Assembly: GCA_937914725.1 (NCBI GenBank)
Contig: CALDMJ010000216.1
Span: 1 to 39,215 of the forward strand
DNA length: 39,215 nt
DNA from: an uncultured Clostridia bacterium
GTDB taxonomy: Bacteria > Bacillota > Clostridia > Christensenellales > UBA1242
Direction of reading: 5' to 3'
This document shows, piece after piece, positions 1 through 39,215 of this stretch. The translations under genes were made by a program, and so were the position numbers. Positions within the stretch are counted from its first letter, which is position 1; every line of letters starts with the position of its first letter. The notes under the pieces are model-generated. The model saw only the letters and a list, made by a program, of their open reading frames with translations, had not been told where the DNA came from and ran no database searches.

Positions 1-3000
1 CCCTCAGTTGAAAGCGGACGCGACAGAGTGCCATTTGAAACAAGAATTTCATCCGTTTGCCCATCGACAATATCAAATCCTGTCACCAAAAAGTCTACAA
101 CGTGCAATTTATTTACTATTCTTGATTTTGTTTTAACGCCATTGATTGTGCGTTCGACAACAAGTTCTACGTTAAAAGTCTTTCCTTTTTCAAACGCGGC
201 GTTTGCAAGAATGACATATTTGATTGTTTGTCTTTCGCCCGAAATAATTGTGTTTCCAGTTTTCACGAGCGAAACGCCTGCGACAATTGCACCGCTTGCA
301 TCCGTTATTTTGCTTGAAATGCCCGATGTTTCGTTGACAGCGCTATCGGTAACAACGGTAAATTCGTTGTTCACTTGATGTGCAACATAATATTCGTGCG
401 CAACACTCTTATATGTTCTGCCATTTGTCAAGTCAAATGTTAAATATGGCGCTTGCAAAGCGGTCAATTCGATTGTTTTTGTGATATAAGGCGCACTCTC
501 CCCCTCTTTGAATGCTGAAATCGTGATTGTGAACACTTGTCCCGTTGTGATAGAGGAGCCTGTAACGGTGCGCAAGAAAATTCTACCATCAAAGGCATAC
601 TCAAAGTTGCCGTCCTCTTTCAAGCGTTTTGTAGATTGACGTTTGACACTGATACCATTTGTGATGATTTGAGTATTTTCAACTCTTGTATCATAGTTAT
701 TTGCGTCGATATTGTAGTAAACTTGCTCAAAAGTGATTATGTCATTTTGAACAGTGCTACTTGTGATTTCAAGTCTATCGAATGTACTATAGTCGGGATA
801 TAAATTTACAACAAGCAATCCATATTGCCCTGGGATGATTTTGGTCGAAACTTCTTCCCCAGCGCCCGTCAAGTTTGCGTCAAAATCGGCGCCGTCGTTG
901 TAGTGATTTACCAAAATATTCGAAAGAGATTGCGGAACAAGCGTCAAAGTGAACGATTTTGTTGCTTTTGTTCCATTTGCATATGTCACACCAAATTCGA
1001 TTGTAAATGCTTCTCTTTGCAAAATTGCAAGGGCCCCATCTACATTTGTGCTTGGTGCAATTTCGAATGTTAATGTCTTTGTGTTTTGCGTTTCGTCAAA
1101 TTGGGCTTGCAAAATCTCCATTGCAAACTTTGTATTTTGGGAAATTCCTTTGTTCATAACGCCTTGTGAGAGATCATATTCTTCACACTCTTTGACGTTG
1201 CCATCATTGTCTAGTTTGCTACCATTGTAGATTTTGACAAAGTCGATGATGTCATTTTTTTGGTCAGTTGTCAATGTGACGTCATAATTTAGTGTTGTGT
1301 CAGGCATTATTTCTTCACTTGCGCTTTGCAAATTGAAATTGCTTAAACCCTCGTAAATTATCAAGTCGAAGTCATAGTATATGTCAGACAAAACAACTTT
1401 TGTTTCCACAATTTCGGTGCCGCTGGAGAATTGCGCTGCGATATATGGATATATTCTTGCGCTTGTTGTGATGGCTGAAAGTGCGGTCATAATTTGACTT
1501 GCATCATATCTCACAAAAAACGACTTGTCATTATTTACTTCAAATCTATCAAATGTGACGATGTTTGCTTCGTCGAATGAGAACAAGTATCCACCGCTAG
1601 CAAGTGCTGCAAACTGACTTTCAACATCGTTGTTTGTTTCGACATTGTAGTTTGAAATCTTAAAATCGAAGGTTCCGTCAAGCGCGACTTTCAGTTCTTT
1701 ATAAGTTTGGTTGTTTTCAACGCGCTTATTGATGTTGTCGACATCAATGCTTGTGATGCCATAAACGACAAACACTTCGACGTCACAGAACACGCTTTCG
1801 TCAAGGTCACTGGCAAAGCGTAACACTGCGCGCCCTTGCCCGAGCGTTGTCATTGAAGCCCCTTCAACTTTCAGGACGTTTTGTCCCTCAATTACCTTGA
1901 CAATGACATTTTTGTTGCGGCTAGTGTTTGGCGAAACGACGATTGAGAACATATCTTTTAGATAGTAAACATTATTCGCTTCTGTGGCGTTTGCACCAGT
2001 ATTGTAGAACAAAATCAACTGCGTGTCACTGTTCTTGTAATATCTGTTGCCATCACCCATACGGCCGCGGTTTGCCTTGTTAAGTTCGCCGAGGACTCTT
2101 GCTTGCAAACTTGTTGGGCTTTGTGTAAGCAAAAGTTCCCCGCGGGCACTTTCTTCGGCAGCGTCGATTTTGATAATCTTCTTACCAAAGTTGATGCCTG
2201 ATTTCGTTGTGAAATCACTAGCATTTTCACTGTACATTGTTTGATTTGTCGTTGTAAAATCTCCAACATATGAAAGTGAATAGCAACTAGAGATTGCGCC
2301 GTTGTTTGAATCAACAAATATGTGCTGGATGTCTGTATTCAATTGGACATTTGCAAAACTTTTAGCAATTGTGCCGTCATTTCTACCTGCAAATGCGCCA
2401 AATTGGCTAATGTTGCTAGCTGAAATAGCGAAATCGGCATTTTCGTTGTTATTCTTCCTTTGCGCTGAATAGGAATTGATGAAACTATACTTGATTGTTC
2501 CTTCAGCGTTCGCACCGACGACGCCGCCGTAGTTAGCAAACATTGAATCGTCGTAGTTTTCAAAGTGCACCTTATCGTCGCAAATCTCGACGATGCCGAA
2601 TGTAATTGTTCCCGCAACTGCGCTTGACGCAAGTCTTGCGTTTTCGCCGACGATACCGCCCGCGAATTTGTTCGCTTTGATAAAGCCTGTGAATCTAACA
2701 CTAACTATGCTGCCGTAGTTGACTGCACTAATTCCGCCGACATATTGTGGGCTTGTAATCGTTGCTTTTGAATAAGCACCCGTAATTGATGCGAAGTTTA
2801 CGGCGCTAATTCCGCCGATAATCGCGTTTTGCGTATGGTTTTCAAAGTAGATGCTTGAGTTTACAGTTTCGTCGTTATAGTCGACATTGTAGTTTGTCTC
2901 ACCGCTTGATGGAGTTAAGAGGTCGCCGACAAACACAAATTGCCCGACAATGTTCTTGTGGTTTTCGCCGCATACGCCGCCAACTCTTACATTTGCAGTT

Positions 3001-6000
3001 GCTGCATCGTCAACAATAATGCCGTATGCACCGTATGTTATACTGCCCGAATTTTCGATAATTCCGTAGTTTGCACCTGAAATACCGCCGACAAGTGCAG
3101 TGCCTAATGTACTTTGCGTGTCATTCTTTGTTGCTTTGACAACAAGGTTGCCGTTAAATCTAACCTTTACATTACTAATTGTTCCGTAGTTCACGCCCGC
3201 AACAAAACCAAGATGCGAAACTTCGTTTGCGCCGAGCGAGGCATCAAAATTACTTGCCGTGACAGAAATTGTCAAATCTTTAATTGTAGCACCCTCAAGG
3301 ACTCCTTTGTCTTTCGTTCCAAGGCAAGCAAATAGCCCATAATAGCCATCCGCCGCCCCTTTGATGTTGAACTTGAGGTTGTTAATTCCATTAATAATTG
3401 TTTTCCCGTCGTTTATAATGTATTTCCCGCTCAAACTGCCTGTGAAAGGATTTTCCACACTGCCGATTGGCGTGAAGTTGTCGATTGCTGAAAGGTCAAT
3501 GCTTTGCGCAAGCACGTATGCTTTGTCCATTGCTTGCGAGATGTTTAGCAAATCGACATAACTTTCAATTTCGTACGGATTTTCGACCGAACCATCTGCA
3601 ACGCGTACGAGAATAACGCGTTTTTTCGTAATTTGGTCGTAATTTATCGTTTCGGACTTAATATTGTCGGCTGGAATGACCCAAACAACTGCGTATCCAC
3701 CAAGTCCGCTCTTTGGCGTGATGAGTCCGCTTTCTGTGACGTCGATTAGCGTCGACTCGCTGCGACTATAGTTTGCCTCGTCCGTAAACCAATTTTCACC
3801 GCCGCCTGTTTTTGTAATGTCAAATGCGTGGTAAATGAGCGTCCTATTTGCCGCATCGACAGGCATAGCGGTTGCCCTGATTTGGTAACTATCGCGGCTT
3901 GCAGCGCCTGAAATTGCCGTACCCTTCAAATATACGCCGCGCGAGGTGTTGTAATCTTCAAGCAAAATGCTTTCGACAGTTTTTGCGCGCTTGATTGTGA
4001 CCAAGCACTCTACTGTGAACGTGCGTGAATACTCCGTAACGGACGCGACAAGCGTAACGGTTCGCGAGTCGCCATCAGCGAGATTTAATTTACCTGTGAC
4101 GCGAACGCTACCATTCTCCAAAACTTCAATTATATCTTTATATTGCGTTTCCTTTATTGACCAAACAATATCTTGCTTGTTAATTGTCGCATTTGAAGGA
4201 ACAATGTTTGCACTGATTGTTGTTTGCGATTTGCCAATTTCGGAAATCCCAAGTGTGTTGATGTCAGTCAAAATGACTGTACTTGATGAAAGCGAAACGC
4301 TTTCAATCGGGATGATTGAAGAGAATAAAATTTCTTTTGTCATTTCATCGGTTTCAGTCATATTGCCTGTTTCGGCATCATATGTAAGCCCGATAACTGT
4401 GACAACAACCTTGAAACTCTTGACGACTGTTTGCGTTGTCAAAAAGCCATCTTTTGAAATGCTAACAAGTCCAGCGCTTGCGCCGTTGACTTCAGTGACC
4501 TCATATTTCACACTCTTAGTCTTGGACATAGCGGGATAATTTGCAACACCGATTTTTACATTGCGTCCCGCGACAATAACTGCGGATTCGACAGTCTGCC
4601 CGATTGTTGTGCCATTGTTTGAAGTGTAGTCAATCATCTTTCTTTCGATGACTTGCGCGTCGTCTTTTGGCGAGGCAAGGGTTGTGACAAAATCTTCAAA
4701 CGGAGCAACTACTTCTACCGCTGTTCGCCCATATGTATTGCCGTTTGAAACGTATGAAAGCGTTGCATAACCCGTCTTTAGTGCGTAAATGCGATGTGTT
4801 TGAGTTTCTTCATCATAGGCGACTTGGACAACTTCGGGGTTGTTTGATATAACTTCGACAGTAGATTTTCTTGCACCCGCTGGCTCGACTGTAAAACTTA
4901 GTTCGGTATTTGTCCCCCAGCCATATGATTCACTGTACCAAAGCGTAACTGATTGCGCAGCGGTGACGTTTTCGACTGCGGTCAAGCAGTTTACTTTGAC
5001 TATAAGTGGGTCGCAAAGAGATTCACCGACTGGCGCAATTTCAAAAGTAAATGTTTCATTTGCAAGCGTGCCATCGTGGCTAATAAACATTCTTGTTCCG
5101 CTTTCAATTTCGCCCTCCGCATTACCAACTGCGCCACCAAGAGAATCGACAATACTCAAGTGGTTTTTAATTTCCTCGCCGATTATCATTTTGTATTTTG
5201 CGTTGCTAGCACTATTGGGCTTGAGCGTAACGATAAACTCCGTGCCGCGATTCATACTTGTTCGACTTGCGTTGTAGACTGTGATTTCGTCATTTTCGGC
5301 GCTAGTGACTATTTCGGTGACTGCGTCAATTATCGTGAAATCGACTTTATGACTTGCAACAACCATATTTTCATAATCACTATAGTACACCTCAAACACA
5401 ACGCTTGTGTCGCCCGTGTCGATTGGGCTGAGAACCACTTGCGTGTTTGTGCGCGCAGATTCTTTTTCAGTCAAAAAACGCGTATCATTCGAAACAACTC
5501 TTATCGCAAGCATTTCTTTGACTGTGTCAATATTATAATCAAATGACACGGCAAACAACGCCTTTGTTGGGTCATTTTTCACCCACTGCATAGTGTCTTC
5601 CAAAGATTGATTGCCCTCATTGAAAGCGCCATAAAAAGCGATTTGCTCAGCGTTCACATTTGGCAAAACCGCAACGTCCACTTCCGCAAAAACTTCTGCA
5701 CTTTCTTTGAACTTTGGAGAAACGCGAACGCGGATAGTTTCGGTCGTAGCTTCCGTAACAGACAAGTTACCATCGCTATCAATGCTTGCGCCTGCAACAT
5801 CTTCCGCGAGACTAAATTCGACATCGCGAACATTTGCATCGCTCGGCGTGAACACGAGTTTTGTCACATCAATCTTTGTCGGTGCGCCGCCAATGACAAC
5901 CGCTGGTTCGTAATCCTTTTCAAAACTCAAAGCGGATACCTTGCGCACAATGCTGACTTTGACAGTCAACTTCTTGCCGCCCTCTTTTGAGTTTATGTAA

Positions 6001-6341
6001 AGCTCTACATTACCTGGTTTTTTTGCGATAATTTCCGCCGTTGTTGTGTCACCGTCAAGTTTTGTGCTTTTCACGTACAACTTTGACGTATCACTTGAAG
6101 TGAACATCGCTTCTTTAGAAATCTTTTCGCCGACTCCTGAAATCCTAACCTTGACCTCAGCCGTATTGGGGTCAAGCTCTCCTTCGGGGGTATTGACCTC
6201 AACATTTTCAGTGAGTTGAATTTCAATATTTGAATCAGTTATCAATTCCATTTTCATTTTTTGATACGGACTTCCGCAAGCAGATAGCGTGCAAGCGACG
6301 CCTATCAAAAATGTTATCAATAACGCATATAATTTCTTCAT
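1..6341 (-). CDS. Giant cell-surface lipoprotein, N-terminal 2113 codons only (C-terminus lies beyond the left window edge). Contains tandem Ig-like beta-sandwich modules and a central GLUG-motif repeat block.
   Basis: The ORF is absent from the supplied track because it is open at the window edge. ATG at 6341-6339 (minus) has GGAGA 4 nt upstream. I hand-translated this frame at 6341-6240, 3122-3060, 2830-2700 and 95-3 and found no stops there. The track lists no terminated ORF in this frame, which is also consistent with an open-ended ORF. The N-terminus reads MKKLYALLITFLIGVACTLSAC-GSPYQ, a signal peptide with lipobox L-S-A-C. Ig-like module signatures follow, for example TSSDTSKLYVKSTKLDGDTTTAEIIAKKPGNVELYI. 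Confidence 0.85.
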   Translation of the reverse strand, partial: MKKLYALLITFLIGVACTLSACGSPYQKMKMELITDSNIEIQLTENVEVNTPEGELDPNTAEVKVRISGVGEKISKEAMFTSSDTSKLYVKSTKLDGDTTTAEIIAKKPGNVELYINSKEGGKKLTVKVSIVRKVSALSFEKDYEPAVVIGGAPTKIDVTKLVFTPSDANVRDVEFSLAEDVAGASIDSDGNLSVTEATTETIRVRVSPKFKESAEVFAEVDVAVLPNVNAEQIAFYGAFNEGNQSLEDTMQWVKNDPTKALFAVSFDYNIDTVKEMLAIRVVSNDTRFLTEKESARTNTQVVLSPIDTGDTSVVFEVYYSDYENMVVASHKVDFTIIDAVTEIVTSAENDEITVYNASRTSMNRGTEFIVTLKPNSASNAKYKMIIGEEIKNHLSIVDSLGGAVGNAEGEIESGTRMFISHDGTLANETFTFEIAPVGESLCDPLIVKVNCLTAVENVTAAQSVTLWYSESYGWGTNTELSFTVEPAGARKSTVEVISNNPEVVQVAYDEETQTHRIYALKTGYATLSYVSNGNTYGRTAVEVVAPFEDFVTTLASPKDDAQVIERKMIDYTSNNGTTIGQTVESAVIVAGRNVKIGVANYPAMSKTKSVKYEVTEVNGASAGLVSISKDGFLTTQTVVKSFKVVVTVIGLTYDAETGNMTETDEMTKEILFSSIIPIESVSLSSSTVILTDINTLGISEIGKSQTTISANIVPSNATINKQDIVWSIKETQYKDIIEVLENGSVRVTGKLNLADGDSRTVTLVASVTEYSRTFTVECLVTIKRAKTVESILLEDYNTSRGVYLKGTAISGAASRDSYQIRATAMPVDAANRTLIYHAFDITKTGGGENWFTDEANYSRSESTLIDVTESGLITPKSGLGGYAVVWVIPADNIKSETINYDQITKKRVILVRVADGSVENPYEIESYVDLLNISQAMDKAYVLAQSIDLSAIDNFTPIGSVENPFTGSLSGKYIINDGKTIINGINNLKFNIKGAADGYYGLFACLGTKDKGVLEGATIKDLTISVTASNFDASLGANEVSHLGFVAGVNYGTISNVKVRFNGNLVVKATKNDTQSTLGTALVGGISGANYGIIENSGSITYGAYGIIVDDAATANVRVGGVCGENHKNIVGQFVFVGDLLTPSSGETNYNVDYNDETVNSSIYFENHTQNAIIGGISAVNFASITGAYSKATITSPQYVGGISAVNYGSIVSVRFTGFIKANKFAGGIVGENARLASSAVAGTITFGIVEICDDKVHFENYDDSMFANYGGVVGANAEGTIKYSFINSYSAQRKNNNENADFAISASNISQFGAFAGRNDGTIAKSFANVQLNTDIQHIFVDSNNGAISSCYSLSYVGDFTTTNQTMYSENASDFTTKSGINFGKKIIKIDAAEESARGELLLTQSPTSLQARVLGELNKANRGRMGDGNRYYKNSDTQLILFYNTGANATEANNVYYLKDMFSIVVSPNTSRNKNVIVKVIEGQNVLKVEGASMTTLGQGRAVLRFASDLDESVFCDVEVFVVYGITSIDVDNINKRVENNQTYKELKVALDGTFDFKISNYNVETNNDVESQFAALASGGYLFSFDEANIVTFDRFEVNNDKSFFVRYDASQIMTALSAITTSARIYPYIAAQFSSGTEIVETKVVLSDIYYDFDLIIYEGLSNFNLQSASEEIMPDTTLNYDVTLTTDQKNDIIDFVKIYNGSKLDNDGNVKECEEYDLSQGVMNKGISQNTKFAMEILQAQFDETQNTKTLTFEIAPSTNVDGALAILQREAFTIEFGVTYANGTKATKSFTLTLVPQSLSNILVNHYNDGADFDANLTGAGEEVSTKIIPGQYGLLVVNLYPDYSTFDRLEITSSTVQNDIITFEQVYYNIDANNYDTRVENTQIITNGISVKRQSTKRLKEDGNFEYAFDGRIFLRTVTGSSITTGQVFTITISAFKEGESAPYITKTIELTALQAPYLTFDLTNGRTYKSVAHEYYVAHQVNNEFTVVTDSAVNETSGISSKITDASGAIVAGVSLVKTGNTIISGERQTIKYVILANAAFEKGKTFNVELVVERTINGVKTKSRIVNKLHVVDFLVTGFDIVDGQTDEILVSNGTLSRPLSTE
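2345..3345 (-). repeat. Protein-level GLUG-motif repeat block (about 9 copies) inside the giant lipoprotein
   Basis: Hand translation gives recurring G-G-[IV]-x-G-x-N-x-G-x-I motifs: LVGGISGANYGIIENS (about 3095-3050), IIGGISAVNFASITGAYS (about 2822-2770), YVGGISAVNYGSIVSV (about 2745-2700). Further copies are FAGGIVGENARL, YGGVVGANAEGTIKYSF and FGAFAGRNDGTIAKSFA (about 2400-2345). The pattern matches the GLUG motif family (PF07581) from memory. Confidence 0.6.
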
Positions 6342-6457
6342 AAGTTCTCCAAACTCAATAACAATTTTCGCTTTGTTATAGTTTTTTCATTATTTTTTTT
6401 ATTATGCAATAAGGGTCAGCATTTGCGCCGATTTCAACCTATTCATACTATGGTTTT

Positions 6458-6487
6458 ATTATACCAATTTTGCGGCATTCAAGTCAA
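6458..6487 (-). promoter_or_regulatory. Sigma-A-type promoter for the giant lipoprotein gene
   Basis: On the minus strand: TTGACT (6487-6482), an 18-nt spacer ending in TGG, then TATAAT (6463-6458). This is an extended -10 and predicts a 5-prime UTR of roughly 110 nt before the ATG at 6341. Confidence 0.6.
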
Positions 6488-6496
6488 ACAAATTGA

Positions 6497-6683
6497 GGGC
6501 TTTCCAGCAAAAAAAAGGTACATAGTCAATTAACTATGTACCAAATAACATATAGTGCCACAGACTAAACCTGCAGCAGCGGGCTTTCCCGCAAAAAAAG
6601 CACATAACCAATTAACTATGTATCCAAATTGTATAGTGCCACAGTACAAACCTGCAGCAGCGGGCTTTGCCACTGCTGCAACG
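6497..6683. repeat. Tandem direct repeat, 2.2 copies of an 81-84 bp unit, intergenic
   Basis: Unit A is 6497-6580 and unit B is 6581-6661. A partial unit C starts at 6662. Every unit starts with GGGCTTTCC (GGGCTTTGCC in unit C), and units A and B end with CCTGCAGCAGC. Units A and B are roughly four-fifths identical by eye. Confidence 0.85.
6509..6542 (-). terminator. Intrinsic-terminator-like hairpin inside repeat unit A
   Basis: Perfect 10-bp stem ggtacatagt (6517-6526) / actatgtacc (6533-6542) with a 6-nt loop. On the minus strand it is followed directly by T8 (complement of A8 at 6509-6516). The equivalent hairpin in unit B has decayed to about 5 bp. Confidence 0.6.
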
Positions 6684-6685
6684 CA

Positions 6686-6710
6686 TAAAAAGAACGGCAA
6701 TTTGCCGTTC
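6686..6710 (-). terminator. Rho-independent terminator of the sipW/TasA-like operon
   Basis: Hairpin gaacggcaa/ttgccgttc (6692-6710) is followed on the minus strand by TTTTTAT. It lies about 55 nt downstream of the stop at 6765. Confidence 0.7.
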
Positions 6711-6764
6711 TCATAGTTTTTTTATCTATATTTACAGTAACTGTAGCAATGCACTATCGCGCTA

Positions 6765-7691
6765 TCATTTTGTTGCGTCCCTCATAATCCCTTTCCAAGT
6801 TTCAGGAGCACTGTTCCAGCAAGCGTCCGTTTGTGAACTCAAGTTTGAAACATTTGCATTGACAAACTTAATTGTAACTTTGACCGTAACCGACTTGTTT
6901 GCGTATTGATTTGCTATAGCCGATTCAGCAGTGACAGCATATTGCTTAAACAACACAGCAGTGCTTGTTGAACCACCGCTCTTCTTGGTAAGTACATTGT
7001 TATAATAATAATATTTAGTAGTAGCAGTTTTCCCTGTGTCGTTAATTTCTTCCTTAATATTGCCTACAGTCCAAAAACTCTCTCTCAATGTTGGCGTCGC
7101 AACCATTTCTATAGGATAAGTTGTGTCCTCTTGGTGTTCTTCATAGATTTCTATCTTGAAGCAAACAAAAACATCCCCTTCGCCGTTGTTGCGAACAGTA
7201 AGTCCCCTCTCAATCTTGTCGCCCATATTGTAATCTTTGACTTCATCACTGAATTTGCGAACAGTTTCACCATATGTCATACCCTCGTCAATGTCGACAG
7301 TGATTTCTTTTTCATCGCTGCTATTTAAAAGCATAGGAACAACAACTGCTGCGCCGACCGCGATTGCCGCGATAAGCACAACCAAAACAAGTGAAAATAC
7401 AAGTTTTTTGACAGTTCTTTTCTTTTTAGGGTCTTGACCGCCTTTTTTGCCTTGCATCGCGCTCTGAAGTTCGGCTTGCTTCGCTTCCTCAGTCGAAACA
7501 TCCGTGCTTGGTGCAGCCTTCGGCGCTTTAGGTGCGGCTGCAGCGGCGTTATCTGCCGTTGTTGGTGCTTTCTTTGTTGCTGGTGCTTTTTTAGGGGCAG
7601 CAGGTTTTGATGTAGCGGTTGTTGATGCCGCTTTCGGCGCGCTCGCCTTTGGTGCGGCGGGTTTGGTTGGTTTGATTGGTTCGTCTTCCAC
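6765..7691 (-). CDS. TasA/camelysin-like (SipW-dependent class) secreted protein with a long Pro/Ala/Lys-rich N-terminal extension and one TM helix
   Basis: 308-aa ORF with a GTG start at 7691, 7 nt after AGGAGG. Residues 1-96 are low complexity (KPAAPKKAPATKKAP). The TM helix is about residues 97-122. The ectodomain has TasA-like signatures: GDKIERGLTVRNNGEGDVFVCFKIEI, and a C-terminal YYYYNNVL...SVTVKVTIKFVNA pattern shared with the neighbouring 186-aa protein. Confidence 0.75.
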   Translation of the reverse strand: MEDEPIKPTKPAAPKASAPKAASTTATSKPAAPKKAPATKKAPTTADNAAAAAPKAPKAAPSTDVSTEEAKQAELQSAMQGKKGGQDPKKKRTVKKLVFSLVLVVLIAAIAVGAAVVVPMLLNSSDEKEITVDIDEGMTYGETVRKFSDEVKDYNMGDKIERGLTVRNNGEGDVFVCFKIEIYEEHQEDTTYPIEMVATPTLRESFWTVGNIKEEINDTGKTATTKYYYYNNVLTKKSGGSTSTAVLFKQYAVTAESAIANQYANKSVTVKVTIKFVNANVSNLSSQTDACWNSAPETWKGIMRDATK

Positions 7692-7801
7692 GATTTTTCC
7701 TCCTACTAACTTTACTTTCTTTATTTTATACTTTTTTTAAATTCAAAGCAAGCGTTTTGACGCACTTTTTGCATATTTTTGTCGATTTGCGGCATATTTC
7801 G

Positions 7802-8362
7802 TTATGGCAGGGCTGAAATCCATTCTTGTGGTGCGCCGACAAAGTTTGCCGAAATCATACTTTTGGTCGCTTGCATAACATCGACATTGACGCTAACATT
7901 AAGTCCGTTTTCATACACTGTTTCGTCATTTGTCGGGTCGACATCAAAACTTTCAATCAGTTTTACCGTTTGCCCTACGGCAAAAACGCCTTTATAGTAG
8001 AAGTAATTGCCCGACTGTAAAAATTTGCTTGAGTCGTAGTTGACGCTCAATGCGGCGTTGTCGGTAATGCTAAAGCGCAGGTAGCAATCAATCAAATTTG
8101 TCGTGTTTTTGCCCAATTTATCCCGCGCATTAATGACGCTGACGCTCTCATCAATTTGTCCACCCGTGTAGTTTGTGAGGTTTGCAAACAACGGCAAATC
8201 ATTGACAAACTCGAAGTTTGCTTCGCCAACGGTGATTGTTCCTTGCACTTGTGTGTTGCTGCTATAGTACGAAAAACTTGGTAATGTGGCGTATAAAACC
8301 ATTACTGCAAGTATTGCAACGCTAAGTAGTGCTATTATCAAATTTCCTATTTTTTCACTCAT
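7802..8362 (-). CDS. TasA/camelysin-like small secreted protein (SipW-dependent class)
   Basis: I prefer the ATG at 8362 (MSEKIGN..., AAGGTG 4 nt upstream) over the GTG at 8377 used by the track. The protein has an N-terminal hydrophobic signal-anchor, LIIALLSVAILAVMVLYATLPSFSYYSS. Typical family features follow: GTITVGEANFEF, and YFYYKGVFAVGQTV...LNVSVNVDVMQA near the C-terminus. It lies directly downstream of sipW. Confidence 0.75.
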   Translation of the reverse strand: MSEKIGNLIIALLSVAILAVMVLYATLPSFSYYSSNTQVQGTITVGEANFEFVNDLPLFANLTNYTGGQIDESVSVINARDKLGKNTTNLIDCYLRFSITDNAALSVNYDSSKFLQSGNYFYYKGVFAVGQTVKLIESFDVDPTNDETVYENGLNVSVNVDVMQATKSMISANFVGAPQEWISALP

Positions 8363-8408
8363 ATCACACCTTTTCACATTAGTGTGTTACAAAATGAAAA
8401 AAATATGC

Positions 8409-8430
8409 AAAAAGACTGCGAATGCAGTCT
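8409..8430 (-). terminator. Hairpin plus T-run between sipW and the first TasA-like gene (possible partial terminator or attenuator)
   Basis: Stem agactgc (8413-8419) / gcagtct (8424-8430) with a 4-nt loop. A-run and T-run flank it on both sides. It sits in the 84-nt gap between the sipW stop (8447) and the next start (8362). Confidence 0.5.
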
Positions 8431-8446
8431 TTTTGTTGTTAGATTA

Positions 8447-9292
8447 TCATTTTTTTGTAGTATTGTTGTCGTTTTTTGTAGGTATGTTGTCATTTTTTGC
8501 ATTTTGGGCTTCATTATTCGCATTCACGTCGACATTGCTTACATTTGAATTTTCTTGCAGCATTGCTTGCAATGATTGCTCCTCTTCAGGGGTGAGTTTT
8601 TCAAATGCTGCTTTGCTGAGGCAAATCTTCAGCTTGCCGCCTTTGTTATCTTGAACGCCTACTTGCAAGTCCTTAGTGGAATTATCATTGACAACTTTGC
8701 TATTTGTTTCTACAACATTGCCGTTTGGCGTTGCGGCGGCTTTCTTTCCCTTATTATTTTTGATTATCATTGCAATAAGATACCACAGGCATATGATTGC
8801 GATAATGCTGAATATGACGACAAATAAGTTGTTTTTGATGAACAAGAACAAAATCCCAACAACGGGTATTGCTAGATGCACTTTGCCGATAATTTGCGAC
8901 TGCGGCACTCTTTCGTTAGAACCCTCGCCGTTTGCGTCACCGTGCGTGATAAATATTAGTTTGCCTGTTTCTTCGTCAGTTTTTATTTCAATGACGCGGT
9001 GCGTAACCGAAATTTCGTCGGCGTCCGTTCCCCCGTCCGCGCTAGGCCAAAACATAACAACGTCACCAACTTTGATTTTTTCGGGAGCAATTGACTTGAC
9101 AAGCACGAGGCTGCCGGGGTTGATTGTTGGTTTCATACTAGGCGTTAAGACTACCGCAGGGCGAAAGCCGATTGCAAACAATATGACACATACTAATAAT
9201 AGCCCGATGAGCAAAATTGACAGCGCCCAATAAAAGTAATCGCGGACACGCATTTTCTTGTCACTAACGTTGTTTTTGTCTTTAGAATCCAT
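8447..9292 (-). CDS. sipW: Signal peptidase I, archaeal/ER-type (SipW family), with a roughly 100-aa C-terminal tail
   Basis: 281 aa, with ATG at 9292 preceded by AGGAAG. Motifs seen: N-terminal TM; LTPSMKPTI (catalytic Ser box, SM-x-PT); GDVVMF; SVTHRVIEI (His box); ITHGDANG (GDAN box); GKVHLAIPVVG followed by a second TM. Residues 179-281 form an Asn/Lys-rich tail. Confidence 0.85.
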   Translation of the reverse strand: MDSKDKNNVSDKKMRVRDYFYWALSILLIGLLLVCVILFAIGFRPAVVLTPSMKPTINPGSLVLVKSIAPEKIKVGDVVMFWPSADGGTDADEISVTHRVIEIKTDEETGKLIFITHGDANGEGSNERVPQSQIIGKVHLAIPVVGILFLFIKNNLFVVIFSIIAIICLWYLIAMIIKNNKGKKAAATPNGNVVETNSKVVNDNSTKDLQVGVQDNKGGKLKICLSKAAFEKLTPEEEQSLQAMLQENSNVSNVDVNANNEAQNAKNDNIPTKNDNNTTKK

Positions 9293-9314
9293 AAAAATAT
9301 CTTCCTTGTTGGTT

Positions 9315-9342
9315 ATTTTAACATTATTTTGTGCATTTTCAA
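9315..9342 (-). promoter_or_regulatory. Candidate promoter of the sipW operon
   Basis: On the minus strand: TTGAAA (9342-9337), a 16-nt spacer ending in TGT, then TAAAAT (9320-9315). It lies about 20 nt upstream of the RBS and ATG. Confidence 0.45.
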
Positions 9343-9533
9343 AACATTTTAACCCAAAATTTTAATTTTTACCGCCAAAACATAAAGGTTAATTTATTTA
9401 TTGCTGACGCGGTCAAAATGCTTATGTACCCCATAATATGGCGGGTTGCCCTTCTGGGAGATTTCTCCGCGTTGGTCGAAATGACAATAGAGATGAGTAC
9501 CTTACCATAAAAATAAGGTTAACATTTATATAG

Positions 9534-9562
9534 TTGACATTTGGCGCGTATTTTGTTATAAT
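9534..9562 (+). promoter_or_regulatory. Consensus sigma-A promoter of gltX
   Basis: TTGACA (9534-9539), a 17-nt spacer ending in TGT, then TATAAT (9557-9562). An AGAGG RBS precedes the ATG at 9592. Confidence 0.8.
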
Positions 9563-9591
9563 GGGGCGTTGAAAAAAAGAGGTAATTTAGA

Positions 9592-11049
9592 ATGAAAAAT
9601 GAAAAAGATTATGTTGTAAGGACGAGGTTCGCGCCAAGCCCTACGGGATATATGCACATCGGCAATTTACGCACGGCTGTTTACTGCTATGCTATCGCTC
9701 GCAAAAATAAAGGCAAATTCGTTTTACGCATAGAGGACACTGACCGCAACCGCTATGTTGCGGATGCCGAGCAGGTCATTTACGACACGCTAAAGGTTTG
9801 CGGGCTTGATTATGATGAGGGTCCGCTTTGCCCTGGCAAATACGGTCCATATAAGCAAAGCGAGAGAAAGGAACAAAACCTATATATCGAATATGCAAAG
9901 AAGCTCATCGAGAGCGGTGACGCGTACTACTGCTTTTGTGGGCACGAGGAGCAGCACGACGAATGCGAAGACTGCGAACAAACGTTTGGTAAGTACGACA
10001 GGCGTTGCTTAAAATTAAGCCGTGAGGAGATTGAGGCTAATCTTGCTGCGGGCAAACCGTATGTCATTCGCCAAAAAATCCCTGAAGGCAAGACAAGTTT
10101 TGTCGATGCAATTTACGGAACAATTGAGGTTGACAACAGCGAACTTGAGGATATGATTTTGATTAAGTCCGACGGCTACCCTACTTATAACTTTGCAAAC
10201 ATCATTGACGACCATTTGATGAACATCACTCACGTTGTGCGCGGGTGCGAATATTTGTCGTCGACGCCAAAGTACACACTACTCTACAAGGCGTTTGGCT
10301 GGCAAGAGCCGATTTACATCCACTGCCCACACATTACAGATGAAGAACACAAAAAACTTTCAAAACGACTTGGGCACGCGAGCGTGAACAACCTACTTCA
10401 AAGCGGCTTTTTGCCGGAAGCAATTGTCAACTACATTTCAATGCTTGGCTGGTATCCTGAAAATGGTGTCGAAAAGTTTTCGCTTGCTGAATTTGTCGAA
10501 AACTTTGACTATCGCAGGGTCAACAAATCAAACGCAGTGTTTGACCTAGCAAAATTTAAGTGGCTGAACGGAGAGTATTACAAAACAATGGACTTTGAAA
10601 CATTTGCAAAGTTCATTGAACCGCAACTGCAAAAGCGCTTTGGCGAAAACGTCAATCACGCGGAACTTGCGGACTTGCTGCAAAAGCGCATTGAATGCTT
10701 TGACGACATTGACACGGTGCTTGACTTTGTAAATGAATTGCCAAAGTATGAAAATGACATCTTTGCAAACCAAAAACTAAAGGTGGATGCCCCACTTGCG
10801 CGCAAAGTTTTGGAAGAAATTACGCCGATTTTGGAGAATACGGAAGATTTTTCAAAAGAAAATGTGACAAACGTCATCAAGGCGTTTATTGAAGAAAAGG
10901 GTTACAAAAACGGGCAAGTTTTGTGGCCATTGCGCGCGGCACTTTCGGGCAAAATGTCCAGTGCGGGCGGCGCTTATGAACTATTTAATGTCTTTCCAAA
11001 AGCCGAGTCTATGCGCCGCTTGAAGGTCGCAATTGACGCACTACGATAA
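9592..11049 (+). CDS. gltX: Glutamate--tRNA ligase
   Basis: 485 aa. N-terminus RTRFAPSPTGYMHIGNLRTA carries the HIGH motif. KLSKR is the KMSKS-type motif. A Cys-rich segment (CFCGHEE...RRC) resembles what I recall of the GluRS zinc-binding site. Confidence 0.93.
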   Translation: MKNEKDYVVRTRFAPSPTGYMHIGNLRTAVYCYAIARKNKGKFVLRIEDTDRNRYVADAEQVIYDTLKVCGLDYDEGPLCPGKYGPYKQSERKEQNLYIEYAKKLIESGDAYYCFCGHEEQHDECEDCEQTFGKYDRRCLKLSREEIEANLAAGKPYVIRQKIPEGKTSFVDAIYGTIEVDNSELEDMILIKSDGYPTYNFANIIDDHLMNITHVVRGCEYLSSTPKYTLLYKAFGWQEPIYIHCPHITDEEHKKLSKRLGHASVNNLLQSGFLPEAIVNYISMLGWYPENGVEKFSLAEFVENFDYRRVNKSNAVFDLAKFKWLNGEYYKTMDFETFAKFIEPQLQKRFGENVNHAELADLLQKRIECFDDIDTVLDFVNELPKYENDIFANQKLKVDAPLARKVLEEITPILENTEDFSKENVTNVIKAFIEEKGYKNGQVLWPLRAALSGKMSSAGGAYELFNVFPKAESMRRLKVAIDALR

Positions 11050-11096
11050 GTGAAAGACAACGCGGGCGACGACGTGCGTGGCAGCCTGCGATATAG

Positions 11097-11119
11097 GACG
11101 GTGTTTACCGTCTTTTTTT
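11097..11119 (+). terminator. Rho-independent terminator of gltX
   Basis: gacggt-gttt-accgtc hairpin (11097-11112) followed by T7 (11113-11119). Confidence 0.75.
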
Positions 11120-11223
11120 AGACAAAACATTGTCCATTTCGTCTCAACACAATTGCAGTTTCTATACTACAATTGCGGGTTATGTACTCAATATTATTGC
11201 AATTTGCATACTAACAAAAAAGA

Positions 11224-11255
11224 GCAAACAGCGGGGGCGCGCTGTTTGCCTTTTT
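11224..11255. terminator. Bidirectional GC-rich terminator between the convergent gltX and giant gene
   Basis: 10-bp stem gcaaacagcg (11224-11233) / cgctgtttgc (11240-11249). T5 follows on the plus strand and an A-run precedes it, which reads as a T-run on the minus strand. It lies about 115 nt downstream of the giant-gene stop at 11364. Confidence 0.75.
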
Positions 11256-11363
11256 GTTGTTAGAATAGACTTTATTCCATTTATGTTTATGAAAACATAT
11301 ACTATCAATATATAGATTATCGTTAATTCACTTTTTAGGACACTTGGGCGACATGTTGATAGA

Positions 11364-14300
11364 TTATGTTTCATATGTTGGAATGGCTGTTTTAGAGCCA
11401 ACTTTTTCAAATGGTTTCGCTCCATCCCAGTTATCTGTATGTACTACTGCCGAATCATCATATTCAGTAGTATTTGAATAAACCTGAGATACAACCCATA
11501 CTTTATCATCTGTTATTCTCCTTTTAGTGGCAAAATCAACCCACTTATCATCAAAATCGCCTAAGTACTGTTTGCACTTCGTATCTCCCTTGTCATTTCC
11601 GTCCAAAATCGATGTGCGAAAATTGCTTATTTGGTGAACGAAATTCCATTTATCCCACGCCCAGGATATAGAACCACCTATTATCCCTCCAGTTTGCCAT
11701 TCAGATAGTATGTCGGTGCCTTTAAAGGGGTCATCGATACTACCTTTTTCGTTTGTAGTAACGTAATAATAGAATTTTACTTCGGTTCTGTCAATATATC
11801 CTATATTATTCCCTTGTCTCCATTCTGCATAATAATTCCAACCTACCCTCCACCCAAATGTGCCCGTTACTTCCGAAGTACTCACAGTAAGGTTTAAAGT
11901 AGGAGACAAGCGTTGACGCTTTGCGACATCGTTCGGGCCTGCGTAAACAACATACTCTTGTGTACCCAATGTTTCTTTTGCAGCGTTAGACGGCAAAACA
12001 ATATAGTCTTTAATAGTTTTCCCACTTTTAAATGACAAAGCCCCAAATCTATTTTTAAGCGAAGTTTCATCCAATCGAATAAACAAGTACATATCCCATT
12101 TTTCATTACTCTTAGTTTGTGTTGCTCTTGAGTAGGTCCCGAGTACAAATTCATCTGGCCAGTTACTAGGAGAAACTGTGGAGAAAAGTAGTTCCTTTCT
12201 ATTCGAATTACTTACCATATTATCCGATGAACTTATGACTACTTCTTTAGTCGTGTGATCTTTTGCCACTGAGCGATATTGGACAAAATTCAAAGCTACG
12301 TCGCTACCGTCAAGTATAGGATTGATTCTCCCGCCTGTCACAAGCCCCTTAAAAGTATTGCTTGTACGCAAAACGTCGAATGAAGTATTCTTATTCCAAT
12401 TCGAGTACGCAACAGTATATTTGCAGTCGGATGCACGAGATTGCAAACTACTTTGGTTATTTGACCTATAGCACGTCGCTTCATTGACATAGAATTCGGC
12501 ACTTTCTTTGTAGGTATACCCGCCGATAGTTGGCGTATTTGTTGTTTTTACCTTGCAGTAATATGCCCCCGGAGCAAATGTTGTGCCTGTCGTGTTGGAC
12601 ATCAAACGACTGAAATCGGCATTGAGTTGTGCTTGTATGTCGGTAACAGTGCCTGTGTATGTTTTGCCTGTTGAAATGCCCGTCGCGGCATTGATAAGTT
12701 CAAGTTCAAATTCAAACGAACCTGCGCTTAGTGTACTTGATTCAAATTTGACACCGTCAGGGTCAGTGAGTTTTCCGACCTCGATTTTGAGTGTAACTTC
12801 ATTTGTGCTTGAAACTTTAATTGTAGCGGTTTTTATACCTGGTACAAACGGAATGAACACGCTTTCGGTTTCATAATCATCCGAATCAAAAATGTAGTCG
12901 TTGTCAGAACTAATGCAGACGAGTGCGGTATATGTACCAGAGTTTTTCACGCCGCTGAATGTGACAGTCGAGCGATATCTCACATCTTTATAAGAGAGTC
13001 CTACGCTTCCAGACTTTTCTCTTCTACTTTCTCTTTCAATTGAGTAGTACATACGGCTCGAATCATATAACCTTTGGACAACTGAGTCACTTCTATAACT
13101 TACATTGAGGCACTCAATTTCCGACTCACTATCGTTTAACACAAGTTCCGCATACTGAGGCTTGAACAATTTGTACTTGACATCAAATGTCCTACTATAC
13201 GAACTTTCGTCAAATTCGACGATGTCACTGCTGACCAAGTTTTCGTACCTATCATATACACCCAAAATTCTCATTGAGAAGTCGTAGCTGCCATAACTTG
13301 GGCTACCGCCAAGCAGGTCACCAATCATTCCTGTGGCGTTTTTAGCGTTGCGACGATAGAACACTGTCAAATCGTTGTTTTGCCCTGAAACAACATTGAT
13401 TGTTGTAGTTTTGCTATTTCCATAGTACTCAACTTCAATCAAAAGTGACCAATTTTGTCTTGCGACATATGCGGTTGTATTCAATGTATAGCGCGACATA
13501 ATTGTTCTTGCTAATTCGCTGCTGTTATTAAATTCGTACTCTGAATATACGTGACTACGATTGCCAGTTGTTGCATACTGCCCACCATAGTACTCGGACT
13601 CCGTGATTGCAAAGTTCGGGAAACCGATATATGCTTTATATGCAAATGAAATTTCGTCTGAATAGTCGGAATCCCAAATATATCCTCTTTCTTCGACGTC
13701 CACATACATTTTAATTTCTGTTTCGCCGACGCTATATCCGCGTTCGTCAAGTTCTTTTTTGACAAAATCATATGGAATGTACAATGTTGTTCCCATTTTG
13801 TACGGGACTACATCCGAGCGCCTTGTTGTGATTGTTCCGCTCGCGATACTCATTGTTGTTGTGTTGCTGCCATTTTGTGATAAATTAACAACAAAGTTAT
13901 ATGGGCTGTTTCCAAGTCGCATATTGACGATGTTTTCAATTCTTGAAAAGTTTGCAATCACAAAGCGTCGGCTGCCGCTATCATATGTGACATTTGGTTT
14001 TACAACCTTATCAAAGCGGCTTGCGTAGCGCGAAACTGAGTTAATTTCGGTCGAATCATAGATATATTCTTCCTTATTTTGCGCATTGGTGATTTTGCTG
14101 TTGTTGTATGCTGAGACGTATAATTGGTAATTAGCGTTCTTTTTCAATACGCCGTCATTGATGACGAATAGGTCAATATAGGCAACATATTTTTTTGTGG
14201 TCGCATCGTATGTGATGACGACTCCATTTGTGCTTGCAATGTAGCTCCCCTGCCATTTCAAAATCTCTATTTTATCCGTTTTTGAGTCACGGATATTTTT

Positions 14301-17300
14301 GTAGTACAGGTAATACTTTTGCGCTTGCGAATCCTGCAAGTAGGCGCGCAAGACGACGTTTCCGCTCATACTTTGCAAACCAGCGGTGCTTTGTCCTATT
14401 GTGTAGTGTAAATATGCAAATGAATCGTCCTTATTATCATTATTGTATATATATGCCACTACGTTTGAGGACGAATTTGCAGTTGCTTCATTAAAAGTTC
14501 CGCCTTGACTGATGCCAATTGATAGATTTACTGGAACAAGCGTCCCTTTCATAATATATGAAAAGTCAAATGGCTGTGAACTTTTTGTTGCGGACGCAAT
14601 TGGCAAATCGCGAATGAGCGCATTTGCGTTGCTTTGTTGGTCAAGTTCGCCAAGCGTTGTAATTGAAATTGCGTACTTATCAGGCAAGCCGCCGTCGATT
14701 AGCACGAGGAATGTCAGTGTGTTTGAATAACTTGTACTATTTTCACAAGGCACATATCTAAATTGCGAATAACTATAACTGCCGCCTGAAACAGAACGCG
14801 TATACAAGTCGTTGGCTGTTACAATTTTTTGACCAGCAATACTATTAACACCATATTCAATTTCATAGCATCTAACAATGCTATAGTTGCTGGCTGAGCC
14901 TGCAACGTATGCGGACGGGTCGGCTTTCAGCAACAAACTCTTTTTGTAGTTGCTGTTGTATTCGGTGCCGACGATGTCTAGTCTATAGGCAAAGTACTTA
15001 TTGTATTGCACATTTTCAAAGCTGAATGTGAAGCCCGCGACGTAGCCGTTTTTGTCGTAGACATTTGTGATTAGCGCACTTTTTACTTGGGCAAGTGTGA
15101 TGATGTAGTTATAAATAAACTCACTTTCGTCACTTTGCGCAAAGTTTTGCTCGCTGATTGAATTGAAATAGATGTTAATTTTATTATTGCTTGGGTATAG
15201 TTTACCAGTGATGTCGATATAGTAATACCCGTCGTTTTCACCGACCACTTTTTCGCCGAGTTTAACAGGCGCTTTAGTATCCTCATTGTACAATTGACGC
15301 TGATTTGCCCCGAGGTTGAACGACGGGTCACCTTGCGTGATTTTGTAGGCAACAAAGATTTGTTGAATATTCTTTTCAATGCCTGCATCCTCAAAATATT
15401 GCGGAATTTTGACCTTTATATACTCACTTCCGTCAATTTCGACAACGGACAAGTCACTTGGCGTGTTGATTTTGACGATATAGTTGTAGATCAATTGTTG
15501 CCCCGCACTTTCGAGATAATAGGTAATTGTTTCATCTGAGTCTGCTGCGGCTGCACCTGTTTTTGCCATACTCTTTAGCGTGAACGTGTAGTTTGCAGGT
15601 CTTTTCATAATTTGGTCGAAGATTTCTGCATTTTCCGTCGAACTAAATGTAATGCTTGTTTTGTTTTGAACGTTCACTGTTGGGATAACTAGCGAAGCGC
15701 CGCGGTTGTAGAGCCCGACGATGTCGAGTTGGTACTCGGCATTGTAGAATTTACTCAATTCCGTTTGCCACTCAAGCACGATTTTGCTCATTCTTGTTGT
15801 GGCGGTTGCTTGACGCACTTGTTCGCTGCCACTCTCATTGTCATAGACTTTGACTGCGACGGAGAGCGATGGCGCGCAATAGAATGTGTCGTGGTCCAAC
15901 GTTTGCGCATCACTGTCAAGCGTATAATTGTTTGCGTTGCCGAGCGCAGTCACGGTGTATGTGTAACGCCCCGGTTCGGCAAACTGCCAAATAATGTGGA
16001 GTTTGCCTTTGTTGTCGCTATACGCAAACGAAACCTTATTATATAGCGCAGTGCCGCTTAGCATATCATATATTCCGCTTTTGCCGACTTTAAAATCAAC
16101 GACATAGTTCATATAGGTTTTGTCATTTGGGTTTATTGTGTCCGATTTGCATTCGGATTGTCCCGTGATTGTCAATCTATAGATTGCATCAACATTATAG
16201 TTGACAACTTTGCGCAGTTCTTGGTCATAGTCAATGACGTTATCGACGTTTGTGATGACAATCTCGACGCCTTTCTTTGCTGAGTCATTGCCCGTCAAGT
16301 TAATATCGAGGTCCTTCACATCAAAAATTGGTGTTTTGATTTTTTTTGCAAACGCTTGTTTCGTGATTGTTACTGTTCCAGACTCGTAATAATATCTTGT
16401 AGGTGAGGCGTTGCACTTTAGGCTGACCGTGTTGTGCCCTGCAAACAAAATGTTTTCAACTTCATAATATAGATATCCGTTTTCGGCAATGATTTTGTCA
16501 GGTGTGAAGTCTTGTGAGTGCTTGCCGCCTTTAGTTTTGTTAGGATCTGTGACAACACCTGTTTCGCCGACGACACCTTCGGAAATTATTGTTACGTTGT
16601 AGGCGTCGATGATGCTATAGTAGTCACGAATGTGTGGGTGGATTGGCTCATCCCACTTTATATAATGTTTACCATCGTCACGCTTAACAAGTTCAAGACC
16701 TGTTGGCGTCATATACCTTAGGTAGTAGTCATAACGCAAGAAGTTGGTTTGATATACTGACTCTAGGTAGTAGCCTTGCTCGGCGGACTTTGCCTTGATG
16801 CTGATTGCACCTGTCATATAGATATTAAAGCCGTCCGCTTGCAGTAGTTCGACGAGCGAGAACGTGAGCGAAATTTTGCGCTCGCCGCCCTCGGTGCGTT
16901 CACTAATTTTCACGCGCGTACTAACATTAACTTGCGCAGTGCCGCCTGTCATATAGCCGCTGGCGGTCACCATTTCTCCGATTAGTTCATTGCTAAACGG
17001 TAGTGTCAAGTAATACTCACGCTGGTTAATGAGCAAAACATAGGTAAATTCGCTTGCGCGGTTTATATATGTTTCGGCAAATTTTACATCAAATGTGAGC
17101 CACATTTCTTGCATTTCAAGCCCTTCGTCATTAATCCTTTCTTTGCCTTCGGTGTCGATGACGAGGAGGCTGAGAGCCAATGTTTCGGCGCGCAATTTAT
17201 GGTCATAGGTGATTGTGACTTCCTTGCTTTCTTTCATCACAAAGTGGACTGTTTTACTATTGACAGTAAACGTTTTTTGATAACCGTTGATTTTTGCAAT

Positions 17301-20300
17301 AACGGTGTATGCACCCGGCTTGCTGTTAATGACACTTGTGACGTCGATTTCAAGCGTTGTGGAGTCATATCTTGTCGCGACGTATTTGTCGTAGGTGCTG
17401 ATTTGCTCCCCTGCTTCGTTGTAGAACGTAAGCGTGTACGTCAAATTTAAGATTTCGTCGCTAGTCATCCCATTGACTTCAAAGTCGTCAAATCTAAAGA
17501 ACTGTTTGTTTCTTTGGTCGTTGTGGTAGATTGTGGCATTTGTCAATGCGATAAACGCTGTGTCATAGTTATATTCGGCGTCATCAGATTGTGAACTGTC
17601 GATGAAGTGTTCCGTATCATTATTTCGCGTGATGACATAGACGATGTTGTCCCCGCCCCACAAGTGTTTTGTGATGTCGATGCCTGTTGTCGATGAAGAA
17701 TGCGCGATTTTGACGATTGAACCATTGTTGAGGTATACTTCGTAGTATAGATTCTTTAAGTATCCGCTTGCATAAACATAATTTAGTTCAGTCACTTTAT
17801 CAAAATCAAGCAAAACCTTGTCGCCGCTTTCGTAGATGCGCAAATTTTTGACGGCGTCAAGTTTGATAACGACGTCGTATGTTTCAATAGCGGCGTCTTT
17901 TGACTCGTCAAATGCGCCGTTTGCGCTAGCATAGACGTAGATGCGCCAAGCACCTGCCTCGCATACAATGTCGGTGAGGTCGCGGGTCATTGTGTTGATG
18001 TCGGGGATTTCTTCCGCCAAAATTTCTTCGCCGTCGAGGATATAGTAGACTACGATTTTGTATGTTTGCACTCCCAATGTTACGCGATTTGCACTAGCAA
18101 GTGCGCTGAACGCTTCAAAGTTTTGCGGCGCTGACCACGATGCTATTAGGTTTGTTCCGCTGTCCGAGAGCACAAAACTTGTTGGTGCAGAGAACTGCAA
18201 AGTGTAATCGAACTTGTAAAGTGTTGAGTCACTGTTTGAGAGCCCGTAGACTGAATCGGTTGCGATGAGTCTAATTTCATAGTCGTCTTTTGGCATTTTG
18301 TTTTGGAAAAGTGCGGATATGTCGTACTTTTCTTGTCCCGCAGGCAATGTTGAAACCTTGGCGTTGTCAATCCAAAGTTCATAACTTGTTGCAAAGTCGA
18401 CTTGACGGAACGACAGCCAAATGTGGTAGTTTGTGCCGTCCGCAATTTGCGTTTTGTCGTCTTGCTCAATCAATATATCTTCGACATTTTGGAGTTTGAA
18501 CGTAAAGTTTGACATTGCGGTGCTATAGTATGTATCGAGATAGTACGCACCGAGGTCGCCGACTATTCTAAGGACAAATAGGTTTTTACCGCCGATATTC
18601 AAGAATTTTGCATTGATGTCGATATATCCGCTTGAGTAGGCAAACGTTTCGCCATTTTCAAGGTACAACTGACTGTTGATACGCAAGGAATATAGACTTG
18701 CGGTGCTAATTTCACTAAATCTCAATCTCACGAACGGTGTATTGCCGATTTGAGATGCCGACAAACTTGGATCGTCGTGAATGTGGTAGTTTGTAAACTC
18801 ATAAGGTTCACTTTCCGCACTTTCGAGGCTTGACCTTGTTTCGGCGACCTTGATTGTGGCAAGGTACACGCCGCCGTCGATGTATTTCAACACGTCCGTT
18901 ATATCTGCGGTGCAGTTGCCGTTAGATATATCAAGGTCATTGACGGAAAGCTCGATTGTTTTGATTTCGGTTTTCGCTTCGTCATTTGAATAGAACTTAA
19001 TGATATATTTTTCCGCGCCACTGACTTGCCCAAATTTTGCGTAGTAACTTAGTGTTGTTGGGTATTCATCGATATTATATTCGTAGACAATTTCAAGCCC
19101 GAGCGGCACTTCAAACTGCCCTTTATAGCGGTAAGTAGCATATTTTGTATATGTGCTTTCGCCTGTGATATATGCGCCGTCGCCGTTGGTTTTTGCCCAA
19201 ACGGTGTATGTGCCATAACCATTATTCGGGTCTTTGAACAAATTAATGAGGTCAAAATACGTCTTGTTTGTTGTATATTCACCAACAAATGCACCGTCCT
19301 TTTCAACTTTGACTCCATACATTTTTGCGCCTTCAACTTCATTCCACTGCGCATAAATGCGAGTTGCGAGTGTGGCAACATCACCGTTTGAAATAATTTC
19401 AACCCATTCGACACCGCCAAGTTCCATACGGTTATAGTAATCTTCGCTTTCGCCCCAATCACTGTCTTTGTGGTAGGTGTCGCCAAGCGCTTTTGCGCGC
19501 GCGGTGTAGGCGCCGTATTGTGGACTGCTAAAGTCGATATAGGCATCCGTATTTAATGTATATGTTTGTGTGAAACTATTAATTTTGAGTTCAAGTTCAT
19601 AGCCTGTAGCAAATGCAATGTTTGAAACTTGAATTCTCAAACTGCCGTCCACTTGCTTGATAAACTCAACCGTTGGTGCGCTAAGCGCGACAGTCCATTC
19701 AAAATCGTATTCCGTATTTGGTGATTTTGCGTAGACGACCTCCCCATTTTCGCCAAGGACTTCGTTTGCGCAAAGCTTGATGTTGTAAATGTCGTATTCG
19801 TCGGTAAATTCGTCAATCATTGCGCTGAATGTGACAATGATTGAATCGGCACCGATTTGCGCATTCACGTTTTCAACGTTGATGACAGCATTATAGATAA
19901 TTGCGCCCTTGCTTTGTCTTGTAACAAGCAGAGTATAATCTTCGGCATTGAGGACTTTGCTGAAGATAATTTCCAAGTTCTTGCTTTCCGTCATTGTTAT
20001 TTTTTCAATGATTGGCGCGGAAAGTTCGCTGCCGAGCGTTGACATATTGACAGTTTTTTCGTCCGAATTATTATAGTACGCGAGGTCGCGGATTGCAGCA
20101 GCCCTTTCGGTATCCGAAAGTTCGGTGCTGTCCTTATAATCTTGCACGCTATCAAATGCGCCGAGAATTGTTGCGACAACCTTATAATACTTTGCGTTTG
20201 CAAGACCCTCAATTTTAAATTCGGTTTGCTTGCTAATTATTTGGAGGACGGCTTCTTGCCCCTCTTCAATGTCGCTGTCGATACTATCGATTTCGTAGAA

Positions 20301-23300
20301 AGCGTATTTTATAAGCGCGCTTTCATAAATTGCGCCTTCAGGCTTTGTGATAACAATATAGTTTTCAATTTGTCCGTTCTCATTTTTGCGCTTATCGACG
20401 TTGAGTGACACGAGCGCGTCAAGTTTCACGGTATAGAACACAGTCAATTCGTTTGACCAGTCGGAATCGTCCCAATATACTCCGTCGCCGAGTTCTTTGA
20501 CTTTGATTTTGTAAATTCCAAGCCCTGTGATTTCCATTGTGTTGGTAAGATTGATGATTGTTGACTGGATGTTTTCATATACAAGAGATTTTGTTGCACT
20601 GCCTGAGAGAGCACTTTCGCTTTCGTAGTACTCTATGTCTAATGTATAGCCTGTTCCATCGCCTTGCCCAATGATTGTCAATTTGTGCGTTTCTTGGTCA
20701 AACGTGATTGTTGGCGCGGCGAGGGCGTGCGTGAGATAGAAGTCGTAGGTTGTGTACAAACTATCATAGTAGTACCCTGTTGCGTTGACGCGGACGCCGA
20801 GCAAGAATTTGCCTGTTGTTCTATCGCCGATGACTTCCGTGAGGTCGAAACGGTTTTCGGTAACGTCGTTAGCAATCAAGTGCTCGTCCACTGAGAATGA
20901 GTATGTTTCAGCGTATGGAACAACATCCCAAACAGCGTAATACTTTCCGTCCACATTTTCGACTGTCAAGTTTGCTGGTGGTGTGAACTTGAGCCACAAT
21001 TCGTATGGCAAACTGTTGCTTGGTTCGCTTTCAAGGAAGTAGTCGTATGTTTCGGCAACAACTGCGATGTCGTATTTATTTGCGCCTTTGAAAGCGCTAA
21101 GTTCCGTCTTGATGTCGACTGTGATTTCCGCTTCCCCGTTGTCGGCGATGCCCGTTTTGATCTTTGTCCAAACATTTTCGGTTGGAAGTTTTGCGACGAT
21201 TGCGTAAGATTTTGCGTTGTTGCTTGTAGCAAACTTTGCTTCGACGCGGTTATTTCTACCGATGACGGAGATTAGGACTGGCGAATCAAGTTGCACGTAT
21301 TTCGTGTATGTATATGTGACTAGTTGCGACGGGTCAACCATATTTTTGTGCGAGAAGCTTTGCACTTCAAAGTCATAGAAGCCGTCGCCGTACACTTTAA
21401 TATATTCGCGCAAGTTTACGACGCTCAATTTGAATGAGTCGTCCGTAACTTCAATAAGCGTGTAGGTGATTGCTTTGTTTCTAAATGTGAGTTTTAGGTA
21501 TTCAAACTCCATTCGCACATCACTTGTCCACGACACTTCTTGCAAGACGTCGTCATACTTAAAGTTCGTTGGGTCGGCGAGTTTGATGCGGATTTCCGCC
21601 GTCACTGGCGTTGACCACGCGGAGTTGCCGAGGAACAATTCCTCGACTTTGCGCGTCATTGCGCTAATTGTGAATTTTCCGACGCCGCCGAGACTTGCAA
21701 TTGTTGTTGAAAGGTCTGCCCTTTCTTCATTGACAATAATATCATTTGAGACAAAACTACCGTCGTTTTGTTCAATGCTGACGCGAATTGTGTAGCCGTT
21801 GAGCGCTGTTTCAGCGCCAGTGAAGGTTAAAACCTTTGTTTCGTTGTTAAAGGTTAGGTTTGTTGGCGTTGGCTGCTTATCAAAGTACGCATATTCAGCA
21901 ACATTTGAGTATGAGGAATAGATAATTGGCGTTTCTGTGACTTCGGGTTGCTCAAGCACGGCGCGGACGCGCACTTCGTACTTGCCAAAGCCTTTGCTTT
22001 CTAAATATTCTGTAATGTCGCAGTTAGTTTTTACTGTTCCTTTGCTAAATTTAGTCGAAAGGACTTCAAAACTTGCGTTTGCTAGTTCGACAACTTGTTT
22101 TGTGCCGTCGACTGTTTGCAATTCGTGCGTTTTTCTAATTTCAACCTTATAATACTCGGCAAAACGCGTTGTTGTGAATGTTGCGTAGTAATGTACGCCG
22201 TCGTCGAGCGTTTGTTCGGTTACTTCGACGTCATTTGGCGCTTTCAAGATTGGCGTGTAGTCATATTCCTCTGCTTTGCTTGGGTCTGAATTTTCATAGT
22301 ACCCTACGCCGACTGCGGTGAGGACAATTTTGTTTTTGCCTGCCGAAATGATTGAATAGATGTCGCAGGTTGTTAGGCGCGACGTCATAATACTAATTGC
22401 GCCTGAAACTTCGCTTTCGATGCTAATGAGATAGTTAGTTGCATTTTCAACTTGCGTGAAGTAGAGCAAGACACTTTCTTCATCAACATTGTCGACCATA
22501 ACAAATCGCGGCGTTTGCAGTTTGATTTTGTTTTCAAACATCGCAACTGCGCTAAATTTACTATCCTTGTATCCAGCAGTTGCTACTTCGTCAGTGACAT
22601 TGCCGACGCATTTTACTTTAGCCGAATACTTTTTCGCGACAGTCAATGGTTCAAACTCAAAGATACTGGCATATAGACTTGAAATATCAACTTCAAATGC
22701 TACAGTTTGATTTTCGTCATCGACTGTGCTTGTCACAAATTGCGAGTAATCTGGGTTTGTCACAATGTTTGCGTATTCAACGCCGTCAAACCACAAAACA
22801 TAGTCACTTGCGCGGTAATCGCCACTAAATGAGAATATCATTGTGTTTGTTTCGCCGATTGAGCGTTTGTAGAGCGCAACATTTGTTGGCGTGTTCAAGA
22901 CGATTTGGTGCGAATATTCCGCCGTCGTTTCTTCCGATGCGCGGAAGTAGCCGCACGCATTGACGGTTATTGCAATTTTGTATGTTGTTGGTTGCGTGAA
23001 AATTGCTGAGGTGTCAAGAATTGTATCATAGACAACTTCGTTGTAGATTTCGTTGTCGTTTTCGTCAAGAATTACAACTGTATAGCCATTTTTCGGCGCA
23101 AACTTGACATCCCCTACCACATTTTGCGCTATTGCTGTAAATGTCAAATATTTTCCGTTTTCCAGAACTTCGATATTTTGAACCGGTGCGAATTGGTCGA
23201 GGACATTTAATTCAAGCACTGCACTAAAGTCACTTGTGAGGTAATAGCCGTATCCGTTGGCTTTGACCCTAATTCTAAAGTCACCGCCGATTGCGTCTTC

Positions 23301-24455
23301 AAGGTCTCGGCGCAAATTGATTTCGTTTGCGGTAGTATTCTTTTGGAAGAATGTGGTGCCCTCGCCATTAACAAGTTCGACCGTATAACTATACGCGTGC
23401 GGAACGGCGTCCCAACTAAACCACACAAGTTCGCCGTTCATTTGGTAGCGGAGTCCGTTTGGCATTGAAAGTTGTTGATAGACGTCAAAAGTAAGTGTTT
23501 CTGAATTTTCGCTTGCCAAGTACCAAATCACTTCTTCGTCTAGTCCTTGTGATTGGACATTGTTTGCGTAGACGTAAACCTCATATTCACCGATATCGTC
23601 GACATCTTGCGCGCTAAAATATATGTAGTTCGACGAAATTGGGGAAAATTTTTTTGGCTCAAGATTGCCGTGTGACAAAACCACTGTGTAGGTTTGCGCA
23701 TTTTCTACTGCGTCCCACGCAAGTTTTTTGTCCGCTTGGCTATAAATAAGATTGGTTGGAGCATTGAGCCTACCTTTCAAGCTATGCTCGACTGCAACTG
23801 AGGATGGCGATTGATTGATGAATTCGTTTTCAGCGATTGCTTTGACTGAGAATGAGTAGTTCTTTGTATAGTCAACCACAACGTCGCTGATGTCAAACTC
23901 AGTCTTGCTGACGATTGCTGTTGTCGCGGTGGAAATGTCGGCATTTTCGATAATCGTAACTTCGTACATATCCGCTCCGTCAACTTGAACCCACACGAGT
24001 TTTGCATCGTACTTATCAATTTCCGCAATTGGCTGCGCGAGAGTTTTTGTAACAACAAAGTCATCCGCAAAAATAACATCACTGTTTTTAAAACCATTGT
24101 CGGCAATTGCTTGCACGGAGATTGCATACTTCTTTGGCGATTCGACAAGGTTTGTGATGTCGATGTTCAAATCGTCCGCACCAACTTGAACGACATTATT
24201 GTCGATGCTATAGCGGTAGGCGCTGGCGTTTTTGACCTTATCAAACTTAAGGTACACATTGTCGCCCAACTTTTCTACCCTGACATTTGCTGGGTTATCT
24301 AGTTGGATGCGCGTTTGGTACGATGTTTGGAAATATATAAAAAGCCCTAATCCTGCGACCATAATCAGAAGCGCCAAAACACTCAGTGACTTTAGCCACA
24401 TTTCGCGAACCTTTATTCTTTTTTCAATTTTTGCTCTTGATTCAATCTCACTCAT
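11364..24455 (-). CDS. Giant (4363 aa) N-terminally membrane-anchored surface protein: tandem FN3-like modules plus a unique C-terminal domain
   Basis: Uninterrupted ORF from the track. ATG at 24455 has AGAGG 6 nt upstream. Residues 21-42 (LKSLSVLALLIMVAGLGLFIYF) are the only obvious hydrophobic helix. No LPXTG motif or C-terminal anchor is visible. The body is a periodic module of about 100 aa carrying the W-x-x-V-x-x-A-x-x-Y-x-V signature. Confidence 0.9.
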   Translation of the reverse strand: MSEIESRAKIEKRIKVREMWLKSLSVLALLIMVAGLGLFIYFQTSYQTRIQLDNPANVRVEKLGDNVYLKFDKVKNASAYRYSIDNNVVQVGADDLNIDITNLVESPKKYAISVQAIADNGFKNSDVIFADDFVVTKTLAQPIAEIDKYDAKLVWVQVDGADMYEVTIIENADISTATTAIVSKTEFDISDVVVDYTKNYSFSVKAIAENEFINQSPSSVAVEHSLKGRLNAPTNLIYSQADKKLAWDAVENAQTYTVVLSHGNLEPKKFSPISSNYIYFSAQDVDDIGEYEVYVYANNVQSQGLDEEVIWYLASENSETLTFDVYQQLSMPNGLRYQMNGELVWFSWDAVPHAYSYTVELVNGEGTTFFQKNTTANEINLRRDLEDAIGGDFRIRVKANGYGYYLTSDFSAVLELNVLDQFAPVQNIEVLENGKYLTFTAIAQNVVGDVKFAPKNGYTVVILDENDNEIYNEVVYDTILDTSAIFTQPTTYKIAITVNACGYFRASEETTAEYSHQIVLNTPTNVALYKRSIGETNTMIFSFSGDYRASDYVLWFDGVEYANIVTNPDYSQFVTSTVDDENQTVAFEVDISSLYASIFEFEPLTVAKKYSAKVKCVGNVTDEVATAGYKDSKFSAVAMFENKIKLQTPRFVMVDNVDEESVLLYFTQVENATNYLISIESEVSGAISIMTSRLTTCDIYSIISAGKNKIVLTAVGVGYYENSDPSKAEEYDYTPILKAPNDVEVTEQTLDDGVHYYATFTTTRFAEYYKVEIRKTHELQTVDGTKQVVELANASFEVLSTKFSKGTVKTNCDITEYLESKGFGKYEVRVRAVLEQPEVTETPIIYSSYSNVAEYAYFDKQPTPTNLTFNNETKVLTFTGAETALNGYTIRVSIEQNDGSFVSNDIIVNEERADLSTTIASLGGVGKFTISAMTRKVEELFLGNSAWSTPVTAEIRIKLADPTNFKYDDVLQEVSWTSDVRMEFEYLKLTFRNKAITYTLIEVTDDSFKLSVVNLREYIKVYGDGFYDFEVQSFSHKNMVDPSQLVTYTYTKYVQLDSPVLISVIGRNNRVEAKFATSNNAKSYAIVAKLPTENVWTKIKTGIADNGEAEITVDIKTELSAFKGANKYDIAVVAETYDYFLESEPSNSLPYELWLKFTPPANLTVENVDGKYYAVWDVVPYAETYSFSVDEHLIANDVTENRFDLTEVIGDRTTGKFLLGVRVNATGYYYDSLYTTYDFYLTHALAAPTITFDQETHKLTIIGQGDGTGYTLDIEYYESESALSGSATKSLVYENIQSTIINLTNTMEITGLGIYKIKVKELGDGVYWDDSDWSNELTVFYTVKLDALVSLNVDKRKNENGQIENYIVITKPEGAIYESALIKYAFYEIDSIDSDIEEGQEAVLQIISKQTEFKIEGLANAKYYKVVATILGAFDSVQDYKDSTELSDTERAAAIRDLAYYNNSDEKTVNMSTLGSELSAPIIEKITMTESKNLEIIFSKVLNAEDYTLLVTRQSKGAIIYNAVINVENVNAQIGADSIIVTFSAMIDEFTDEYDIYNIKLCANEVLGENGEVVYAKSPNTEYDFEWTVALSAPTVEFIKQVDGSLRIQVSNIAFATGYELELKINSFTQTYTLNTDAYIDFSSPQYGAYTARAKALGDTYHKDSDWGESEDYYNRMELGGVEWVEIISNGDVATLATRIYAQWNEVEGAKMYGVKVEKDGAFVGEYTTNKTYFDLINLFKDPNNGYGTYTVWAKTNGDGAYITGESTYTKYATYRYKGQFEVPLGLEIVYEYNIDEYPTTLSYYAKFGQVSGAEKYIIKFYSNDEAKTEIKTIELSVNDLDISNGNCTADITDVLKYIDGGVYLATIKVAETRSSLESAESEPYEFTNYHIHDDPSLSASQIGNTPFVRLRFSEISTASLYSLRINSQLYLENGETFAYSSGYIDINAKFLNIGGKNLFVLRIVGDLGAYYLDTYYSTAMSNFTFKLQNVEDILIEQDDKTQIADGTNYHIWLSFRQVDFATSYELWIDNAKVSTLPAGQEKYDISALFQNKMPKDDYEIRLIATDSVYGLSNSDSTLYKFDYTLQFSAPTSFVLSDSGTNLIASWSAPQNFEAFSALASANRVTLGVQTYKIVVYYILDGEEILAEEIPDINTMTRDLTDIVCEAGAWRIYVYASANGAFDESKDAAIETYDVVIKLDAVKNLRIYESGDKVLLDFDKVTELNYVYASGYLKNLYYEVYLNNGSIVKIAHSSSTTGIDITKHLWGGDNIVYVITRNNDTEHFIDSSQSDDAEYNYDTAFIALTNATIYHNDQRNKQFFRFDDFEVNGMTSDEILNLTYTLTFYNEAGEQISTYDKYVATRYDSTTLEIDVTSVINSKPGAYTVIAKINGYQKTFTVNSKTVHFVMKESKEVTITYDHKLRAETLALSLLVIDTEGKERINDEGLEMQEMWLTFDVKFAETYINRASEFTYVLLINQREYYLTLPFSNELIGEMVTASGYMTGGTAQVNVSTRVKISERTEGGERKISLTFSLVELLQADGFNIYMTGAISIKAKSAEQGYYLESVYQTNFLRYDYYLRYMTPTGLELVKRDDGKHYIKWDEPIHPHIRDYYSIIDAYNVTIISEGVVGETGVVTDPNKTKGGKHSQDFTPDKIIAENGYLYYEVENILFAGHNTVSLKCNASPTRYYYESGTVTITKQAFAKKIKTPIFDVKDLDINLTGNDSAKKGVEIVITNVDNVIDYDQELRKVVNYNVDAIYRLTITGQSECKSDTINPNDKTYMNYVVDFKVGKSGIYDMLSGTALYNKVSFAYSDNKGKLHIIWQFAEPGRYTYTVTALGNANNYTLDSDAQTLDHDTFYCAPSLSVAVKVYDNESGSEQVRQATATTRMSKIVLEWQTELSKFYNAEYQLDIVGLYNRGASLVIPTVNVQNKTSITFSSTENAEIFDQIMKRPANYTFTLKSMAKTGAAAADSDETITYYLESAGQQLIYNYIVKINTPSDLSVVEIDGSEYIKVKIPQYFEDAGIEKNIQQIFVAYKITQGDPSFNLGANQRQLYNEDTKAPVKLGEKVVGENDGYYYIDITGKLYPSNNKINIYFNSISEQNFAQSDESEFIYNYIITLAQVKSALITNVYDKNGYVAGFTFSFENVQYNKYFAYRLDIVGTEYNSNYKKSLLLKADPSAYVAGSASNYSIVRCYEIEYGVNSIAGQKIVTANDLYTRSVSGGSYSYSQFRYVPCENSTSYSNTLTFLVLIDGGLPDKYAISITTLGELDQQSNANALIRDLPIASATKSSQPFDFSYIMKGTLVPVNLSIGISQGGTFNEATANSSSNVVAYIYNNDNKDDSFAYLHYTIGQSTAGLQSMSGNVVLRAYLQDSQAQKYYLYYKNIRDSKTDKIEILKWQGSYIASTNGVVITYDATTKKYVAYIDLFVINDGVLKKNANYQLYVSAYNNSKITNAQNKEEYIYDSTEINSVSRYASRFDKVVKPNVTYDSGSRRFVIANFSRIENIVNMRLGNSPYNFVVNLSQNGSNTTTMSIASGTITTRRSDVVPYKMGTTLYIPYDFVKKELDERGYSVGETEIKMYVDVEERGYIWDSDYSDEISFAYKAYIGFPNFAITESEYYGGQYATTGNRSHVYSEYEFNNSSELARTIMSRYTLNTTAYVARQNWSLLIEVEYYGNSKTTTINVVSGQNNDLTVFYRRNAKNATGMIGDLLGGSPSYGSYDFSMRILGVYDRYENLVSSDIVEFDESSYSRTFDVKYKLFKPQYAELVLNDSESEIECLNVSYRSDSVVQRLYDSSRMYYSIERESRREKSGSVGLSYKDVRYRSTVTFSGVKNSGTYTALVCISSDNDYIFDSDDYETESVFIPFVPGIKTATIKVSSTNEVTLKIEVGKLTDPDGVKFESSTLSAGSFEFELELINAATGISTGKTYTGTVTDIQAQLNADFSRLMSNTTGTTFAPGAYYCKVKTTNTPTIGGYTYKESAEFYVNEATCYRSNNQSSLQSRASDCKYTVAYSNWNKNTSFDVLRTSNTFKGLVTGGRINPILDGSDVALNFVQYRSVAKDHTTKEVVISSSDNMVSNSNRKELLFSTVSPSNWPDEFVLGTYSRATQTKSNEKWDMYLFIRLDETSLKNRFGALSFKSGKTIKDYIVLPSNAAKETLGTQEYVVYAGPNDVAKRQRLSPTLNLTVSTSEVTGTFGWRVGWNYYAEWRQGNNIGYIDRTEVKFYYYVTTNEKGSIDDPFKGTDILSEWQTGGIIGGSISWAWDKWNFVHQISNFRTSILDGNDKGDTKCKQYLGDFDDKWVDFATKRRITDDKVWVVSQVYSNTTEYDDSAVVHTDNWDGAKPFEKVGSKTAIPTYET
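12477..24296 (-). repeat. Array of roughly 35-40 diverged FN3-like modules of about 100 aa (protein-level repeat)
   Basis: Recurrent module starts have the form L-x-x-P-x-N-[LV]. The second-strand signature recurs: LVWVQVDGADMYEVTI, LAWDAVENAQTYTVVL, FSWDAVPHAYSYTVEL, AVWDVVPYAETYSFSV, AQWNEVEGAKMYGVKV, LYFTQVENATNYLISI. I counted at least 29 modules in the first approximately 2900 residues. I spotted no long near-identical DNA repeats by eye. Confidence 0.65.
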
Positions 24456-24558
24456 ACTAAACCTCTTTTGTATTTTGCAAAAACGTTATGATATTTTGCG
24501 CATTTTTTAAATTAGTAATCACAAACTTATAAAAATATTATTTTTATAGCTTATTTAA

Positions 24559-24588
24559 AGTTTACCAAATATCGACACAAAAAGTCAA
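24559..24588 (-). promoter_or_regulatory. Candidate promoter of the giant gene
   Basis: On the minus strand: TTGACT (24588-24583), an 18-nt spacer ending in TGG, then TAAACT (24564-24559). It lies downstream of a terminator-like hairpin and about 100 nt upstream of the ATG. Confidence 0.4.
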
Positions 24589-24606
24589 ACATATTGCTGG
24601 CAATTT

Positions 24607-24634
24607 AAAAAAAGGTGTGATTTTTTCCACCTTT
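24607..24634 (-). terminator. Weak terminator-like hairpin after the 367-aa gene
   Basis: 7-bp stem aaaggtg/caccttt (24611-24617 / 24628-24634) with a 10-nt loop, followed by a T-run on the minus strand. The stem overlaps the stop codon and is AT-rich, so it is weak. Confidence 0.35.
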
Positions 24635-25736
24635 AATTTGACTTTGTTTCGGGGCTGCGCAGTTTATAAGATTTCAGAAAATCTTTCAATTCCTCAATAT
24701 GCCCTGTTTTATCAATTTTGTTGACAAGTTCGACAAATTCACTGCGCGTCACTTCTAGTAACCTTTGCGATTCGTCTAGTTTTTGTTTGAGCGCTTGATT
24801 TTCACATTTTATGATTTCAAGTTTTCGCGTGTTTGCACCGAGTCGAGCGAGCATTTCTTTTAAATTGGCATTTGCAAGTGAACATTCATCGCGAAGCGCT
24901 TTGGGCGCATTTTCGATTGCGCTGCGCTTGACCATTTTGACAAGTCCCATAAACAAATTATTGATATCGGCATCCGTCAAAGTTTGGGATTTTGGCATTC
25001 GTAGAATCTTTGCATCGGGTTCATTGCGCGTGATTTCACACAATGTGCCTTCACGATTTAAATTTACATTTTGGGGCGTAGTTATTTTCGTCATTTTTTG
25101 TTGACTTGTGCCGTTTTTTTCATTGCTTTGCAAAATATTGTTTTTTTCACTTCTTGCGGTTATACTGTTATTTTTTGTCACTTTCCCCTTGTTTTTTGCA
25201 AGAATACTACCATTTTTTGCAAGCAATTGATTATTTCGATGTATAAATTTAGTGGTATTGTCAAGTGTTTTTTTGAGATTAATTTTACTTAGTTGCGAAA
25301 CCGTATTTTCCTCTTTTTGTGGGATACTCTTTTCATAATTCAGTCCCAATTTCAACAAATATTTTGGATTGCTTTTCAACAAACTGCGATATTTATTTTG
25401 CAGGCGCAGCATCATTTTCGCGTCACCACAACTCACGTTATAGCACGCTTGGCGCACCGATTTTGTGCGGTTTACTTCACTGACAAGTTCACGCATAGTT
25501 GCTTTAAGTTCTGTTTCCTTGAAATGCTTACACTTTTCAATGTTAAATGCGCCTTGCAATTTGTATTGTTTTACTGCGCTATAATATAGGTTGCGGACTG
25601 TTTCACATTTTAGATCGTGTTGCATTGCAAAAACTTTGAATGCACGCAAACGCGGCATATGTGCCTCGTCCGTTTGTTTGATATATTCAAATAGTTGTCG
25701 TATTCTTTTTTGCATTTGGTCGTGTTTGATACTCAT
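24633..25736 (-). CDS. Hypothetical protein; possible Myb/SANT-like (RsfA-like) helix-turn-helix N-terminus, N/K/T-rich linker and C-terminal coiled coil
   Basis: I prefer the ATG at 25736 (MSIKHDQ..., GAGGTG RBS) over the track start at 25757. RLRAFKVFAMQHDLKCETVRNLYYSAVKQYK resembles the RsfA/Myb pattern (AF..A..L.RT...C..RW....K.QY) as I remember it. The C-terminal region LKEMLARLGANTRKLEIIKCENQALKQKLDESQRLLE is heptad-like. Confidence 0.7.
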   Translation of the reverse strand: MSIKHDQMQKRIRQLFEYIKQTDEAHMPRLRAFKVFAMQHDLKCETVRNLYYSAVKQYKLQGAFNIEKCKHFKETELKATMRELVSEVNRTKSVRQACYNVSCGDAKMMLRLQNKYRSLLKSNPKYLLKLGLNYEKSIPQKEENTVSQLSKINLKKTLDNTTKFIHRNNQLLAKNGSILAKNKGKVTKNNSITARSEKNNILQSNEKNGTSQQKMTKITTPQNVNLNREGTLCEITRNEPDAKILRMPKSQTLTDADINNLFMGLVKMVKRSAIENAPKALRDECSLANANLKEMLARLGANTRKLEIIKCENQALKQKLDESQRLLEVTRSEFVELVNKIDKTGHIEELKDFLKSYKLRSPETKSN

Positions 25737-25911
25737 TATCTTCACCTCTAAATGCAATTATTGACACTTAAAAATTATATATACACTATAAAAGACTTGA
25801 GACGGCAAGTATTATAATAAGCAGAATCATTATGTGTCGCTGATTATAACAATTTTTTGTCTAGTAACGCAAATGTATTTACTTTTGCTACTTTTTTGCA
25901 AAGTTAAATAT

Positions 25912-26916
25912 CTAATTGTCAATAAGTTCGAAATTGTCAATTTTGTCACCAACCATTTCTATTTTGCAAAGCTTGCCAACATATTTTTCGTTTTCTTTGT
26001 AAATCAAAACAACTGCTTTTTTGTCACACATTGATGTACTTTGCCTTACCTCTTCAAAAGCGCCAAAATAGGCTTTGAGGTGCGCGTCGTCAACTGCCTC
26101 GCTAAGCGCGTCGGTCAAGTACGTTCTACACAATTTGAGGTCACCAAGTCCCAAACTCTCAAAGAATGCAAACGGCACGATTTGAGGCAAAACTTTAACA
26201 TCCTCTTTTAAACTCACGATATATTCATCGACTTTTATAATTTGAGAATTTACTATACCATAGATACGGACTTTACCATGTTTGTTGATATCAAAACACT
26301 TTGTCAGTGTCTTTATTTCCTTTTCCCCTATTTCAATTTTGTGGCACAATAATTCAAGGTTTGCTTGATATTTACCGTTTGCGCTTATAAACAGTGCGTA
26401 GTCATAGTCATCGACAAAGCCCGATACTATGATAAAAAATTCATTATCTATATATGCGCTGCTAATTTTACAACTTTGCACTTGGCTCGACAATTTATGA
26501 TTGAAAATATTGTTGTTTTTCTCCCATATTTGCAATGTTTGCGACCAATTCTGCGCGCCAAATTGCTTGATTATTTTAACTTGGACATTTGATATTGGCG
26601 AATTAATTGATTGCGCTAGTTCTATGATTGGCTCTTGGTAAGTTAATTGGTATGGATGGAAAACGACGTCGTAGCAGTCGTACGGCAATTTGACAACGGC
26701 GCACCTATCCGTGTTAACTGACACTTCCGCCCCGCTTACGTGGACTTTACAAGAATACGGCAAGCACTCAAAGTTATTAAGCGGGAAAAATGTCAAAATA
26801 AAATCGTTGTTTACTTTAATAGAAACTTGCTGAGCATCGTTCTCTAAAACGCCAACGGTTTCACCGTCTTTTTGCACCATACATTCAAATTGCGCTCGCA
26901 CTGCTATTGTCTTCAT
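25912..26916 (-). CDS. Hypothetical cytoplasmic protein (334 aa), no recognisable motifs
   Basis: Internal ATG at 26916 (MKTIAVRAQFE...) has GAGG 6 nt upstream. The longer 495-aa track ORF would overlap the divergent YugP-like gene and its promoter. No TM helix or signal sequence is evident. Confidence 0.65.
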   Translation of the reverse strand: MKTIAVRAQFECMVQKDGETVGVLENDAQQVSIKVNNDFILTFFPLNNFECLPYSCKVHVSGAEVSVNTDRCAVVKLPYDCYDVVFHPYQLTYQEPIIELAQSINSPISNVQVKIIKQFGAQNWSQTLQIWEKNNNIFNHKLSSQVQSCKISSAYIDNEFFIIVSGFVDDYDYALFISANGKYQANLELLCHKIEIGEKEIKTLTKCFDINKHGKVRIYGIVNSQIIKVDEYIVSLKEDVKVLPQIVPFAFFESLGLGDLKLCRTYLTDALSEAVDDAHLKAYFGAFEEVRQSTSMCDKKAVVLIYKENEKYVGKLCKIEMVGDKIDNFELIDN

Positions 26917-26963
26917 ATAAAACCTCATTAAATTTATATGTTTGCAAAATTGCGAATATTCAT

Positions 26964-26992
26964 TTGTAGTTTTCGCAATTTTTTGGTATAAT
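26964..26992 (+). promoter_or_regulatory. Candidate promoter of the first YugP-like gene
   Basis: TTGTAG (26964-26969), a 17-nt spacer ending in TGG, then TATAAT (26987-26992). GGAGA RBS precedes the ATG at 27010. Confidence 0.5.
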
Positions 26993-27009
26993 ATTTCAAT
27001 GGAGAAAAA

Positions 27010-27732
27010 ATGTTTGAAGAATTGATTCAAAACCCGCTTTTCATCATTAGTTTGATTGTTATCGTTGTCTTTCTTGTAGGGATGATTATTGCGGGTTCGG
27101 CACACCGAATATTTTATAAGATTAAGGACGACCTTATGGCGGTCGAAAGTTCGCTGAACGCTCAAGCCTATCAAGTTTTGGCTTTTGGCATTGACAAGTT
27201 CAAGCAGCGTACGCAACTTTTTCTTGCGGGCGACAAGGTTGAGGACTGCTACGATTACGTAAATGACCGCATAATTTTGAAGCCTGAAATTTTTTACGGT
27301 ACAAGCGTTGCGGCACTCGCAATTGCTTGCCACGAATTTGGACATTCGCAGCAGCGATACAACAACAGTATATTTTTTGCAATTTGCTACTTTTTGCAAA
27401 AATTAAATCGTTTCTTTTCTGGGCTTTTCCTACCACTCGTTCTGCTTGGCACAATTGTTTGGATTATTCCTTTTGAACTCAACATTATCGGCAAGGTTAT
27501 GATTTACGTTGGGCTAGGTGCACTTGCAATTACTATTTTGATGAAATTATTTTTAATTCCGCTCGAATTTGGTGCGTCGCGAAATGGTAAAAAGTTTTTA
27601 AAAAAACACGTCGGCATCAAGGGTAAGGAATTAAGACAAGTCAAACGTTTGTTGCGCGCTGCGGGCTTTACTTATATTGCTTCCCTATTTGAGGGGCCGT
27701 ACCTCGTTTTTAGGTATATCTTTGGAAAATAG
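27010..27732 (+). CDS. Divergent YugP-family (Zn_peptidase_2-like) membrane zinc metallopeptidase, 240 aa
   Basis: N-terminal TM; HEFGH (HExxH); C-terminal hydrophobic helices and the LIPLEFGAS segment, which parallels LPVEFDAS in the neighbouring paralog. It lacks the LTDHY motif present in the neighbour. Confidence 0.7.
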   Translation: MFEELIQNPLFIISLIVIVVFLVGMIIAGSAHRIFYKIKDDLMAVESSLNAQAYQVLAFGIDKFKQRTQLFLAGDKVEDCYDYVNDRIILKPEIFYGTSVAALAIACHEFGHSQQRYNNSIFFAICYFLQKLNRFFSGLFLPLVLLGTIVWIIPFELNIIGKVMIYVGLGALAITILMKLFLIPLEFGASRNGKKFLKKHVGIKGKELRQVKRLLRAAGFTYIASLFEGPYLVFRYIFGK

Positions 27733-27794
27733 TATTTTAAGATTTGCGTCAATATTTAACATTTCTATCAATTTTAAATAATTTTTTAAAAAAC

Positions 27795-27823
27795 ACTACA
27801 TTTTTCAAAAAATGTGCTATAAT
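27795..27823 (+). promoter_or_regulatory. Candidate extended -10 promoter of the second YugP gene
   Basis: TGC-TATAAT at 27815-27823. The -35 is poor (ACTACA). Confidence 0.4.
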
Positions 27824-27872
27824 ATGGCATCATAAATATATTATTATTTCATATAATAAACAAGGAGAGTTT

Positions 27873-28595
27873 ATGTCATTTATTTTATTATATTACGTTT
27901 TGGGCATTTTGATTATCCCTGGCATTTTGCTCGGCATTTATGCTCAGGTAAAGGTTTCTAGAACGTATAAAACTTATAGTCAAGTTCAAAGTGAAAAAGG
28001 CGTCACTGCTGCAGAGCTTGCACGTGCTGTGCTTGATAGTGCTGGTTTGCAAGAAATTGAATTGCGTAAAGAAAAGGGCTTTTTGACTGACCACTATCAT
28101 CCAACACAAAAGTATATTGCACTTTCGGAAGATGTGTACGACTCCGCATCGGTCGCCGCACTCGGTGTTGCTATGCACGAAGTTGGACACGCTATTCAAA
28201 AGAAAGAACACTATTTCTTTCTTGGATTTAGACAAGTCCTTGTGCCAATCACAAACCTTGCGAGCCGCCTTTTGTGGCCGATGGTAATCATTGGGCTGCT
28301 TCTCGGAGTATTTTTGACAGCAAACGCTATGGTGGGGCTGATTGTGCTCGGCGTTGGCGTTGGTTTCTATGCCCTTACACTGCTTTTAAACCTTGTGACA
28401 CTACCAGTTGAATTTGACGCGTCAAAGCGCGCATTGAGGTTGCTGGAAGATGGAGGGTTCTTGAATGATGCAGAACTTGACGGAGCGCGCCAAGTTTTGA
28501 AAGCCGCTGCACTCACTTACGTTGCTGCATTTGTTGTTTCGCTGCTCGAAATTTTGCGTTTTGTCCTATACATTTTCTTGTCGCGCGACAACTAA
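27873..28595 (+). CDS. yugP: YugP-family membrane zinc metallopeptidase, 240 aa
   Basis: True start is the ATG at 27873, with AAGGAGAG 5 nt upstream. The track start at 27744 is a TTG in AT-rich spacer. Motifs: IYAQVKVSRTYKTYS, GFLTDHYHP, SVAALGVAMHEVGHAIQ (HExxH) and LPVEFDASKRA. Confidence 0.85.
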   Translation: MSFILLYYVLGILIIPGILLGIYAQVKVSRTYKTYSQVQSEKGVTAAELARAVLDSAGLQEIELRKEKGFLTDHYHPTQKYIALSEDVYDSASVAALGVAMHEVGHAIQKKEHYFFLGFRQVLVPITNLASRLLWPMVIIGLLLGVFLTANAMVGLIVLGVGVGFYALTLLLNLVTLPVEFDASKRALRLLEDGGFLNDAELDGARQVLKAAALTYVAAFVVSLLEILRFVLYIFLSRDN

Positions 28596-28688
28596 AACTT
28601 CGATAGAAAAAAATCTATAGTAAATGAAATTATACAATTGCAAAAATTAAGAAAAATAAAAATTTAAAAACATAAATATAATACAAAA

Positions 28689-28716
28689 AAATCGCCTGAT
28701 ATGCTTTGCGCGATTT
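28689..28716. terminator. Weak bidirectional terminator-like hairpin between the convergent yugP and the 142-aa gene
   Basis: aaatcgc / gcgattt arms with an A-run before and T8 after. The loop is long (about 14 nt) and the stem is AT-rich. Confidence 0.35.
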
Positions 28717-28843
28717 TTTTTGTTTTTATGTTAACATTCAAGGTTTTACTGAAAATTCTATTTGCTTCGCTTGTCGTAATCCTTGTTCATTTTGTATCAA
28801 TTGAATTAAAAAATAGGTGCAAAAACTTGCCCTACTTTAGATA

Positions 28844-29272
28844 TTATTTTTCTATGAGCGAACTTACAATTTCAAGCAATTCGTTGGTAGGCTCAAAACG
28901 GTGCAAATGATAGCAGCGCCCTTCGTATATGCCGTCGTGATGACGCGTCAAAGTATACCCATATTGGCTTGGCACAAGTTTTAAGACGAGTGCGTCAAAC
29001 GGCATTTCATTGTGGGTGCGCGTTTCGTCAAATAAAAACTCAATATGCAAACCGCTTTTCATATCTTCGGCACTTTCTTTAGGCAAGGCAACAAAGTATG
29101 CGGGCATTTCATAGCCATTTTTGCAGTCGATTTGCCACTGCTTGATTATCTCTTCAAACTCTTTTGTTCCCTTTTTGATTTCTTTAATGTTGCCGTCGTG
29201 GTAAATTCTTATACCACTACAGTCATCAAAAATTGCGTCGATTTGGTCATATAAATAATTTTGTATTGCCAT
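28844..29272 (-). CDS. Hypothetical protein (142 aa)
   Basis: ORF with GGAGA RBS (ttggagaatatagtATG). I recognise no motifs. Confidence 0.65.
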   Translation of the reverse strand: MAIQNYLYDQIDAIFDDCSGIRIYHDGNIKEIKKGTKEFEEIIKQWQIDCKNGYEMPAYFVALPKESAEDMKSGLHIEFLFDETRTHNEMPFDALVLKLVPSQYGYTLTRHHDGIYEGRCYHLHRFEPTNELLEIVSSLIEK

Positions 29273-29412
29273 ACTATATTCTCCAAAAGTTTATTCTTTA
29301 TCATTTTCAATACTTTCTAACATTTTTTATGTAAATTTATAAAATTATAATGCCATTATCAACAGTGTCGGTAATGTTGCTACACAATCAATAAATCAGT
29401 AGCTATTTTTCT

Positions 29413-31641
29413 TTAGCGCAAGTCGATAACATCACAGCCGCTTTCTTCCCCAATTTTTTCATTGAAAACAAGTTCAAAATAGCAGGAACTACATTGCGTG
29501 CGGCGTATGTAGTATGAGTTGTTGTCTTCCGCTTGATAGTACAATCCGTCGTGAAAATCACAGTCTTTGCAAGAGTCGTAGTCATAGACCGTTTTATATG
29601 GGCAGTGGCAAAATGTCATAAGTGTTGGCTTGCCAACGTAGTTGTGCCCGATAGGCAGTTCGCTATTGAGGTCACTTTCAATTGATTTAATAAATGCTTC
29701 CGCGCCTCTATCAAACAAAACTTGTGCGGTCATTAGATTTGTCACGTTCATTTGATAGCCAATTAAAGTTTTGAAGCCAAGCTTTGTAAAACACAATGCG
29801 TATAGATTATTTGCGACGATGCCGATGTTTTCTTGTCCAATTTCAGTCAAAACACTCTTAATTCTTTGAATGTCGTAAGAGTTTGCGACATTTGGAAGAT
29901 AGAGGTAAATAAAACTATGCTCATTGTCGTTTGCGACTAACAAACACTCATTGATTTTTTCTAATTCGTATGCTTTTGGCGCAAAGATAATATTTGTTTG
30001 AGCGGGCGTGCCTGCGATTTGGCTAACGTCGTCGATAATGACGTATTCATTCTTATTCTTTTCACTGATTTTCGGCAACTTAACTGAATCGCGAACTAAT
30101 TTGCGAACAGGTTTTTCATTCGTTTTTACAATCTCTTTATATAGTAAATCAACACACATACGTCTTAGTTCATTCATTCTTGATGCTGGAATAAAGACCT
30201 CACCCAAATCGCAAGTGAGCGAACCCAATTCAAATGGCGTATCATTGAGCCTATCAATATTTTGCAGTACTTTTTCGCGCGTTAGTGCTTGATTGAGCGC
30301 TCTATCACATACGAACATTGACTCGCATTTTACTGAAATCTTGCCATATGTCAATGTTAGTTTTGCCGTTTCATCTGGATGCGCTTCAAAGTCCGCCTCA
30401 ATTTTCAACCGCTTTAAAATGCTTACAAGATAGTTTTCGTAGTTAAAATCTACCGTTTTGTACACAATATCGCCGACATTTGGACTTTTCTTTGTGTAGA
30501 CTCGGTATAACTTATCACTAATTTTTTCGACGCCGCCAACACCGATACTCAATTCATTCCCACTTTCATCGATAAACTTCAAGCCGTCGCCGTTATTGAT
30601 TCCTAGTTTTGTTTCAATTAGAATTGCAAATATGTCTTTAAAGCGCTCAACTTTCGCTACTTGTCCAATGCTCACGCCTCTGTGGTTTTGATATTCTTTA
30701 TTAATTATGTTTTGGTCACGGATGTCGTTTAAATATACGCCTTCATTAAATTCCCCACGATTGAAAATACGCTTCAAATTGTTTTCTTCAAACTTACAAA
30801 CATCTTCATTATAGTCGGAATCAATTGCATTGCGATATGATTGCACTGCTTGTGCGACGTATGCAGGTCGACGCATACGTCCTTCAATTTTAAATGAATC
30901 TACCCCGATATTTGCTAATTGCTTTAATTTGTTAATTAAACACAAGTCGCGAGGTGACAGCAAATACTTGTACTCCCCTTTTGTGCTTGCGCGATATTTT
31001 AATCTACAAGGCTGCAGACACGCGCCACGATTGCCACTTTTATTAAATTTTAGCGCACTAAAATAGCAATTGCCCGAAAATGAAACACACAATGCACCTT
31101 GGACAAAGTATTCCACTTCAAGATTTGTCCACGCTTTTATCAAACTAATATCATTGAGTGTCACTTCACGCGAAAGCACAATGCGCTTAAAACCCATTTC
31201 TTCAGCAATCAATGCTCCTTCGAGGTTGTGGATGCCCATTTGAGTGCTGGCGTGCAATTCGATATCGGGGATATGTTTTTTCAAAACACGAGCAAGTCCT
31301 AAATCTTGAATGATAAAAGCGTCGACGTGTTTTTGATAACTTTGGCGCACAAGGTCAAGTACTGCATCAAGTTCGCTGTCTTTTATCAATGTGTTGACGG
31401 TCAAGTACACCTTGACTCCAAACAAGTGACAAAAGTCCACGACATCTGACAAATTTTCAAGTGTGAAATTTTGCGCTTTGCTGCGCGCATTAAACGCTTG
31501 CAACCCAAAATAAACAGCGTTTGCTCCGCTATAAACTGCCACCTTGAGCGACTCCAAATCTCCCGCAGGTGCCAAAACCTCAGGCTTTTTGTCGATGATA
31601 TTCAAATCACTTTCGACATATTCATTTTCAAAATTATTCAT
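29413..31641 (-). CDS. Peptidase U32 family protein, long form (742 aa) with a Cys-rich C-terminal region
   Basis: The N-terminal region has EVLAPAGDLESLKVAVYSGANAVYFG. The U32 signature region is EYFVQGALCVSFSGNCYFS...SGNRGACLQPCRLKY. The C-terminus contains CHCPYKT...SCKDCDF...CSSC. Confidence 0.85.
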   Translation of the reverse strand: MNNFENEYVESDLNIIDKKPEVLAPAGDLESLKVAVYSGANAVYFGLQAFNARSKAQNFTLENLSDVVDFCHLFGVKVYLTVNTLIKDSELDAVLDLVRQSYQKHVDAFIIQDLGLARVLKKHIPDIELHASTQMGIHNLEGALIAEEMGFKRIVLSREVTLNDISLIKAWTNLEVEYFVQGALCVSFSGNCYFSALKFNKSGNRGACLQPCRLKYRASTKGEYKYLLSPRDLCLINKLKQLANIGVDSFKIEGRMRRPAYVAQAVQSYRNAIDSDYNEDVCKFEENNLKRIFNRGEFNEGVYLNDIRDQNIINKEYQNHRGVSIGQVAKVERFKDIFAILIETKLGINNGDGLKFIDESGNELSIGVGGVEKISDKLYRVYTKKSPNVGDIVYKTVDFNYENYLVSILKRLKIEADFEAHPDETAKLTLTYGKISVKCESMFVCDRALNQALTREKVLQNIDRLNDTPFELGSLTCDLGEVFIPASRMNELRRMCVDLLYKEIVKTNEKPVRKLVRDSVKLPKISEKNKNEYVIIDDVSQIAGTPAQTNIIFAPKAYELEKINECLLVANDNEHSFIYLYLPNVANSYDIQRIKSVLTEIGQENIGIVANNLYALCFTKLGFKTLIGYQMNVTNLMTAQVLFDRGAEAFIKSIESDLNSELPIGHNYVGKPTLMTFCHCPYKTVYDYDSCKDCDFHDGLYYQAEDNNSYYIRRTQCSSCYFELVFNEKIGEESGCDVIDLR

Positions 31642-31647
31642 AGTCTA

Positions 31648-31676
31648 ATTATATCAAAAACCCTTGTACATTTCAA
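31648..31676 (-). promoter_or_regulatory. Near-consensus promoter embedded in the argS terminator, 6 nt upstream of the U32 ATG
   Basis: On the minus strand: TTGAAA (31676-31671), a 17-nt spacer ending in TGA, then TATAAT (31653-31648). Only TAGACT (6 nt) separates it from the ATG at 31641. There is no Shine-Dalgarno sequence in between. Confidence 0.55.
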
Positions 31677-31688
31677 GGGTTTTTATGT
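31657..31688. terminator. Terminator hairpin downstream of argS
   Basis: aaaacccttg (31657-31666) / caagggtttt (31674-31683) with a 7-nt loop. A and T runs lie on both sides. Confidence 0.6.
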
Positions 31689-31724
31689 TCTAAAATATAT
31701 AAAATTGTAGAAATTCTTTACGCC

Positions 31725-33461
31725 TTACATCTTCGCGGGTACTGATATTGCGAGAATATCAAGAAGTTCGGTATTTATACGCGAAACAAGTTCACAAACT
31801 TTCAAATATGCATTACGTTTTTCAGTGTCCTGCTCACTGATAATTTTTGTTGAAGAATAGAAATTGTTGAATGAATTCGAAAGCGTGAAAAGATAGTCAC
31901 AAATGAGGTTAATTGCTTTTTGCTCAAATGCCCTTTCAAGCACTGTCGGTACTTTTATGATGTTGAGCAATACATCCATATACGCTTTGTTGTCAATTTC
32001 CGCTAATTTGAGCGCTCTTAAATCGACGTCTGCTTTGCTGATGACTGAATTTGCGCGAACAGTCGTGTACAAAATATATGGCCCCGTTTTGCCCTCAAGC
32101 GCGCTAAATTTGTCAACGTCAAAAATAAAGTCAGTTTCCCTATTGTTTGAGAGGTCAGCAAATTTGAGTGTCGCAGTTGTGATTGCATCGCAAATTTGCT
32201 CATCCTCAGCACCATTTTCTTGCAATTTTTTATTGATTGATTCTTTGACATTGTCAATCAAAGTGAGGACACTCATTACACCTCCGTCGCGTGTTTTGAA
32301 CGGGCGGCCGTCCTTGCCGTTCATCGTGCCAAAGCCAAAGAACTTGAGTTGTACGTCGTCACCCACAAAGTGCGCTTTGCGCGCAGCTCTAAACAACTGC
32401 AAAAAGTGCAAGCTTTGGCGGTTGTCGACAACATACCAAATTTCACTTGGATTGAACCTTTGTTCACGCGACAAAATTGTTGCTAAATCAGTTGTCGAAT
32501 ACATTGCGGCCCCATCCGATTTCAGCACAATAAATGGCGGGACTTCAATTTTGTCATCGGGCTCTGCTACATCAATGACAATAGCGCCGTTGCTTTCGTG
32601 CGCGATGTTTTCGCTCGTCAATTTATTCACCATAGGTTTTATCATATTATTGACACTACTTTCGCCCTCATAGAGGTCAAACTTAACATTTAAATAGTCA
32701 AGCGCTTGCATAACTGGCTTTAGTGACTCACCGACAAACAATTCCCAAAGCGCATAGTATCCGCGTCTACCGTTTTGAAGTTCGTAAGTAGCTCTTCTGC
32801 ACTTATTTAAAAATTCTTCATTTTCTTTTGCTTTGATATTCGCGGTTGGATAGATTTCCTCTAAGTCCTTGCTTGTCACTGGCGAAATTGTTGGGTATTC
32901 TCCCTCATAGTTTTCATTAAAGAACACAAGTTCAGGCTGACGTTCTTGGATTTCAGCGATAATCATCCCCATTTGGCGCCCCCAATCGCCAAAGTGCACA
33001 TCCGCTATGACATTGTAGCCCATTTTGCGCGTCAATCTTTTGATTGCCTCGCCGATGTCGGAACTGCGCAAGTGCCCAACGTGCAATGTTTTGGCAACGT
33101 TTGCGCCACAATAGTCCATTACAATCGTCTTGTTTTTAGGTTCGCCAAGTGTTTTAATTTCATCAAATGTTTTCCCAACTTGCTTAATAATTGCAGCCTT
33201 TGTGAAATTAATGTTGACAAAGCCAACGCCTGCAATCGTCGCACTTTCAACTATATCCAGCATATTTAGCTTTTCACAAATCTTGCCCGCAAGTTCGCTA
33301 GGTGTGTAGCCAAATTTCTTTGCAAGCGACATTGCCCCGTTATATTGATATTGCCCAAGTTCTGGACGGCTGCCCTCAACGACTTTGACGTCACTTTCTA
33401 TGTTTAGTTTATTCAAAATCGCTTGTATTTCTTTTTCAATTGTTTTTATTAATTCTATCAT
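31725..33461 (-). CDS. argS: Arginine--tRNA ligase
   Basis: 578 aa. The class I signature is GANVAKTLHVGHLRS. Length and the C-terminal ...VPAKM ending are typical of ArgRS. Confidence 0.9.
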   Translation of the reverse strand: MIELIKTIEKEIQAILNKLNIESDVKVVEGSRPELGQYQYNGAMSLAKKFGYTPSELAGKICEKLNMLDIVESATIAGVGFVNINFTKAAIIKQVGKTFDEIKTLGEPKNKTIVMDYCGANVAKTLHVGHLRSSDIGEAIKRLTRKMGYNVIADVHFGDWGRQMGMIIAEIQERQPELVFFNENYEGEYPTISPVTSKDLEEIYPTANIKAKENEEFLNKCRRATYELQNGRRGYYALWELFVGESLKPVMQALDYLNVKFDLYEGESSVNNMIKPMVNKLTSENIAHESNGAIVIDVAEPDDKIEVPPFIVLKSDGAAMYSTTDLATILSREQRFNPSEIWYVVDNRQSLHFLQLFRAARKAHFVGDDVQLKFFGFGTMNGKDGRPFKTRDGGVMSVLTLIDNVKESINKKLQENGAEDEQICDAITTATLKFADLSNNRETDFIFDVDKFSALEGKTGPYILYTTVRANSVISKADVDLRALKLAEIDNKAYMDVLLNIIKVPTVLERAFEQKAINLICDYLFTLSNSFNNFYSSTKIISEQDTEKRNAYLKVCELVSRINTELLDILAISVPAKM

Positions 33462-33487
33462 TTTTTACCTAGTTTGCGGCACTCACA

Positions 33488-34789
33488 CTAGACTAGTTGC
33501 CCATTGATGTCAATTTTTTCATAAGGCAGATATTTTTTCAACGCTTCAGGAATCAAGATGCTACCGTCTTCTTGTTGGTAGTTTTCCATAACCGCAATGA
33601 GGGTTCTGCCGACTGGCAGTCCTGAGCCATTGAGCGTGTGAATGAACTCGTTTTTCTTTGTTTCGCTATTTTTAAATTTGATATTTGCACGACGCGCTTG
33701 GAAGTCAAGGAAGTTTGAACAACTTGAAATCTCTCTATAGCGTTGTTGCCCTGGGAGCCAAACTTCAAGGTCGTTGCAGTAGCAAGCACTAAACCCAAGG
33801 TCCCCTGTGCAAAGCGCAACAACTCTGTAGTGTAGCCCAAGTTTATCCAAGATGCGTTTTGCGCACCCGACAAGATCCTTGAACTCATCCCACGATTGTT
33901 CTGGGGTTGTAAATCTAACCATTTCAACTTTGTCAAACTGGTGTTGGCGGAAAATGCCTTTGACGTCCTTGCCTGCGCTCCCCGCTTCGACTCTAAAGCA
34001 GTTTGACAAGCAACTATATCTAATAGGCAATTCTTCTTGCTTTAAAACTTCATTGTTAAATAGATTTGTTACGGGAACTTCCGCGGTAGGAATCATAAAC
34101 AATTCTTTACCATTTGAAACTGTCTTGAACATATCTTCTTCAAACTTGGGCAACTGCCCTGTTCCTTCCATAATGTTTCTACCGACAAGCACAGGAACGC
34201 TGACTGGCGTGTACCCATTTTCAAGCGCGCAATCGCAAAGGAAATTGCGGATTGCCATTTCAAGGCGCGCGCCTGCACCCTTTAATACTGAAAATCTTGC
34301 GCCCGAAAGTTTTGCCGCACGTTCCATATCAATGATACCCATTTTTTCGCCTAAAATGTGGTGTTCTACTGGTGTGAACGCAAATTCAGGTTTTTGCCCA
34401 CAGTATTCCAAAACTTCGTTTTCGTCCTCGTCTTTGCCGCGCGGAGTGAAGTCTGCTGGTATATTTGGCATACGCATCATATAGTTTTTGAGTTCGGTCT
34501 CAAGTGTGCTAAGTTCGGTCTCAAGTACTTTAACTTTGTCACTAACTTCAGTCATTTCGGCTTTAATTTTTTCAATTTCTTCAGCATTCTTTTCTTTTTC
34601 GCGCATTAATTGCCCAACTTTATCTGCACCTTTGTTGCGGATGCTTTGCAATTCTTGGCACTCACTGCGCACGTTGCTGATTCTTTCATTGAGTTTCAAA
34701 AAGTATTCCTTATCAAGGTCAAACTTTTTAAGTTTCAATTTTTCAGCATATTCGTCAATGTTTTCTAACATTTTTCTAAGTTCTAACAT
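33488..34789 (-). CDS. serS: Serine--tRNA ligase
   Basis: 433 aa with an N-terminal coiled-coil arm (MLELRKMLENIDEY...). The class II core has SGARFSVLKGAGARLEMAIRNF, PTAEVPVTN, FRVEAGSAGKD, FRQHQFDKVE and TLNGSGLPVGRTLIAVMEN. Confidence 0.93.
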   Translation of the reverse strand: MLELRKMLENIDEYAEKLKLKKFDLDKEYFLKLNERISNVRSECQELQSIRNKGADKVGQLMREKEKNAEEIEKIKAEMTEVSDKVKVLETELSTLETELKNYMMRMPNIPADFTPRGKDEDENEVLEYCGQKPEFAFTPVEHHILGEKMGIIDMERAAKLSGARFSVLKGAGARLEMAIRNFLCDCALENGYTPVSVPVLVGRNIMEGTGQLPKFEEDMFKTVSNGKELFMIPTAEVPVTNLFNNEVLKQEELPIRYSCLSNCFRVEAGSAGKDVKGIFRQHQFDKVEMVRFTTPEQSWDEFKDLVGCAKRILDKLGLHYRVVALCTGDLGFSACYCNDLEVWLPGQQRYREISSCSNFLDFQARRANIKFKNSETKKNEFIHTLNGSGLPVGRTLIAVMENYQQEDGSILIPEALKKYLPYEKIDINGQLV

Positions 34790-34797
34790 AATAACTC

Positions 34798-36948
34798 CTA
34801 AAATTCTCTATCTAGTCTCATTGAGAGCGCGATTTTGTTTCTTTCAACGTCCACGCTCTTGATTTTCACTTTAACTTGGTCACCTACTTGCACTTCTTCG
34901 GACGGATGCTTGATATAGCGGTCACAAATTTCGGAAATATGCACAAGTCCGTCTTGGTGAACCCCTATATCGACAAACACGCCAAAGTCCACAACATTTC
35001 TAACGACGCCATCAAACACCATATTTTTTTGCAAATCGTTGATATCCATAACGTCAGTACGCAAAACTGGTTGTGGTAATGAGTCACGAATATCTCTACC
35101 CGGCTTCATAATTTCATCAATAATGTCCTCAAGTGTAGGAACACCAACACCGCATTCTTCGGCGAGTTTTTCAAGCCCGTAGTGTTCGGCTTTCTTTCTC
35201 AAAAGTTCGACACCATTATTTTTTACATCATCCTCGCTATAACCCAAAGTTTTGAGCATTTTTTCCGCTGCGGCATAACTTTCTGGGTGGACTGCAGTGT
35301 TATCGAGAATATTGTCGGCTCCGACAATGCGCAGGAAACCTGCACATTGTGTAAACGCTTTTTCGCCGAATTTTGGAACATTCAAAAGTTCGCTGCGCGT
35401 CTTAAATGCGCCGTGGTCTTTGCGGTATTCGACAATTTTCTTCGCAGTACCCATATTAAGGCCTGAGATGCGCGCAAGCAATGGGTATGAAGCAGTATTG
35501 AGGTCGACGCCGACACTGTTGACGCAGTCTTCTACAACACCGTCAAGGACTTGTCCGAGTCTTGCCTGCGGCATATCGTGTTGGTATTGCCCTACCCCAA
35601 TTGATTTTGTATCAATTTTAATGAGTTCGGCAAGTGGGTCTTGCAGACGGCGTGCGATACTCGTTGCGCTGCGGACGGTAACATCGTATTGTGGAAATTC
35701 TTCAGTACCGAGTTTTGAAGCACTATATACTGATGCCCCTGCTTCATTTGTCATTGCGTATGTTACGGGGCGGTCGACTTCTTTTAGTAGGTTTGCGACA
35801 AAGATTTCGCTTTCCTTGCTGGCTGTTCCATTCCCAATTGAGATTACGTCAATTTTGTATTTGTTAATCAAATCTTTGATTATTGTTTTTGCGCCCTCAA
35901 TGTCGTTTTGAGGTGGCGTTGGATATGCAACTTTGAAGTCAAGTAGATTACCATTTGCGTCGACGACTGCGAGTTTGCAACCTGTTCTATATGCGGGGTC
36001 AAATCCCAAAACCACTTTGCCTTTAAGTGGCGGCTGCATCAAGAGTGGACGGAGATTGAGTTCGAACATTTTTATTGCTTGTTCGTTTGCAATATCTGTC
36101 AAGATGTTGCGAATTTCGCGTGCGATGGAAGTTTCAATCAAACGCGAGTATGAGTCAGCGATAACTTCGTCCATAATTTCGCCATAGTCGCCATTTTTCT
36201 TTTTGAACATTTCTTTCAAAAACTCAAGCGAGCGCTCTTCATCCATTTCGATGTCGACTTTCAAGCAGCCTTCTTTTTCGCCACGATTGAGTGCTAGTAT
36301 GCGGTGGCTTGGAATTGTTTCAACTTTTTCGCTGAACGCCTTATAGACCTCATATTTTTTCGCTTCTTCGCTATCGGTCAATTTCGAGGTAATTTTTGCA
36401 TATTGTCCAAACAAAGTGCGGAGCGCTTTGCGCATTTCAGCGTTGTCGGAGATCATTTCAGCGATGATATCTTTTGCGCCTGCGATTGCATCCTCTGGGG
36501 TTGCGACTTCTTCGTTAACAAAAGTTCTTGCGTATTCATTGAGGTCTTGCGTAGCGCTTTGCGCGAAAATATAGTCGGCAAGTGGTTGCAAACCTTTTGC
36601 AATTGCCATTGAGGCACGTGTCTTGCGCTTTGGCTTGAATGGGCGGTAAATGTCCTCAACTTCAGTCATCGTTTTTGCATTATCTAGTGCAGTTTGAATT
36701 TCAGGCGTCATCTTTTCTTGTTCAGTGATAAGACGCGCAACTTCTTCTTTACGGTTTGTCAAGTTGCGAAGATATGTGAGTCTGTCGGCGAACTCGCGCA
36801 AAACTTCGTCACTTGCAGAACCTGTCATTTCCTTGCGGTAGCGGGCAATGAAAGGAATTGTGCATCCTTCGTCAATAAGCCCAATTATATTGTTTACGTG
36901 GAATTCACTCATTGAAAATTCCTGTGTCAATGTTTCAACTATTGTCAT
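34798..36948 (-). CDS. tex: Tex-like transcription accessory protein (YqgF/HhH/S1 domains)
   Basis: 716 aa. N-terminus has TIPFIARYRKEMTG. The C-terminal S1 domain has GVVRNVVDFGVFVDIGVHQDGLVHISE. AGGAG RBS precedes the ATG at 36948. Confidence 0.9.
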   Translation of the reverse strand: MTIVETLTQEFSMSEFHVNNIIGLIDEGCTIPFIARYRKEMTGSASDEVLREFADRLTYLRNLTNRKEEVARLITEQEKMTPEIQTALDNAKTMTEVEDIYRPFKPKRKTRASMAIAKGLQPLADYIFAQSATQDLNEYARTFVNEEVATPEDAIAGAKDIIAEMISDNAEMRKALRTLFGQYAKITSKLTDSEEAKKYEVYKAFSEKVETIPSHRILALNRGEKEGCLKVDIEMDEERSLEFLKEMFKKKNGDYGEIMDEVIADSYSRLIETSIAREIRNILTDIANEQAIKMFELNLRPLLMQPPLKGKVVLGFDPAYRTGCKLAVVDANGNLLDFKVAYPTPPQNDIEGAKTIIKDLINKYKIDVISIGNGTASKESEIFVANLLKEVDRPVTYAMTNEAGASVYSASKLGTEEFPQYDVTVRSATSIARRLQDPLAELIKIDTKSIGVGQYQHDMPQARLGQVLDGVVEDCVNSVGVDLNTASYPLLARISGLNMGTAKKIVEYRKDHGAFKTRSELLNVPKFGEKAFTQCAGFLRIVGADNILDNTAVHPESYAAAEKMLKTLGYSEDDVKNNGVELLRKKAEHYGLEKLAEECGVGVPTLEDIIDEIMKPGRDIRDSLPQPVLRTDVMDINDLQKNMVFDGVVRNVVDFGVFVDIGVHQDGLVHISEICDRYIKHPSEEVQVGDQVKVKIKSVDVERNKIALSMRLDREF

Positions 36949-36975
36949 AAATTTCTCCTGTCATTTGAATATTTT

Positions 36976-37004
36976 ATTATACCACATTTTTTTTAGTTTT
37001 CCAA
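36976..37004 (-). promoter_or_regulatory. Promoter of the tex-serS-argS operon
   Basis: On the minus strand: TTGGAA (37004-36999), a 17-nt spacer ending in TGG, then TATAAT (36981-36976). Confidence 0.6.
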
Positions 37005-37120
37005 CTTTTTTAGCAAACACATTTTAATATTGGTATTAAATACTCTAAAGCAAATAGATTTCAATTATATTAATACCATTTGTCTAAATTAGTGCCTAAA
37101 CAACAGTGTTTTGTGGCAAT

Positions 37121-37146
37121 AAAAAAATAGGCATTCAAACCTATTC
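37121..37146 (-). terminator. Weak terminator after the ASCH gene
   Basis: aatagg/cctatt stem with an 8-nt loop, followed on the minus strand by T7. It starts 8 nt after the stop at 37154. Confidence 0.4.
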
Positions 37147-37153
37147 CAATATT

Positions 37154-37486
37154 TCACAAGTTAACCCAAATTATTGCACCGTTGGGATGTTTATAACTGC
37201 GCGGAGTTGCATAACGTTCGGCGTCTACCAAGACCCACGCAAAAGTTCTTTTATAAGGCAAAAAAGATGTGTCTTTTATGCAATGTTTACTTTCATTGTT
37301 TTGAAAACCAATATGTGACAATTCAATACAATCAACAAGTTTACATTTACCTACAACAAGTCCGCTACCGCTTTGTATCAATTCAATTTCGCCACGTATG
37401 TGCGTATTGCTGCCGCGAATTTCCCAAGTTTTTTGACCATCCAAAATGTAATCTATCCACGGCTTTTTTATCAAAAGCGCTTTCAT
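37154..37486 (-). CDS. ASCH (PUA-like) domain protein
   Basis: 110 aa. MKALLIKKPWIDYILDGQKTWEIRG is the typical ASCH N-terminal strand pattern. AAGGGG RBS. Confidence 0.75.
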   Translation of the reverse strand: MKALLIKKPWIDYILDGQKTWEIRGSNTHIRGEIELIQSGSGLVVGKCKLVDCIELSHIGFQNNESKHCIKDTSFLPYKRTFAWVLVDAERYATPRSYKHPNGAIIWVNL

Positions 37487-37526
37487 TCTTTCCCCTTTTT
37501 ATATTAATATATATATTGTTTTTTTA

Positions 37527-38192
37527 TTATGGTATCAAAATGCCGATAGTTGGAAAAATTAGTGCCATAGATACAAAAAACAGCACCTTTCCTGCTCGTT
37601 TTTGACACCTAAGCATCAAAAATAGCTCGACAATAAATAATGCGGCATACACCAAAACAAGAAAAATTGAGAAAAAATTACTGATTAATGCTTTGCCTGC
37701 TGCACTTGCATTCAACTTGATGAAAAACAACATTATAGCAAGTCCAAATAAAATGCAGTGTGCCACAAAGATTGTAATTAACATTGGGAAATCACTTTTT
37801 CGCTTTTTCATTAGTCCTGCGCCCAATTCTTTGGATGATTCACTTTCGCTTAGTGCTTCACTGTTTTTATTTTGCAGGTCAGCTATAATTTGCTCTGCAA
37901 TTTCTTCGTACTTTGACTTCTTATAATTATCGTTTGAAGATTCTTGAGAAACTTGCTCATTATTATTTCGTGTTATCTCGTTGTTTTGGGGGTCGATAAC
38001 GATTTTGTTTGCGTTATTAAACTTTTCATCAGTTTTATTGTTTAATTCACCAAAATTTGTTTCATTTGTTTTTCTTTCTTTTGGCTTTATATATTCGCCG
38101 TCAATTTCGTTGGCACGTTTGTTGTAGTCAAAATTGTCGACGTTTTTGTTCCAGTCATTAAAGCCACGCCCACTTAAATCATTCCTTGCCAT
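37527..38192 (-). CDS. Hypothetical membrane protein: Asn/Lys-rich N-terminal half and about 3 C-terminal TM helices
   Basis: 221 aa. AAGGAG RBS overlaps the end of deoC. The hydrophobic segments are MLITIFVAHCILFGLAIMLFFI, ISNFFSIFLVLVYAALFIVELFLML and VLFFVSMALIFPTIGILI. Confidence 0.7.
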   Translation of the reverse strand: MARNDLSGRGFNDWNKNVDNFDYNKRANEIDGEYIKPKERKTNETNFGELNNKTDEKFNNANKIVIDPQNNEITRNNNEQVSQESSNDNYKKSKYEEIAEQIIADLQNKNSEALSESESSKELGAGLMKKRKSDFPMLITIFVAHCILFGLAIMLFFIKLNASAAGKALISNFFSIFLVLVYAALFIVELFLMLRCQKRAGKVLFFVSMALIFPTIGILIP

Positions 38193-38198
38193 ATAGTT

Positions 38199-38843
38199 TT
38201 ACTCCTTTGAAACAAGTGCTACGCCACTACTTGTGCCGATTCGCACTGCCCCTGCATTTATTAATTCTTCCGCAAATTCTTTCGTTTTTATGCCGCCGCT
38301 TGCTTTTATTTTGATTGCATTATTCGCGGCGGCTGCCATTGTTTTGACGTCGTCAAGACTCGCCCCACGCGTACTAAATCCTGTGCTTGTTTTGATAAAA
38401 TCTGCGCCAGCGGCAACGCATAATTGCGTCAATTTTGTGATTTGCTCAGTGCTAAGATAGCAAGTTTCTGCAATTACTTTTAGCGTTTTTTTGCGTGAAA
38501 TTCCACGAATCGCGGCTATTTCTTTTTTGACATAATCGAAATCGCCTGAAATTGCCGCTCCAATATTAATTACCATATCAATTTCGTCCGCACCATTATC
38601 AATTGCGTTTTGTGCTTCAAAACACTTAGTCTCTGTGGTATTTTGTCCGAGAGGAAACCCGATAACTGTACAAACCTTAATATTTGAGCCTTGCAACGCC
38701 TTTTTTGCTGCGCTTACGTAACACGGATTGACGCAAACGGCACAAAAATTATTCTCAACCGCCTCCGCACATAATTTATGTATATCACTTAGCGTTGTCG
38801 TTGCTTTTAAAAGCGTGTGGTCTATATATTTATTTAATTCCAT
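38199..38843 (-). CDS. deoC: Deoxyribose-phosphate aldolase
   Basis: 214 aa. Motifs: IDHTLLKATTT, VCVNPCYV, VIGFPLGQ, GADEIDMVINIG, LKVIAET, ADFIKTSTGF (Schiff-base Lys region) and IKASGGI. Confidence 0.92.
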   Translation of the reverse strand: MELNKYIDHTLLKATTTLSDIHKLCAEAVENNFCAVCVNPCYVSAAKKALQGSNIKVCTVIGFPLGQNTTETKCFEAQNAIDNGADEIDMVINIGAAISGDFDYVKKEIAAIRGISRKKTLKVIAETCYLSTEQITKLTQLCVAAGADFIKTSTGFSTRGASLDDVKTMAAAANNAIKIKASGGIKTKEFAEELINAGAVRIGTSSGVALVSKE

Positions 38844-38862
38844 AAATATCTCCCTTTTTGAT

Positions 38863-38890
38863 ATTTTATCATACTTTATACAATATTCAA
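38863..38890 (-). promoter_or_regulatory. Candidate deoC promoter
   Basis: On the minus strand: TTGAAT (38890-38885), a 16-nt spacer, then TAAAAT (38868-38863). GGGAG RBS precedes the ATG at 38843. Confidence 0.5.
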
Positions 38891-38893
38891 AGC

Positions 38894-38918
38894 AAAAAGC
38901 AGTGGCTTTGCCACTGCT
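38894..38918 (-). terminator. Rho-independent terminator of the upstream (right-edge) gene
   Basis: agcagtggc (38898-38906) - ttt - gccactgct (38910-38918), followed on the minus strand by TTTT. Confidence 0.7.
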
Positions 38919-39067
38919 AAAGTGCGTTTTATCTAATTTTTTTTGGGGGGAATTAACACAATTTTCTCATACAATTAGCAAACAATTGTGTCTTAAAAAT
39001 TACATTAAGATTAACATACTTTATTAAATTGCTATGAAGTATGTAACTATAATTTTATTCTACTATA

Positions 39068-39215
39068 TCAAAGTAATTTTTTCTTTATTGACTCAAGGTC
39101 ATAGACATCTTTGCTTGTCAAATTGCCAAGTGCAGTAACCCAAATTTTATTGTTTTTGTTGTTAAACAGCCCGATATAGTCGTTTACATCTTCAATCGTT
39201 ACGTTTTTGAGTTCT
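39068..39215 (-). CDS. C-terminal 48 codons of a gene whose start lies beyond the right edge; product unknown
   Basis: Hand translation of the minus frame from 39214 gives ELKNVTIEDVNDYIGLFNNKNNKIWVTALGNLTSKDVYDLESIKKKLL, then TGA at 39070-39068. The other two minus frames hit stops within about 8 codons of the window edge. Resemblance to M16-peptidase C-termini is only vague. Confidence 0.4.
   Translation of the reverse strand, partial: ELKNVTIEDVNDYIGLFNNKNNKIWVTALGNLTSKDVYDLESIKKKLL

Follow-up and report, generated by a model that had tools for sequence, protein, structure and literature searches.

The DNA analysed here (the window) is an entire contig of 39,215 bp, and the exact GltX protein that it encodes is recorded on two contigs, the longest of them 39,215 bp. 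Since the window is the whole contig, the truncation of the gene at its left edge stems from the assembly. From an ATG at position 6341, one minus-strand frame runs to base 3 over 2113 sense codons with no stop, according both to translation and to an independent stop count; the other five frames of 1-6341 hold 62, 165, 65, 96 and 167 stops. Assuming stops at no fewer than 3% of codons, a stop-free run of 2113 codons has a chance of about 1e-28 or less. The preliminary description had taken this frame to be open, which a six-frame count bears out, and had remarked that the list of open reading frames shows only short ones across 1-6341, as indeed it does (antisense frames at 3967-4539 and 4953-5546). 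The giant frame is missing from that list because the program excludes, by design, frames that cross an end. The features of the locus are as follows.

3..6341, minus strand: 5' part of the gene for a giant predicted lipoprotein, 2113 codons, about 36% (open frame; near-identical copy L021; orthologue L003)
6482..6487, minus strand: -35 hexamer TTGACT (promoter scan; identical in the 68% orthologue L003, present in L019)
6458..6466, minus strand: extended -10 element TGgTATAAT (promoter scan; the surrounding GAAAATTGGTATAAT is kept in L003 and L017)
6342..6451, minus strand: A-rich 5' leader of about 110 nt, counted from the predicted transcription start
6276..6341, minus strand: predicted signal peptide, aa 1-21, and lipobox LSAC with Cys22 (PS51257 regular expression; conservation in homologues)
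3645..6275, minus strand: membrane-proximal region, aa 23-899, probably an array of Ig-like beta-sandwiches (sub-threshold Big_2; profile repeats)
2208..3644, minus strand: beta-helix module 1, GLUG type, aa 900-1378 (AlphaFold2, Foldseek and profile; boundaries from the module HMM)
3..2069, minus strand: second array of Ig-like beta-sandwiches, aa 1425-2113 (all-beta AlphaFold2 model; Foldseek)

How far the gene extends beyond the edge can be read from a second copy in the same species. On a 70-kb contig from another sample with the same gene order (L021; ERZ26859173 NODE_296, about positions 14,174-31,960), the gene is called as 5,928 aa, and the window protein is identical to the start of that copy at 2110 of 2113 positions (99.9%), so that the window carries about 36% of the gene. 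An initial estimate of more than 2113 aa was therefore correct in that the frame runs past the left edge, but a large understatement of its length. The comparison of full lengths across relatives confirms a real giant gene, with other copies of 5,925, 5,766, 5,747, 5,036, 5,017, 4,921, 4,784 and 4,733 aa and a shorter class of 2,961-3,478 aa. Orthologues stay open for more than 4,527 (L003), 4,550 and 4,750 aa, and L003 aligns end to end without frame breaks, with identities of 68.6% for amino acids and 71% for nucleotides. Note that the C-terminal 3,815 aa of the window copy lie off the contig, and that architecture beyond aa 2113 is taken from relatives at 49-68% identity.

The promoter of the giant gene is of the sigma-70 extended -10 type and is conserved along with the leader and ribosome-binding site. 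TTGACT-18-TGgTATAAT is the sole promoter-like site that the scan finds within 6200-6900; it matches 11 of 12 hexamer positions, with an 18-nt spacer and the TG extension in place, and from the -35 hexamer to the ATG the window and L003 are about 85% identical. A promoter of this type and a leader of about 110 nt had been assigned to the gene beforehand, and both are conserved in orthologues. The leader length follows from the position of the -10 element. A GGAG motif at 6350-6347 lies 5 nt upstream of the ATG. The leader folds weakly (z = -1.2) and matched no Rfam family. It also carries a small conserved mini-ORF, MKKL*, which could help control expression of the giant lipoprotein gene.

A lipoprotein signal at the N-terminus, proposed earlier on account of the LSAC motif, is supported, with lipidation itself predicted from pattern and conservation. 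The sequence MKKLYALLITFLIGVACTLSAC, followed by GSPYQ, fits the PROSITE PS51257 pattern at two cysteines, Cys22 and Cys17. The lipobox L19-S20-A21-C22 agrees with the rule [LVI][ASTVI][GAS]C with Cys at position 15-35, K2 and K3 supply the charge expected within the first seven residues (K or R), the 10 residues preceding the Cys are free of D, E, R and K, and mean Kyte-Doolittle hydropathy over aa 5-21 is 2.07. The Cys22 column is invariant across 11 homologues at 23-89% identity, within a motif L-x-[AG]-C-G-D-P-Y-x-x-M, and 16 of 19 family members match PS51257. By eye, neither lgt nor lspA was noticed among the open reading frames of at least 100 aa on the 39-kb contig. We also considered a sortase-anchored giant adhesin and rejected it: across 18 mostly full-length relatives there is neither an LPXTG motif in the last 80 aa nor a transmembrane-like segment beyond aa 40, the C-terminus of the window copy itself being off the contig. 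L003, scanned over 4,527 aa, likewise shows no further transmembrane helix and no HExxH motif.

Beyond the lipobox, the order within the window is a probable Ig-like array (aa 23-899), a beta-helix (aa 900-1378) and another Ig-like array (aa 1425-2113). Pfam finds almost nothing in the 2,113 aa of the window or the 4,527 aa scanned of L003. The domains suggested in the preliminary description (GLUG, Big_2 and Big_3) fared unequally: GLUG holds at the level of profile and fold, Big_2 stays below threshold, and Big_3 gave no match at E<=1 in a Pfam search of the 2113 aa. The Big_2 match (PF02368, aa 472-534) scores 15.9 bits (E 0.013) against a gathering score of 22.8 bits; in L015 the homologous region reaches 22.9 bits, just at that cut-off. 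Profile-profile repeats connect aa 60-135, 455-545 and 1465-1529, and we regard aa 23-899 as probably an Ig-like array on the basis of these similarities. For aa 1425-2113 the AlphaFold2 model is all-beta (pLDDT 75.5), and 86 Foldseek matches in the PDB at E<=1e-3 are chains of Ig-like or macroglobulin-like domains, among them complement C3/C5, cadherin, Fab, Als3 and SbsC. A tandem Ig-like fold is thus seen in the model of aa 1425-2113, and for aa 23-899 it is the internal profile repeats that suggest one. The best-conserved block of the family, at about aa 1800-1960, falls inside the second array.

Module 1 is modelled as a right-handed beta-helix (pLDDT 84.7, pTM 0.88). Its top three Foldseek matches in the PDB, 3n6z, 7uvk and 7uvl, have probability 1.0, but their E-values are weak (1.8e-3 to 1e-2) and their TM-scores 0.32-0.44; 6xjb is also among the best, and TM-scores overall are 0.3-0.45. 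At E<=1e-5 a profile built on the module retrieves 482 proteins, the best at 4e-54; PF07581 is recorded for nearly all of them, and the Methanimicrococcus GLUG protein P0154 is one of the 482. Pfam's Glug model gives no match at E<=1 in the 2113 aa of the window, nor any at E<=0.1 in the 4,527 aa of L003, and exceeds its cut-off of 20.5 bits in relatives (P0001, 41.2 bits; distal parts of P0003, 50.2 and 20.7 bits). Calling the module GLUG-type is right at the level of profile and predicted fold, although Pfam's own model misses it. Full-length relatives of 3.0-5.9 kaa carry some six to seven further beta-helix modules, making 7-8 in series.

The closest structural parallels are IgA1 proteases. 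Bacteroides ovatus BACOVA_03286, a 'putative IgA1 protease' (3n6z), is among the best matches of module 1, as is the N-terminal beta-helix found in M26 IgA1 metalloproteases from S. pneumoniae and G. haemolysans (6xjb, 7uvk, 7uvl). However, the protease beta-helix spans about 270-290 aa and module 1 about 480, and the present family adds serial modules and an N-terminal lipobox anchor. An M26 IgA1 metalloprotease (ZmpA/B/C) was considered and rejected: Pfam finds no M26 catalytic domain, neither Peptidase_M26_C nor Peptidase_M26_N, in the window protein and the relatives scanned, and the HExxH motif is not conserved, being absent from the window protein and 18 of 19 relatives with one isolated match in P0027. 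GLUG/Flg_new adhesin-like proteins of gut archaea and bacteria such as Methanimicrococcus are surface GLUG proteins too; those from a gut-associated archaeon have been described with a proposed role in adhesion (PMC9723798). Those listed do not exceed about 1,073 aa and have one beta-helix region, whereas members of the present family measure 3,000-5,900 aa and are set apart by a stalk of Ig-like domains at the N-terminus, specific to the family, and by a conserved lipobox motif.

Giant Ig-repeat adhesins include Ebh of S. aureus, SiiE and RTX adhesins of the LapA/MpIBP type, and are anchored via LPXTG and sortase, via a C-terminal transmembrane helix or by outer-membrane retention through type 1 secretion. 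The present family, in contrast, has N-terminal lipid as its only detectable (predicted) anchor, and its distal modules are beta-helices. With these adhesins, and with 'huge proteins' above 5,000 aa (PMC11573180), it shares a similar size class, Ig-like extender arrays and distally placed modules for ligand binding, a role that is predicted in the present family.

We put the probability at roughly three in four that the minus-strand frame of 3-6341 represents the first third of a monocistronic, intact gene, some 5,928 codons long, for a surface lipoprotein of about 650 kDa that serves an uncultured gut Clostridia bacterium as a giant adhesin or fibril. Copies related to it derive mostly from MAGs of gut and rumen. 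Judging from architecture and analogy, its role is most likely that of a lipid-anchored adhesin or binding fibril. In this scenario the protein would be exported by Sec, Lgt would place diacylglycerol on Cys22 and LspA would cut between Ala21 and Cys22, so that the mature protein would be tethered by its N-terminal lipid to the outer leaflet of the cytoplasmic membrane. The Ig-like segment of about 880 aa would then form a stalk across the wall, and the beta-helix modules, separated by further Ig-like arrays, would stand out from the cell by tens of nanometres and offer multivalent surfaces for binding ligands of the host, the diet or neighbouring cells. A binding role is known for the nearest solved beta-helix: the N-terminal domain of pneumococcal IgA1 protease touches the Fab of IgA1 (PMC7695701). 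GLUG proteins of gut methanogens, too, have been proposed to be adhesin-like (PMC9723798).

Might the modules act on their ligands rather than merely bind them? The right-handed beta-helix is also common to many glycan lyases and hydrolases, and Foldseek also matches module 1 to fucoidan lyase, beta-1,3-glucanases, pectin methylesterases and polygalacturonases, as well as to phage tailspike depolymerases, so one can imagine a giant surface enzyme, a tethered multi-catalytic glycan degrader whose modules are pectate-lyase-like lyases, hydrolases or esterases, or else accessory to a protease. We consider this quite unlikely: those enzymes match at probabilities of 0.05-0.5 against 1.0 for beta-helices of the IgA1-protease type, Pfam and NCBIfam assign no CAZyme or peptidase family to the window protein or its relatives, and HExxH is missing in 19 of the 20 sequences checked. 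It is less plausible again that the protein starts with a normal Sec signal, or with a signal anchor that stays uncleaved, and is released or held by a transmembrane segment without lipid. The fit of Cys17 does show that the pattern is permissive, but an invariant Cys22 with canonical residues at -3 to -1, the conserved GDPYxxM at +2 to +8 and the PS51257 matches of 16 of 19 relatives make such a signal improbable. As to an assembly artefact or a decaying pseudogene without function, the gene does lie at the end of a contig, and breaks close by are frequent in related assemblies (L003, L017, L019 and L020 begin 130-715 nt upstream); yet assemblies made independently from other samples contain the same sequence and intact genes of 5,7xx-5,9xx aa, and L003 aligns throughout with its frame unbroken, so that we attach next to no credence to this explanation.

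A different kind of alternative concerns the neighbours, and would have the lipoprotein, a SipW-type peptidase, two small TasA-like proteins and the window's 4363-aa FN3-like protein form a single surface-structure island in which the giants cooperate. The 281-aa neighbour is a signal peptidase I of the archaeal/SipW type (TIGR02228, 92.8 bits), the 191-aa and 308-aa neighbours show weak matches to the SipW-cognate signal and BsaA, and the order in L021 is identical: S26 peptidase, gltX and a 4,368-aa giant. This synteny weighs little, however, because L021 belongs to the window's own species. A homologue directly downstream of another giant gene also occurs in two Hadza MAGs, but the neighbour compared, in L002, is not significantly similar to the 4363-aa protein by BLASTP. 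In the more distant L015, L005, L018 and L019 the flank read holds unrelated housekeeping genes and no comparably large gene, and among the genes called in L018 and L019 none has a recorded S26 peptidase match. Within the window, the lipoprotein gene has its own promoter, placed after three terminator-like hairpins, and the cluster is interrupted by gltX on the other strand. Judging from these flanks, only close relatives keep the link to the 4363-aa protein, and we think a joint structure unlikely. The earlier view that two giants within 25 kb are unusual is only weakly borne out; the pairing recurs in L021, and the flank read at the four distant loci lacks it.

For the single lipid-anchored adhesin that we favour, little is mechanistically surprising, because giant surface proteins built of Ig-like domains and beta-helices are already known, and the family, although unannotated, is a fairly ordinary kind of giant adhesin-like protein. 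A literature search on lipoproteins of such size gave only irrelevant matches and no published example. More speculatively, and with odds well below even, the family could be a class of its own, lipid-anchored surface fibrils of about 650 kDa whose serial GLUG beta-helices engage glycans or mucus multivalently, possibly catalytically, and help set the niche of these Clostridia. For annotation, the locus is a clear example of a very large gene missed through crossing a contig edge, with the 2,113 visible codons amounting to about a third of it; as related contigs start just upstream of the gene, the family is probably under-counted in MAG catalogues. What is defined here is a rare, unannotated family of predicted lipoproteins of 3-6 kaa, a candidate for attachment to host or particles, with 39 representatives at E<=1e-10 among 1.84 billion. 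The MAGs that carry it are from uncultured Clostridia/Bacillota, several of them labelled Hadza (human gut), sheep rumen or chicken.

The minus-strand frame that opens at the ATG at 6341 is a genuine gene of very large size; its promoter and lipobox are conserved, and its product has a modular fold that combines Ig-like arrays with beta-helices. Translation from 6341 to base 3 yields 2113 sense codons and no stop. An independent count over the same stretch gives 0 stops in this frame as against 62-167 per frame in the other five, which excludes a chance origin (the probability of such an open run is about 1e-28 or less) and bears out the preliminary description, where the frame had been reported as open to the left edge. 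The ORF is missing from the ORF list only because ORFs that cross a sequence end go unreported, and the ORFs listed opposite it are almost certainly shadow ORFs rather than genes:

3967-4539, plus strand: antisense ORF of 190 aa
4953-5546, plus strand: antisense ORF of 197 aa

How far does the gene extend beyond the edge? The window is the entire contig; a protein identical to its GltX (9592-11049) is recorded for two contigs, of which the longest has 39,215 bp, and positions 7689-20421 are 100% identical to a second assembly (L001). Via a GltX variant of the same 90% cluster, however, we located a same-species contig of 70,050 bp from another sample (L021; ENA ERZ26859173, contig NODE_296, gene at about 14,174-31,960). 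There the gene call for the giant runs to 5,928 aa, and the first 2113 residues match the window ORF at 2110 of 2113 positions. About 36% of the gene thus lies in the window, and the earlier estimate of more than 2113 aa, while correct, falls short of the actual length by a factor of nearly three. The 68% orthologue (L003) is likewise open through 4,527 codons, to the end of its locus sequence, and homologues at L015 and L007 stay open beyond 4,550 and 4,750 codons, respectively.

Word-indexed protein searches returned one match each for the whole ORF and for the first beta-helix module (module 1, aa 900-1378), and the family surfaced only via exhaustive phmmer and a genome-contig scan. Searching 1.84 billion representatives with aa 1-1200, phmmer found 142 matches at E<=1e-3, 39 at E<=1e-10 and 16 at E<=1e-30, among them full-length relatives of 5,925, 5,766, 5,747, 5,036, 5,017, 4,921, 4,784 and 4,733 aa and a shorter class of 2,961-3,478 aa. 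The host genomes are uncultured Clostridia/Bacillota MAGs, some of them with record names that mention Hadza, sheep rumen or chicken ('gallistercoris'), and one labelled Lachnospiraceae. The 5,925-aa relative, P0003, has a mass of 649 kDa, which by analogy suggests about 650 kDa for the giant protein.

The gene was also said to have its own extended -10 promoter, and a promoter scan agrees, finding a sole promoter-like site in 6200-6900 that matches at 11/12 positions and carries the TG extension; the ribosome-binding site was read from the sequence:

6487-6482, minus strand: -35 hexamer TTGACT, followed by an 18-nt spacer
6466-6458, minus strand: extended -10 element TGgTATAAT
5 nt before the ATG, minus strand: ribosome-binding site GGAG

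The stretch that runs from the -35 hexamer up to the ATG shares about 85% identity with that of the L003 orthologue, whose protein is 68.6% and whose DNA is 71% identical. Found again at L017 (the locus of P0003) and at another homologue's locus, L019, are the -10 region, a motif in the leader that is rich in A and the context of the ribosome-binding site. Since the previous gene is trailed by terminator-like hairpins, the giant gene is most likely monocistronic. A riboswitch or attenuator in the leader is rejected on present evidence, as an Rfam search of the window including the leader returned no family and the leader fold is weak (z = -1.2). The leader also contains a four-codon mini-ORF (6376-6390, minus strand; ATG AAA AAA CTA TAA, MKKL*), not preceded by a Shine-Dalgarno sequence, that resembles the main ORF's own start, MKKL. 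The L003 orthologue has the identical mini-ORF; the counterpart at L017 reads MKKII*, and the main ORF there begins MKKIY.

Two units in tandem, each about 82 nt long, occupy 6497-6680, after the previous gene and before the promoter. Each is made up of a GC-rich hairpin and a second one that is terminator-like and has a T-run; the AAAGCCCGCTGCTGCAGGTTT of the GC-rich hairpin has no further copy in the window. The contigs of four homologues (L003, L017, L019 and L020) start 130-715 nt upstream of the giant gene, so this is a region near which assemblies are prone to break.

The lipoprotein signal claimed for the N-terminus holds up at the level of sequence. The N-terminus, MKKLYALLITFLIGVACTLSAC followed by GSPYQ, matches PROSITE PS51257 at Cys22 (and also at Cys17), a pattern matched by 16/19 family members. 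When 11 homologous N-termini (23-89% identity) are aligned, the column of Cys22 never varies and lies within a motif L-x-[AG]-C-G-D-P-Y-x-x-M-K, and from this we infer lipidation at Cys22. A C-terminal LPXTG or further TM-like segment was found in none of 18 relatives, and neither lgt nor lspA stood out among the window's ORFs.

Big_2 and GLUG domains had both been anticipated. Pfam returns just a sub-threshold Big_2 match on the window ORF (15.9 vs 22.8 bits, aa 472-534) and no Glug match; a PDB sequence search finds no relative, and NCBIfam no family. GLUG nonetheless stands, on the profile and predicted fold of module 1. An AlphaFold2 model built on a 12-sequence family alignment of aa 900-1400 (pLDDT 84.7, pTM 0.88) consists of short repeating strands, and its best PDB matches, albeit with weak E-values (best 1.8e-3), are 3n6z (BACOVA_03286, 'putative IgA1 protease') and the IgA1 metalloproteases 7uvk, 7uvl and 6xjb, which have a beta-helix as N-terminal domain, followed by other right-handed beta-helices (lyases, esterases, tailspikes and the PfbA adhesin). 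A viral structure library agrees, including one 'putative IgA1 protease' annotation. Searching with the module 1 profile brings up 482 proteins (E<=1e-5), almost all of them with Pfam PF07581 (GLUG) and often with Peptidase_M26_N, SLH, Flg_new, TPS, dockerin or T9SS-tail domains as well. Together, fold matches and profile retrieval identify module 1 as a predicted GLUG-type beta-helix, though Pfam's short Glug model misses it.

With an HMM of the module, a single copy is detected in the window, at aa 900-1378, and P0003 shows about 7-8:

P0003, aa 906-1380, 2226-2542, 2900-3191, 3283-3699, 3774-4085, 4414-5105 and 5277-5553: beta-helix modules

Distal parts of P0003, along with another relative's protein (P0001), pass the Pfam Glug cut-off. 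A few hundred residues from its C-terminus, P0003 (L017 134-17911) also contains a short run rich in Cys, CQCGSSCQCGDYCCTECQC, in a protein that is otherwise Cys-poor (0.6% Cys). The modelled fold of aa 1425-2113 is all-beta (pLDDT 75.5), with 86 PDB matches at E<=1e-3 to chains of Ig-like or macroglobulin-like domains, and marks this region as a second Ig-like array. The membrane-proximal aa 23-899 probably form an Ig-like array too, because profile-profile comparison connects aa 60-135, 455-545 and 1465-1529, and the equivalent region at L015 reaches the Big_2 cut-off.

What might such a protein do? After Sec export and Lgt/LspA processing at Cys22, it would be tethered to the outer face of the membrane, where the Ig-like segment could serve as a stalk and the beta-helix modules could be displayed as binding surfaces. 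This binding role is an analogy with the N-terminal beta-helix domain of the pneumococcal IgA1 protease, which contacts the IgA1 Fab (PMC7695701), and with GLUG proteins proposed to be adhesin-like in gut archaea (PMC9723798). The beta-helices might alternatively be enzymatic; an HExxH motif occurs once in one relative (P0027) and is absent from the other 19 sequences checked. A phage origin is disfavoured by negative database searches, a single marginal PHROG match (E 0.0064) and the weakness of the tailspike matches. GLUG is almost unstudied in the literature, and a literature search on lipoproteins of giant size yielded plasma lipoproteins only. Giant modular surface proteins of Ig-like arrays and GLUG beta-helices are already a known kind, of which this gene is an unannotated new member, notable for its size, for lipid as its only detectable anchor and for its serial beta-helix modules.

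Upstream of the giant gene, and beyond gltX, lie the following:

6765-9292, minus strand: a 281-aa SipW/archaeal-type signal peptidase I, followed by proteins of 191 aa and 308 aa
11364-24455, minus strand: a repeat-rich giant of 4363 aa; its N-terminus has a hydrophobic segment, and its numerous repeats, each about 95 aa long, are FN3-like by eye

The peptidase (TIGR02228, 92.8 bits) has a long C-terminal tail, the other two proteins show weak, sub-threshold matches to the SipW-cognate signal and BsaA, and the three genes may form a TasA-like matrix-fibre operon. An exact look-up of the 191-aa protein gave no match, probably reflecting a different start-codon call. Pfam finds no family at threshold in the 4363-aa protein.

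The two giants may conceivably work as a pair, but this finds no support. The order on L021 (on the strand opposite gltX, the giant gene, 323 aa, 148 aa and the 281-aa S26 peptidase, then gltX and a 4,368-aa copy of the second giant) is that of the window, but it recurs only in this same-species contig; the genes beside more distant homologues, over the flank read, are unrelated, so that a wider conserved neighbourhood can be rejected. In two Hadza gut MAGs (L002 1-9581 and L007 39-9587) the homologous gene does lie directly downstream of another giant gene, which measures 5,630 aa in the first and no fewer than 3,182 aa in the second. The 5,630-aa neighbour has GLUG-like repeats (sub-threshold Glug, 18.4 bits against a cut-off of 20.5), but BLASTP of the 4363-aa protein against its C-terminal 3,192 aa gives nothing significant (best E 1.6), and homology between the two is rejected for the part compared. 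Elsewhere in the window, 27010-28595 (plus strand) encodes two adjacent paralogous membrane proteins of 240 and 283 aa, with the HExxH motifs HEFGH and HEVGH, that by eye resemble zinc metallopeptidases.

Follow-up and report, generated by a model that had tools for sequence, protein, structure and literature searches.

A probably vertically inherited, multi-unit neighbourhood of SipW-type, TasA-like and giant surface protein genes in an uncultured gut clostridial genus

The surface-protein genes described here appear to form a vertically inherited neighbourhood of several transcription units, in which a SipW-type signal peptidase and two TasA-like proteins (T191 and T308) would constitute a fibre module, and two giant proteins would reach the cell surface independently of it; we regard this reading as probable. 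The window, the whole stretch of DNA that was analysed, is 39,215 nucleotides long and comes from the 1.21-Mb genome (G000) of a member of an uncultured gut Clostridia genus. By GTDB lineage it belongs to the reduced-genome Christensenellales family UBA1242, whose members, with genomes of ~1 Mb, have been proposed to be obligate symbionts or parasites of other cells (PMC12306168). The analysis describes a locus that is inherited and not mobile, removes an unsupported link between the N-terminus of one giant and SipW, and separates the locus from the canonical cassette of the family. The genes are as follows.

3..6341, minus strand: lipoG, 5' part (first 2,113 codons) of a gene that runs off the contig
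6765..7691, minus strand: T308, a bitopic TasA/BsaA-like protein
7802..8362, minus strand: T191, 186 aa, starting at the ATG used by its orthologues
8447..9292, minus strand: sipW, an archaeal/ER-type signal peptidase I
9592..11049, plus strand: gltX, glutamyl-tRNA synthetase (PF00749, E 1.7e-96; also PF19269)
11364..24455, minus strand: giant4363, 4,363 aa, a signal anchor and FN3 modules
24633..26928, minus strand: h374 and h338, two cytoplasmic proteins

As the first-pass annotation described, the surface genes are neighbours on the minus strand, with only gltX on the opposite strand; its genes, strands and coordinates were all reproduced. It had also argued for a resident cell-envelope locus rather than a recent island, and had named conserved synteny in relatives as one test. 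The full gene order (hisS-like, lipoG, T308, T191, sipW, gltX, giant4363, h374, h338 ... argS, serS, tex) is retained in G008 and G006, and consistent, contig-broken pieces of it are found in six more genomes (G002, G003, G004, G005, G007 and G009), with gltX in the same position in G002, G003, G004, G006, G008 and G009. Within the genus this order, including the flanking aminoacyl-tRNA synthetase genes, persists down to ~35-50% protein identity. The h374 gene lies upstream of the giant gene wherever this region was assembled (G003, G004, G005, G006, G007, G008 and G009), accompanied by h338 in four of these seven genomes (G003, G004, G006 and G008). Neither protein matched a Pfam or NCBIfam family, and h142 and h221 likewise gave nothing usable at relaxed thresholds. 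Genome G001 lacks all genes of the region, including gltX, and is uninformative for synteny. We also considered G007, which at first sight has both giants and none of sipW, T191 and T308, as a natural experiment, and rejected it: the 3' end of T308 lies at the extreme end of contig C14 and the true gltX orthologue is absent from the assembly as well, so the lack of the three genes is an assembly gap.

Horizontal acquisition of positions 1-24455 as an adhesin island was also weighed and appears highly improbable. The GC content of this part is somewhat higher than that of positions 24456-39215 (42.3% vs 38.5%), the C-terminal tip of the giant differs sharply between close relatives, as it would with cassette exchange, and the spacers are filled with dispersed repeats. 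Against these points, GC, GC3 and codon fit of the individual genes all lie within the central range of the genome. Relative to its 459 long ORFs, the surface genes occupy the 58th to 81st percentile for GC and the 24th to 79th percentile for codon fit, so that their composition is as ordinary as initially supposed; the highest GC of all belongs to gltX, a housekeeping gene within the region. The initial impression that mobility genes and a flanking tRNA are missing was borne out within the window: domain searches of the real genes gave neither an integrase nor a transposase, the spacers between the genes leave no room for one, and neither tRNAs nor matches to Rfam families were detected. The locus is, moreover, present at the same place in all genus members whose assemblies cover the region. 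Typical composition, the missing mobility genes and tRNA, and genus-wide synteny all argue for a resident locus.

The following candidate signals for transcription initiation and termination were identified between the genes.

6458..6487, minus strand: lipoG promoter candidate (TTGACT, 18 nt, TATAAT with extended TG; scan score 11/12)
6497..6683, minus strand: copies of a dispersed intergenic repeat, one with a perfect hairpin followed by U8 (6542-6517)
6686..6710, minus strand: candidate intrinsic terminator of T308, a 10-bp stem GAGAACGGCA/UGCCGUUCUU followed by UUUUU
7720..7770, minus strand: promoter-like block upstream of T308, conserved in five genomes, with the -10-like TATAAAAT
8408..8435, minus strand: hairpin with U-tract in the sipW-T191 spacer, a candidate for a terminator or attenuator internal to the module (-17 kcal/mol, z -7.6)
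9315..9342, minus strand: sipW promoter candidate (TTGAAA, 16 nt, TAAAAT with TG; scan score 10/12)
9534-9562, plus strand: gltX promoter, perfect consensus (score 12/12)
11095-11114, plus strand: gltX terminator
11223..11250, minus strand: giant4363 terminator (-19.6 kcal/mol, z -4.9, followed by U6), also a terminator when read on the plus strand
24559..24588, minus strand: giant4363 promoter candidate (TTGACT, 18 nt, TAAACT with TG; scan score 9/12)

Three independently transcribed surface units had been proposed at first. That the units are separate is upheld by conserved promoter footprints; their number is probably higher than three, and the signals listed above suggest up to five. The lipoG promoter, TTGAC[TA]T...AAAATTGGTATAAT, is invariant in five genomes (G000, G003, G008, G006 and G005), in a spacer that is otherwise unalignable. 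The giant4363 promoter, TTGACTTT.T.TGTCGA..TTTGGTAAACT, is likewise invariant in four (G000, G003, G008 and G006), together with blocks of the leader and again within unalignable flanking DNA. The sipW promoter is conserved in G003 and G008, close relatives only, and the giant4363 terminator in G008. The sipW operon (sipW, T191 and T308) is not necessarily a single unit and may be split, because a strong hairpin separates sipW from T191 and a conserved block lies upstream of T308. The hairpin is retained in G003 and G008, in the latter with ~400 nt of inserted repeats after it, and the block, GCTTG[CA]TTTGAATTTAAAAAAAGTATAAA[AC]T, is nearly invariant in five genomes, even in G005 with a T308 of just 35% identity. 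The stem of the T308 terminator belongs to a fold of -35 kcal/mol (z -4.9). In the adjoining lipoG-T308 spacer, the repeat hairpin at 6542-6517 has a folding energy of -15 kcal/mol (z -7.2) and the repeat core, TACATAGTTAAT, occurs 29 times in the genome; the number of repeats in this spacer varies among G000, G003 and G008, and they are absent from G006 and G005. The conserved leader of giant4363 covers ~100 nt after the promoter, with a palindrome at 24527-24550. The palindrome was considered as a shared operator and rejected, as it is unique in the genome and thus gives no hint of a common regulon.

The signal peptidase encoded by sipW matches TIGR02228 with 92.8 bits (cut-off 51.85; E 2e-26), and PF10502 as well. 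The Bacillus equivalog model NF046067 gives 56.5 bits against a cut-off of 190, so by profile comparison the enzyme is of the SipW type and falls outside the Bacillus orthologue group. It has a second membrane helix and an Asn/Lys-rich tail. The catalytic residues S52 (TPSMKPT, in the SM-x-P box) and H98 (THRV) and, in the GD[AN]N box, D119 (HGDAN) are conserved in all eight orthologues, with no catalytic Lys. A LepB-type peptidase is encoded separately from sipW on contig C8 (84.4 bits); judging from these matches, SipW is an extra, dedicated peptidase of the archaeal type beside the housekeeping LepB. Immediately downstream come the genes for T191 and T308. As the genome has four or more further TasA-like genes and another gene of the SipW type, the putative pairing of SipW with these two proteins is drawn from their adjacency.

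Judging from profile comparisons, T191 and T308 are very divergent proteins of the BsaA/TasA family. Neither reaches the cut-off of any curated family: T191 scores 14.9 bits with TIGR04088 (cut-off 19) and has no Pfam match, and T308 scores 14.3 bits with TIGR04090 (cut-off 60). A profile search with T191 recovered 80 relatives at E<=0.001; among the 61 that were aligned there are 29 matches to TIGR04090 (best E 6.8e-21), 26 to PF12389 (Peptidase_M73) and 13 to TIGR04088. In an hhalign comparison, the T191-family profile aligned with residues 151-304 of T308 at a probability of 96.7% (E 4e-10). Its best matches in the PDB were both TasA, at weak E-values (8aur, E 0.045; 5of1, E 0.28), in an alignment that covers the mature N-terminus and the C-terminal motif ...yqG..i.l.f.feA.Q; a PDB profile search with a shallow T191 alignment had given nothing relevant. 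The structure model of T191 was mediocre (pLDDT 66.5), and Foldseek searches with it yielded no match at E<=0.001, weak beta-sandwich matches only, and no TasA.

The SipW-cognate signal of the TasA/BsaA/camelysin family is made up of a hydrophobic helix, the motif T-x-A-x-F-[ST] and then G-x-[IL]-x-[LV]-G. In T191 the corresponding motif columns of the family are occupied by S-F-S-Y-Y-S followed by G-T-I-T-V-G, a degenerate, genus-conserved version with small residues at -3 and -1. The string L-P-S-x-S-Y-[YF], which aligns with the family cleavage motif, is invariant or nearly so in the eight T191 orthologues, with P28, S29 and S31 invariant at the predicted cleavage site. T191 is the predicted cleavable subunit and substrate of SipW, with the cut placed after S31 (L-P-S-F-S|Y-Y-S). 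The freed N-terminal strand would then permit polymerisation by donor-strand exchange, as suggested by homology with TasA and BsaA. In T308 the order is a Pro/Ala/Lys-rich N-terminal region of ~96 aa, a single membrane helix and a C-terminal domain with homology to T191, and no SipW-cognate motif follows the helix. This architecture is conserved in eight orthologues, in which the low-complexity part varies in length. T308, with its T191-like fold, would stay membrane-bound, its long basic tail lying in the cytoplasm, and would most likely nucleate a short fibre or serve as its anchored base.

The module resembles characterized fibre systems. SipW is required for export and polymerisation of BsaA (PMC7395162), TasA fibres assemble via donor-strand exchange (PMC9674648), and TapA complements a strand (PMC10151520). 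As in the Clostridium perfringens operon sipW-bsaA-bsaB-bsaC(-bsaRSD) (PMC7395162, PMC11580942), the gene for a dedicated peptidase of the SipW type precedes those for small secreted proteins of the BsaA/TasA family, and relatives of T191 match the BsaA model (29/61). That operon has an internal terminator after bsaA (PMC7395162); here the candidate lies after sipW and would give partial read-through. In contrast to C. perfringens, T191 stays under all curated cut-offs and has a signal motif that diverged to S-F-S-Y-Y-S, the paralogue T308 is predicted to be membrane-anchored behind a basic N-terminal region of ~96 aa, a two-component regulator is missing, and giant surface-protein genes stand on both sides of the module; a sortase was looked for in the 1.2-Mb genome and not found. 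The Bacillus subtilis tapA-sipW-tasA system (PDB 8AUR, 5OF1; PMC9674648, PMC10151520) shares the SipW-type peptidase, with the sub-cut-off NF046067 score given above, and the combination of a main subunit with a second, accessory or anchoring protein; its TasA is the best, albeit weak, PDB sequence match of the T191-family profile (E 0.045). Unlike in B. subtilis, the accessory protein is a TasA-like paralogue and not a TapA-type beta-sandwich, and the gene order differs.

The product of lipoG is a predicted surface lipoprotein of ~5,940 aa at full length, of which 2,113 aa are encoded within the window; the remainder of the gene in this genome lies on contigs C190, C134, C168 and C66, and full-length orthologues form frames of 5,846-6,077 aa. 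A weak Big_2 match was the only Pfam hit. The N-terminal sequence, MKKLYALLITFLIGVACTLSAC|G, has the lipobox L-S-A-C at the end of the signal peptide, in agreement with the pattern for bacterial lipoproteins, [LVI][ASTVI][GAS]C in that position together with Lsp in the genome; lspA is present on contig C113 (97.1 bits). Since nine lipoG orthologues share an invariant lipobox (L-[SAT]-A-C, then G), the protein should be a substrate of signal peptidase II and would be handled by Lgt and this enzyme.

The second giant, giant4363, combines an N-terminal signal anchor, which would remain uncleaved, with a stalk of at least 24 FN3 modules and a more divergent C-terminal third ending in a hypervariable, fast-evolving tip; for this protein and for T308, signal anchors were told from cleaved signals by eye. 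A self-HMM found 24 significant modules of ~85 aa, none of which matched the FN3 models of Pfam. The structure model of the module, built from the internal-repeat alignment, has a pLDDT of 93.3 and a pTM of 0.84, and its top 50 Foldseek matches are all FN3 domains (TM up to 0.71); FN3 chains also lead the matches of a PDB profile search. Structure modelling thus confirmed the FN3 fold of the tandem modules. Orthologues of giant4363 were found solely inside the genus. Near its N-terminus the protein is 92% identical to the G008 orthologue, a figure that declines to 26% towards the C-terminal end. Like Salmonella SiiE (PMC6272769), the giants measure several thousand residues, contain tens of Ig/FN3-like beta-sandwich modules and have a distinct distal end. 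By this appearance both are presumably long-reach adhesins, with the difference that these are proteins of a monoderm and would be held by a lipid or a signal anchor at their N-terminus, not exported by type I secretion.

A resemblance noted at first between FIYFQTSYQ, after the helix of the giant, and LPSFSYYSS in the 186-aa protein did not survive comparison with orthologues, in which the motifs after the two helices differ. All that is conserved after the giant's helix is Y-x-[QR]-x4-T-R-x2-L (e.g. LVYNRVAWETR in G005 and FVYLQATDETR in G009). A SipW-type N-terminus common to the giant and T191 is accordingly not supported, as the giant's post-helix motif is unlike the SipW-cognate one. Nothing in the sequences indicates that the giants require the signal peptidase of the fibre.

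This bears on a different view of the locus, which posits a functional tie between the giants and the SipW/TasA-like module: the giants would be either matured by SipW or mounted on, or nucleating, the T191/T308 fibre, and all would belong to one attachment organelle. We consider such a tie unlikely, even though the adjacency is retained throughout the genus and comparisons with other genera lend some functional link indirect support. In those genera, 9 of 20 loci with a SipW-type gene have a frame of 1,500 aa or more no further than 10 kb away, as opposed to 1 of 20 LepB control loci (Fisher p 0.008, a value that overstates the case because related genera are not independent). A giant of ~2,650-3,170 aa abuts sipW on the same strand at six of the nine loci (G141, G053, G055, G118, G060 and G103) and also in G019; in five of these seven giants the N-terminus is complete and carries a lipobox. 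The lipoG-like giants of G019 and G023, too, have TasA-like genes nearby. On the opposing side, the invariant lipobox of lipoG points to signal peptidase II, and the post-helix motif of giant4363 differs from the SipW-cognate one. The adjacency seen in other genera mostly concerns another giant, whose orthologue in G000 is the 2,058-aa C204_4338_10514, which is encoded on another contig and positioned away from sipW in this genus; in G008 and G006, too, its orthologue is on a contig other than that of sipW. The SipW tree places the genus clade (support 97/99) as sister to the SipW of G082 (80/81), outside the cassette group, which itself has a support of only 60/77; many branches of the tree are long. 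Finally, G013 and G017, each 99% complete in 9 contigs, encode lipoG-like giants and have no SipW-type match.

The cassette in question, consisting of a giant lipoprotein, SipW, TasA-like proteins and a transglutaminase-like protein, was observed in eight other genera of the same family of reduced-genome gut Clostridia; we found no publication on it, nor any that links SipW modules to giant adhesins. It resembles the present locus in that TasA-like proteins are encoded after a peptidase of the SipW type, one of these proteins with a long low-complexity N-terminus before its helix, as in T308, and in that giant surface proteins of FN3/Big_2/GLUG type adjoin. Given the similar-looking order (giant, sipW, TasA-like, anchored TasA-like, large FN3 protein), the locus could be taken for this cassette with gltX inserted. 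We rejected that identity because the giant orthologue differs, the transglutaminase gene is without a counterpart and the SipW tree does not join the two. In the cassette the giant gene is directly upstream of sipW, whereas here gltX, on the opposite strand, splits the locus into units with promoters of their own, and the next gene beyond it encodes the non-homologous signal-anchored giant. No transglutaminase-core gene was found in the window; the only such ORF, a distant one, is on contig C78.

The opposite possibility, that the adjacency carries no functional meaning and that unrelated surface units have merely been kept together by the rarely rearranging genome of a young genus, has a limited though appreciable probability. 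The units are each preceded by a conserved promoter and reach the surface by different routes (LspA, signal anchor and SipW), the flanking housekeeping genes are equally syntenic, and one housekeeping gene, gltX, sits inside the cluster. Moreover, the presence of SipW-type and lipoG-like genes shows no association in 15 other genera (both in four, SipW alone in five, the giant alone in three, neither in three). This possibility is harder to reconcile with the enrichment of SipW genes near giant genes across the family, and with a gene order that persists at 35-50% protein identity while the intergenic DNA has been wholly replaced.

Within the preferred reading, of an inherited neighbourhood with independently exported giants, cooperation between fibre and giants is a separate matter. 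That the SipW/T191/T308 fibre and the two giants make up one apparatus, by which these sortase-less, reduced-genome Clostridia grip a partner cell or host surface, we hold to be doubtful. If it were so, a membrane-anchored base of TasA-like polymer and FN3 stalks of more than 100 nm would carry hypervariable tips that choose the target, and selection would be holding SipW modules and giant genes together across the family, even after rearrangement. TasA-type fibres would then be linked to an obligate partner-dependent lifestyle rather than to a biofilm matrix. Should the parts cooperate, they would be the most likely molecular basis of attachment in this uncultured, widespread gut lineage, with partner specificity marked by the hypervariable tip of giant4363. 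The genus has four giant surface-protein genes, which take up ~4% of its 1.2-Mb genome, and keeps two of them beside the fibre module with its dedicated peptidase.

The genome assembly to which the window belongs totals 1.21 Mb in 216 contigs at 39.6% GC, and the window is one complete contig (C216). The features reported in the first-pass annotation, adjacent surface genes on the minus strand with gltX on the opposite strand, were all found in it:

24633-26928, minus strand: h374 and h338, genes for two cytoplasmic proteins without a known family
11364-24455, minus strand: gene for a giant protein of 4,363 aa
9592-11049, plus strand: gltX
8447-9292, minus strand: sipW
7802-8362, minus strand: T191, a TasA/BsaA-like protein of 186 aa counted from the ATG common to all orthologues
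6765-7691, minus strand: T308, a membrane-anchored paralogue of T191
3-6341, minus strand: initial 2,113 codons of a giant lipoprotein gene that extends past the contig end
Right of the surface genes: two Zn_peptidase_2 paralogues, a U32 peptidase, argS, serS, tex, an ASCH gene and deoC

The remainder of the lipoprotein gene is spread over four other contigs of the same genome (C190, C134, C168 and C66), and the full-length protein has ~5,940 aa, matching that of the congeneric genome G008. A hisS-like gene comes after it in G008, and aminoacyl-tRNA synthetase genes thereby flank the locus on both sides.

The proposal that these genes form a resident locus rather than a recent island is borne out by synteny, composition and the lack of mobility genes. 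Synteny, as judged from the compared genomes, is the decisive test of residency. The complete gene order is preserved in two other members of the genus, G008 (housekeeping proteins 91-98% identical) and G006 (54-92%), and consistent but contig-broken pieces were identified in six more (G002, G003, G004, G005, G007 and G009), with identities of T308, T191 and SipW falling to 35-50%. Since synteny is kept through the genus, the locus is taken to be inherited. Loss of sipW, T191 and T308 from G007 was considered and rejected: its lipoprotein contig stops at the 3' end of T308 and the true gltX is also unassembled, so the genes fall in an assembly gap. G001 is uninformative, being without the whole region, gltX included. 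The base composition of the two parts of the window differs (42.3% GC in 1-24455 versus 38.5% in 24456-39215), yet the per-gene values lie within the range of the genome. Among 459 long ORFs of the genome, the surface genes occupy the 58th-81st percentiles for GC and the 24th-79th for codon fit; the highest GC of any gene in the window is that of gltX. Searches of the window turned up neither a tRNA nor an Rfam family, and no domain linked to mobility; the reported absence of an integrase, a transposase and a flanking tRNA thus stands.

The surface genes had also been described as three units, each with its own promoter and terminator candidates. Such sites do flank each unit, but the number three probably does not hold. 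Putative terminators include a hairpin 3' of the 4,363-aa gene (-19.6 kcal/mol, z -4.9), a 10-bp stem followed by U5 at the 3' side of T308, and a hairpin before the lipoprotein promoter (-15 kcal/mol, z -7.2) that ends in U8. Stronger evidence for separate units than promoter- or terminator-like sites comes from phylogenetic footprinting: five genomes share an invariant candidate promoter of the lipoprotein gene, and four share that of the 4,363-aa gene together with a leader of ~100 nt, with the adjoining spacer DNA unalignable in both cases. These comparisons give good support both to residency and to separate transcription. The 'sipW operon' itself probably comprises more than one transcription unit. 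Its sipW-T191 spacer contains a hairpin (-17 kcal/mol) with a U-tract, T191 is preceded by a conserved -10-like element and T308 by a block kept in five genomes, so that there may be five units rather than three.

Short dispersed repeats fill several spacers (6497-6683, 9400-9480 and the sipW-T191 spacer of G008). Two of them, TTGTCATTTCGACC and TACATAGTTAAT, occur 34 and 29 times, respectively, in the 1.2-Mb genome, and the hairpin and U8 before the lipoprotein promoter are supplied by a copy of TACATAGTTAAT. The copy number of the spacer repeats varies among close relatives, and in several metagenome-assembled genomes the contig is interrupted in the spacer that separates T191 from sipW. A near-perfect AT-rich palindrome, TATAAAAATAATATTTTTATA (24527-24550), lies inside the conserved leader of the 4,363-aa gene. 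Retained in four genomes and present only once in this one, it is a possible operator or RNA element.

SipW is identified as a signal peptidase of the archaeal/ER type by its match to TIGR02228 (92.8 bits), and Ser52, His98 and Asp119 are conserved in the orthologue alignment. The genome also encodes a LepB-type peptidase, signal peptidase II (LspA) and a second SipW-type protein bearing an insertion; no sortase was found in it. The second SipW-type gene, in the region C93:12466-16940, specifies 400 aa, with the insertion between the two peptidase halves, and is preceded by genes for two secreted proteins (824 aa and 203 aa); similar split forms of 350-500 aa recur across the family.

T191 scores below every cut-off of the curated family models. 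A profile built from 14 close homologues retrieved 80 proteins out of 1.84 billion, and 61 aligned relatives include matches to the BsaA family (29), Peptidase_M73 (26) and the SipW-cognate signal model (13). The family motif T-x-A-x-F-[ST]...G-x-I-T-L-G aligns with S-F-S-Y-Y-S...G-T-I-T-V-G of T191, in which Pro28, Ser29 and Ser31 are invariant within the genus. The top PDB sequence matches of the family profile are TasA chains, whose alignment starts at the mature N-terminus, so cleavage of T191 is predicted after Ser31; the structure model of T191 is too weak for confirmation of the fold. T308 shows homology to T191 over its C-terminal domain (probability 96.7% in hhalign), which is preceded by one membrane helix and a Pro/Ala/Lys-rich stretch of variable length. 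The small genes are of the SipW/TasA/BsaA kind but strongly divergent, and the anchored paralogue among them is unusual. By analogy with BsaA, TasA and TapA (PMC7395162, PMC9674648, PMC10151520), T191 would likeliest be a cleavable polymerising subunit and T308 an anchored base or nucleator. At least five more TasA-like genes are found elsewhere in the genome (contigs C137, C184, C147, C115 and C160). The C137 copy carries a classic G-L-T-G-A-F-F-T signal and has a counterpart in a pth-mfd-prsA-like context in G019, a genome from another genus of the family, and likely also in G012.

The sequences lend no support to SipW-dependence of the giant proteins. The lipobox of the lipoprotein is invariant in nine orthologues, so the expected route is Lgt and LspA, not SipW. 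The 4,363-aa protein starts with ~25 charged residues followed by one membrane helix, and a self-trained HMM identified 24 or more modules after it, each ~85 aa long. The module structure, predicted from an alignment of the protein's own repeats to one another, has a pLDDT of 93.3, and all 50 top structural matches are FN3 domains. The likeness once seen between FIYFQTSYQ in this protein and LPSFSYYSS in T191 dissolves in the alignments: the former conserves Y-x-[QR]-x4-T-R-x2-L, the latter L-P-S-x-S-Y-[YF]. Identity to the G008 orthologue falls from 92% at the N-terminus through 57% to 26% over the final 360 residues (11364-12450), in genomes whose housekeeping proteins are 91-98% identical. 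Such divergence is what would be expected of a distal tip that binds a target and is under pressure to diversify, and suggests diversifying selection or cassette replacement. The genome encodes two further giants, a 2,058-aa lipoprotein (C204:4338-10514, ending in ...YPKLIWES) and a ~4,750-aa paralogue of the lipoprotein in the window; together the four giants account for ~51 kb, or about 4% of the genome.

SipW-type genes were found in 48 of the 58 genera sampled from the family. Stretches of 20 kb around one such gene per genus were inspected in 20 other genera. Nine of these loci contain an open frame of 1,500 aa or more, as compared with one of 20 LepB-type control loci, taken from 18 of the same genomes and two others of the family (Fisher p 0.008, the related genera not being independent). 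At six loci (G141, G053, G055, G118, G060 and G103) a same-strand giant of ~2,700-3,170 aa abuts sipW, the frames of G141 and G103 extending beyond the fetched stretch; G019, fetched separately, adds a seventh (2,656 aa). Of these giants, five are complete at the N-terminus and show a lipobox there. Downstream of sipW in this cassette follow 3-5 proteins whose signals have the classic form G-[AT]-T-F-A-W-F-T, then a T308-like protein and a transglutaminase-core lipoprotein. Equating the present locus with the cassette was rejected. The cassette giants are orthologues of the C204 lipoprotein, whose gene lies away from sipW throughout the genus; no transglutaminase-core gene is found at the present locus; and the SipW of the genus falls outside the cassette group in a tree in which that group is weakly supported. 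In addition, some near-complete genomes encode lipoprotein-type giants but gave no match to the SipW type. The putative fibre and the giants may cooperate, a reading with indirect support from the family-wide neighbourhood of SipW modules and giant genes.

The relatives compared here are, according to database records, uncultured gut Clostridia, part of them from human faeces. In all genus members with the region assembled, h374 lies upstream of the 4,363-aa gene; its N-terminal ~120 aa are conserved, its C-terminus is coiled-coil-like, and it may be a regulator. The 495-aa ORF at 25912-27399 is too long as called: its orthologues from G008, G004 and G006 have 334-363 aa, with starts that fall near residues 130-160 of the ORF, giving a protein (h338) of ~338 aa. 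T-boxes are common on aminoacyl-tRNA synthetase genes in many Firmicutes. No T-box leader or other Rfam family reached the gathering score across the whole window, including 9293-9591, 33462-33487, 34790-34797 and the regions upstream of argS and serS, despite the presence of three such genes (gltX, argS and serS). The tandem Zn_peptidase_2 (PF04298) paralogues (27010-28595, plus strand) share ~27-29% identity, and both are kept in relatives.

What the first reader, a model, noticed from the sequence alone, without database searches (positions are those of the whole stretch)
11364..24455. 13.1-kb single ORF: N-terminally anchored protein made of about 35-40 diverged FN3-like modules
**Seen in sequence.**
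- The reading frame is uninterrupted for 4363 codons, with a good RBS, its own candidate promoter and a strong downstream terminator.
- There is one hydrophobic helix, at residues 21-42.
- I found no lipobox, no LPXTG motif and no C-terminal anchor.
- The body shows a roughly 100-aa periodicity with the FN3-like W..V..A..Y.V signature repeated dozens of times.
- The modules are strongly diverged at the DNA level.

**Inference.**
- This would be a type-II-anchored extended stalk with its C-terminal domain at the tip.
- I assume about 3-4 nm per beta-sandwich module, which would make the stalk on the order of 100 nm or more.
- That is the reverse of the usual sortase or S-layer anchoring of Gram-positive adhesins.
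- Proteins of this size are rare, and this architecture is not one I can assign to a named family.
Basis: partly seen in the sequence, partly recalled or inferred. Interest (0 to 1): 0.8.

Follow-up and report, generated by a model that had tools for sequence, protein, structure and literature searches.

The report
Giant membrane-anchored FN3-like surface stalk protein
An uncultured gut Clostridia bacterium encodes a real 491-kDa protein, held in the membrane by one N-terminal helix and built largely of fibronectin-III-like beads; relatives keep the same bead number and order, but its function is unknown and it resembles known giant surface adhesins.

Summary
The ORF is real: 4363 codons on the minus strand (11364-24455), one N-terminal hydrophobic helix, no lipobox, LPXTG or RTX motif, and no DNA-level repeats. 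Ten orthologues (4268-4456 aa, 35-81% identity) from independently assembled gut MAGs are collinear end to end and under purifying selection, so it is neither an artefact nor a pseudogene.

The FN3 reading is confirmed for one module: AlphaFold pLDDT 94, with Foldseek matches to EpoR, IFNAR1, tissue factor and Dscam FNIII. About 25 such modules are recognisable by sequence, all in residues 52-2405. The C-terminal 45% shows only weak sequence traces of the module pattern. Two further beta-sandwich modules (residues 3760-3990) are moderately supported. The last ~370 residues are unresolved, so no distinct tip domain was shown.

Pfam, NCBIfam and PDB sequence searches give nothing above threshold.

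Three features stand out:
- Module number and order are fixed across deep divergence.
- Conservation falls towards the C-terminus.
- The best-conserved segment lies mid-stalk (residues 2400-2800).

Best reading: an uncleaved signal-anchored surface fibril of roughly 130-150 nm, probably for adhesion or contact. It is a new variant of a known kind, of moderate interest.

The parts
11364..24455 (-). Giant gene: 4363 codons plus stop, 491 kDa, pI 4.7
   Evidence: Intact orthologous ORFs in loci L001-L007. dN/dS is 0.03-0.39 in the 200-codon windows where it could be computed.
24462..24467 (-). Shine-Dalgarno-like AAGAGG, 6 nt before the ATG
   Evidence: Read directly from the sequence.
24559..24588 (-). 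Promoter-like TTGACT-18-TAAACT with TG extension. Not above chance.
   Evidence: 2 sites found against 1.8 expected in shuffles.
11223..11250 (-). Intrinsic-terminator-like hairpin (11 pairs, 6 G-C) followed by a T-run, 114 nt after the stop. It is two-way, facing gltX as well.
   Evidence: 5 sites against 0.5 expected. Sequence shown.
24387..24455 (-). Residues 1-23: conserved, positively charged cytoplasmic tail (MSEIESRAKIEKRIKVREMWLKS)
   Evidence: K+R is 7 against 3 after the helix. Invariant R7, E11, I14, K15, E18, W20 and K22 in four orthologues.
24330..24386 (-). Residues 24-42: the single hydrophobic helix, read as an uncleaved signal anchor
   Evidence: Kyte-Doolittle maximum 2.55. 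Same position in all 9 full-length orthologues. Invariant G35, G37 and Y41.
17241..24302 (-). Residues 52-2405: array of about 25 canonical FN3-like modules of ~90-125 aa. Consensus: P.nL.v...l.[WF]..V..A..Y.v.i...DIt.ll..G.Y.i.VkA.g..gY.dSd.S...y.y
   Evidence: Twenty-three modules reach hhalign probability above 95% and residues 959-1052 reach 85%. Residues 1345-1477 are assigned only by eye.
23193..23471 (-). Residues 329-421: the module that was modelled and shown to have an FN3 fold
   Evidence: AF2 pLDDT 94.4, pTM 0.84, seven strands. Foldseek hits EpoR, IFNAR1, tissue factor, Dscam FNIII and integrin beta4 FnIII at TM 0.7-0.8.
15876..17240 (-). Residues 2406-2860: the best-conserved segment, lying mid-stalk. 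It holds the two most conserved peptides, GLEM[QS]EMW and [HY]Y[IL]KWDEP. It reads by eye like the module pattern with insertions.
   Evidence: 72-82% identity to P0001 over residues 2401-2800 against 60% overall. Patterns chosen. 70% mean column identity. Only weak module matches. Marginal Ig C-domain hit at E 0.05.
13179..15875 (-). Residues 2861-3759: beta-rich region with no significant match to the canonical module. One internal paralogy links 2979-3114 to 2562-2698.
   Evidence: (95.5% probability).
12486..13178 (-). Residues 3760-3990: two further beta-sandwich modules, moderately supported
   Evidence: AF2 tile, pLDDT mostly 58-85 here. Foldseek hits to tandem FNIII arrays such as neogenin FN5-6 and titin. 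HMM hit at 3908-3987, E 6e-10.
11367..12485 (-). Residues 3991-4363: fastest-evolving, Trp-rich distal end. Structure unresolved. The last ~180 aa show module-type start and end motifs around a variable insertion.
24633..25757 (-). Conserved upstream neighbour (374 aa, no family match). Role unknown.
   Evidence: Adjacent to the giant gene in L001-L006, 44-82% identity. No Pfam or NCBIfam hit.

Best explanation
The gene encodes a genuine chromosomal cell-surface protein of an uncultured gut Clostridia lineage.

**Shown or strongly supported**
- A short, conserved, positively charged N-terminal tail stays in the cytoplasm.
- One conserved hydrophobic helix acts as an uncleaved signal anchor, N-in and C-out.
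- About 4300 residues lie outside the cell.
- The outer part begins with about 25 tandem FN3-fold beta-sandwich modules.

**Partly supported**
- The chain continues as larger, more diverged beta-sandwich modules to the C-terminus.

**Inferred**
- There are about 38 modules in total. At 3.5-4 nm each, that gives a rod of roughly 130-150 nm projecting from the membrane.
- The membrane-distal, Trp-rich, fast-evolving end would contact variable external partners such as glycans, particles or other cells.
- The conserved proximal and mid-stalk parts would provide anchoring and fixed geometry.
- Each module is individually conserved, so the stalk is a defined structure of fixed length rather than an expandable repeat.
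For: **Real gene**
- Intact ORFs of 4268-4456 aa occur in independent assemblies.
- The gene has no DNA repeats.
- dN/dS is 0.03-0.39 in all windows where it could be computed.
- It sits in conserved chromosomal synteny between p374 and gltX, with argS, serS and tex nearby.
- No relative was found in viral contigs.

**Anchor**
- There is a single hydrophobic segment.
- Charge follows the positive-inside rule in all orthologues.
- The N-terminal 100 residues are 84% identical to P0001 against 60% overall, with invariant residues in the tail and helix.
- The SipW-type signal-peptide model did not match the protein.

**FN3 modules**
- HMM and hhalign detect the repeat.
- AF2 gave pLDDT 94 with Foldseek hits to FNIII domains.
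- Distant homologues carrying the same module reach the Pfam fn3 cut-off, for example P0018 at 41.5 bits.
- Residues 3760-3990 are predicted as beta-sandwiches that match tandem FNIII arrays.

**Exposed distal end**
- Identity to P0001 falls from 84% at the N-terminus to 33-56% over the last 360 residues.
- dN rises from 0.02-0.05 to 0.5-0.6.
- Trp is enriched in the last 190 aa in 8 of 10 orthologues.

**Fixed architecture**
- Nine full-length orthologues, down to 35% identity, show no internal gap longer than 48 columns.
Against: - No binding or catalytic domain was identified anywhere, so the adhesion role is by analogy only.
- The best-conserved segment is mid-stalk (residues 2400-2800), not the tip. 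A simple tip-adhesin model does not predict this.
- Residues 2400-3760 and 3990-4363 are not shown to be beta-sandwiches. The AF2 tile had mean pLDDT 47, and profile matches to the module are below 85% probability.
- Topology and lack of cleavage were judged from hydropathy, charge and conservation. No dedicated predictor and no experiment were used.
- The host's envelope type is unknown.
Confidence: 0.55

Rival explanations
1. The protein is a fixed-length spacer, tether or ruler rather than an adhesin. The stalk would set or hold a defined distance, for example by tethering an outer sheath or S-layer-like coat, a partner cell or a matrix. The conserved mid-stalk segment would be the docking site for a conserved partner.
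For: - Module number and order are strictly conserved down to 35% identity, with no module-sized indel. Typical repeat adhesins vary in copy number.
- The highest conservation lies at residues 2400-2800, including the most conserved peptides of the whole protein.
- The neighbourhood encodes other envelope or matrix proteins in conserved synteny: a SipW-like peptidase, a candidate SipW substrate and a second giant lipoprotein.
Against: - No partner is known.
- The steep fall in conservation and the Trp-rich variable end fit an exposed interaction surface better than a purely structural spacer.
- The two models are not exclusive.
Confidence: 0.2
2. The N-terminal helix is a long cleavable signal peptide. 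The ~480-kDa product would be released by signal peptidase I or the neighbouring SipW-like enzyme to form extracellular matrix fibres, like TasA-type biofilm components.
For: - A SipW-like archaeal-type signal peptidase gene lies about 2 kb away (TIGR02228, E 2e-26). Next to it is a protein with a weak SipW-type signal-peptide match.
- This cluster is syntenic in L002, L003, L004 and L007.
- One orthologue (L004) has L-Q-A directly after the helix, which could be a cleavage site.
Against: - The tail and helix are among the better-conserved parts, with invariant residues. That is unusual for a discarded leader.
- The residues after the helix (QTSYQTR, QTSGESR, NRVAWET) give no conserved small-x-small site.
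- TIGR04088 does not match the giant protein.
- The sipW cluster is separated from the giant gene by the oppositely oriented gltX and by a terminator.
Confidence: 0.12
3. The long ORF is an artefact: a collapsed or chimeric repeat assembly, a mis-called frame, or a decaying pseudogene.
For: The window is a single short MAG contig of 39215 bases.
Against: - Seven further loci from different samples and assemblers carry intact collinear ORFs.
- The gene contains no DNA repeats that could collapse.
- Purifying selection acts along the gene wherever dN/dS could be computed.
- The start codon and N-terminus are conserved.
Confidence: 0.01

Closest known systems
FN3 (fibronectin type III) domain arrays: Pfam PF00041/E-set, e.g. 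titin A-band FnIII tandems and cytokine-receptor ectodomains
   Same: - Seven-strand beta-sandwich of ~90-100 aa.
- Tandem head-to-tail arrangement with short Pro-containing linkers.
- Each module is individually diverged and positionally conserved between orthologues, as in titin (the titin comparison is from general knowledge).
   Different: - The Pfam fn3 model does not reach its cut-off on this protein. The best E-set-type hit is Tissue_fac at 18.7 bits against a cut-off of 27.
- The protein is bacterial and anchored by an N-terminal signal anchor.
- No kinase, receptor or other partner domains are present.
Giant non-fimbrial adhesins of diderm bacteria built of tandem Ig-like modules: SiiE, LapA, MpIBP, and the surface filament SprB
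   Same: - Size of hundreds of kDa.
- A rod of tens of beta-sandwich modules, expected to reach about 100-200 nm.
- The distal end is thought to make contact.

These points come from general knowledge and the SiiE review PMC6272769, which appeared in the listing but which I did not read in full.
   Different: - Those proteins are exported by type I or type IX secretion, are held at an outer membrane, and often carry RTX/Ca2+ motifs and near-identical repeats.
- Here there is no GGxGxD motif, no C-terminal secretion signal was identified, the host is annotated as Clostridia (a Firmicutes class; its envelope type was not examined), and there is an N-terminal membrane helix.
- The modules are only 13-32% identical to each other.
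Sortase- or C-terminally anchored giant Gram-positive surface proteins: SasG/Aap, Ebh, Mub
   Same: Firmicutes surface proteins with long repeat stalks that are thought to project a functional region beyond the wall (general knowledge).
   Different: - There is no LPXTG-like motif or C-terminal hydrophobic segment, so polarity is reversed: N-terminus at the membrane.
- The repeats are not homogenised at the DNA level.
- Copy number is fixed between species.
Distant homologues found here: Firmicutes lipoproteins of 650-1400 aa with the same FN3-like modules, many carrying a C-terminal transglutaminase-like core (P0009-P0014)
   Same: - The same module type, 26-31% identity over several modules.
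- Also extracytoplasmic and membrane-tethered at the N-terminus.
   Different: - They are tethered by a lipobox Cys rather than a helix.
- They are 3-6 times shorter.
- They carry Transglut_core, E 1e-9 to 1e-16, which the giant protein lacks.

Membership tests
FN3 fold / Pfam fn3 (PF00041) | Seven-stranded beta-sandwich of ~90-100 aa that superposes on solved FNIII domains | tested here: met
   AF2 model of residues 329-421: pLDDT 94.4, seven strands. Foldseek against PDB gave 24 hits at E<=1e-3, all FNIII or cytokine-receptor type, TM 0.6-0.8.
FN3 fold / Pfam fn3 (PF00041) | Match to the Pfam fn3 HMM above the gathering score | tested here: not met
   fn3 was not reported on the 4363-aa protein even at E<=1. 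The best related hit is Tissue_fac at 18.7 bits against a cut-off of 27. Distant homologues with the same module do reach it: P0018 41.5, P0014 25.9 and P0015 25.5 bits against a cut-off of 25.
FN3 fold / Pfam fn3 (PF00041) | The whole ectodomain is made of such modules (the claim of 35-40) | tested here: inconclusive
   About 25 modules are detected in residues 52-2405. Two more are moderately supported at 3760-3990. Residues 2405-3760 and 3990-4363 give only weak in-register matches and low-confidence models.
Sortase-anchored LPXTG surface proteins | C-terminal LPXTG-like motif followed by a hydrophobic segment and a positively charged tail | tested here: not met
   No [LSN]P.[TSA][GANS] motif in the last 80 aa of the protein or of 9 orthologues. 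No hydrophobic window outside residues 18-46.
Bacterial lipoproteins | Lipobox [LVI][ASTVI][GAS]C at the end of the signal peptide | tested here: not met
   No lipobox in the first 60 aa of any orthologue. The second giant ORF in the window does have one, LSAC.
RTX / type I-secreted giant adhesins (SiiE, LapA type) | GGxGxD nonapeptide repeats | tested here: not met
   No GGxGxD anywhere in the ten orthologues.
RTX / type I-secreted giant adhesins (SiiE, LapA type) | BIg-type modules matching the corresponding Pfam families | tested here: not met
   No Pfam Big or RTX family hit.
RTX / type I-secreted giant adhesins (SiiE, LapA type) | Adjacent type I secretion genes (ABC transporter, membrane fusion protein) | tested here: not met
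   The neighbouring genes that were scanned gave tRNA-ligase, peptidase and unknown-function matches only, with no ABC transporter or membrane-fusion family.
Cell-wall-binding or S-layer anchored proteins (SLH, CWB2, LysM, SH3b, choline-binding) | Presence of one of these wall-binding modules | tested here: not met
   None reported by Pfam at E<=1 or by NCBIfam at E<=0.1.
Cellulosomal scaffoldins | Cohesin, dockerin or CBM modules | tested here: not met
   No such Pfam hit.
Type II (signal-anchor) membrane protein | A single N-terminal hydrophobic helix with more positive charge on the N-terminal side | tested here: met
   One helix at residues ~24-42. K+R is 6-9 before it against 2-4 after it in nine orthologues.
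Type II (signal-anchor) membrane protein | The anchor is not cleaved, so the helix is retained in the mature protein | not testable with these tools
   The evidence is indirect: strong conservation of residues 1-50 and no conserved cleavage motif. No signal-peptide predictor and no proteomics were available.

The most novel reading that the evidence does not exclude
The protein is a bacterial extracellular molecular ruler or tether, comparable to titin. It would be a membrane-anchored rod whose length (~38 positionally unique modules, ~130-150 nm) is itself the selected trait. The highly conserved mid-stalk segment (residues 2400-2800) would dock a conserved envelope or partner structure at a fixed distance from the membrane. 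The fast-evolving Trp-rich end would engage variable external ligands. That would imply an unrecognised, geometrically defined outer compartment or cell-cell junction in an uncultured gut Clostridia lineage.
Probability: 0.15. Interest if true: 0.75.

Novelty: new variant of a known kind. Interest (0 to 1): 0.45.

Why it matters
- Giant beta-sandwich surface proteins are a known kind. This orthogroup is unannotated and matches no curated family. Among the named giant surface proteins compared here, none combines its three features:
  - an N-terminal signal anchor;
  - non-homogenised modules;
  - strictly fixed module number and order across species that share only 35% identity.
- It appears to be a stable part of the genome in a deep-branching, uncultured gut lineage seen in Hadza and other human-gut MAGs. 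It takes 13 kb of what may be a small genome.
- If the stalk is a surface fibril of fixed length, it offers three things:
  - a handle on how these organisms contact mucus, particles or other cells;
  - a natural example of length control in an extracellular protein;
  - a target for surface capture or enrichment of the organism.
- If it is simply an adhesin, the result is a useful annotation and little more.

Tried and rejected
- **Word-index protein searches failed for this family.**
  - The whole protein timed out.
  - The C-terminal 563 aa and the N-terminal 520 aa each returned 8000 candidates with none scoring.
  - The protein and its relatives are nevertheless in that collection, so those negatives mean nothing. 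The exhaustive representative search found the family.
- **Exact look-up** of the protein on contigs found nothing on record.
- **Curated libraries gave nothing above cut-off.** This covers Pfam, NCBIfam and PDB sequence searches on the whole protein, and profile searches of the tip (A5) and mid-stalk (A6) against PDB and Pfam.
Rerun with 4 rows, it gave mean pLDDT 47, so the tip stays unresolved.
- **Finding a second module type in the C-terminal half.** All-against-all hhalign of ortholog windows found only one paralogous pair, 2562-2698 and 2979-3114. Iterating from that pair recruited nothing more.
- **Phage or mobile origin** is rejected: no relative in viral contigs and conserved housekeeping synteny.
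- **Literature searches** found no description of this family. The giant-gene preprint 10.1101/2023.11.21.568195 describes different architectures: many transmembrane helices, SecA-like, dockerin and RCC1 domains.
- **Taxonomy** could not be refined beyond the record titles. ArgS relatives outside the clade are at most 50% identical and mostly unnamed.
Full report
**1. The observation**

The window has one uninterrupted frame at 11364..24455 on the minus strand: ATG start, 4363 aa, 491 kDa, pI 4.7. AAGAGG lies 6 nt upstream of the ATG.

A strong hairpin with a T-run follows the stop at 11250-11223. That region has 5 terminator-like sites against 0.5 expected. The proposed promoter (24588-24559) matches 9 of 12 positions with a TG extension, but such matches are as common in shuffled sequence: 2 against 1.8.

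Only one segment is hydrophobic enough for a membrane helix, residues ~24-42. The next-highest Kyte-Doolittle window reaches only 1.17. There is no lipobox, no C-terminal LPXTG-like motif and no RTX motif, in this protein or its orthologues. The gene contains no DNA-level repeats.

**2. The repeat**

Tile-against-tile BLASTP shows many weak matches of 22-47% identity at varied offsets. An HMM built from 10 hand-picked modules found further, non-seed modules at conditional E of 1e-3 to 1e-8. After iteration, 22 modules score strongly, 21 of them in residues 52-2400 and one at 3908-3987.

Profile-profile comparison of ortholog alignments with the module profile gave:
- above 95% probability for 23 modules in residues 52-2392. 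Many of these belong to the reference alignment, so that part is partly circular;
- 85% for residues 959-1052, which were not in the reference;
- below 85% everywhere after residue 2400.

The strict W..V..A..Y.V signature occurs five times. A relaxed form occurs 24 times against 6.7 expected, nearly all before residue 2300. The only nearly invariant position is the Tyr of A..Y.

So the periodicity is real. It is demonstrated for about 25 modules in the N-terminal 55% of the protein, not for 35-40.

In the C-terminal half:
- Weak in-register matches to the last strands of the module recur just before Pro-containing linkers.
- One paralogous pair exists, 2562-2698 and 2979-3114, at 95.5% probability.
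- Iterating from that pair recruited nothing further.
- Counting linker-like motifs by eye suggests 13-14 larger modules of 105-185 aa, for a total near 38. This count is inference.

**3. Fold**

AlphaFold2 of residues 329-421, using the 22 paralogous modules as the alignment, gave pLDDT 94.4, pTM 0.84 and seven strands. Foldseek against the PDB returned FNIII and cytokine-receptor domains at TM 0.6-0.8: IFNAR1, EpoR, tissue factor, Dscam FNIII1, integrin beta4 FnIII and monobodies.

Pfam's fn3 model does not reach threshold on the protein. The best related hit is Tissue_fac at 18.7 bits against a cut-off of 27. Distant homologues carrying the same module do reach it.

Its mean pLDDT was 47. 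Residues ~3760-3990 mostly reached 58-85 and are beta-rich. The whole-tile search returned tandem FNIII arrays such as gp130, titin A84-A86 and neogenin FN5-6. I give this weight only for the confident part.

**4. The C-terminal end**

I found no separate tip domain. The ortholog alignment of the last ~420 aa is poorly conserved. It does show a module-type linker (KRQRL.aP.N), a Y.V.W strand, and the closing motif SNTaEYdDS that ends canonical modules, with a long variable Gly- and Trp-rich insertion between. Profiles of this region match nothing in PDB or Pfam.

The last 190 aa are Trp-enriched, 3-5% against 0.7-0.8% elsewhere, in 8 of 10 orthologues. The Trp positions are not conserved.

**5. 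Relatives and evolution**

An exhaustive search of 1.84 billion representatives with the first 1200 aa found 123 proteins. Three are collinear giants:
- P0001: 4368 aa, 60% identical over the full length.
- P0002: 4456 aa, 45%.
- P0003: 4268 aa, 35%.

A scan of GTDB species representatives found seven loci in MAGs titled uncultured Clostridia, Eubacteriales or Lachnospiraceae bacterium, from Hadza and other gut samples. All carry intact ORFs of 4.3-4.5 thousand codons unless cut by a contig end.

Pairwise identities span 34-81%. In nine full-length orthologues the longest internal gap is 48 columns, and all gaps of 25 columns or more lie after residue 3394. Module number and order are therefore fixed.

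The protein evolves faster than its housekeeping neighbours:

| Locus | Giant protein | Neighbours |
|---|---|---|
| L002 | 81% | 93-98% |
| L003 | 59% | 77-89% |
| L004 | 45% | 71% |

It is nevertheless under purifying selection wherever dN/dS could be computed, at 0.03-0.39. dN rises from 0.02-0.05 at the N-terminus to 0.5-0.6 in the last 150 residues. dS is near saturation, so these ratios are rough.

Identity to P0001 along the protein is:
- 84% in residues 1-100;
- 72-82% in residues 2401-2800;
- 33-56% after residue 4000.

The two most conserved peptides of the whole protein, GLEM[QS]EMW and [HY]Y[IL]KWDEP, lie mid-stalk.

**6. Context**

The contig is chromosomal. It carries gltX, argS, serS, tex, a U32 peptidase and two Zn-peptidase paralogues. 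A 374-aa protein with no family match is the conserved upstream neighbour.

Beyond gltX lie a SipW-like signal peptidase, two small secreted or membrane proteins, and a second very large lipoprotein ORF that runs off the contig. This arrangement is syntenic in L002 and L003.

No relative occurs in viral contigs. ArgS is 62-92% identical within the clade and at most 50% identical to anything else in the collection. The host is therefore a deep, uncultured lineage.

**7. Mechanism**

Shown or strongly supported:
- It is a real gene.
- It has a single N-terminal helix with positive charge on the N-terminal side in all orthologues.
- The tail and helix are conserved.
- It has an array of FN3-fold modules.

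Inferred:
- The helix is an uncleaved signal anchor.
- About 38 modules form a rod of about 130-150 nm, assuming 3.5-4 nm per module (general knowledge of FN3 dimensions).
- The variable Trp-rich distal end makes external contacts.

The fixed module number and the conserved mid-stalk segment are not predicted by a plain adhesin model. They motivate the rival ruler or tether reading. Release after cleavage by SPase I or the nearby SipW-like enzyme is possible but disfavoured. Artefact and pseudogene readings are excluded.

**8. Comparison and novelty**

- **Fold:** the modules are FN3-like. The structural criterion is met and the Pfam threshold is not.
- **What it works like:** the protein most resembles giant rod-like surface adhesins such as SiiE, LapA, SprB, SasG and Ebh.
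- **Membership:** it fails the defining features of each of those families. It has no T1SS or RTX features, no LPXTG, no C-terminal anchor and no wall-binding modules.
- **Repeat behaviour:** its repeats are neither homogenised nor variable in number.
- **Nearest sequence relatives outside the orthogroup:** much shorter lipoproteins with the same modules plus a transglutaminase-like core.
- **Literature:** I found no paper describing the family.

I rate it a new variant of a known kind, of moderate interest. The interesting parts are the fixed architecture and the conserved mid-stalk. The main weakness is that function is by analogy and 45% of the protein is structurally unresolved.

Noticed in passing
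window 3-6341 (- strand; open frame continues past the left end of the window): A second very large ORF of at least 2113 aa starts MKKLYALLITFLIGVACTLSACGSP, a lipoprotein signal with lipobox LSAC. It gives only a sub-threshold Big_2 hit (15.9 bits) and has a central region of GG[IV]xGxN-type repeats. The ORF listing does not show it because it runs off the contig. It is conserved downstream in L002 (88%) and L003 (58%).
   Followed up: partly
window 6765-9292 (- strand): A cluster with three genes. One is an archaeal-type/SipW-like signal peptidase I (8447-9292; TIGR02228, E 2e-26). One is a 191-aa protein with a weak SipW-dependent signal-peptide match (7802-8377). One is a 308-aa protein with an Ala/Pro/Lys-rich N-terminus and one helix (6765-7691). 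The layout resembles a tapA-sipW-tasA-type matrix operon. It is syntenic in L002 and L003, and sipW also in L004 and L007.
   Followed up: partly
window 24633-25757 (- strand): A 374-aa protein with no Pfam or NCBIfam match lies immediately upstream of the giant gene in the window and in L001-L006 (44-82% identity). It might be a regulator or partner; its function is unknown.
   Followed up: partly
window 25912-27399 (- strand) versus 27010-27732 (+ strand): The 495-aa ORF with a TTG start overlaps the Zn_peptidase_2 gene on the other strand by 390 nt. Only about 345 aa are open in L002 and 370 aa in L003. Its 5' end is therefore probably over-extended, and the real protein likely starts near MRFYMKTIAV.
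   Followed up: partly
window 27010-28595 (+ strand): Two adjacent paralogous Zn_peptidase_2 (PF04298) membrane-protein genes in tandem: 240 aa and 283 aa.
   Followed up: no
window 31725-33461 (argS) and the clade as a whole: ArgS relatives fall into a tight group at 62-92% identity (about 15 clusters). Identity then drops abruptly to 50% or less for everything else among 5.8 billion proteins, and almost none of those carry names. The host lineage is deep-branching and uncultured. Record titles say only uncultured Clostridia, Eubacteriales or Lachnospiraceae.
   Followed up: partly
window 11364-14855 (residues ~3200-4363 of the giant protein): Synonymous divergence from L001 is about 0.3-0.9 over residues 1-3200 but about 0.8-1.7 afterwards. 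This could mean the distal third has been exchanged by recombination between lineages. The NG86 estimates are near saturation, so this is only a hint.
   Followed up: no
tool behaviour (versus 42, 46): The word-index homology search returned 8000 candidates with none scoring for two parts of the giant protein. Yet the protein, a cluster-mate more than 90% identical and 35-60% identical orthologues are all in that collection. Negative results from that tool on compositionally common beta-rich repeats should not be read as absence.
   Followed up: yes

Follow-up and report, generated by a model that had tools for sequence, protein, structure and literature searches.

The giant gene and its surroundings

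The window, a stretch of 39,215 nt from contig CALDMJ010000216.1, carries on its reverse strand an open reading frame, P0001, which encodes a giant protein of 4363 aa (Table 1). The source is an uncultured gut Clostridia bacterium, and the giant is a surface protein. The genome is very small (about 1.2 Mb), and two giant surface proteins take up about 2.5% of its DNA. The giant gene is chromosomal and is flanked by housekeeping tRNA-synthetase genes. About 115 nt after its stop codon lies an intrinsic terminator, and then the convergent gltX gene. No plausible ORF is present between the stop codon and gltX, as the ORFs in this 315-nt gap are junk and none exceeds 81 aa. The downstream layout of gap, terminator and convergent gltX is the same in strain L010. 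The region studied here, positions 11367-12476 of the reverse strand, translates into residues 3994-4363 (TCYRSNNQSS...AIPTYET), and the original prediction had given both its coordinates and its sequence exactly.

Table 1 Positions of the giant gene, its C-terminal parts and its 3' surroundings in the window
Feature	Position	Strand	Residues	Description
Giant ORF P0001	11364..24455	-	4363 aa	N-terminal anchor, then a stalk built of FN3-like modules; region studied at the C-terminus
Presumed signal anchor	24330..24386	-	24-42	LSVLALLIMVAGLGLFIYF; sole strongly hydrophobic helix, Kyte-Doolittle 19-residue mean 2.55
Conserved orphan subdomain	11910..12476	-	3994-4182	Framework residues including C4011, W4020 and LR invariant
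KRQRL motif	11907..11921	-	4179-4183	Junction between the conserved and the variable parts
Terminal beta-rich module	11451..11906	-	4184-4335	Starts with SPTLNL...YYAEW...KFYYYV, ends with VWVVSQVYSNTTEYDDS; 9-orthologue alignment
Hypervariable Trp/Gly-rich insertion	11502..11744	-	4238-4318	Includes GGIIGGSISWAWDKWNF; many indels and low AF2 confidence
C-terminal tail	11367..11450	-	4336-4363	AVVHTDNWDGAKPFEKVGSKTAIPTYET; semi-conserved DNW.GA.PF...IP.YET in most alleles
DNA cassette that diverges from near-identical strain L010	11263..11900	.		The gene's 3' end plus ~100 nt of 3' UTR
Intrinsic terminator of the giant gene	11223..11250	-		11-bp stem with 6 GC pairs, then a T-run; the cassette ends there

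Topology of the giant protein

In a Kyte-Doolittle scan of the 4363-aa protein, no segment outside the presumed signal anchor exceeded 1.2. This N-terminal helix, and not a canonical LPXTG motif or lipobox, presumably provides the attachment to the cell surface that is expected of a fibrillar adhesin. Family searches detected no known sorting or wall-binding domain in the giant protein, and the SLH, CW_binding_1/2, LysM and SH3/GW profiles gave zero matches at E <= 1-10 in the window's tip and in eight orthologous tails. As the only strongly hydrophobic helix is N-terminal and no wall-binding or sorting domain was detected, the C-terminus is likely the distal end of the protein. This supports an exposed tip at the C-terminus, in agreement with the N-terminal anchor and distal C-terminus of the original prediction. 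A match to a cell-wall-binding family, which would have reversed this topology, was looked for and found neither in the tip nor in the eight orthologous tails.

In such a reversed topology, the Trp-rich C-terminus would bind the bacterium's own wall or envelope, in the manner of GW, SLH or choline-binding modules, and the N-terminal helix would be a cleaved signal peptide. Aromatic- and Gly/Trp-rich sequences are indeed typical of some wall-binding modules. Nevertheless, this arrangement is extremely unlikely, given the unmatched SLH, CW_binding, LysM, SH3 and GW profiles, the conservation of only 2 of the 13 Trp residues of the tip, and a hypervariability at the strain level that is unexpected for the binder of a conserved wall polymer of the same cell.

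Composition and break with the stalk repeats

The C-terminal region had been described as rich in W, Y, N and G. With regard to Trp, the enrichment is clear, with 13 residues in the last 370 aa (3.5%) versus 31 in the preceding 3993 aa (0.8%; binomial p = 9e-6) and at most six in every other 370-aa stretch of the giant; ten of the 13 are located in the last 181 aa. Tyr, on the other hand, is less frequent in the last 370 aa (5.1%) than elsewhere in the giant (7.7%), Asn is about equal (7.0 versus 6.6%), and Gly is only slightly higher (6.8 versus 5.5%).

The stalk comprises 13 FN3-like modules at residues 54-2389, as delimited by a strict HMM that was built from these modules with training confined to residues 1-3900, and it thereby corresponds to the tandem stalk of fibrillar adhesins. 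In Pfam, its only match is a sub-threshold one to Tissue_fac (FN3-like). The strict HMM found nothing significant in the last 463 aa (E = 0.04-0.5). Profile-profile comparison of the tip sub-parts and of the insertion with all 120-aa windows of the protein gave probabilities no higher than 1.5%; in the same comparison, a control module was matched to its relatives. For residues 4184-4335, the match to the stalk repeat profile fell short of significance (hhalign E = 0.06, with a probability of about 1%), and Pfam fn3 gave zero matches. A 52-bit "FN3-like" match at residues 4015-4077, obtained in a loose iterative search, was rejected as a self-inclusion artefact, as the segment entered at E = 0.016 and then scored itself. 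The proposed break in FN3-like periodicity is thus observed at the sequence level by HMM and profile comparison, but it is not specific to the last 370 aa. Repeat periodicity is undetectable from about residue 2400 onward, and the preceding module (residues 3827-3990) is similar to nothing else in the giant protein, so that the loss of periodicity alone does not single out this region.

The motif that marks the start of a module occurs 20 times in the giant, versus 7 +/- 2.8 times in shuffled sequences, and one of these occurrences is at residue 4184. Further degenerate FN3 modules were the outcome that would have overturned the original prediction. With this motif and its predicted strands, the segment 4184-4335 may partly be such a module, although the similarity is not significant. 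The tip could then be the degenerate end of the stalk, that is, one or more diverged beta-sandwich modules acting as a cap, weakly constrained and with no dedicated function. In line with this are the W and YxV that come after the start motif, an order also seen in canonical modules, the lack of detectable repeats throughout the distal 1900 aa, and an AlphaFold2 (AF2) prediction that consists of beta strands only. The Trp enrichment that is unique within the giant and the conservation of residues 3994-4182 across the genus argue against it, as do the synonymous differences described below.

Two parts of the C-terminal region

The region does not form the single domain of about 370 aa that had been proposed but consists of two parts. 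The first, residues 3994-4182, is 96% identical to that of the same-species strain protein P0002 and 68-39% identical to those of closer sister species. It is still matched in the three most distant species (E = 4e-12 to 4e-4), and its dN/dS is 0.21-0.45. This subdomain matches neither a known family nor any other stretch of the giant protein. At its end, the KRQRL motif is exact in 10 of the 10 closer orthologues and reads KQQRL, KQKRL and KRQRL in the three distant species.

The second part opens in the manner of a stalk module, with SPTLNL followed by W and YxV. KRQRL, YxxxW and TxEYDDS, the last of which constitutes the terminal strand, are kept across alleles. The insertion of about 80 aa, at residues 4238-4318, is 37% identical to its counterpart in the same-species strain; other alleles share 10-39% identity with one another here, and indels are numerous. 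Its Kyte-Doolittle value depends on the allele (0.25-1.87) and is 0.25-0.5 in several alleles, including that of the window. A C-terminal membrane anchor within the Gly-rich insertion was rejected, as the hydrophobicity is not conserved among alleles. Allele type C, carried by P0003, lacks both the C-terminal tail and the entire Gly-rich segment; the window's own allele is of type A and that of P0002 of type B.

Structure prediction of the tip with AF2 yielded a mean pLDDT of 29.6 from the single sequence and of 38.3 from a 5-sequence alignment, which left out four further orthologues and the member from the representative search. The predicted strands (4186-4197, 4203-4215, 4221-4233 and 4316-4327), with a block-mean pLDDT of up to 71, are the best part of a poor model. 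They fall at the positions expected for strands A, B, C and F of a beta-sandwich, in a model with an overall mean pLDDT of 38, and we infer such a fold for this module. Confidence is low across the insertion. The comparison of a model with known structures, proposed together with the original prediction, gave no significant match with models of pLDDT 30 and 38: Foldseek against the PDB returned nothing at E <= 0.001, with query-normalised TM-scores of at most 0.23. A charge-hydropathy proxy for disorder gave a borderline, uninformative value.

Relatives of the tip

No motif had been assignable to the region from sequence, and this held true, as Pfam, NCBIfam, PHROGs and the PDB, searched by sequence and by profile, gave no match. 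In particular, no Pfam or NCBIfam adhesive domain was found in the tip of the window protein or of eight orthologues, nor was any ligand, lectin or adhesive domain signature found in the tip. The distribution of the tip is narrow. Giants of 4333-4378 aa were the sole matches in a set of 5.8 billion clustered proteins, and 1.84 billion representative proteins gave one match, to a further giant from the same family. Across 200 genomes of the taxonomic family, significant tip matches were found only in the window's own genus, in five of the six other species, and 400 other genomes of the order gave zero matches. No relative was found in JGI metagenome contigs, and no phage relative in IMG/VR, GenBank phages or PHROGs. 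A distant orthologue used as query in a homologous-protein search returned only itself. The available sequences number about 13, all from metagenome assemblies. With regard to the proposed check for a stand-alone protein or for fusions to other stalks, the matches in both protein collections were giants.

The tip as an allelic cassette

The DNA of the window and that of strain L010 are 97-100% identical on both flanks of the cassette, including gltX, versus 52-70% over positions ~11263-11900; blastn leaves 11263-11801 unaligned. The drop in identity starts at KRQRL. At the protein level, the identity to P0002 is 96-100% for residues 1-4100 versus 37-53% for residues 4183-4363. The dS of the cassette is 1.29, versus 0.05 in the adjacent subdomain and 0-0.17 elsewhere in the gene, so the alleles are old and not recently hypermutated. 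The dN/dS of about 0.39 indicates that the cassette is still constrained; with average values below 1, positive selection is not demonstrated.

The window's allele type is also present in a sister species. The body of P0010 is 94-97% identical to that of P0003, yet its tip is of the window's allele type (68-76% identical), and the tips of P0003 and P0010 share only 28-31% identity. The tip tree groups P0001 with P0010 (support 95/95), a grouping which the body data reject (AU p = 4e-34). Rejection of the species clades by the tip data, however, is no more than marginal (AU p = 0.056 and 0.096), for groups that were chosen after the data were viewed. As judged from these comparisons, the last ~180 aa pass from strain to strain and between sister species as an allelic cassette, and at least three old allele classes appear to exist, one of them common to two species. 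A silent donor or second copy of the tip was found nowhere in the assembled genome. A diversity-generating retroelement was rejected: the genome itself (91% complete) yielded no reverse transcriptase (RVT_1) match and no template copy, and the saturated dS (1.29) and abundant indels are unlike adenine-directed mutagenesis.

The sharp bounds of the divergence, which extends to synonymous sites (dS 1.29 versus 0.05 next door), point to allele import and not to relaxed constraint. Together with the maintenance of one allele type in two species, this makes a mere degenerate end of the stalk quite improbable. In contrast, the strong strain difference and the cassette exchange are expected for an exposed, interacting surface, and divergent tip versions in otherwise near-identical strains suggest an exposed binding or recognition tip.

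The same pattern of old allele classes and local recombination would also arise if the tip varied as a target, for instance of secretory IgA or as a phage receptor. Allele replacement would then be escape, and any binding would take place in the stalk or elsewhere. The absence of a binding-domain signature in the tip and the type C allele without the Gly-rich segment and tail are compatible with this, but the conserved framework and the adjacent 190-aa domain, with a dN/dS of about 0.2-0.45, indicate that the tip is kept functional and not simply lost. Phage proteins resemble the tip in no case, although no resemblance would be expected of a target anyway. As a receptor-binding tip can also be an antigen, the two ideas overlap; we judge a role purely as target to be unlikely.

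A conserved motif directly before a variable C-terminal cassette of about 180 aa is also what a polymorphic toxin-like or released C-terminal effector would display, with the dibasic KRQRL as processing site, and the hydrophobic Gly-rich segment in the insertion of some alleles (Kyte-Doolittle up to 1.87) could be seen in the same light. We regard this as very unlikely, since no immunity-type ORF was found between the stop codon and the convergent gltX, and the hydrophobic segment is not conserved. Toxin, pre-toxin and secretion-system domains gave no match, and the alleles are mutually homologous with a common framework, unlike unrelated toxin folds. A polymorphic toxin system was accordingly rejected, KRQRL not being a known pre-toxin motif.

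Proposed function of the tip

Based on these observations, we consider it moderately probable that residues 3994-4363 are the exposed recognition tip, in part a variable cassette, of a fibrillar adhesin-like giant held by its N-terminus. The giant would be a fibrillar surface protein retained in the membrane by its N-terminal helix, with residues 3994-4363 at the distal, exposed end. Residues 3994-4182, conserved, probably beta-rich and with no detectable relatives, could serve as a neck or scaffold. Past the KRQRL junction, the protein would end in a final stalk-like beta module with conserved framework strands and a highly variable, Trp- and Gly-rich insertion of ~80 aa. Together with the 3' UTR, this module behaves as a cassette of old, deeply diverged allele classes, swapped between strains and sister species probably by homologous recombination, for which the conserved junction on one side and the terminator and gltX on the other would provide the flanks. 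The variable loops may constitute a binding or recognition surface for a ligand of the host, of a particle or of another cell; this binding function we infer. Of the roles named in the original prediction, neither a lectin nor an effector is specifically indicated by these results. Diversifying or balancing selection could keep the diversity of the alleles. A bolder proposal, which we regard as improbable, is that the tip cassettes set partner specificity, with the giant as a fibre for attachment to particular host cells or other bacteria, the allele classes as partner or host ranges under balancing selection, and the KRQRL junction perhaps also as a processing or hinge site.

Many uncultured gut bacteria of small genome size have giant surface proteins as their main interface, and annotation hardly ever covers the working ends of these proteins. 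The orphan tip is precisely bounded and can be used as an expression construct (residues 3994-4363 or 4184-4363). Its exchange between strains and sister species makes it a candidate marker for strain typing, and the tip may also determine the colonisation niche, recognition by the immune system or susceptibility to phages. The invariant junction motif KRQRL is a further usable result. A conserved stalk with a variable tip is a general principle that is already well known.

Comparison with known systems

Fibrillar adhesins are defined by a tandem-domain stalk that projects a terminal adhesive domain (PMC8286594, PMC9210967). Like them, the giant is a surface protein of great length that is anchored at one end, bears a tandem FN3-like stalk and has a non-repeat far end; it also evolves fast and has a narrow taxonomic range. 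It differs in that its terminal region fits none of the adhesive domain families, of which a fibrillar adhesin has at least one, and in that its anchor is an N-terminal membrane helix, not an LPXTG or outer-membrane anchor, which places the tip at the C-terminus.

The RTX adhesins of Gram-negative bacteria, such as MpIBP, LapA and FrhA, hold their N-terminus at the cell and carry a repetitive extender and strain-variable ligand-binding domains near the C-terminus. The giant has the same geometry, with a presumably retained N-terminus, a long extender and a strain-variable, distal C-terminal end. In contrast to them, it comes from a Clostridia metagenome-assembled genome and has no homology to these adhesins; on the whole giant protein, no RTX repeats, HemolysinCabind, type 1 secretion signal or BIg extender were detected.

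Polymorphic toxins of the CdiA-CT, Rhs-CT and LXG types are very large proteins with a conserved motif before a variable C-terminal block. The giant likewise has a conserved motif ahead of a variable C-terminal block, but it has no immunity gene, and its alleles are homologous to one another. Neither a toxin or pre-toxin domain nor a secretion partner of its own was detected.

Surface fibres and phage receptor-binding proteins can combine a conserved shaft with a recombining distal tip, with variable tips of the allelic or cassette type. The giant differs from these in having a chromosomal gene, no sequence relation to phage proteins that searches could find and no silent donor cassettes in the assembly. 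It resembles them in the sharp switch at a conserved junction, where near-identity gives way to deep divergence, in old allele classes that extend across lineages, and in a conserved framework around variable loops.

The giant protein and its neighbourhood

The giant protein P0001 is encoded on a 39.2-kb window that is one entire contig of a metagenome-assembled genome of approximately 1.2 Mb (91% complete, 216 contigs). Its sole strongly hydrophobic helix lies at residues 24-42 (Kyte-Doolittle 2.55, at most 1.2 elsewhere), and a strictly trained HMM recognises 13 stalk modules of FN3-like type within residues 54-2389. Past approximately residue 2400, modules are too diverged for this HMM to detect, and the module at residues 3827-3990, just ahead of the flagged region, exhibits no match elsewhere in the giant. 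The original prediction, that the C-terminus breaks the FN3-like periodicity, holds insofar as the last block is not significantly stalk-like, but the periodicity is already undetectable from approximately residue 2400. Neighbouring genes are compared in the table with L010, the syntenic contig encoding the same-species orthologue P0002.

Positions of the giant gene, its allelic cassette and neighbouring features in the window
Feature	Position	Strand	Remarks
Second giant ORF	3-6341	-	Leaves the contig end; 5928 aa in L010 (28118-33107)
ORF downstream of S26 signal-peptidase gene	6765-7691	-	308 aa; L010 counterpart 323 aa
Site of 45-nt indel relative to L010	~7600-7699		Within ORF 6765-7691
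Intrinsic terminator	11223-11250		
Cassette	~11263-11900		
Segment unaligned to L010 by blastn	11263-11801		
Giant ORF	11364-24455	-	4363 aa
Flagged region	11367-12476	-	Exactly residues 3994-4363, TCYRSNNQSS to AIPTYET
Sharp divergent patch	14100-14199		75% nt identity to L010
Sharp divergent patch	14600-14699		83% nt identity to L010
N-terminal anchor and first stalk modules	22656-24455	-	Query for relatives across the family
ORF immediately upstream of giant gene	24633-25757	-	No Pfam match; L010 match 341 aa
ORF immediately upstream of giant gene	25912-27399	-	No Pfam match; L010 match 334 aa
Tandem Zn_peptidase_2 (PF04298) gene	27010-27732	+	240 aa in L010
Tandem Zn_peptidase_2 (PF04298) gene, adjacent	27744-28595	+	240 aa in L010; the one scanned, E = 4e-79

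Anatomy and composition of the tip

An alignment of nine orthologues reveals two parts in the tip. Residues 3994-4182 are conserved throughout the genus, with invariant C4011, Y4013, W4020, LR and further framework residues. Their identity is 96% with the same-species strain and 68-39% with the closer sister species, at dN/dS values of 0.21-0.45. The junction is marked by KRQRL (residues 4179-4183), which all 10 closer sequences carry unchanged, whereas the distant species have KQQRL, KQKRL or KRQRL. Residues 4184-4335 open with SPTLNL, then YYAEW and KFYYYV, in the order found at canonical stalk-module starts (20 copies of the module-start motif in the giant, compared with 7 +/- 2.8 in shuffles), and close with the conserved strand VWVVSQVYSNTTEYDDS. 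These elements frame a Trp/Gly-rich insertion of approximately 80 aa (residues 4238-4318), with 10-39% identity among alleles and many indels. Most alleles end with a 28-aa tail, DNW.GA.PF...IP.YET. The kinship of residues 4184-4335 with stalk modules is suggestive, not significant; a strong stalk-like match from a loose iterative search was rejected as an artefact of self-inclusion.

The C-terminus had been described as rich in W, Y, N and G, which is true only of Trp: 13 residues in the 370 aa of the tip compared with 31 in the remaining 3993 aa (p = 9e-6), and at most 6 in every other 370-aa window of the giant. The last 181 aa hold 10 of these 13. Tyr is not enriched (5.1% compared with 7.7% in the rest of the protein), and Asn and Gly differ little. 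As only W4020 and W4212 are kept in all nine orthologues, the Trp-richness is largely allele-specific.

That no motif could be assigned was borne out: no family in Pfam, NCBIfam or PHROGs matches the tip, nor does any PDB sequence by phmmer or profile search. For the putative fold, AlphaFold2 gave a pLDDT of 29.6 with the single tip sequence and a still poor mean of 38.3 with five; block-mean values of approximately 54-71 are reached only by the last module's framework strands, all of them beta. Searching the PDB with this low-confidence model, Foldseek returned nothing at E <= 0.001, only generic beta-sandwich proteins with low TM-scores. An aromatic content of 10.6-15.5%, together with conservation and purifying selection, argues against the tip being intrinsically disordered; a charge-hydropathy proxy is borderline.

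Distribution

With the tip region as query, a word-indexed search of 5.8 billion proteins returned three giants only (4333-4378 aa), and HMMER run in full over 1.84 billion representatives gave a single match, a 4368-aa giant. As both yielded only giants, neither a stand-alone form nor a fusion to another stalk, the two arrangements raised with the original prediction, was found in these collections. The second giant of the window lacks the tip domain, since a single protein cluster matched in the representative scan. Among 200 family genomes, significant tip matches occur in no genus but the window's own (five of six other species). Each is terminal in its open frame (2163-4460 aa, the smallest frame being on a short contig); the three most distant species match the first subdomain only. 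One marginal match in a second genus (E = 0.008, 40 profile positions) is probably due to chance. No match was found in 400 other genomes of the order, and no relatives among viral contigs, GenBank phages and JGI metagenome contigs. Approximately 13 orthologues or alleles exist, all from metagenome assemblies. For the N-terminal stalk region, by contrast, relatives occur in 21 of the family's 58 genera (frames of 230-4750 aa): the stalk is widespread, the tip genus-specific. Three other giants with a related N-terminus (4092-4753 aa; genomes G044, G070 and G101) exhibit no P0001-type tip domain.

A recombining allelic cassette

The tip block is a recombining allelic cassette bounded by the invariant KRQRL. 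L010 exhibits 97-100% DNA identity to the window on both flanks, falling to 52-70% in the cassette. The divergent block is delimited by the KRQRL codons at one end and the intrinsic terminator at the other, and the convergent gltX beyond the terminator is back at 98-100% identity. P0001 and P0002 share 96-100% protein identity up to residue 4100, then 47%, 37% and 53% in three tip segments. The dS is 1.29 in the cassette; the neighbouring subdomain has 0.05, codons 1-2000 have 0-0.006 and codons 2001-3993 have 0.04-0.17. This contrast indicates that the alleles are old and were imported by recombination, not recently hypermutated. With a dN/dS of approximately 0.39, they are still constrained.

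Strain divergence is graded along the giant gene, with two sharp small patches, and further short recombination tracts are suggested in its distal half.

DGR mutagenesis is disfavoured, as the 91% complete genome contains neither a reverse transcriptase nor a second tip copy. Silent-cassette gene conversion is likewise disfavoured, with no second tip copy in the fragmented assembly.

Across species, the body of P0010 is 94-97% identical to that of P0003 and places it in the sister-species cluster, whereas its tip is 68-76% identical to that of P0001 and only 28-31% identical to that of P0003. This mismatch implies at least three allele classes, one common to two species. The tip tree groups P0001 with P0010 (support 95/95). 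For groups named after the data were seen, AU tests reject this grouping with body data (p = 4e-34) and reject the species clades with tip data just marginally (p = 0.056 and 0.096).

Possible function

We lean towards reading the tip region as an adhesin-like fibre's recognition tip, because old alleles are exchanged locally at the distal end. Such exchange at the very tip would be expected of an exposed recognition surface, on which diversifying or balancing selection would act. Architecture, distribution and allele exchange are established by these data, whereas fold, ligand and selective agent are inferred. The original view of a business end on an N-anchored protein agrees with the N-terminal helix and the exchange at the tip, but nothing specific to a lectin or an effector emerged. 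A close relative of the recognition-tip reading, in which variation would serve only to escape IgA or phages, is possible though doubtful. A functionless degenerate cap is unlikely.

A polymorphic toxin is disfavoured, as no immunity ORF lies between stop and terminator, the alleles have a framework in common and no toxin domains were found. A cleavable effector is very unlikely.

The variable insertion of certain alleles includes a hydrophobic, Gly-rich stretch near membrane-helix strength (LLTGGVLMGGIFAVGSAIM in the orthologue locus L007 of genome G160, Kyte-Doolittle 1.87; up to 1.55 in P0002), which is missing from the window allele (0.48) and deleted in P0003. A C-terminal membrane anchor was rejected, this patch being unconserved (0.25-1.87). 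A wall-binding module is disfavoured: no family matches, and hypervariability counts against it. A reversed topology is highly improbable.

The tip domain is new and genus-restricted and sits on a protein of known kind; the recombining cassette bounded by KRQRL is an added and more interesting feature of the giant. RTX adhesins exhibit an arrangement resembling that of the giant. In geometry the giant, with its N-terminal anchor, long stalk and distal non-repeat end, fits the concept of fibrillar adhesins (PMC8286594, PMC9210967).
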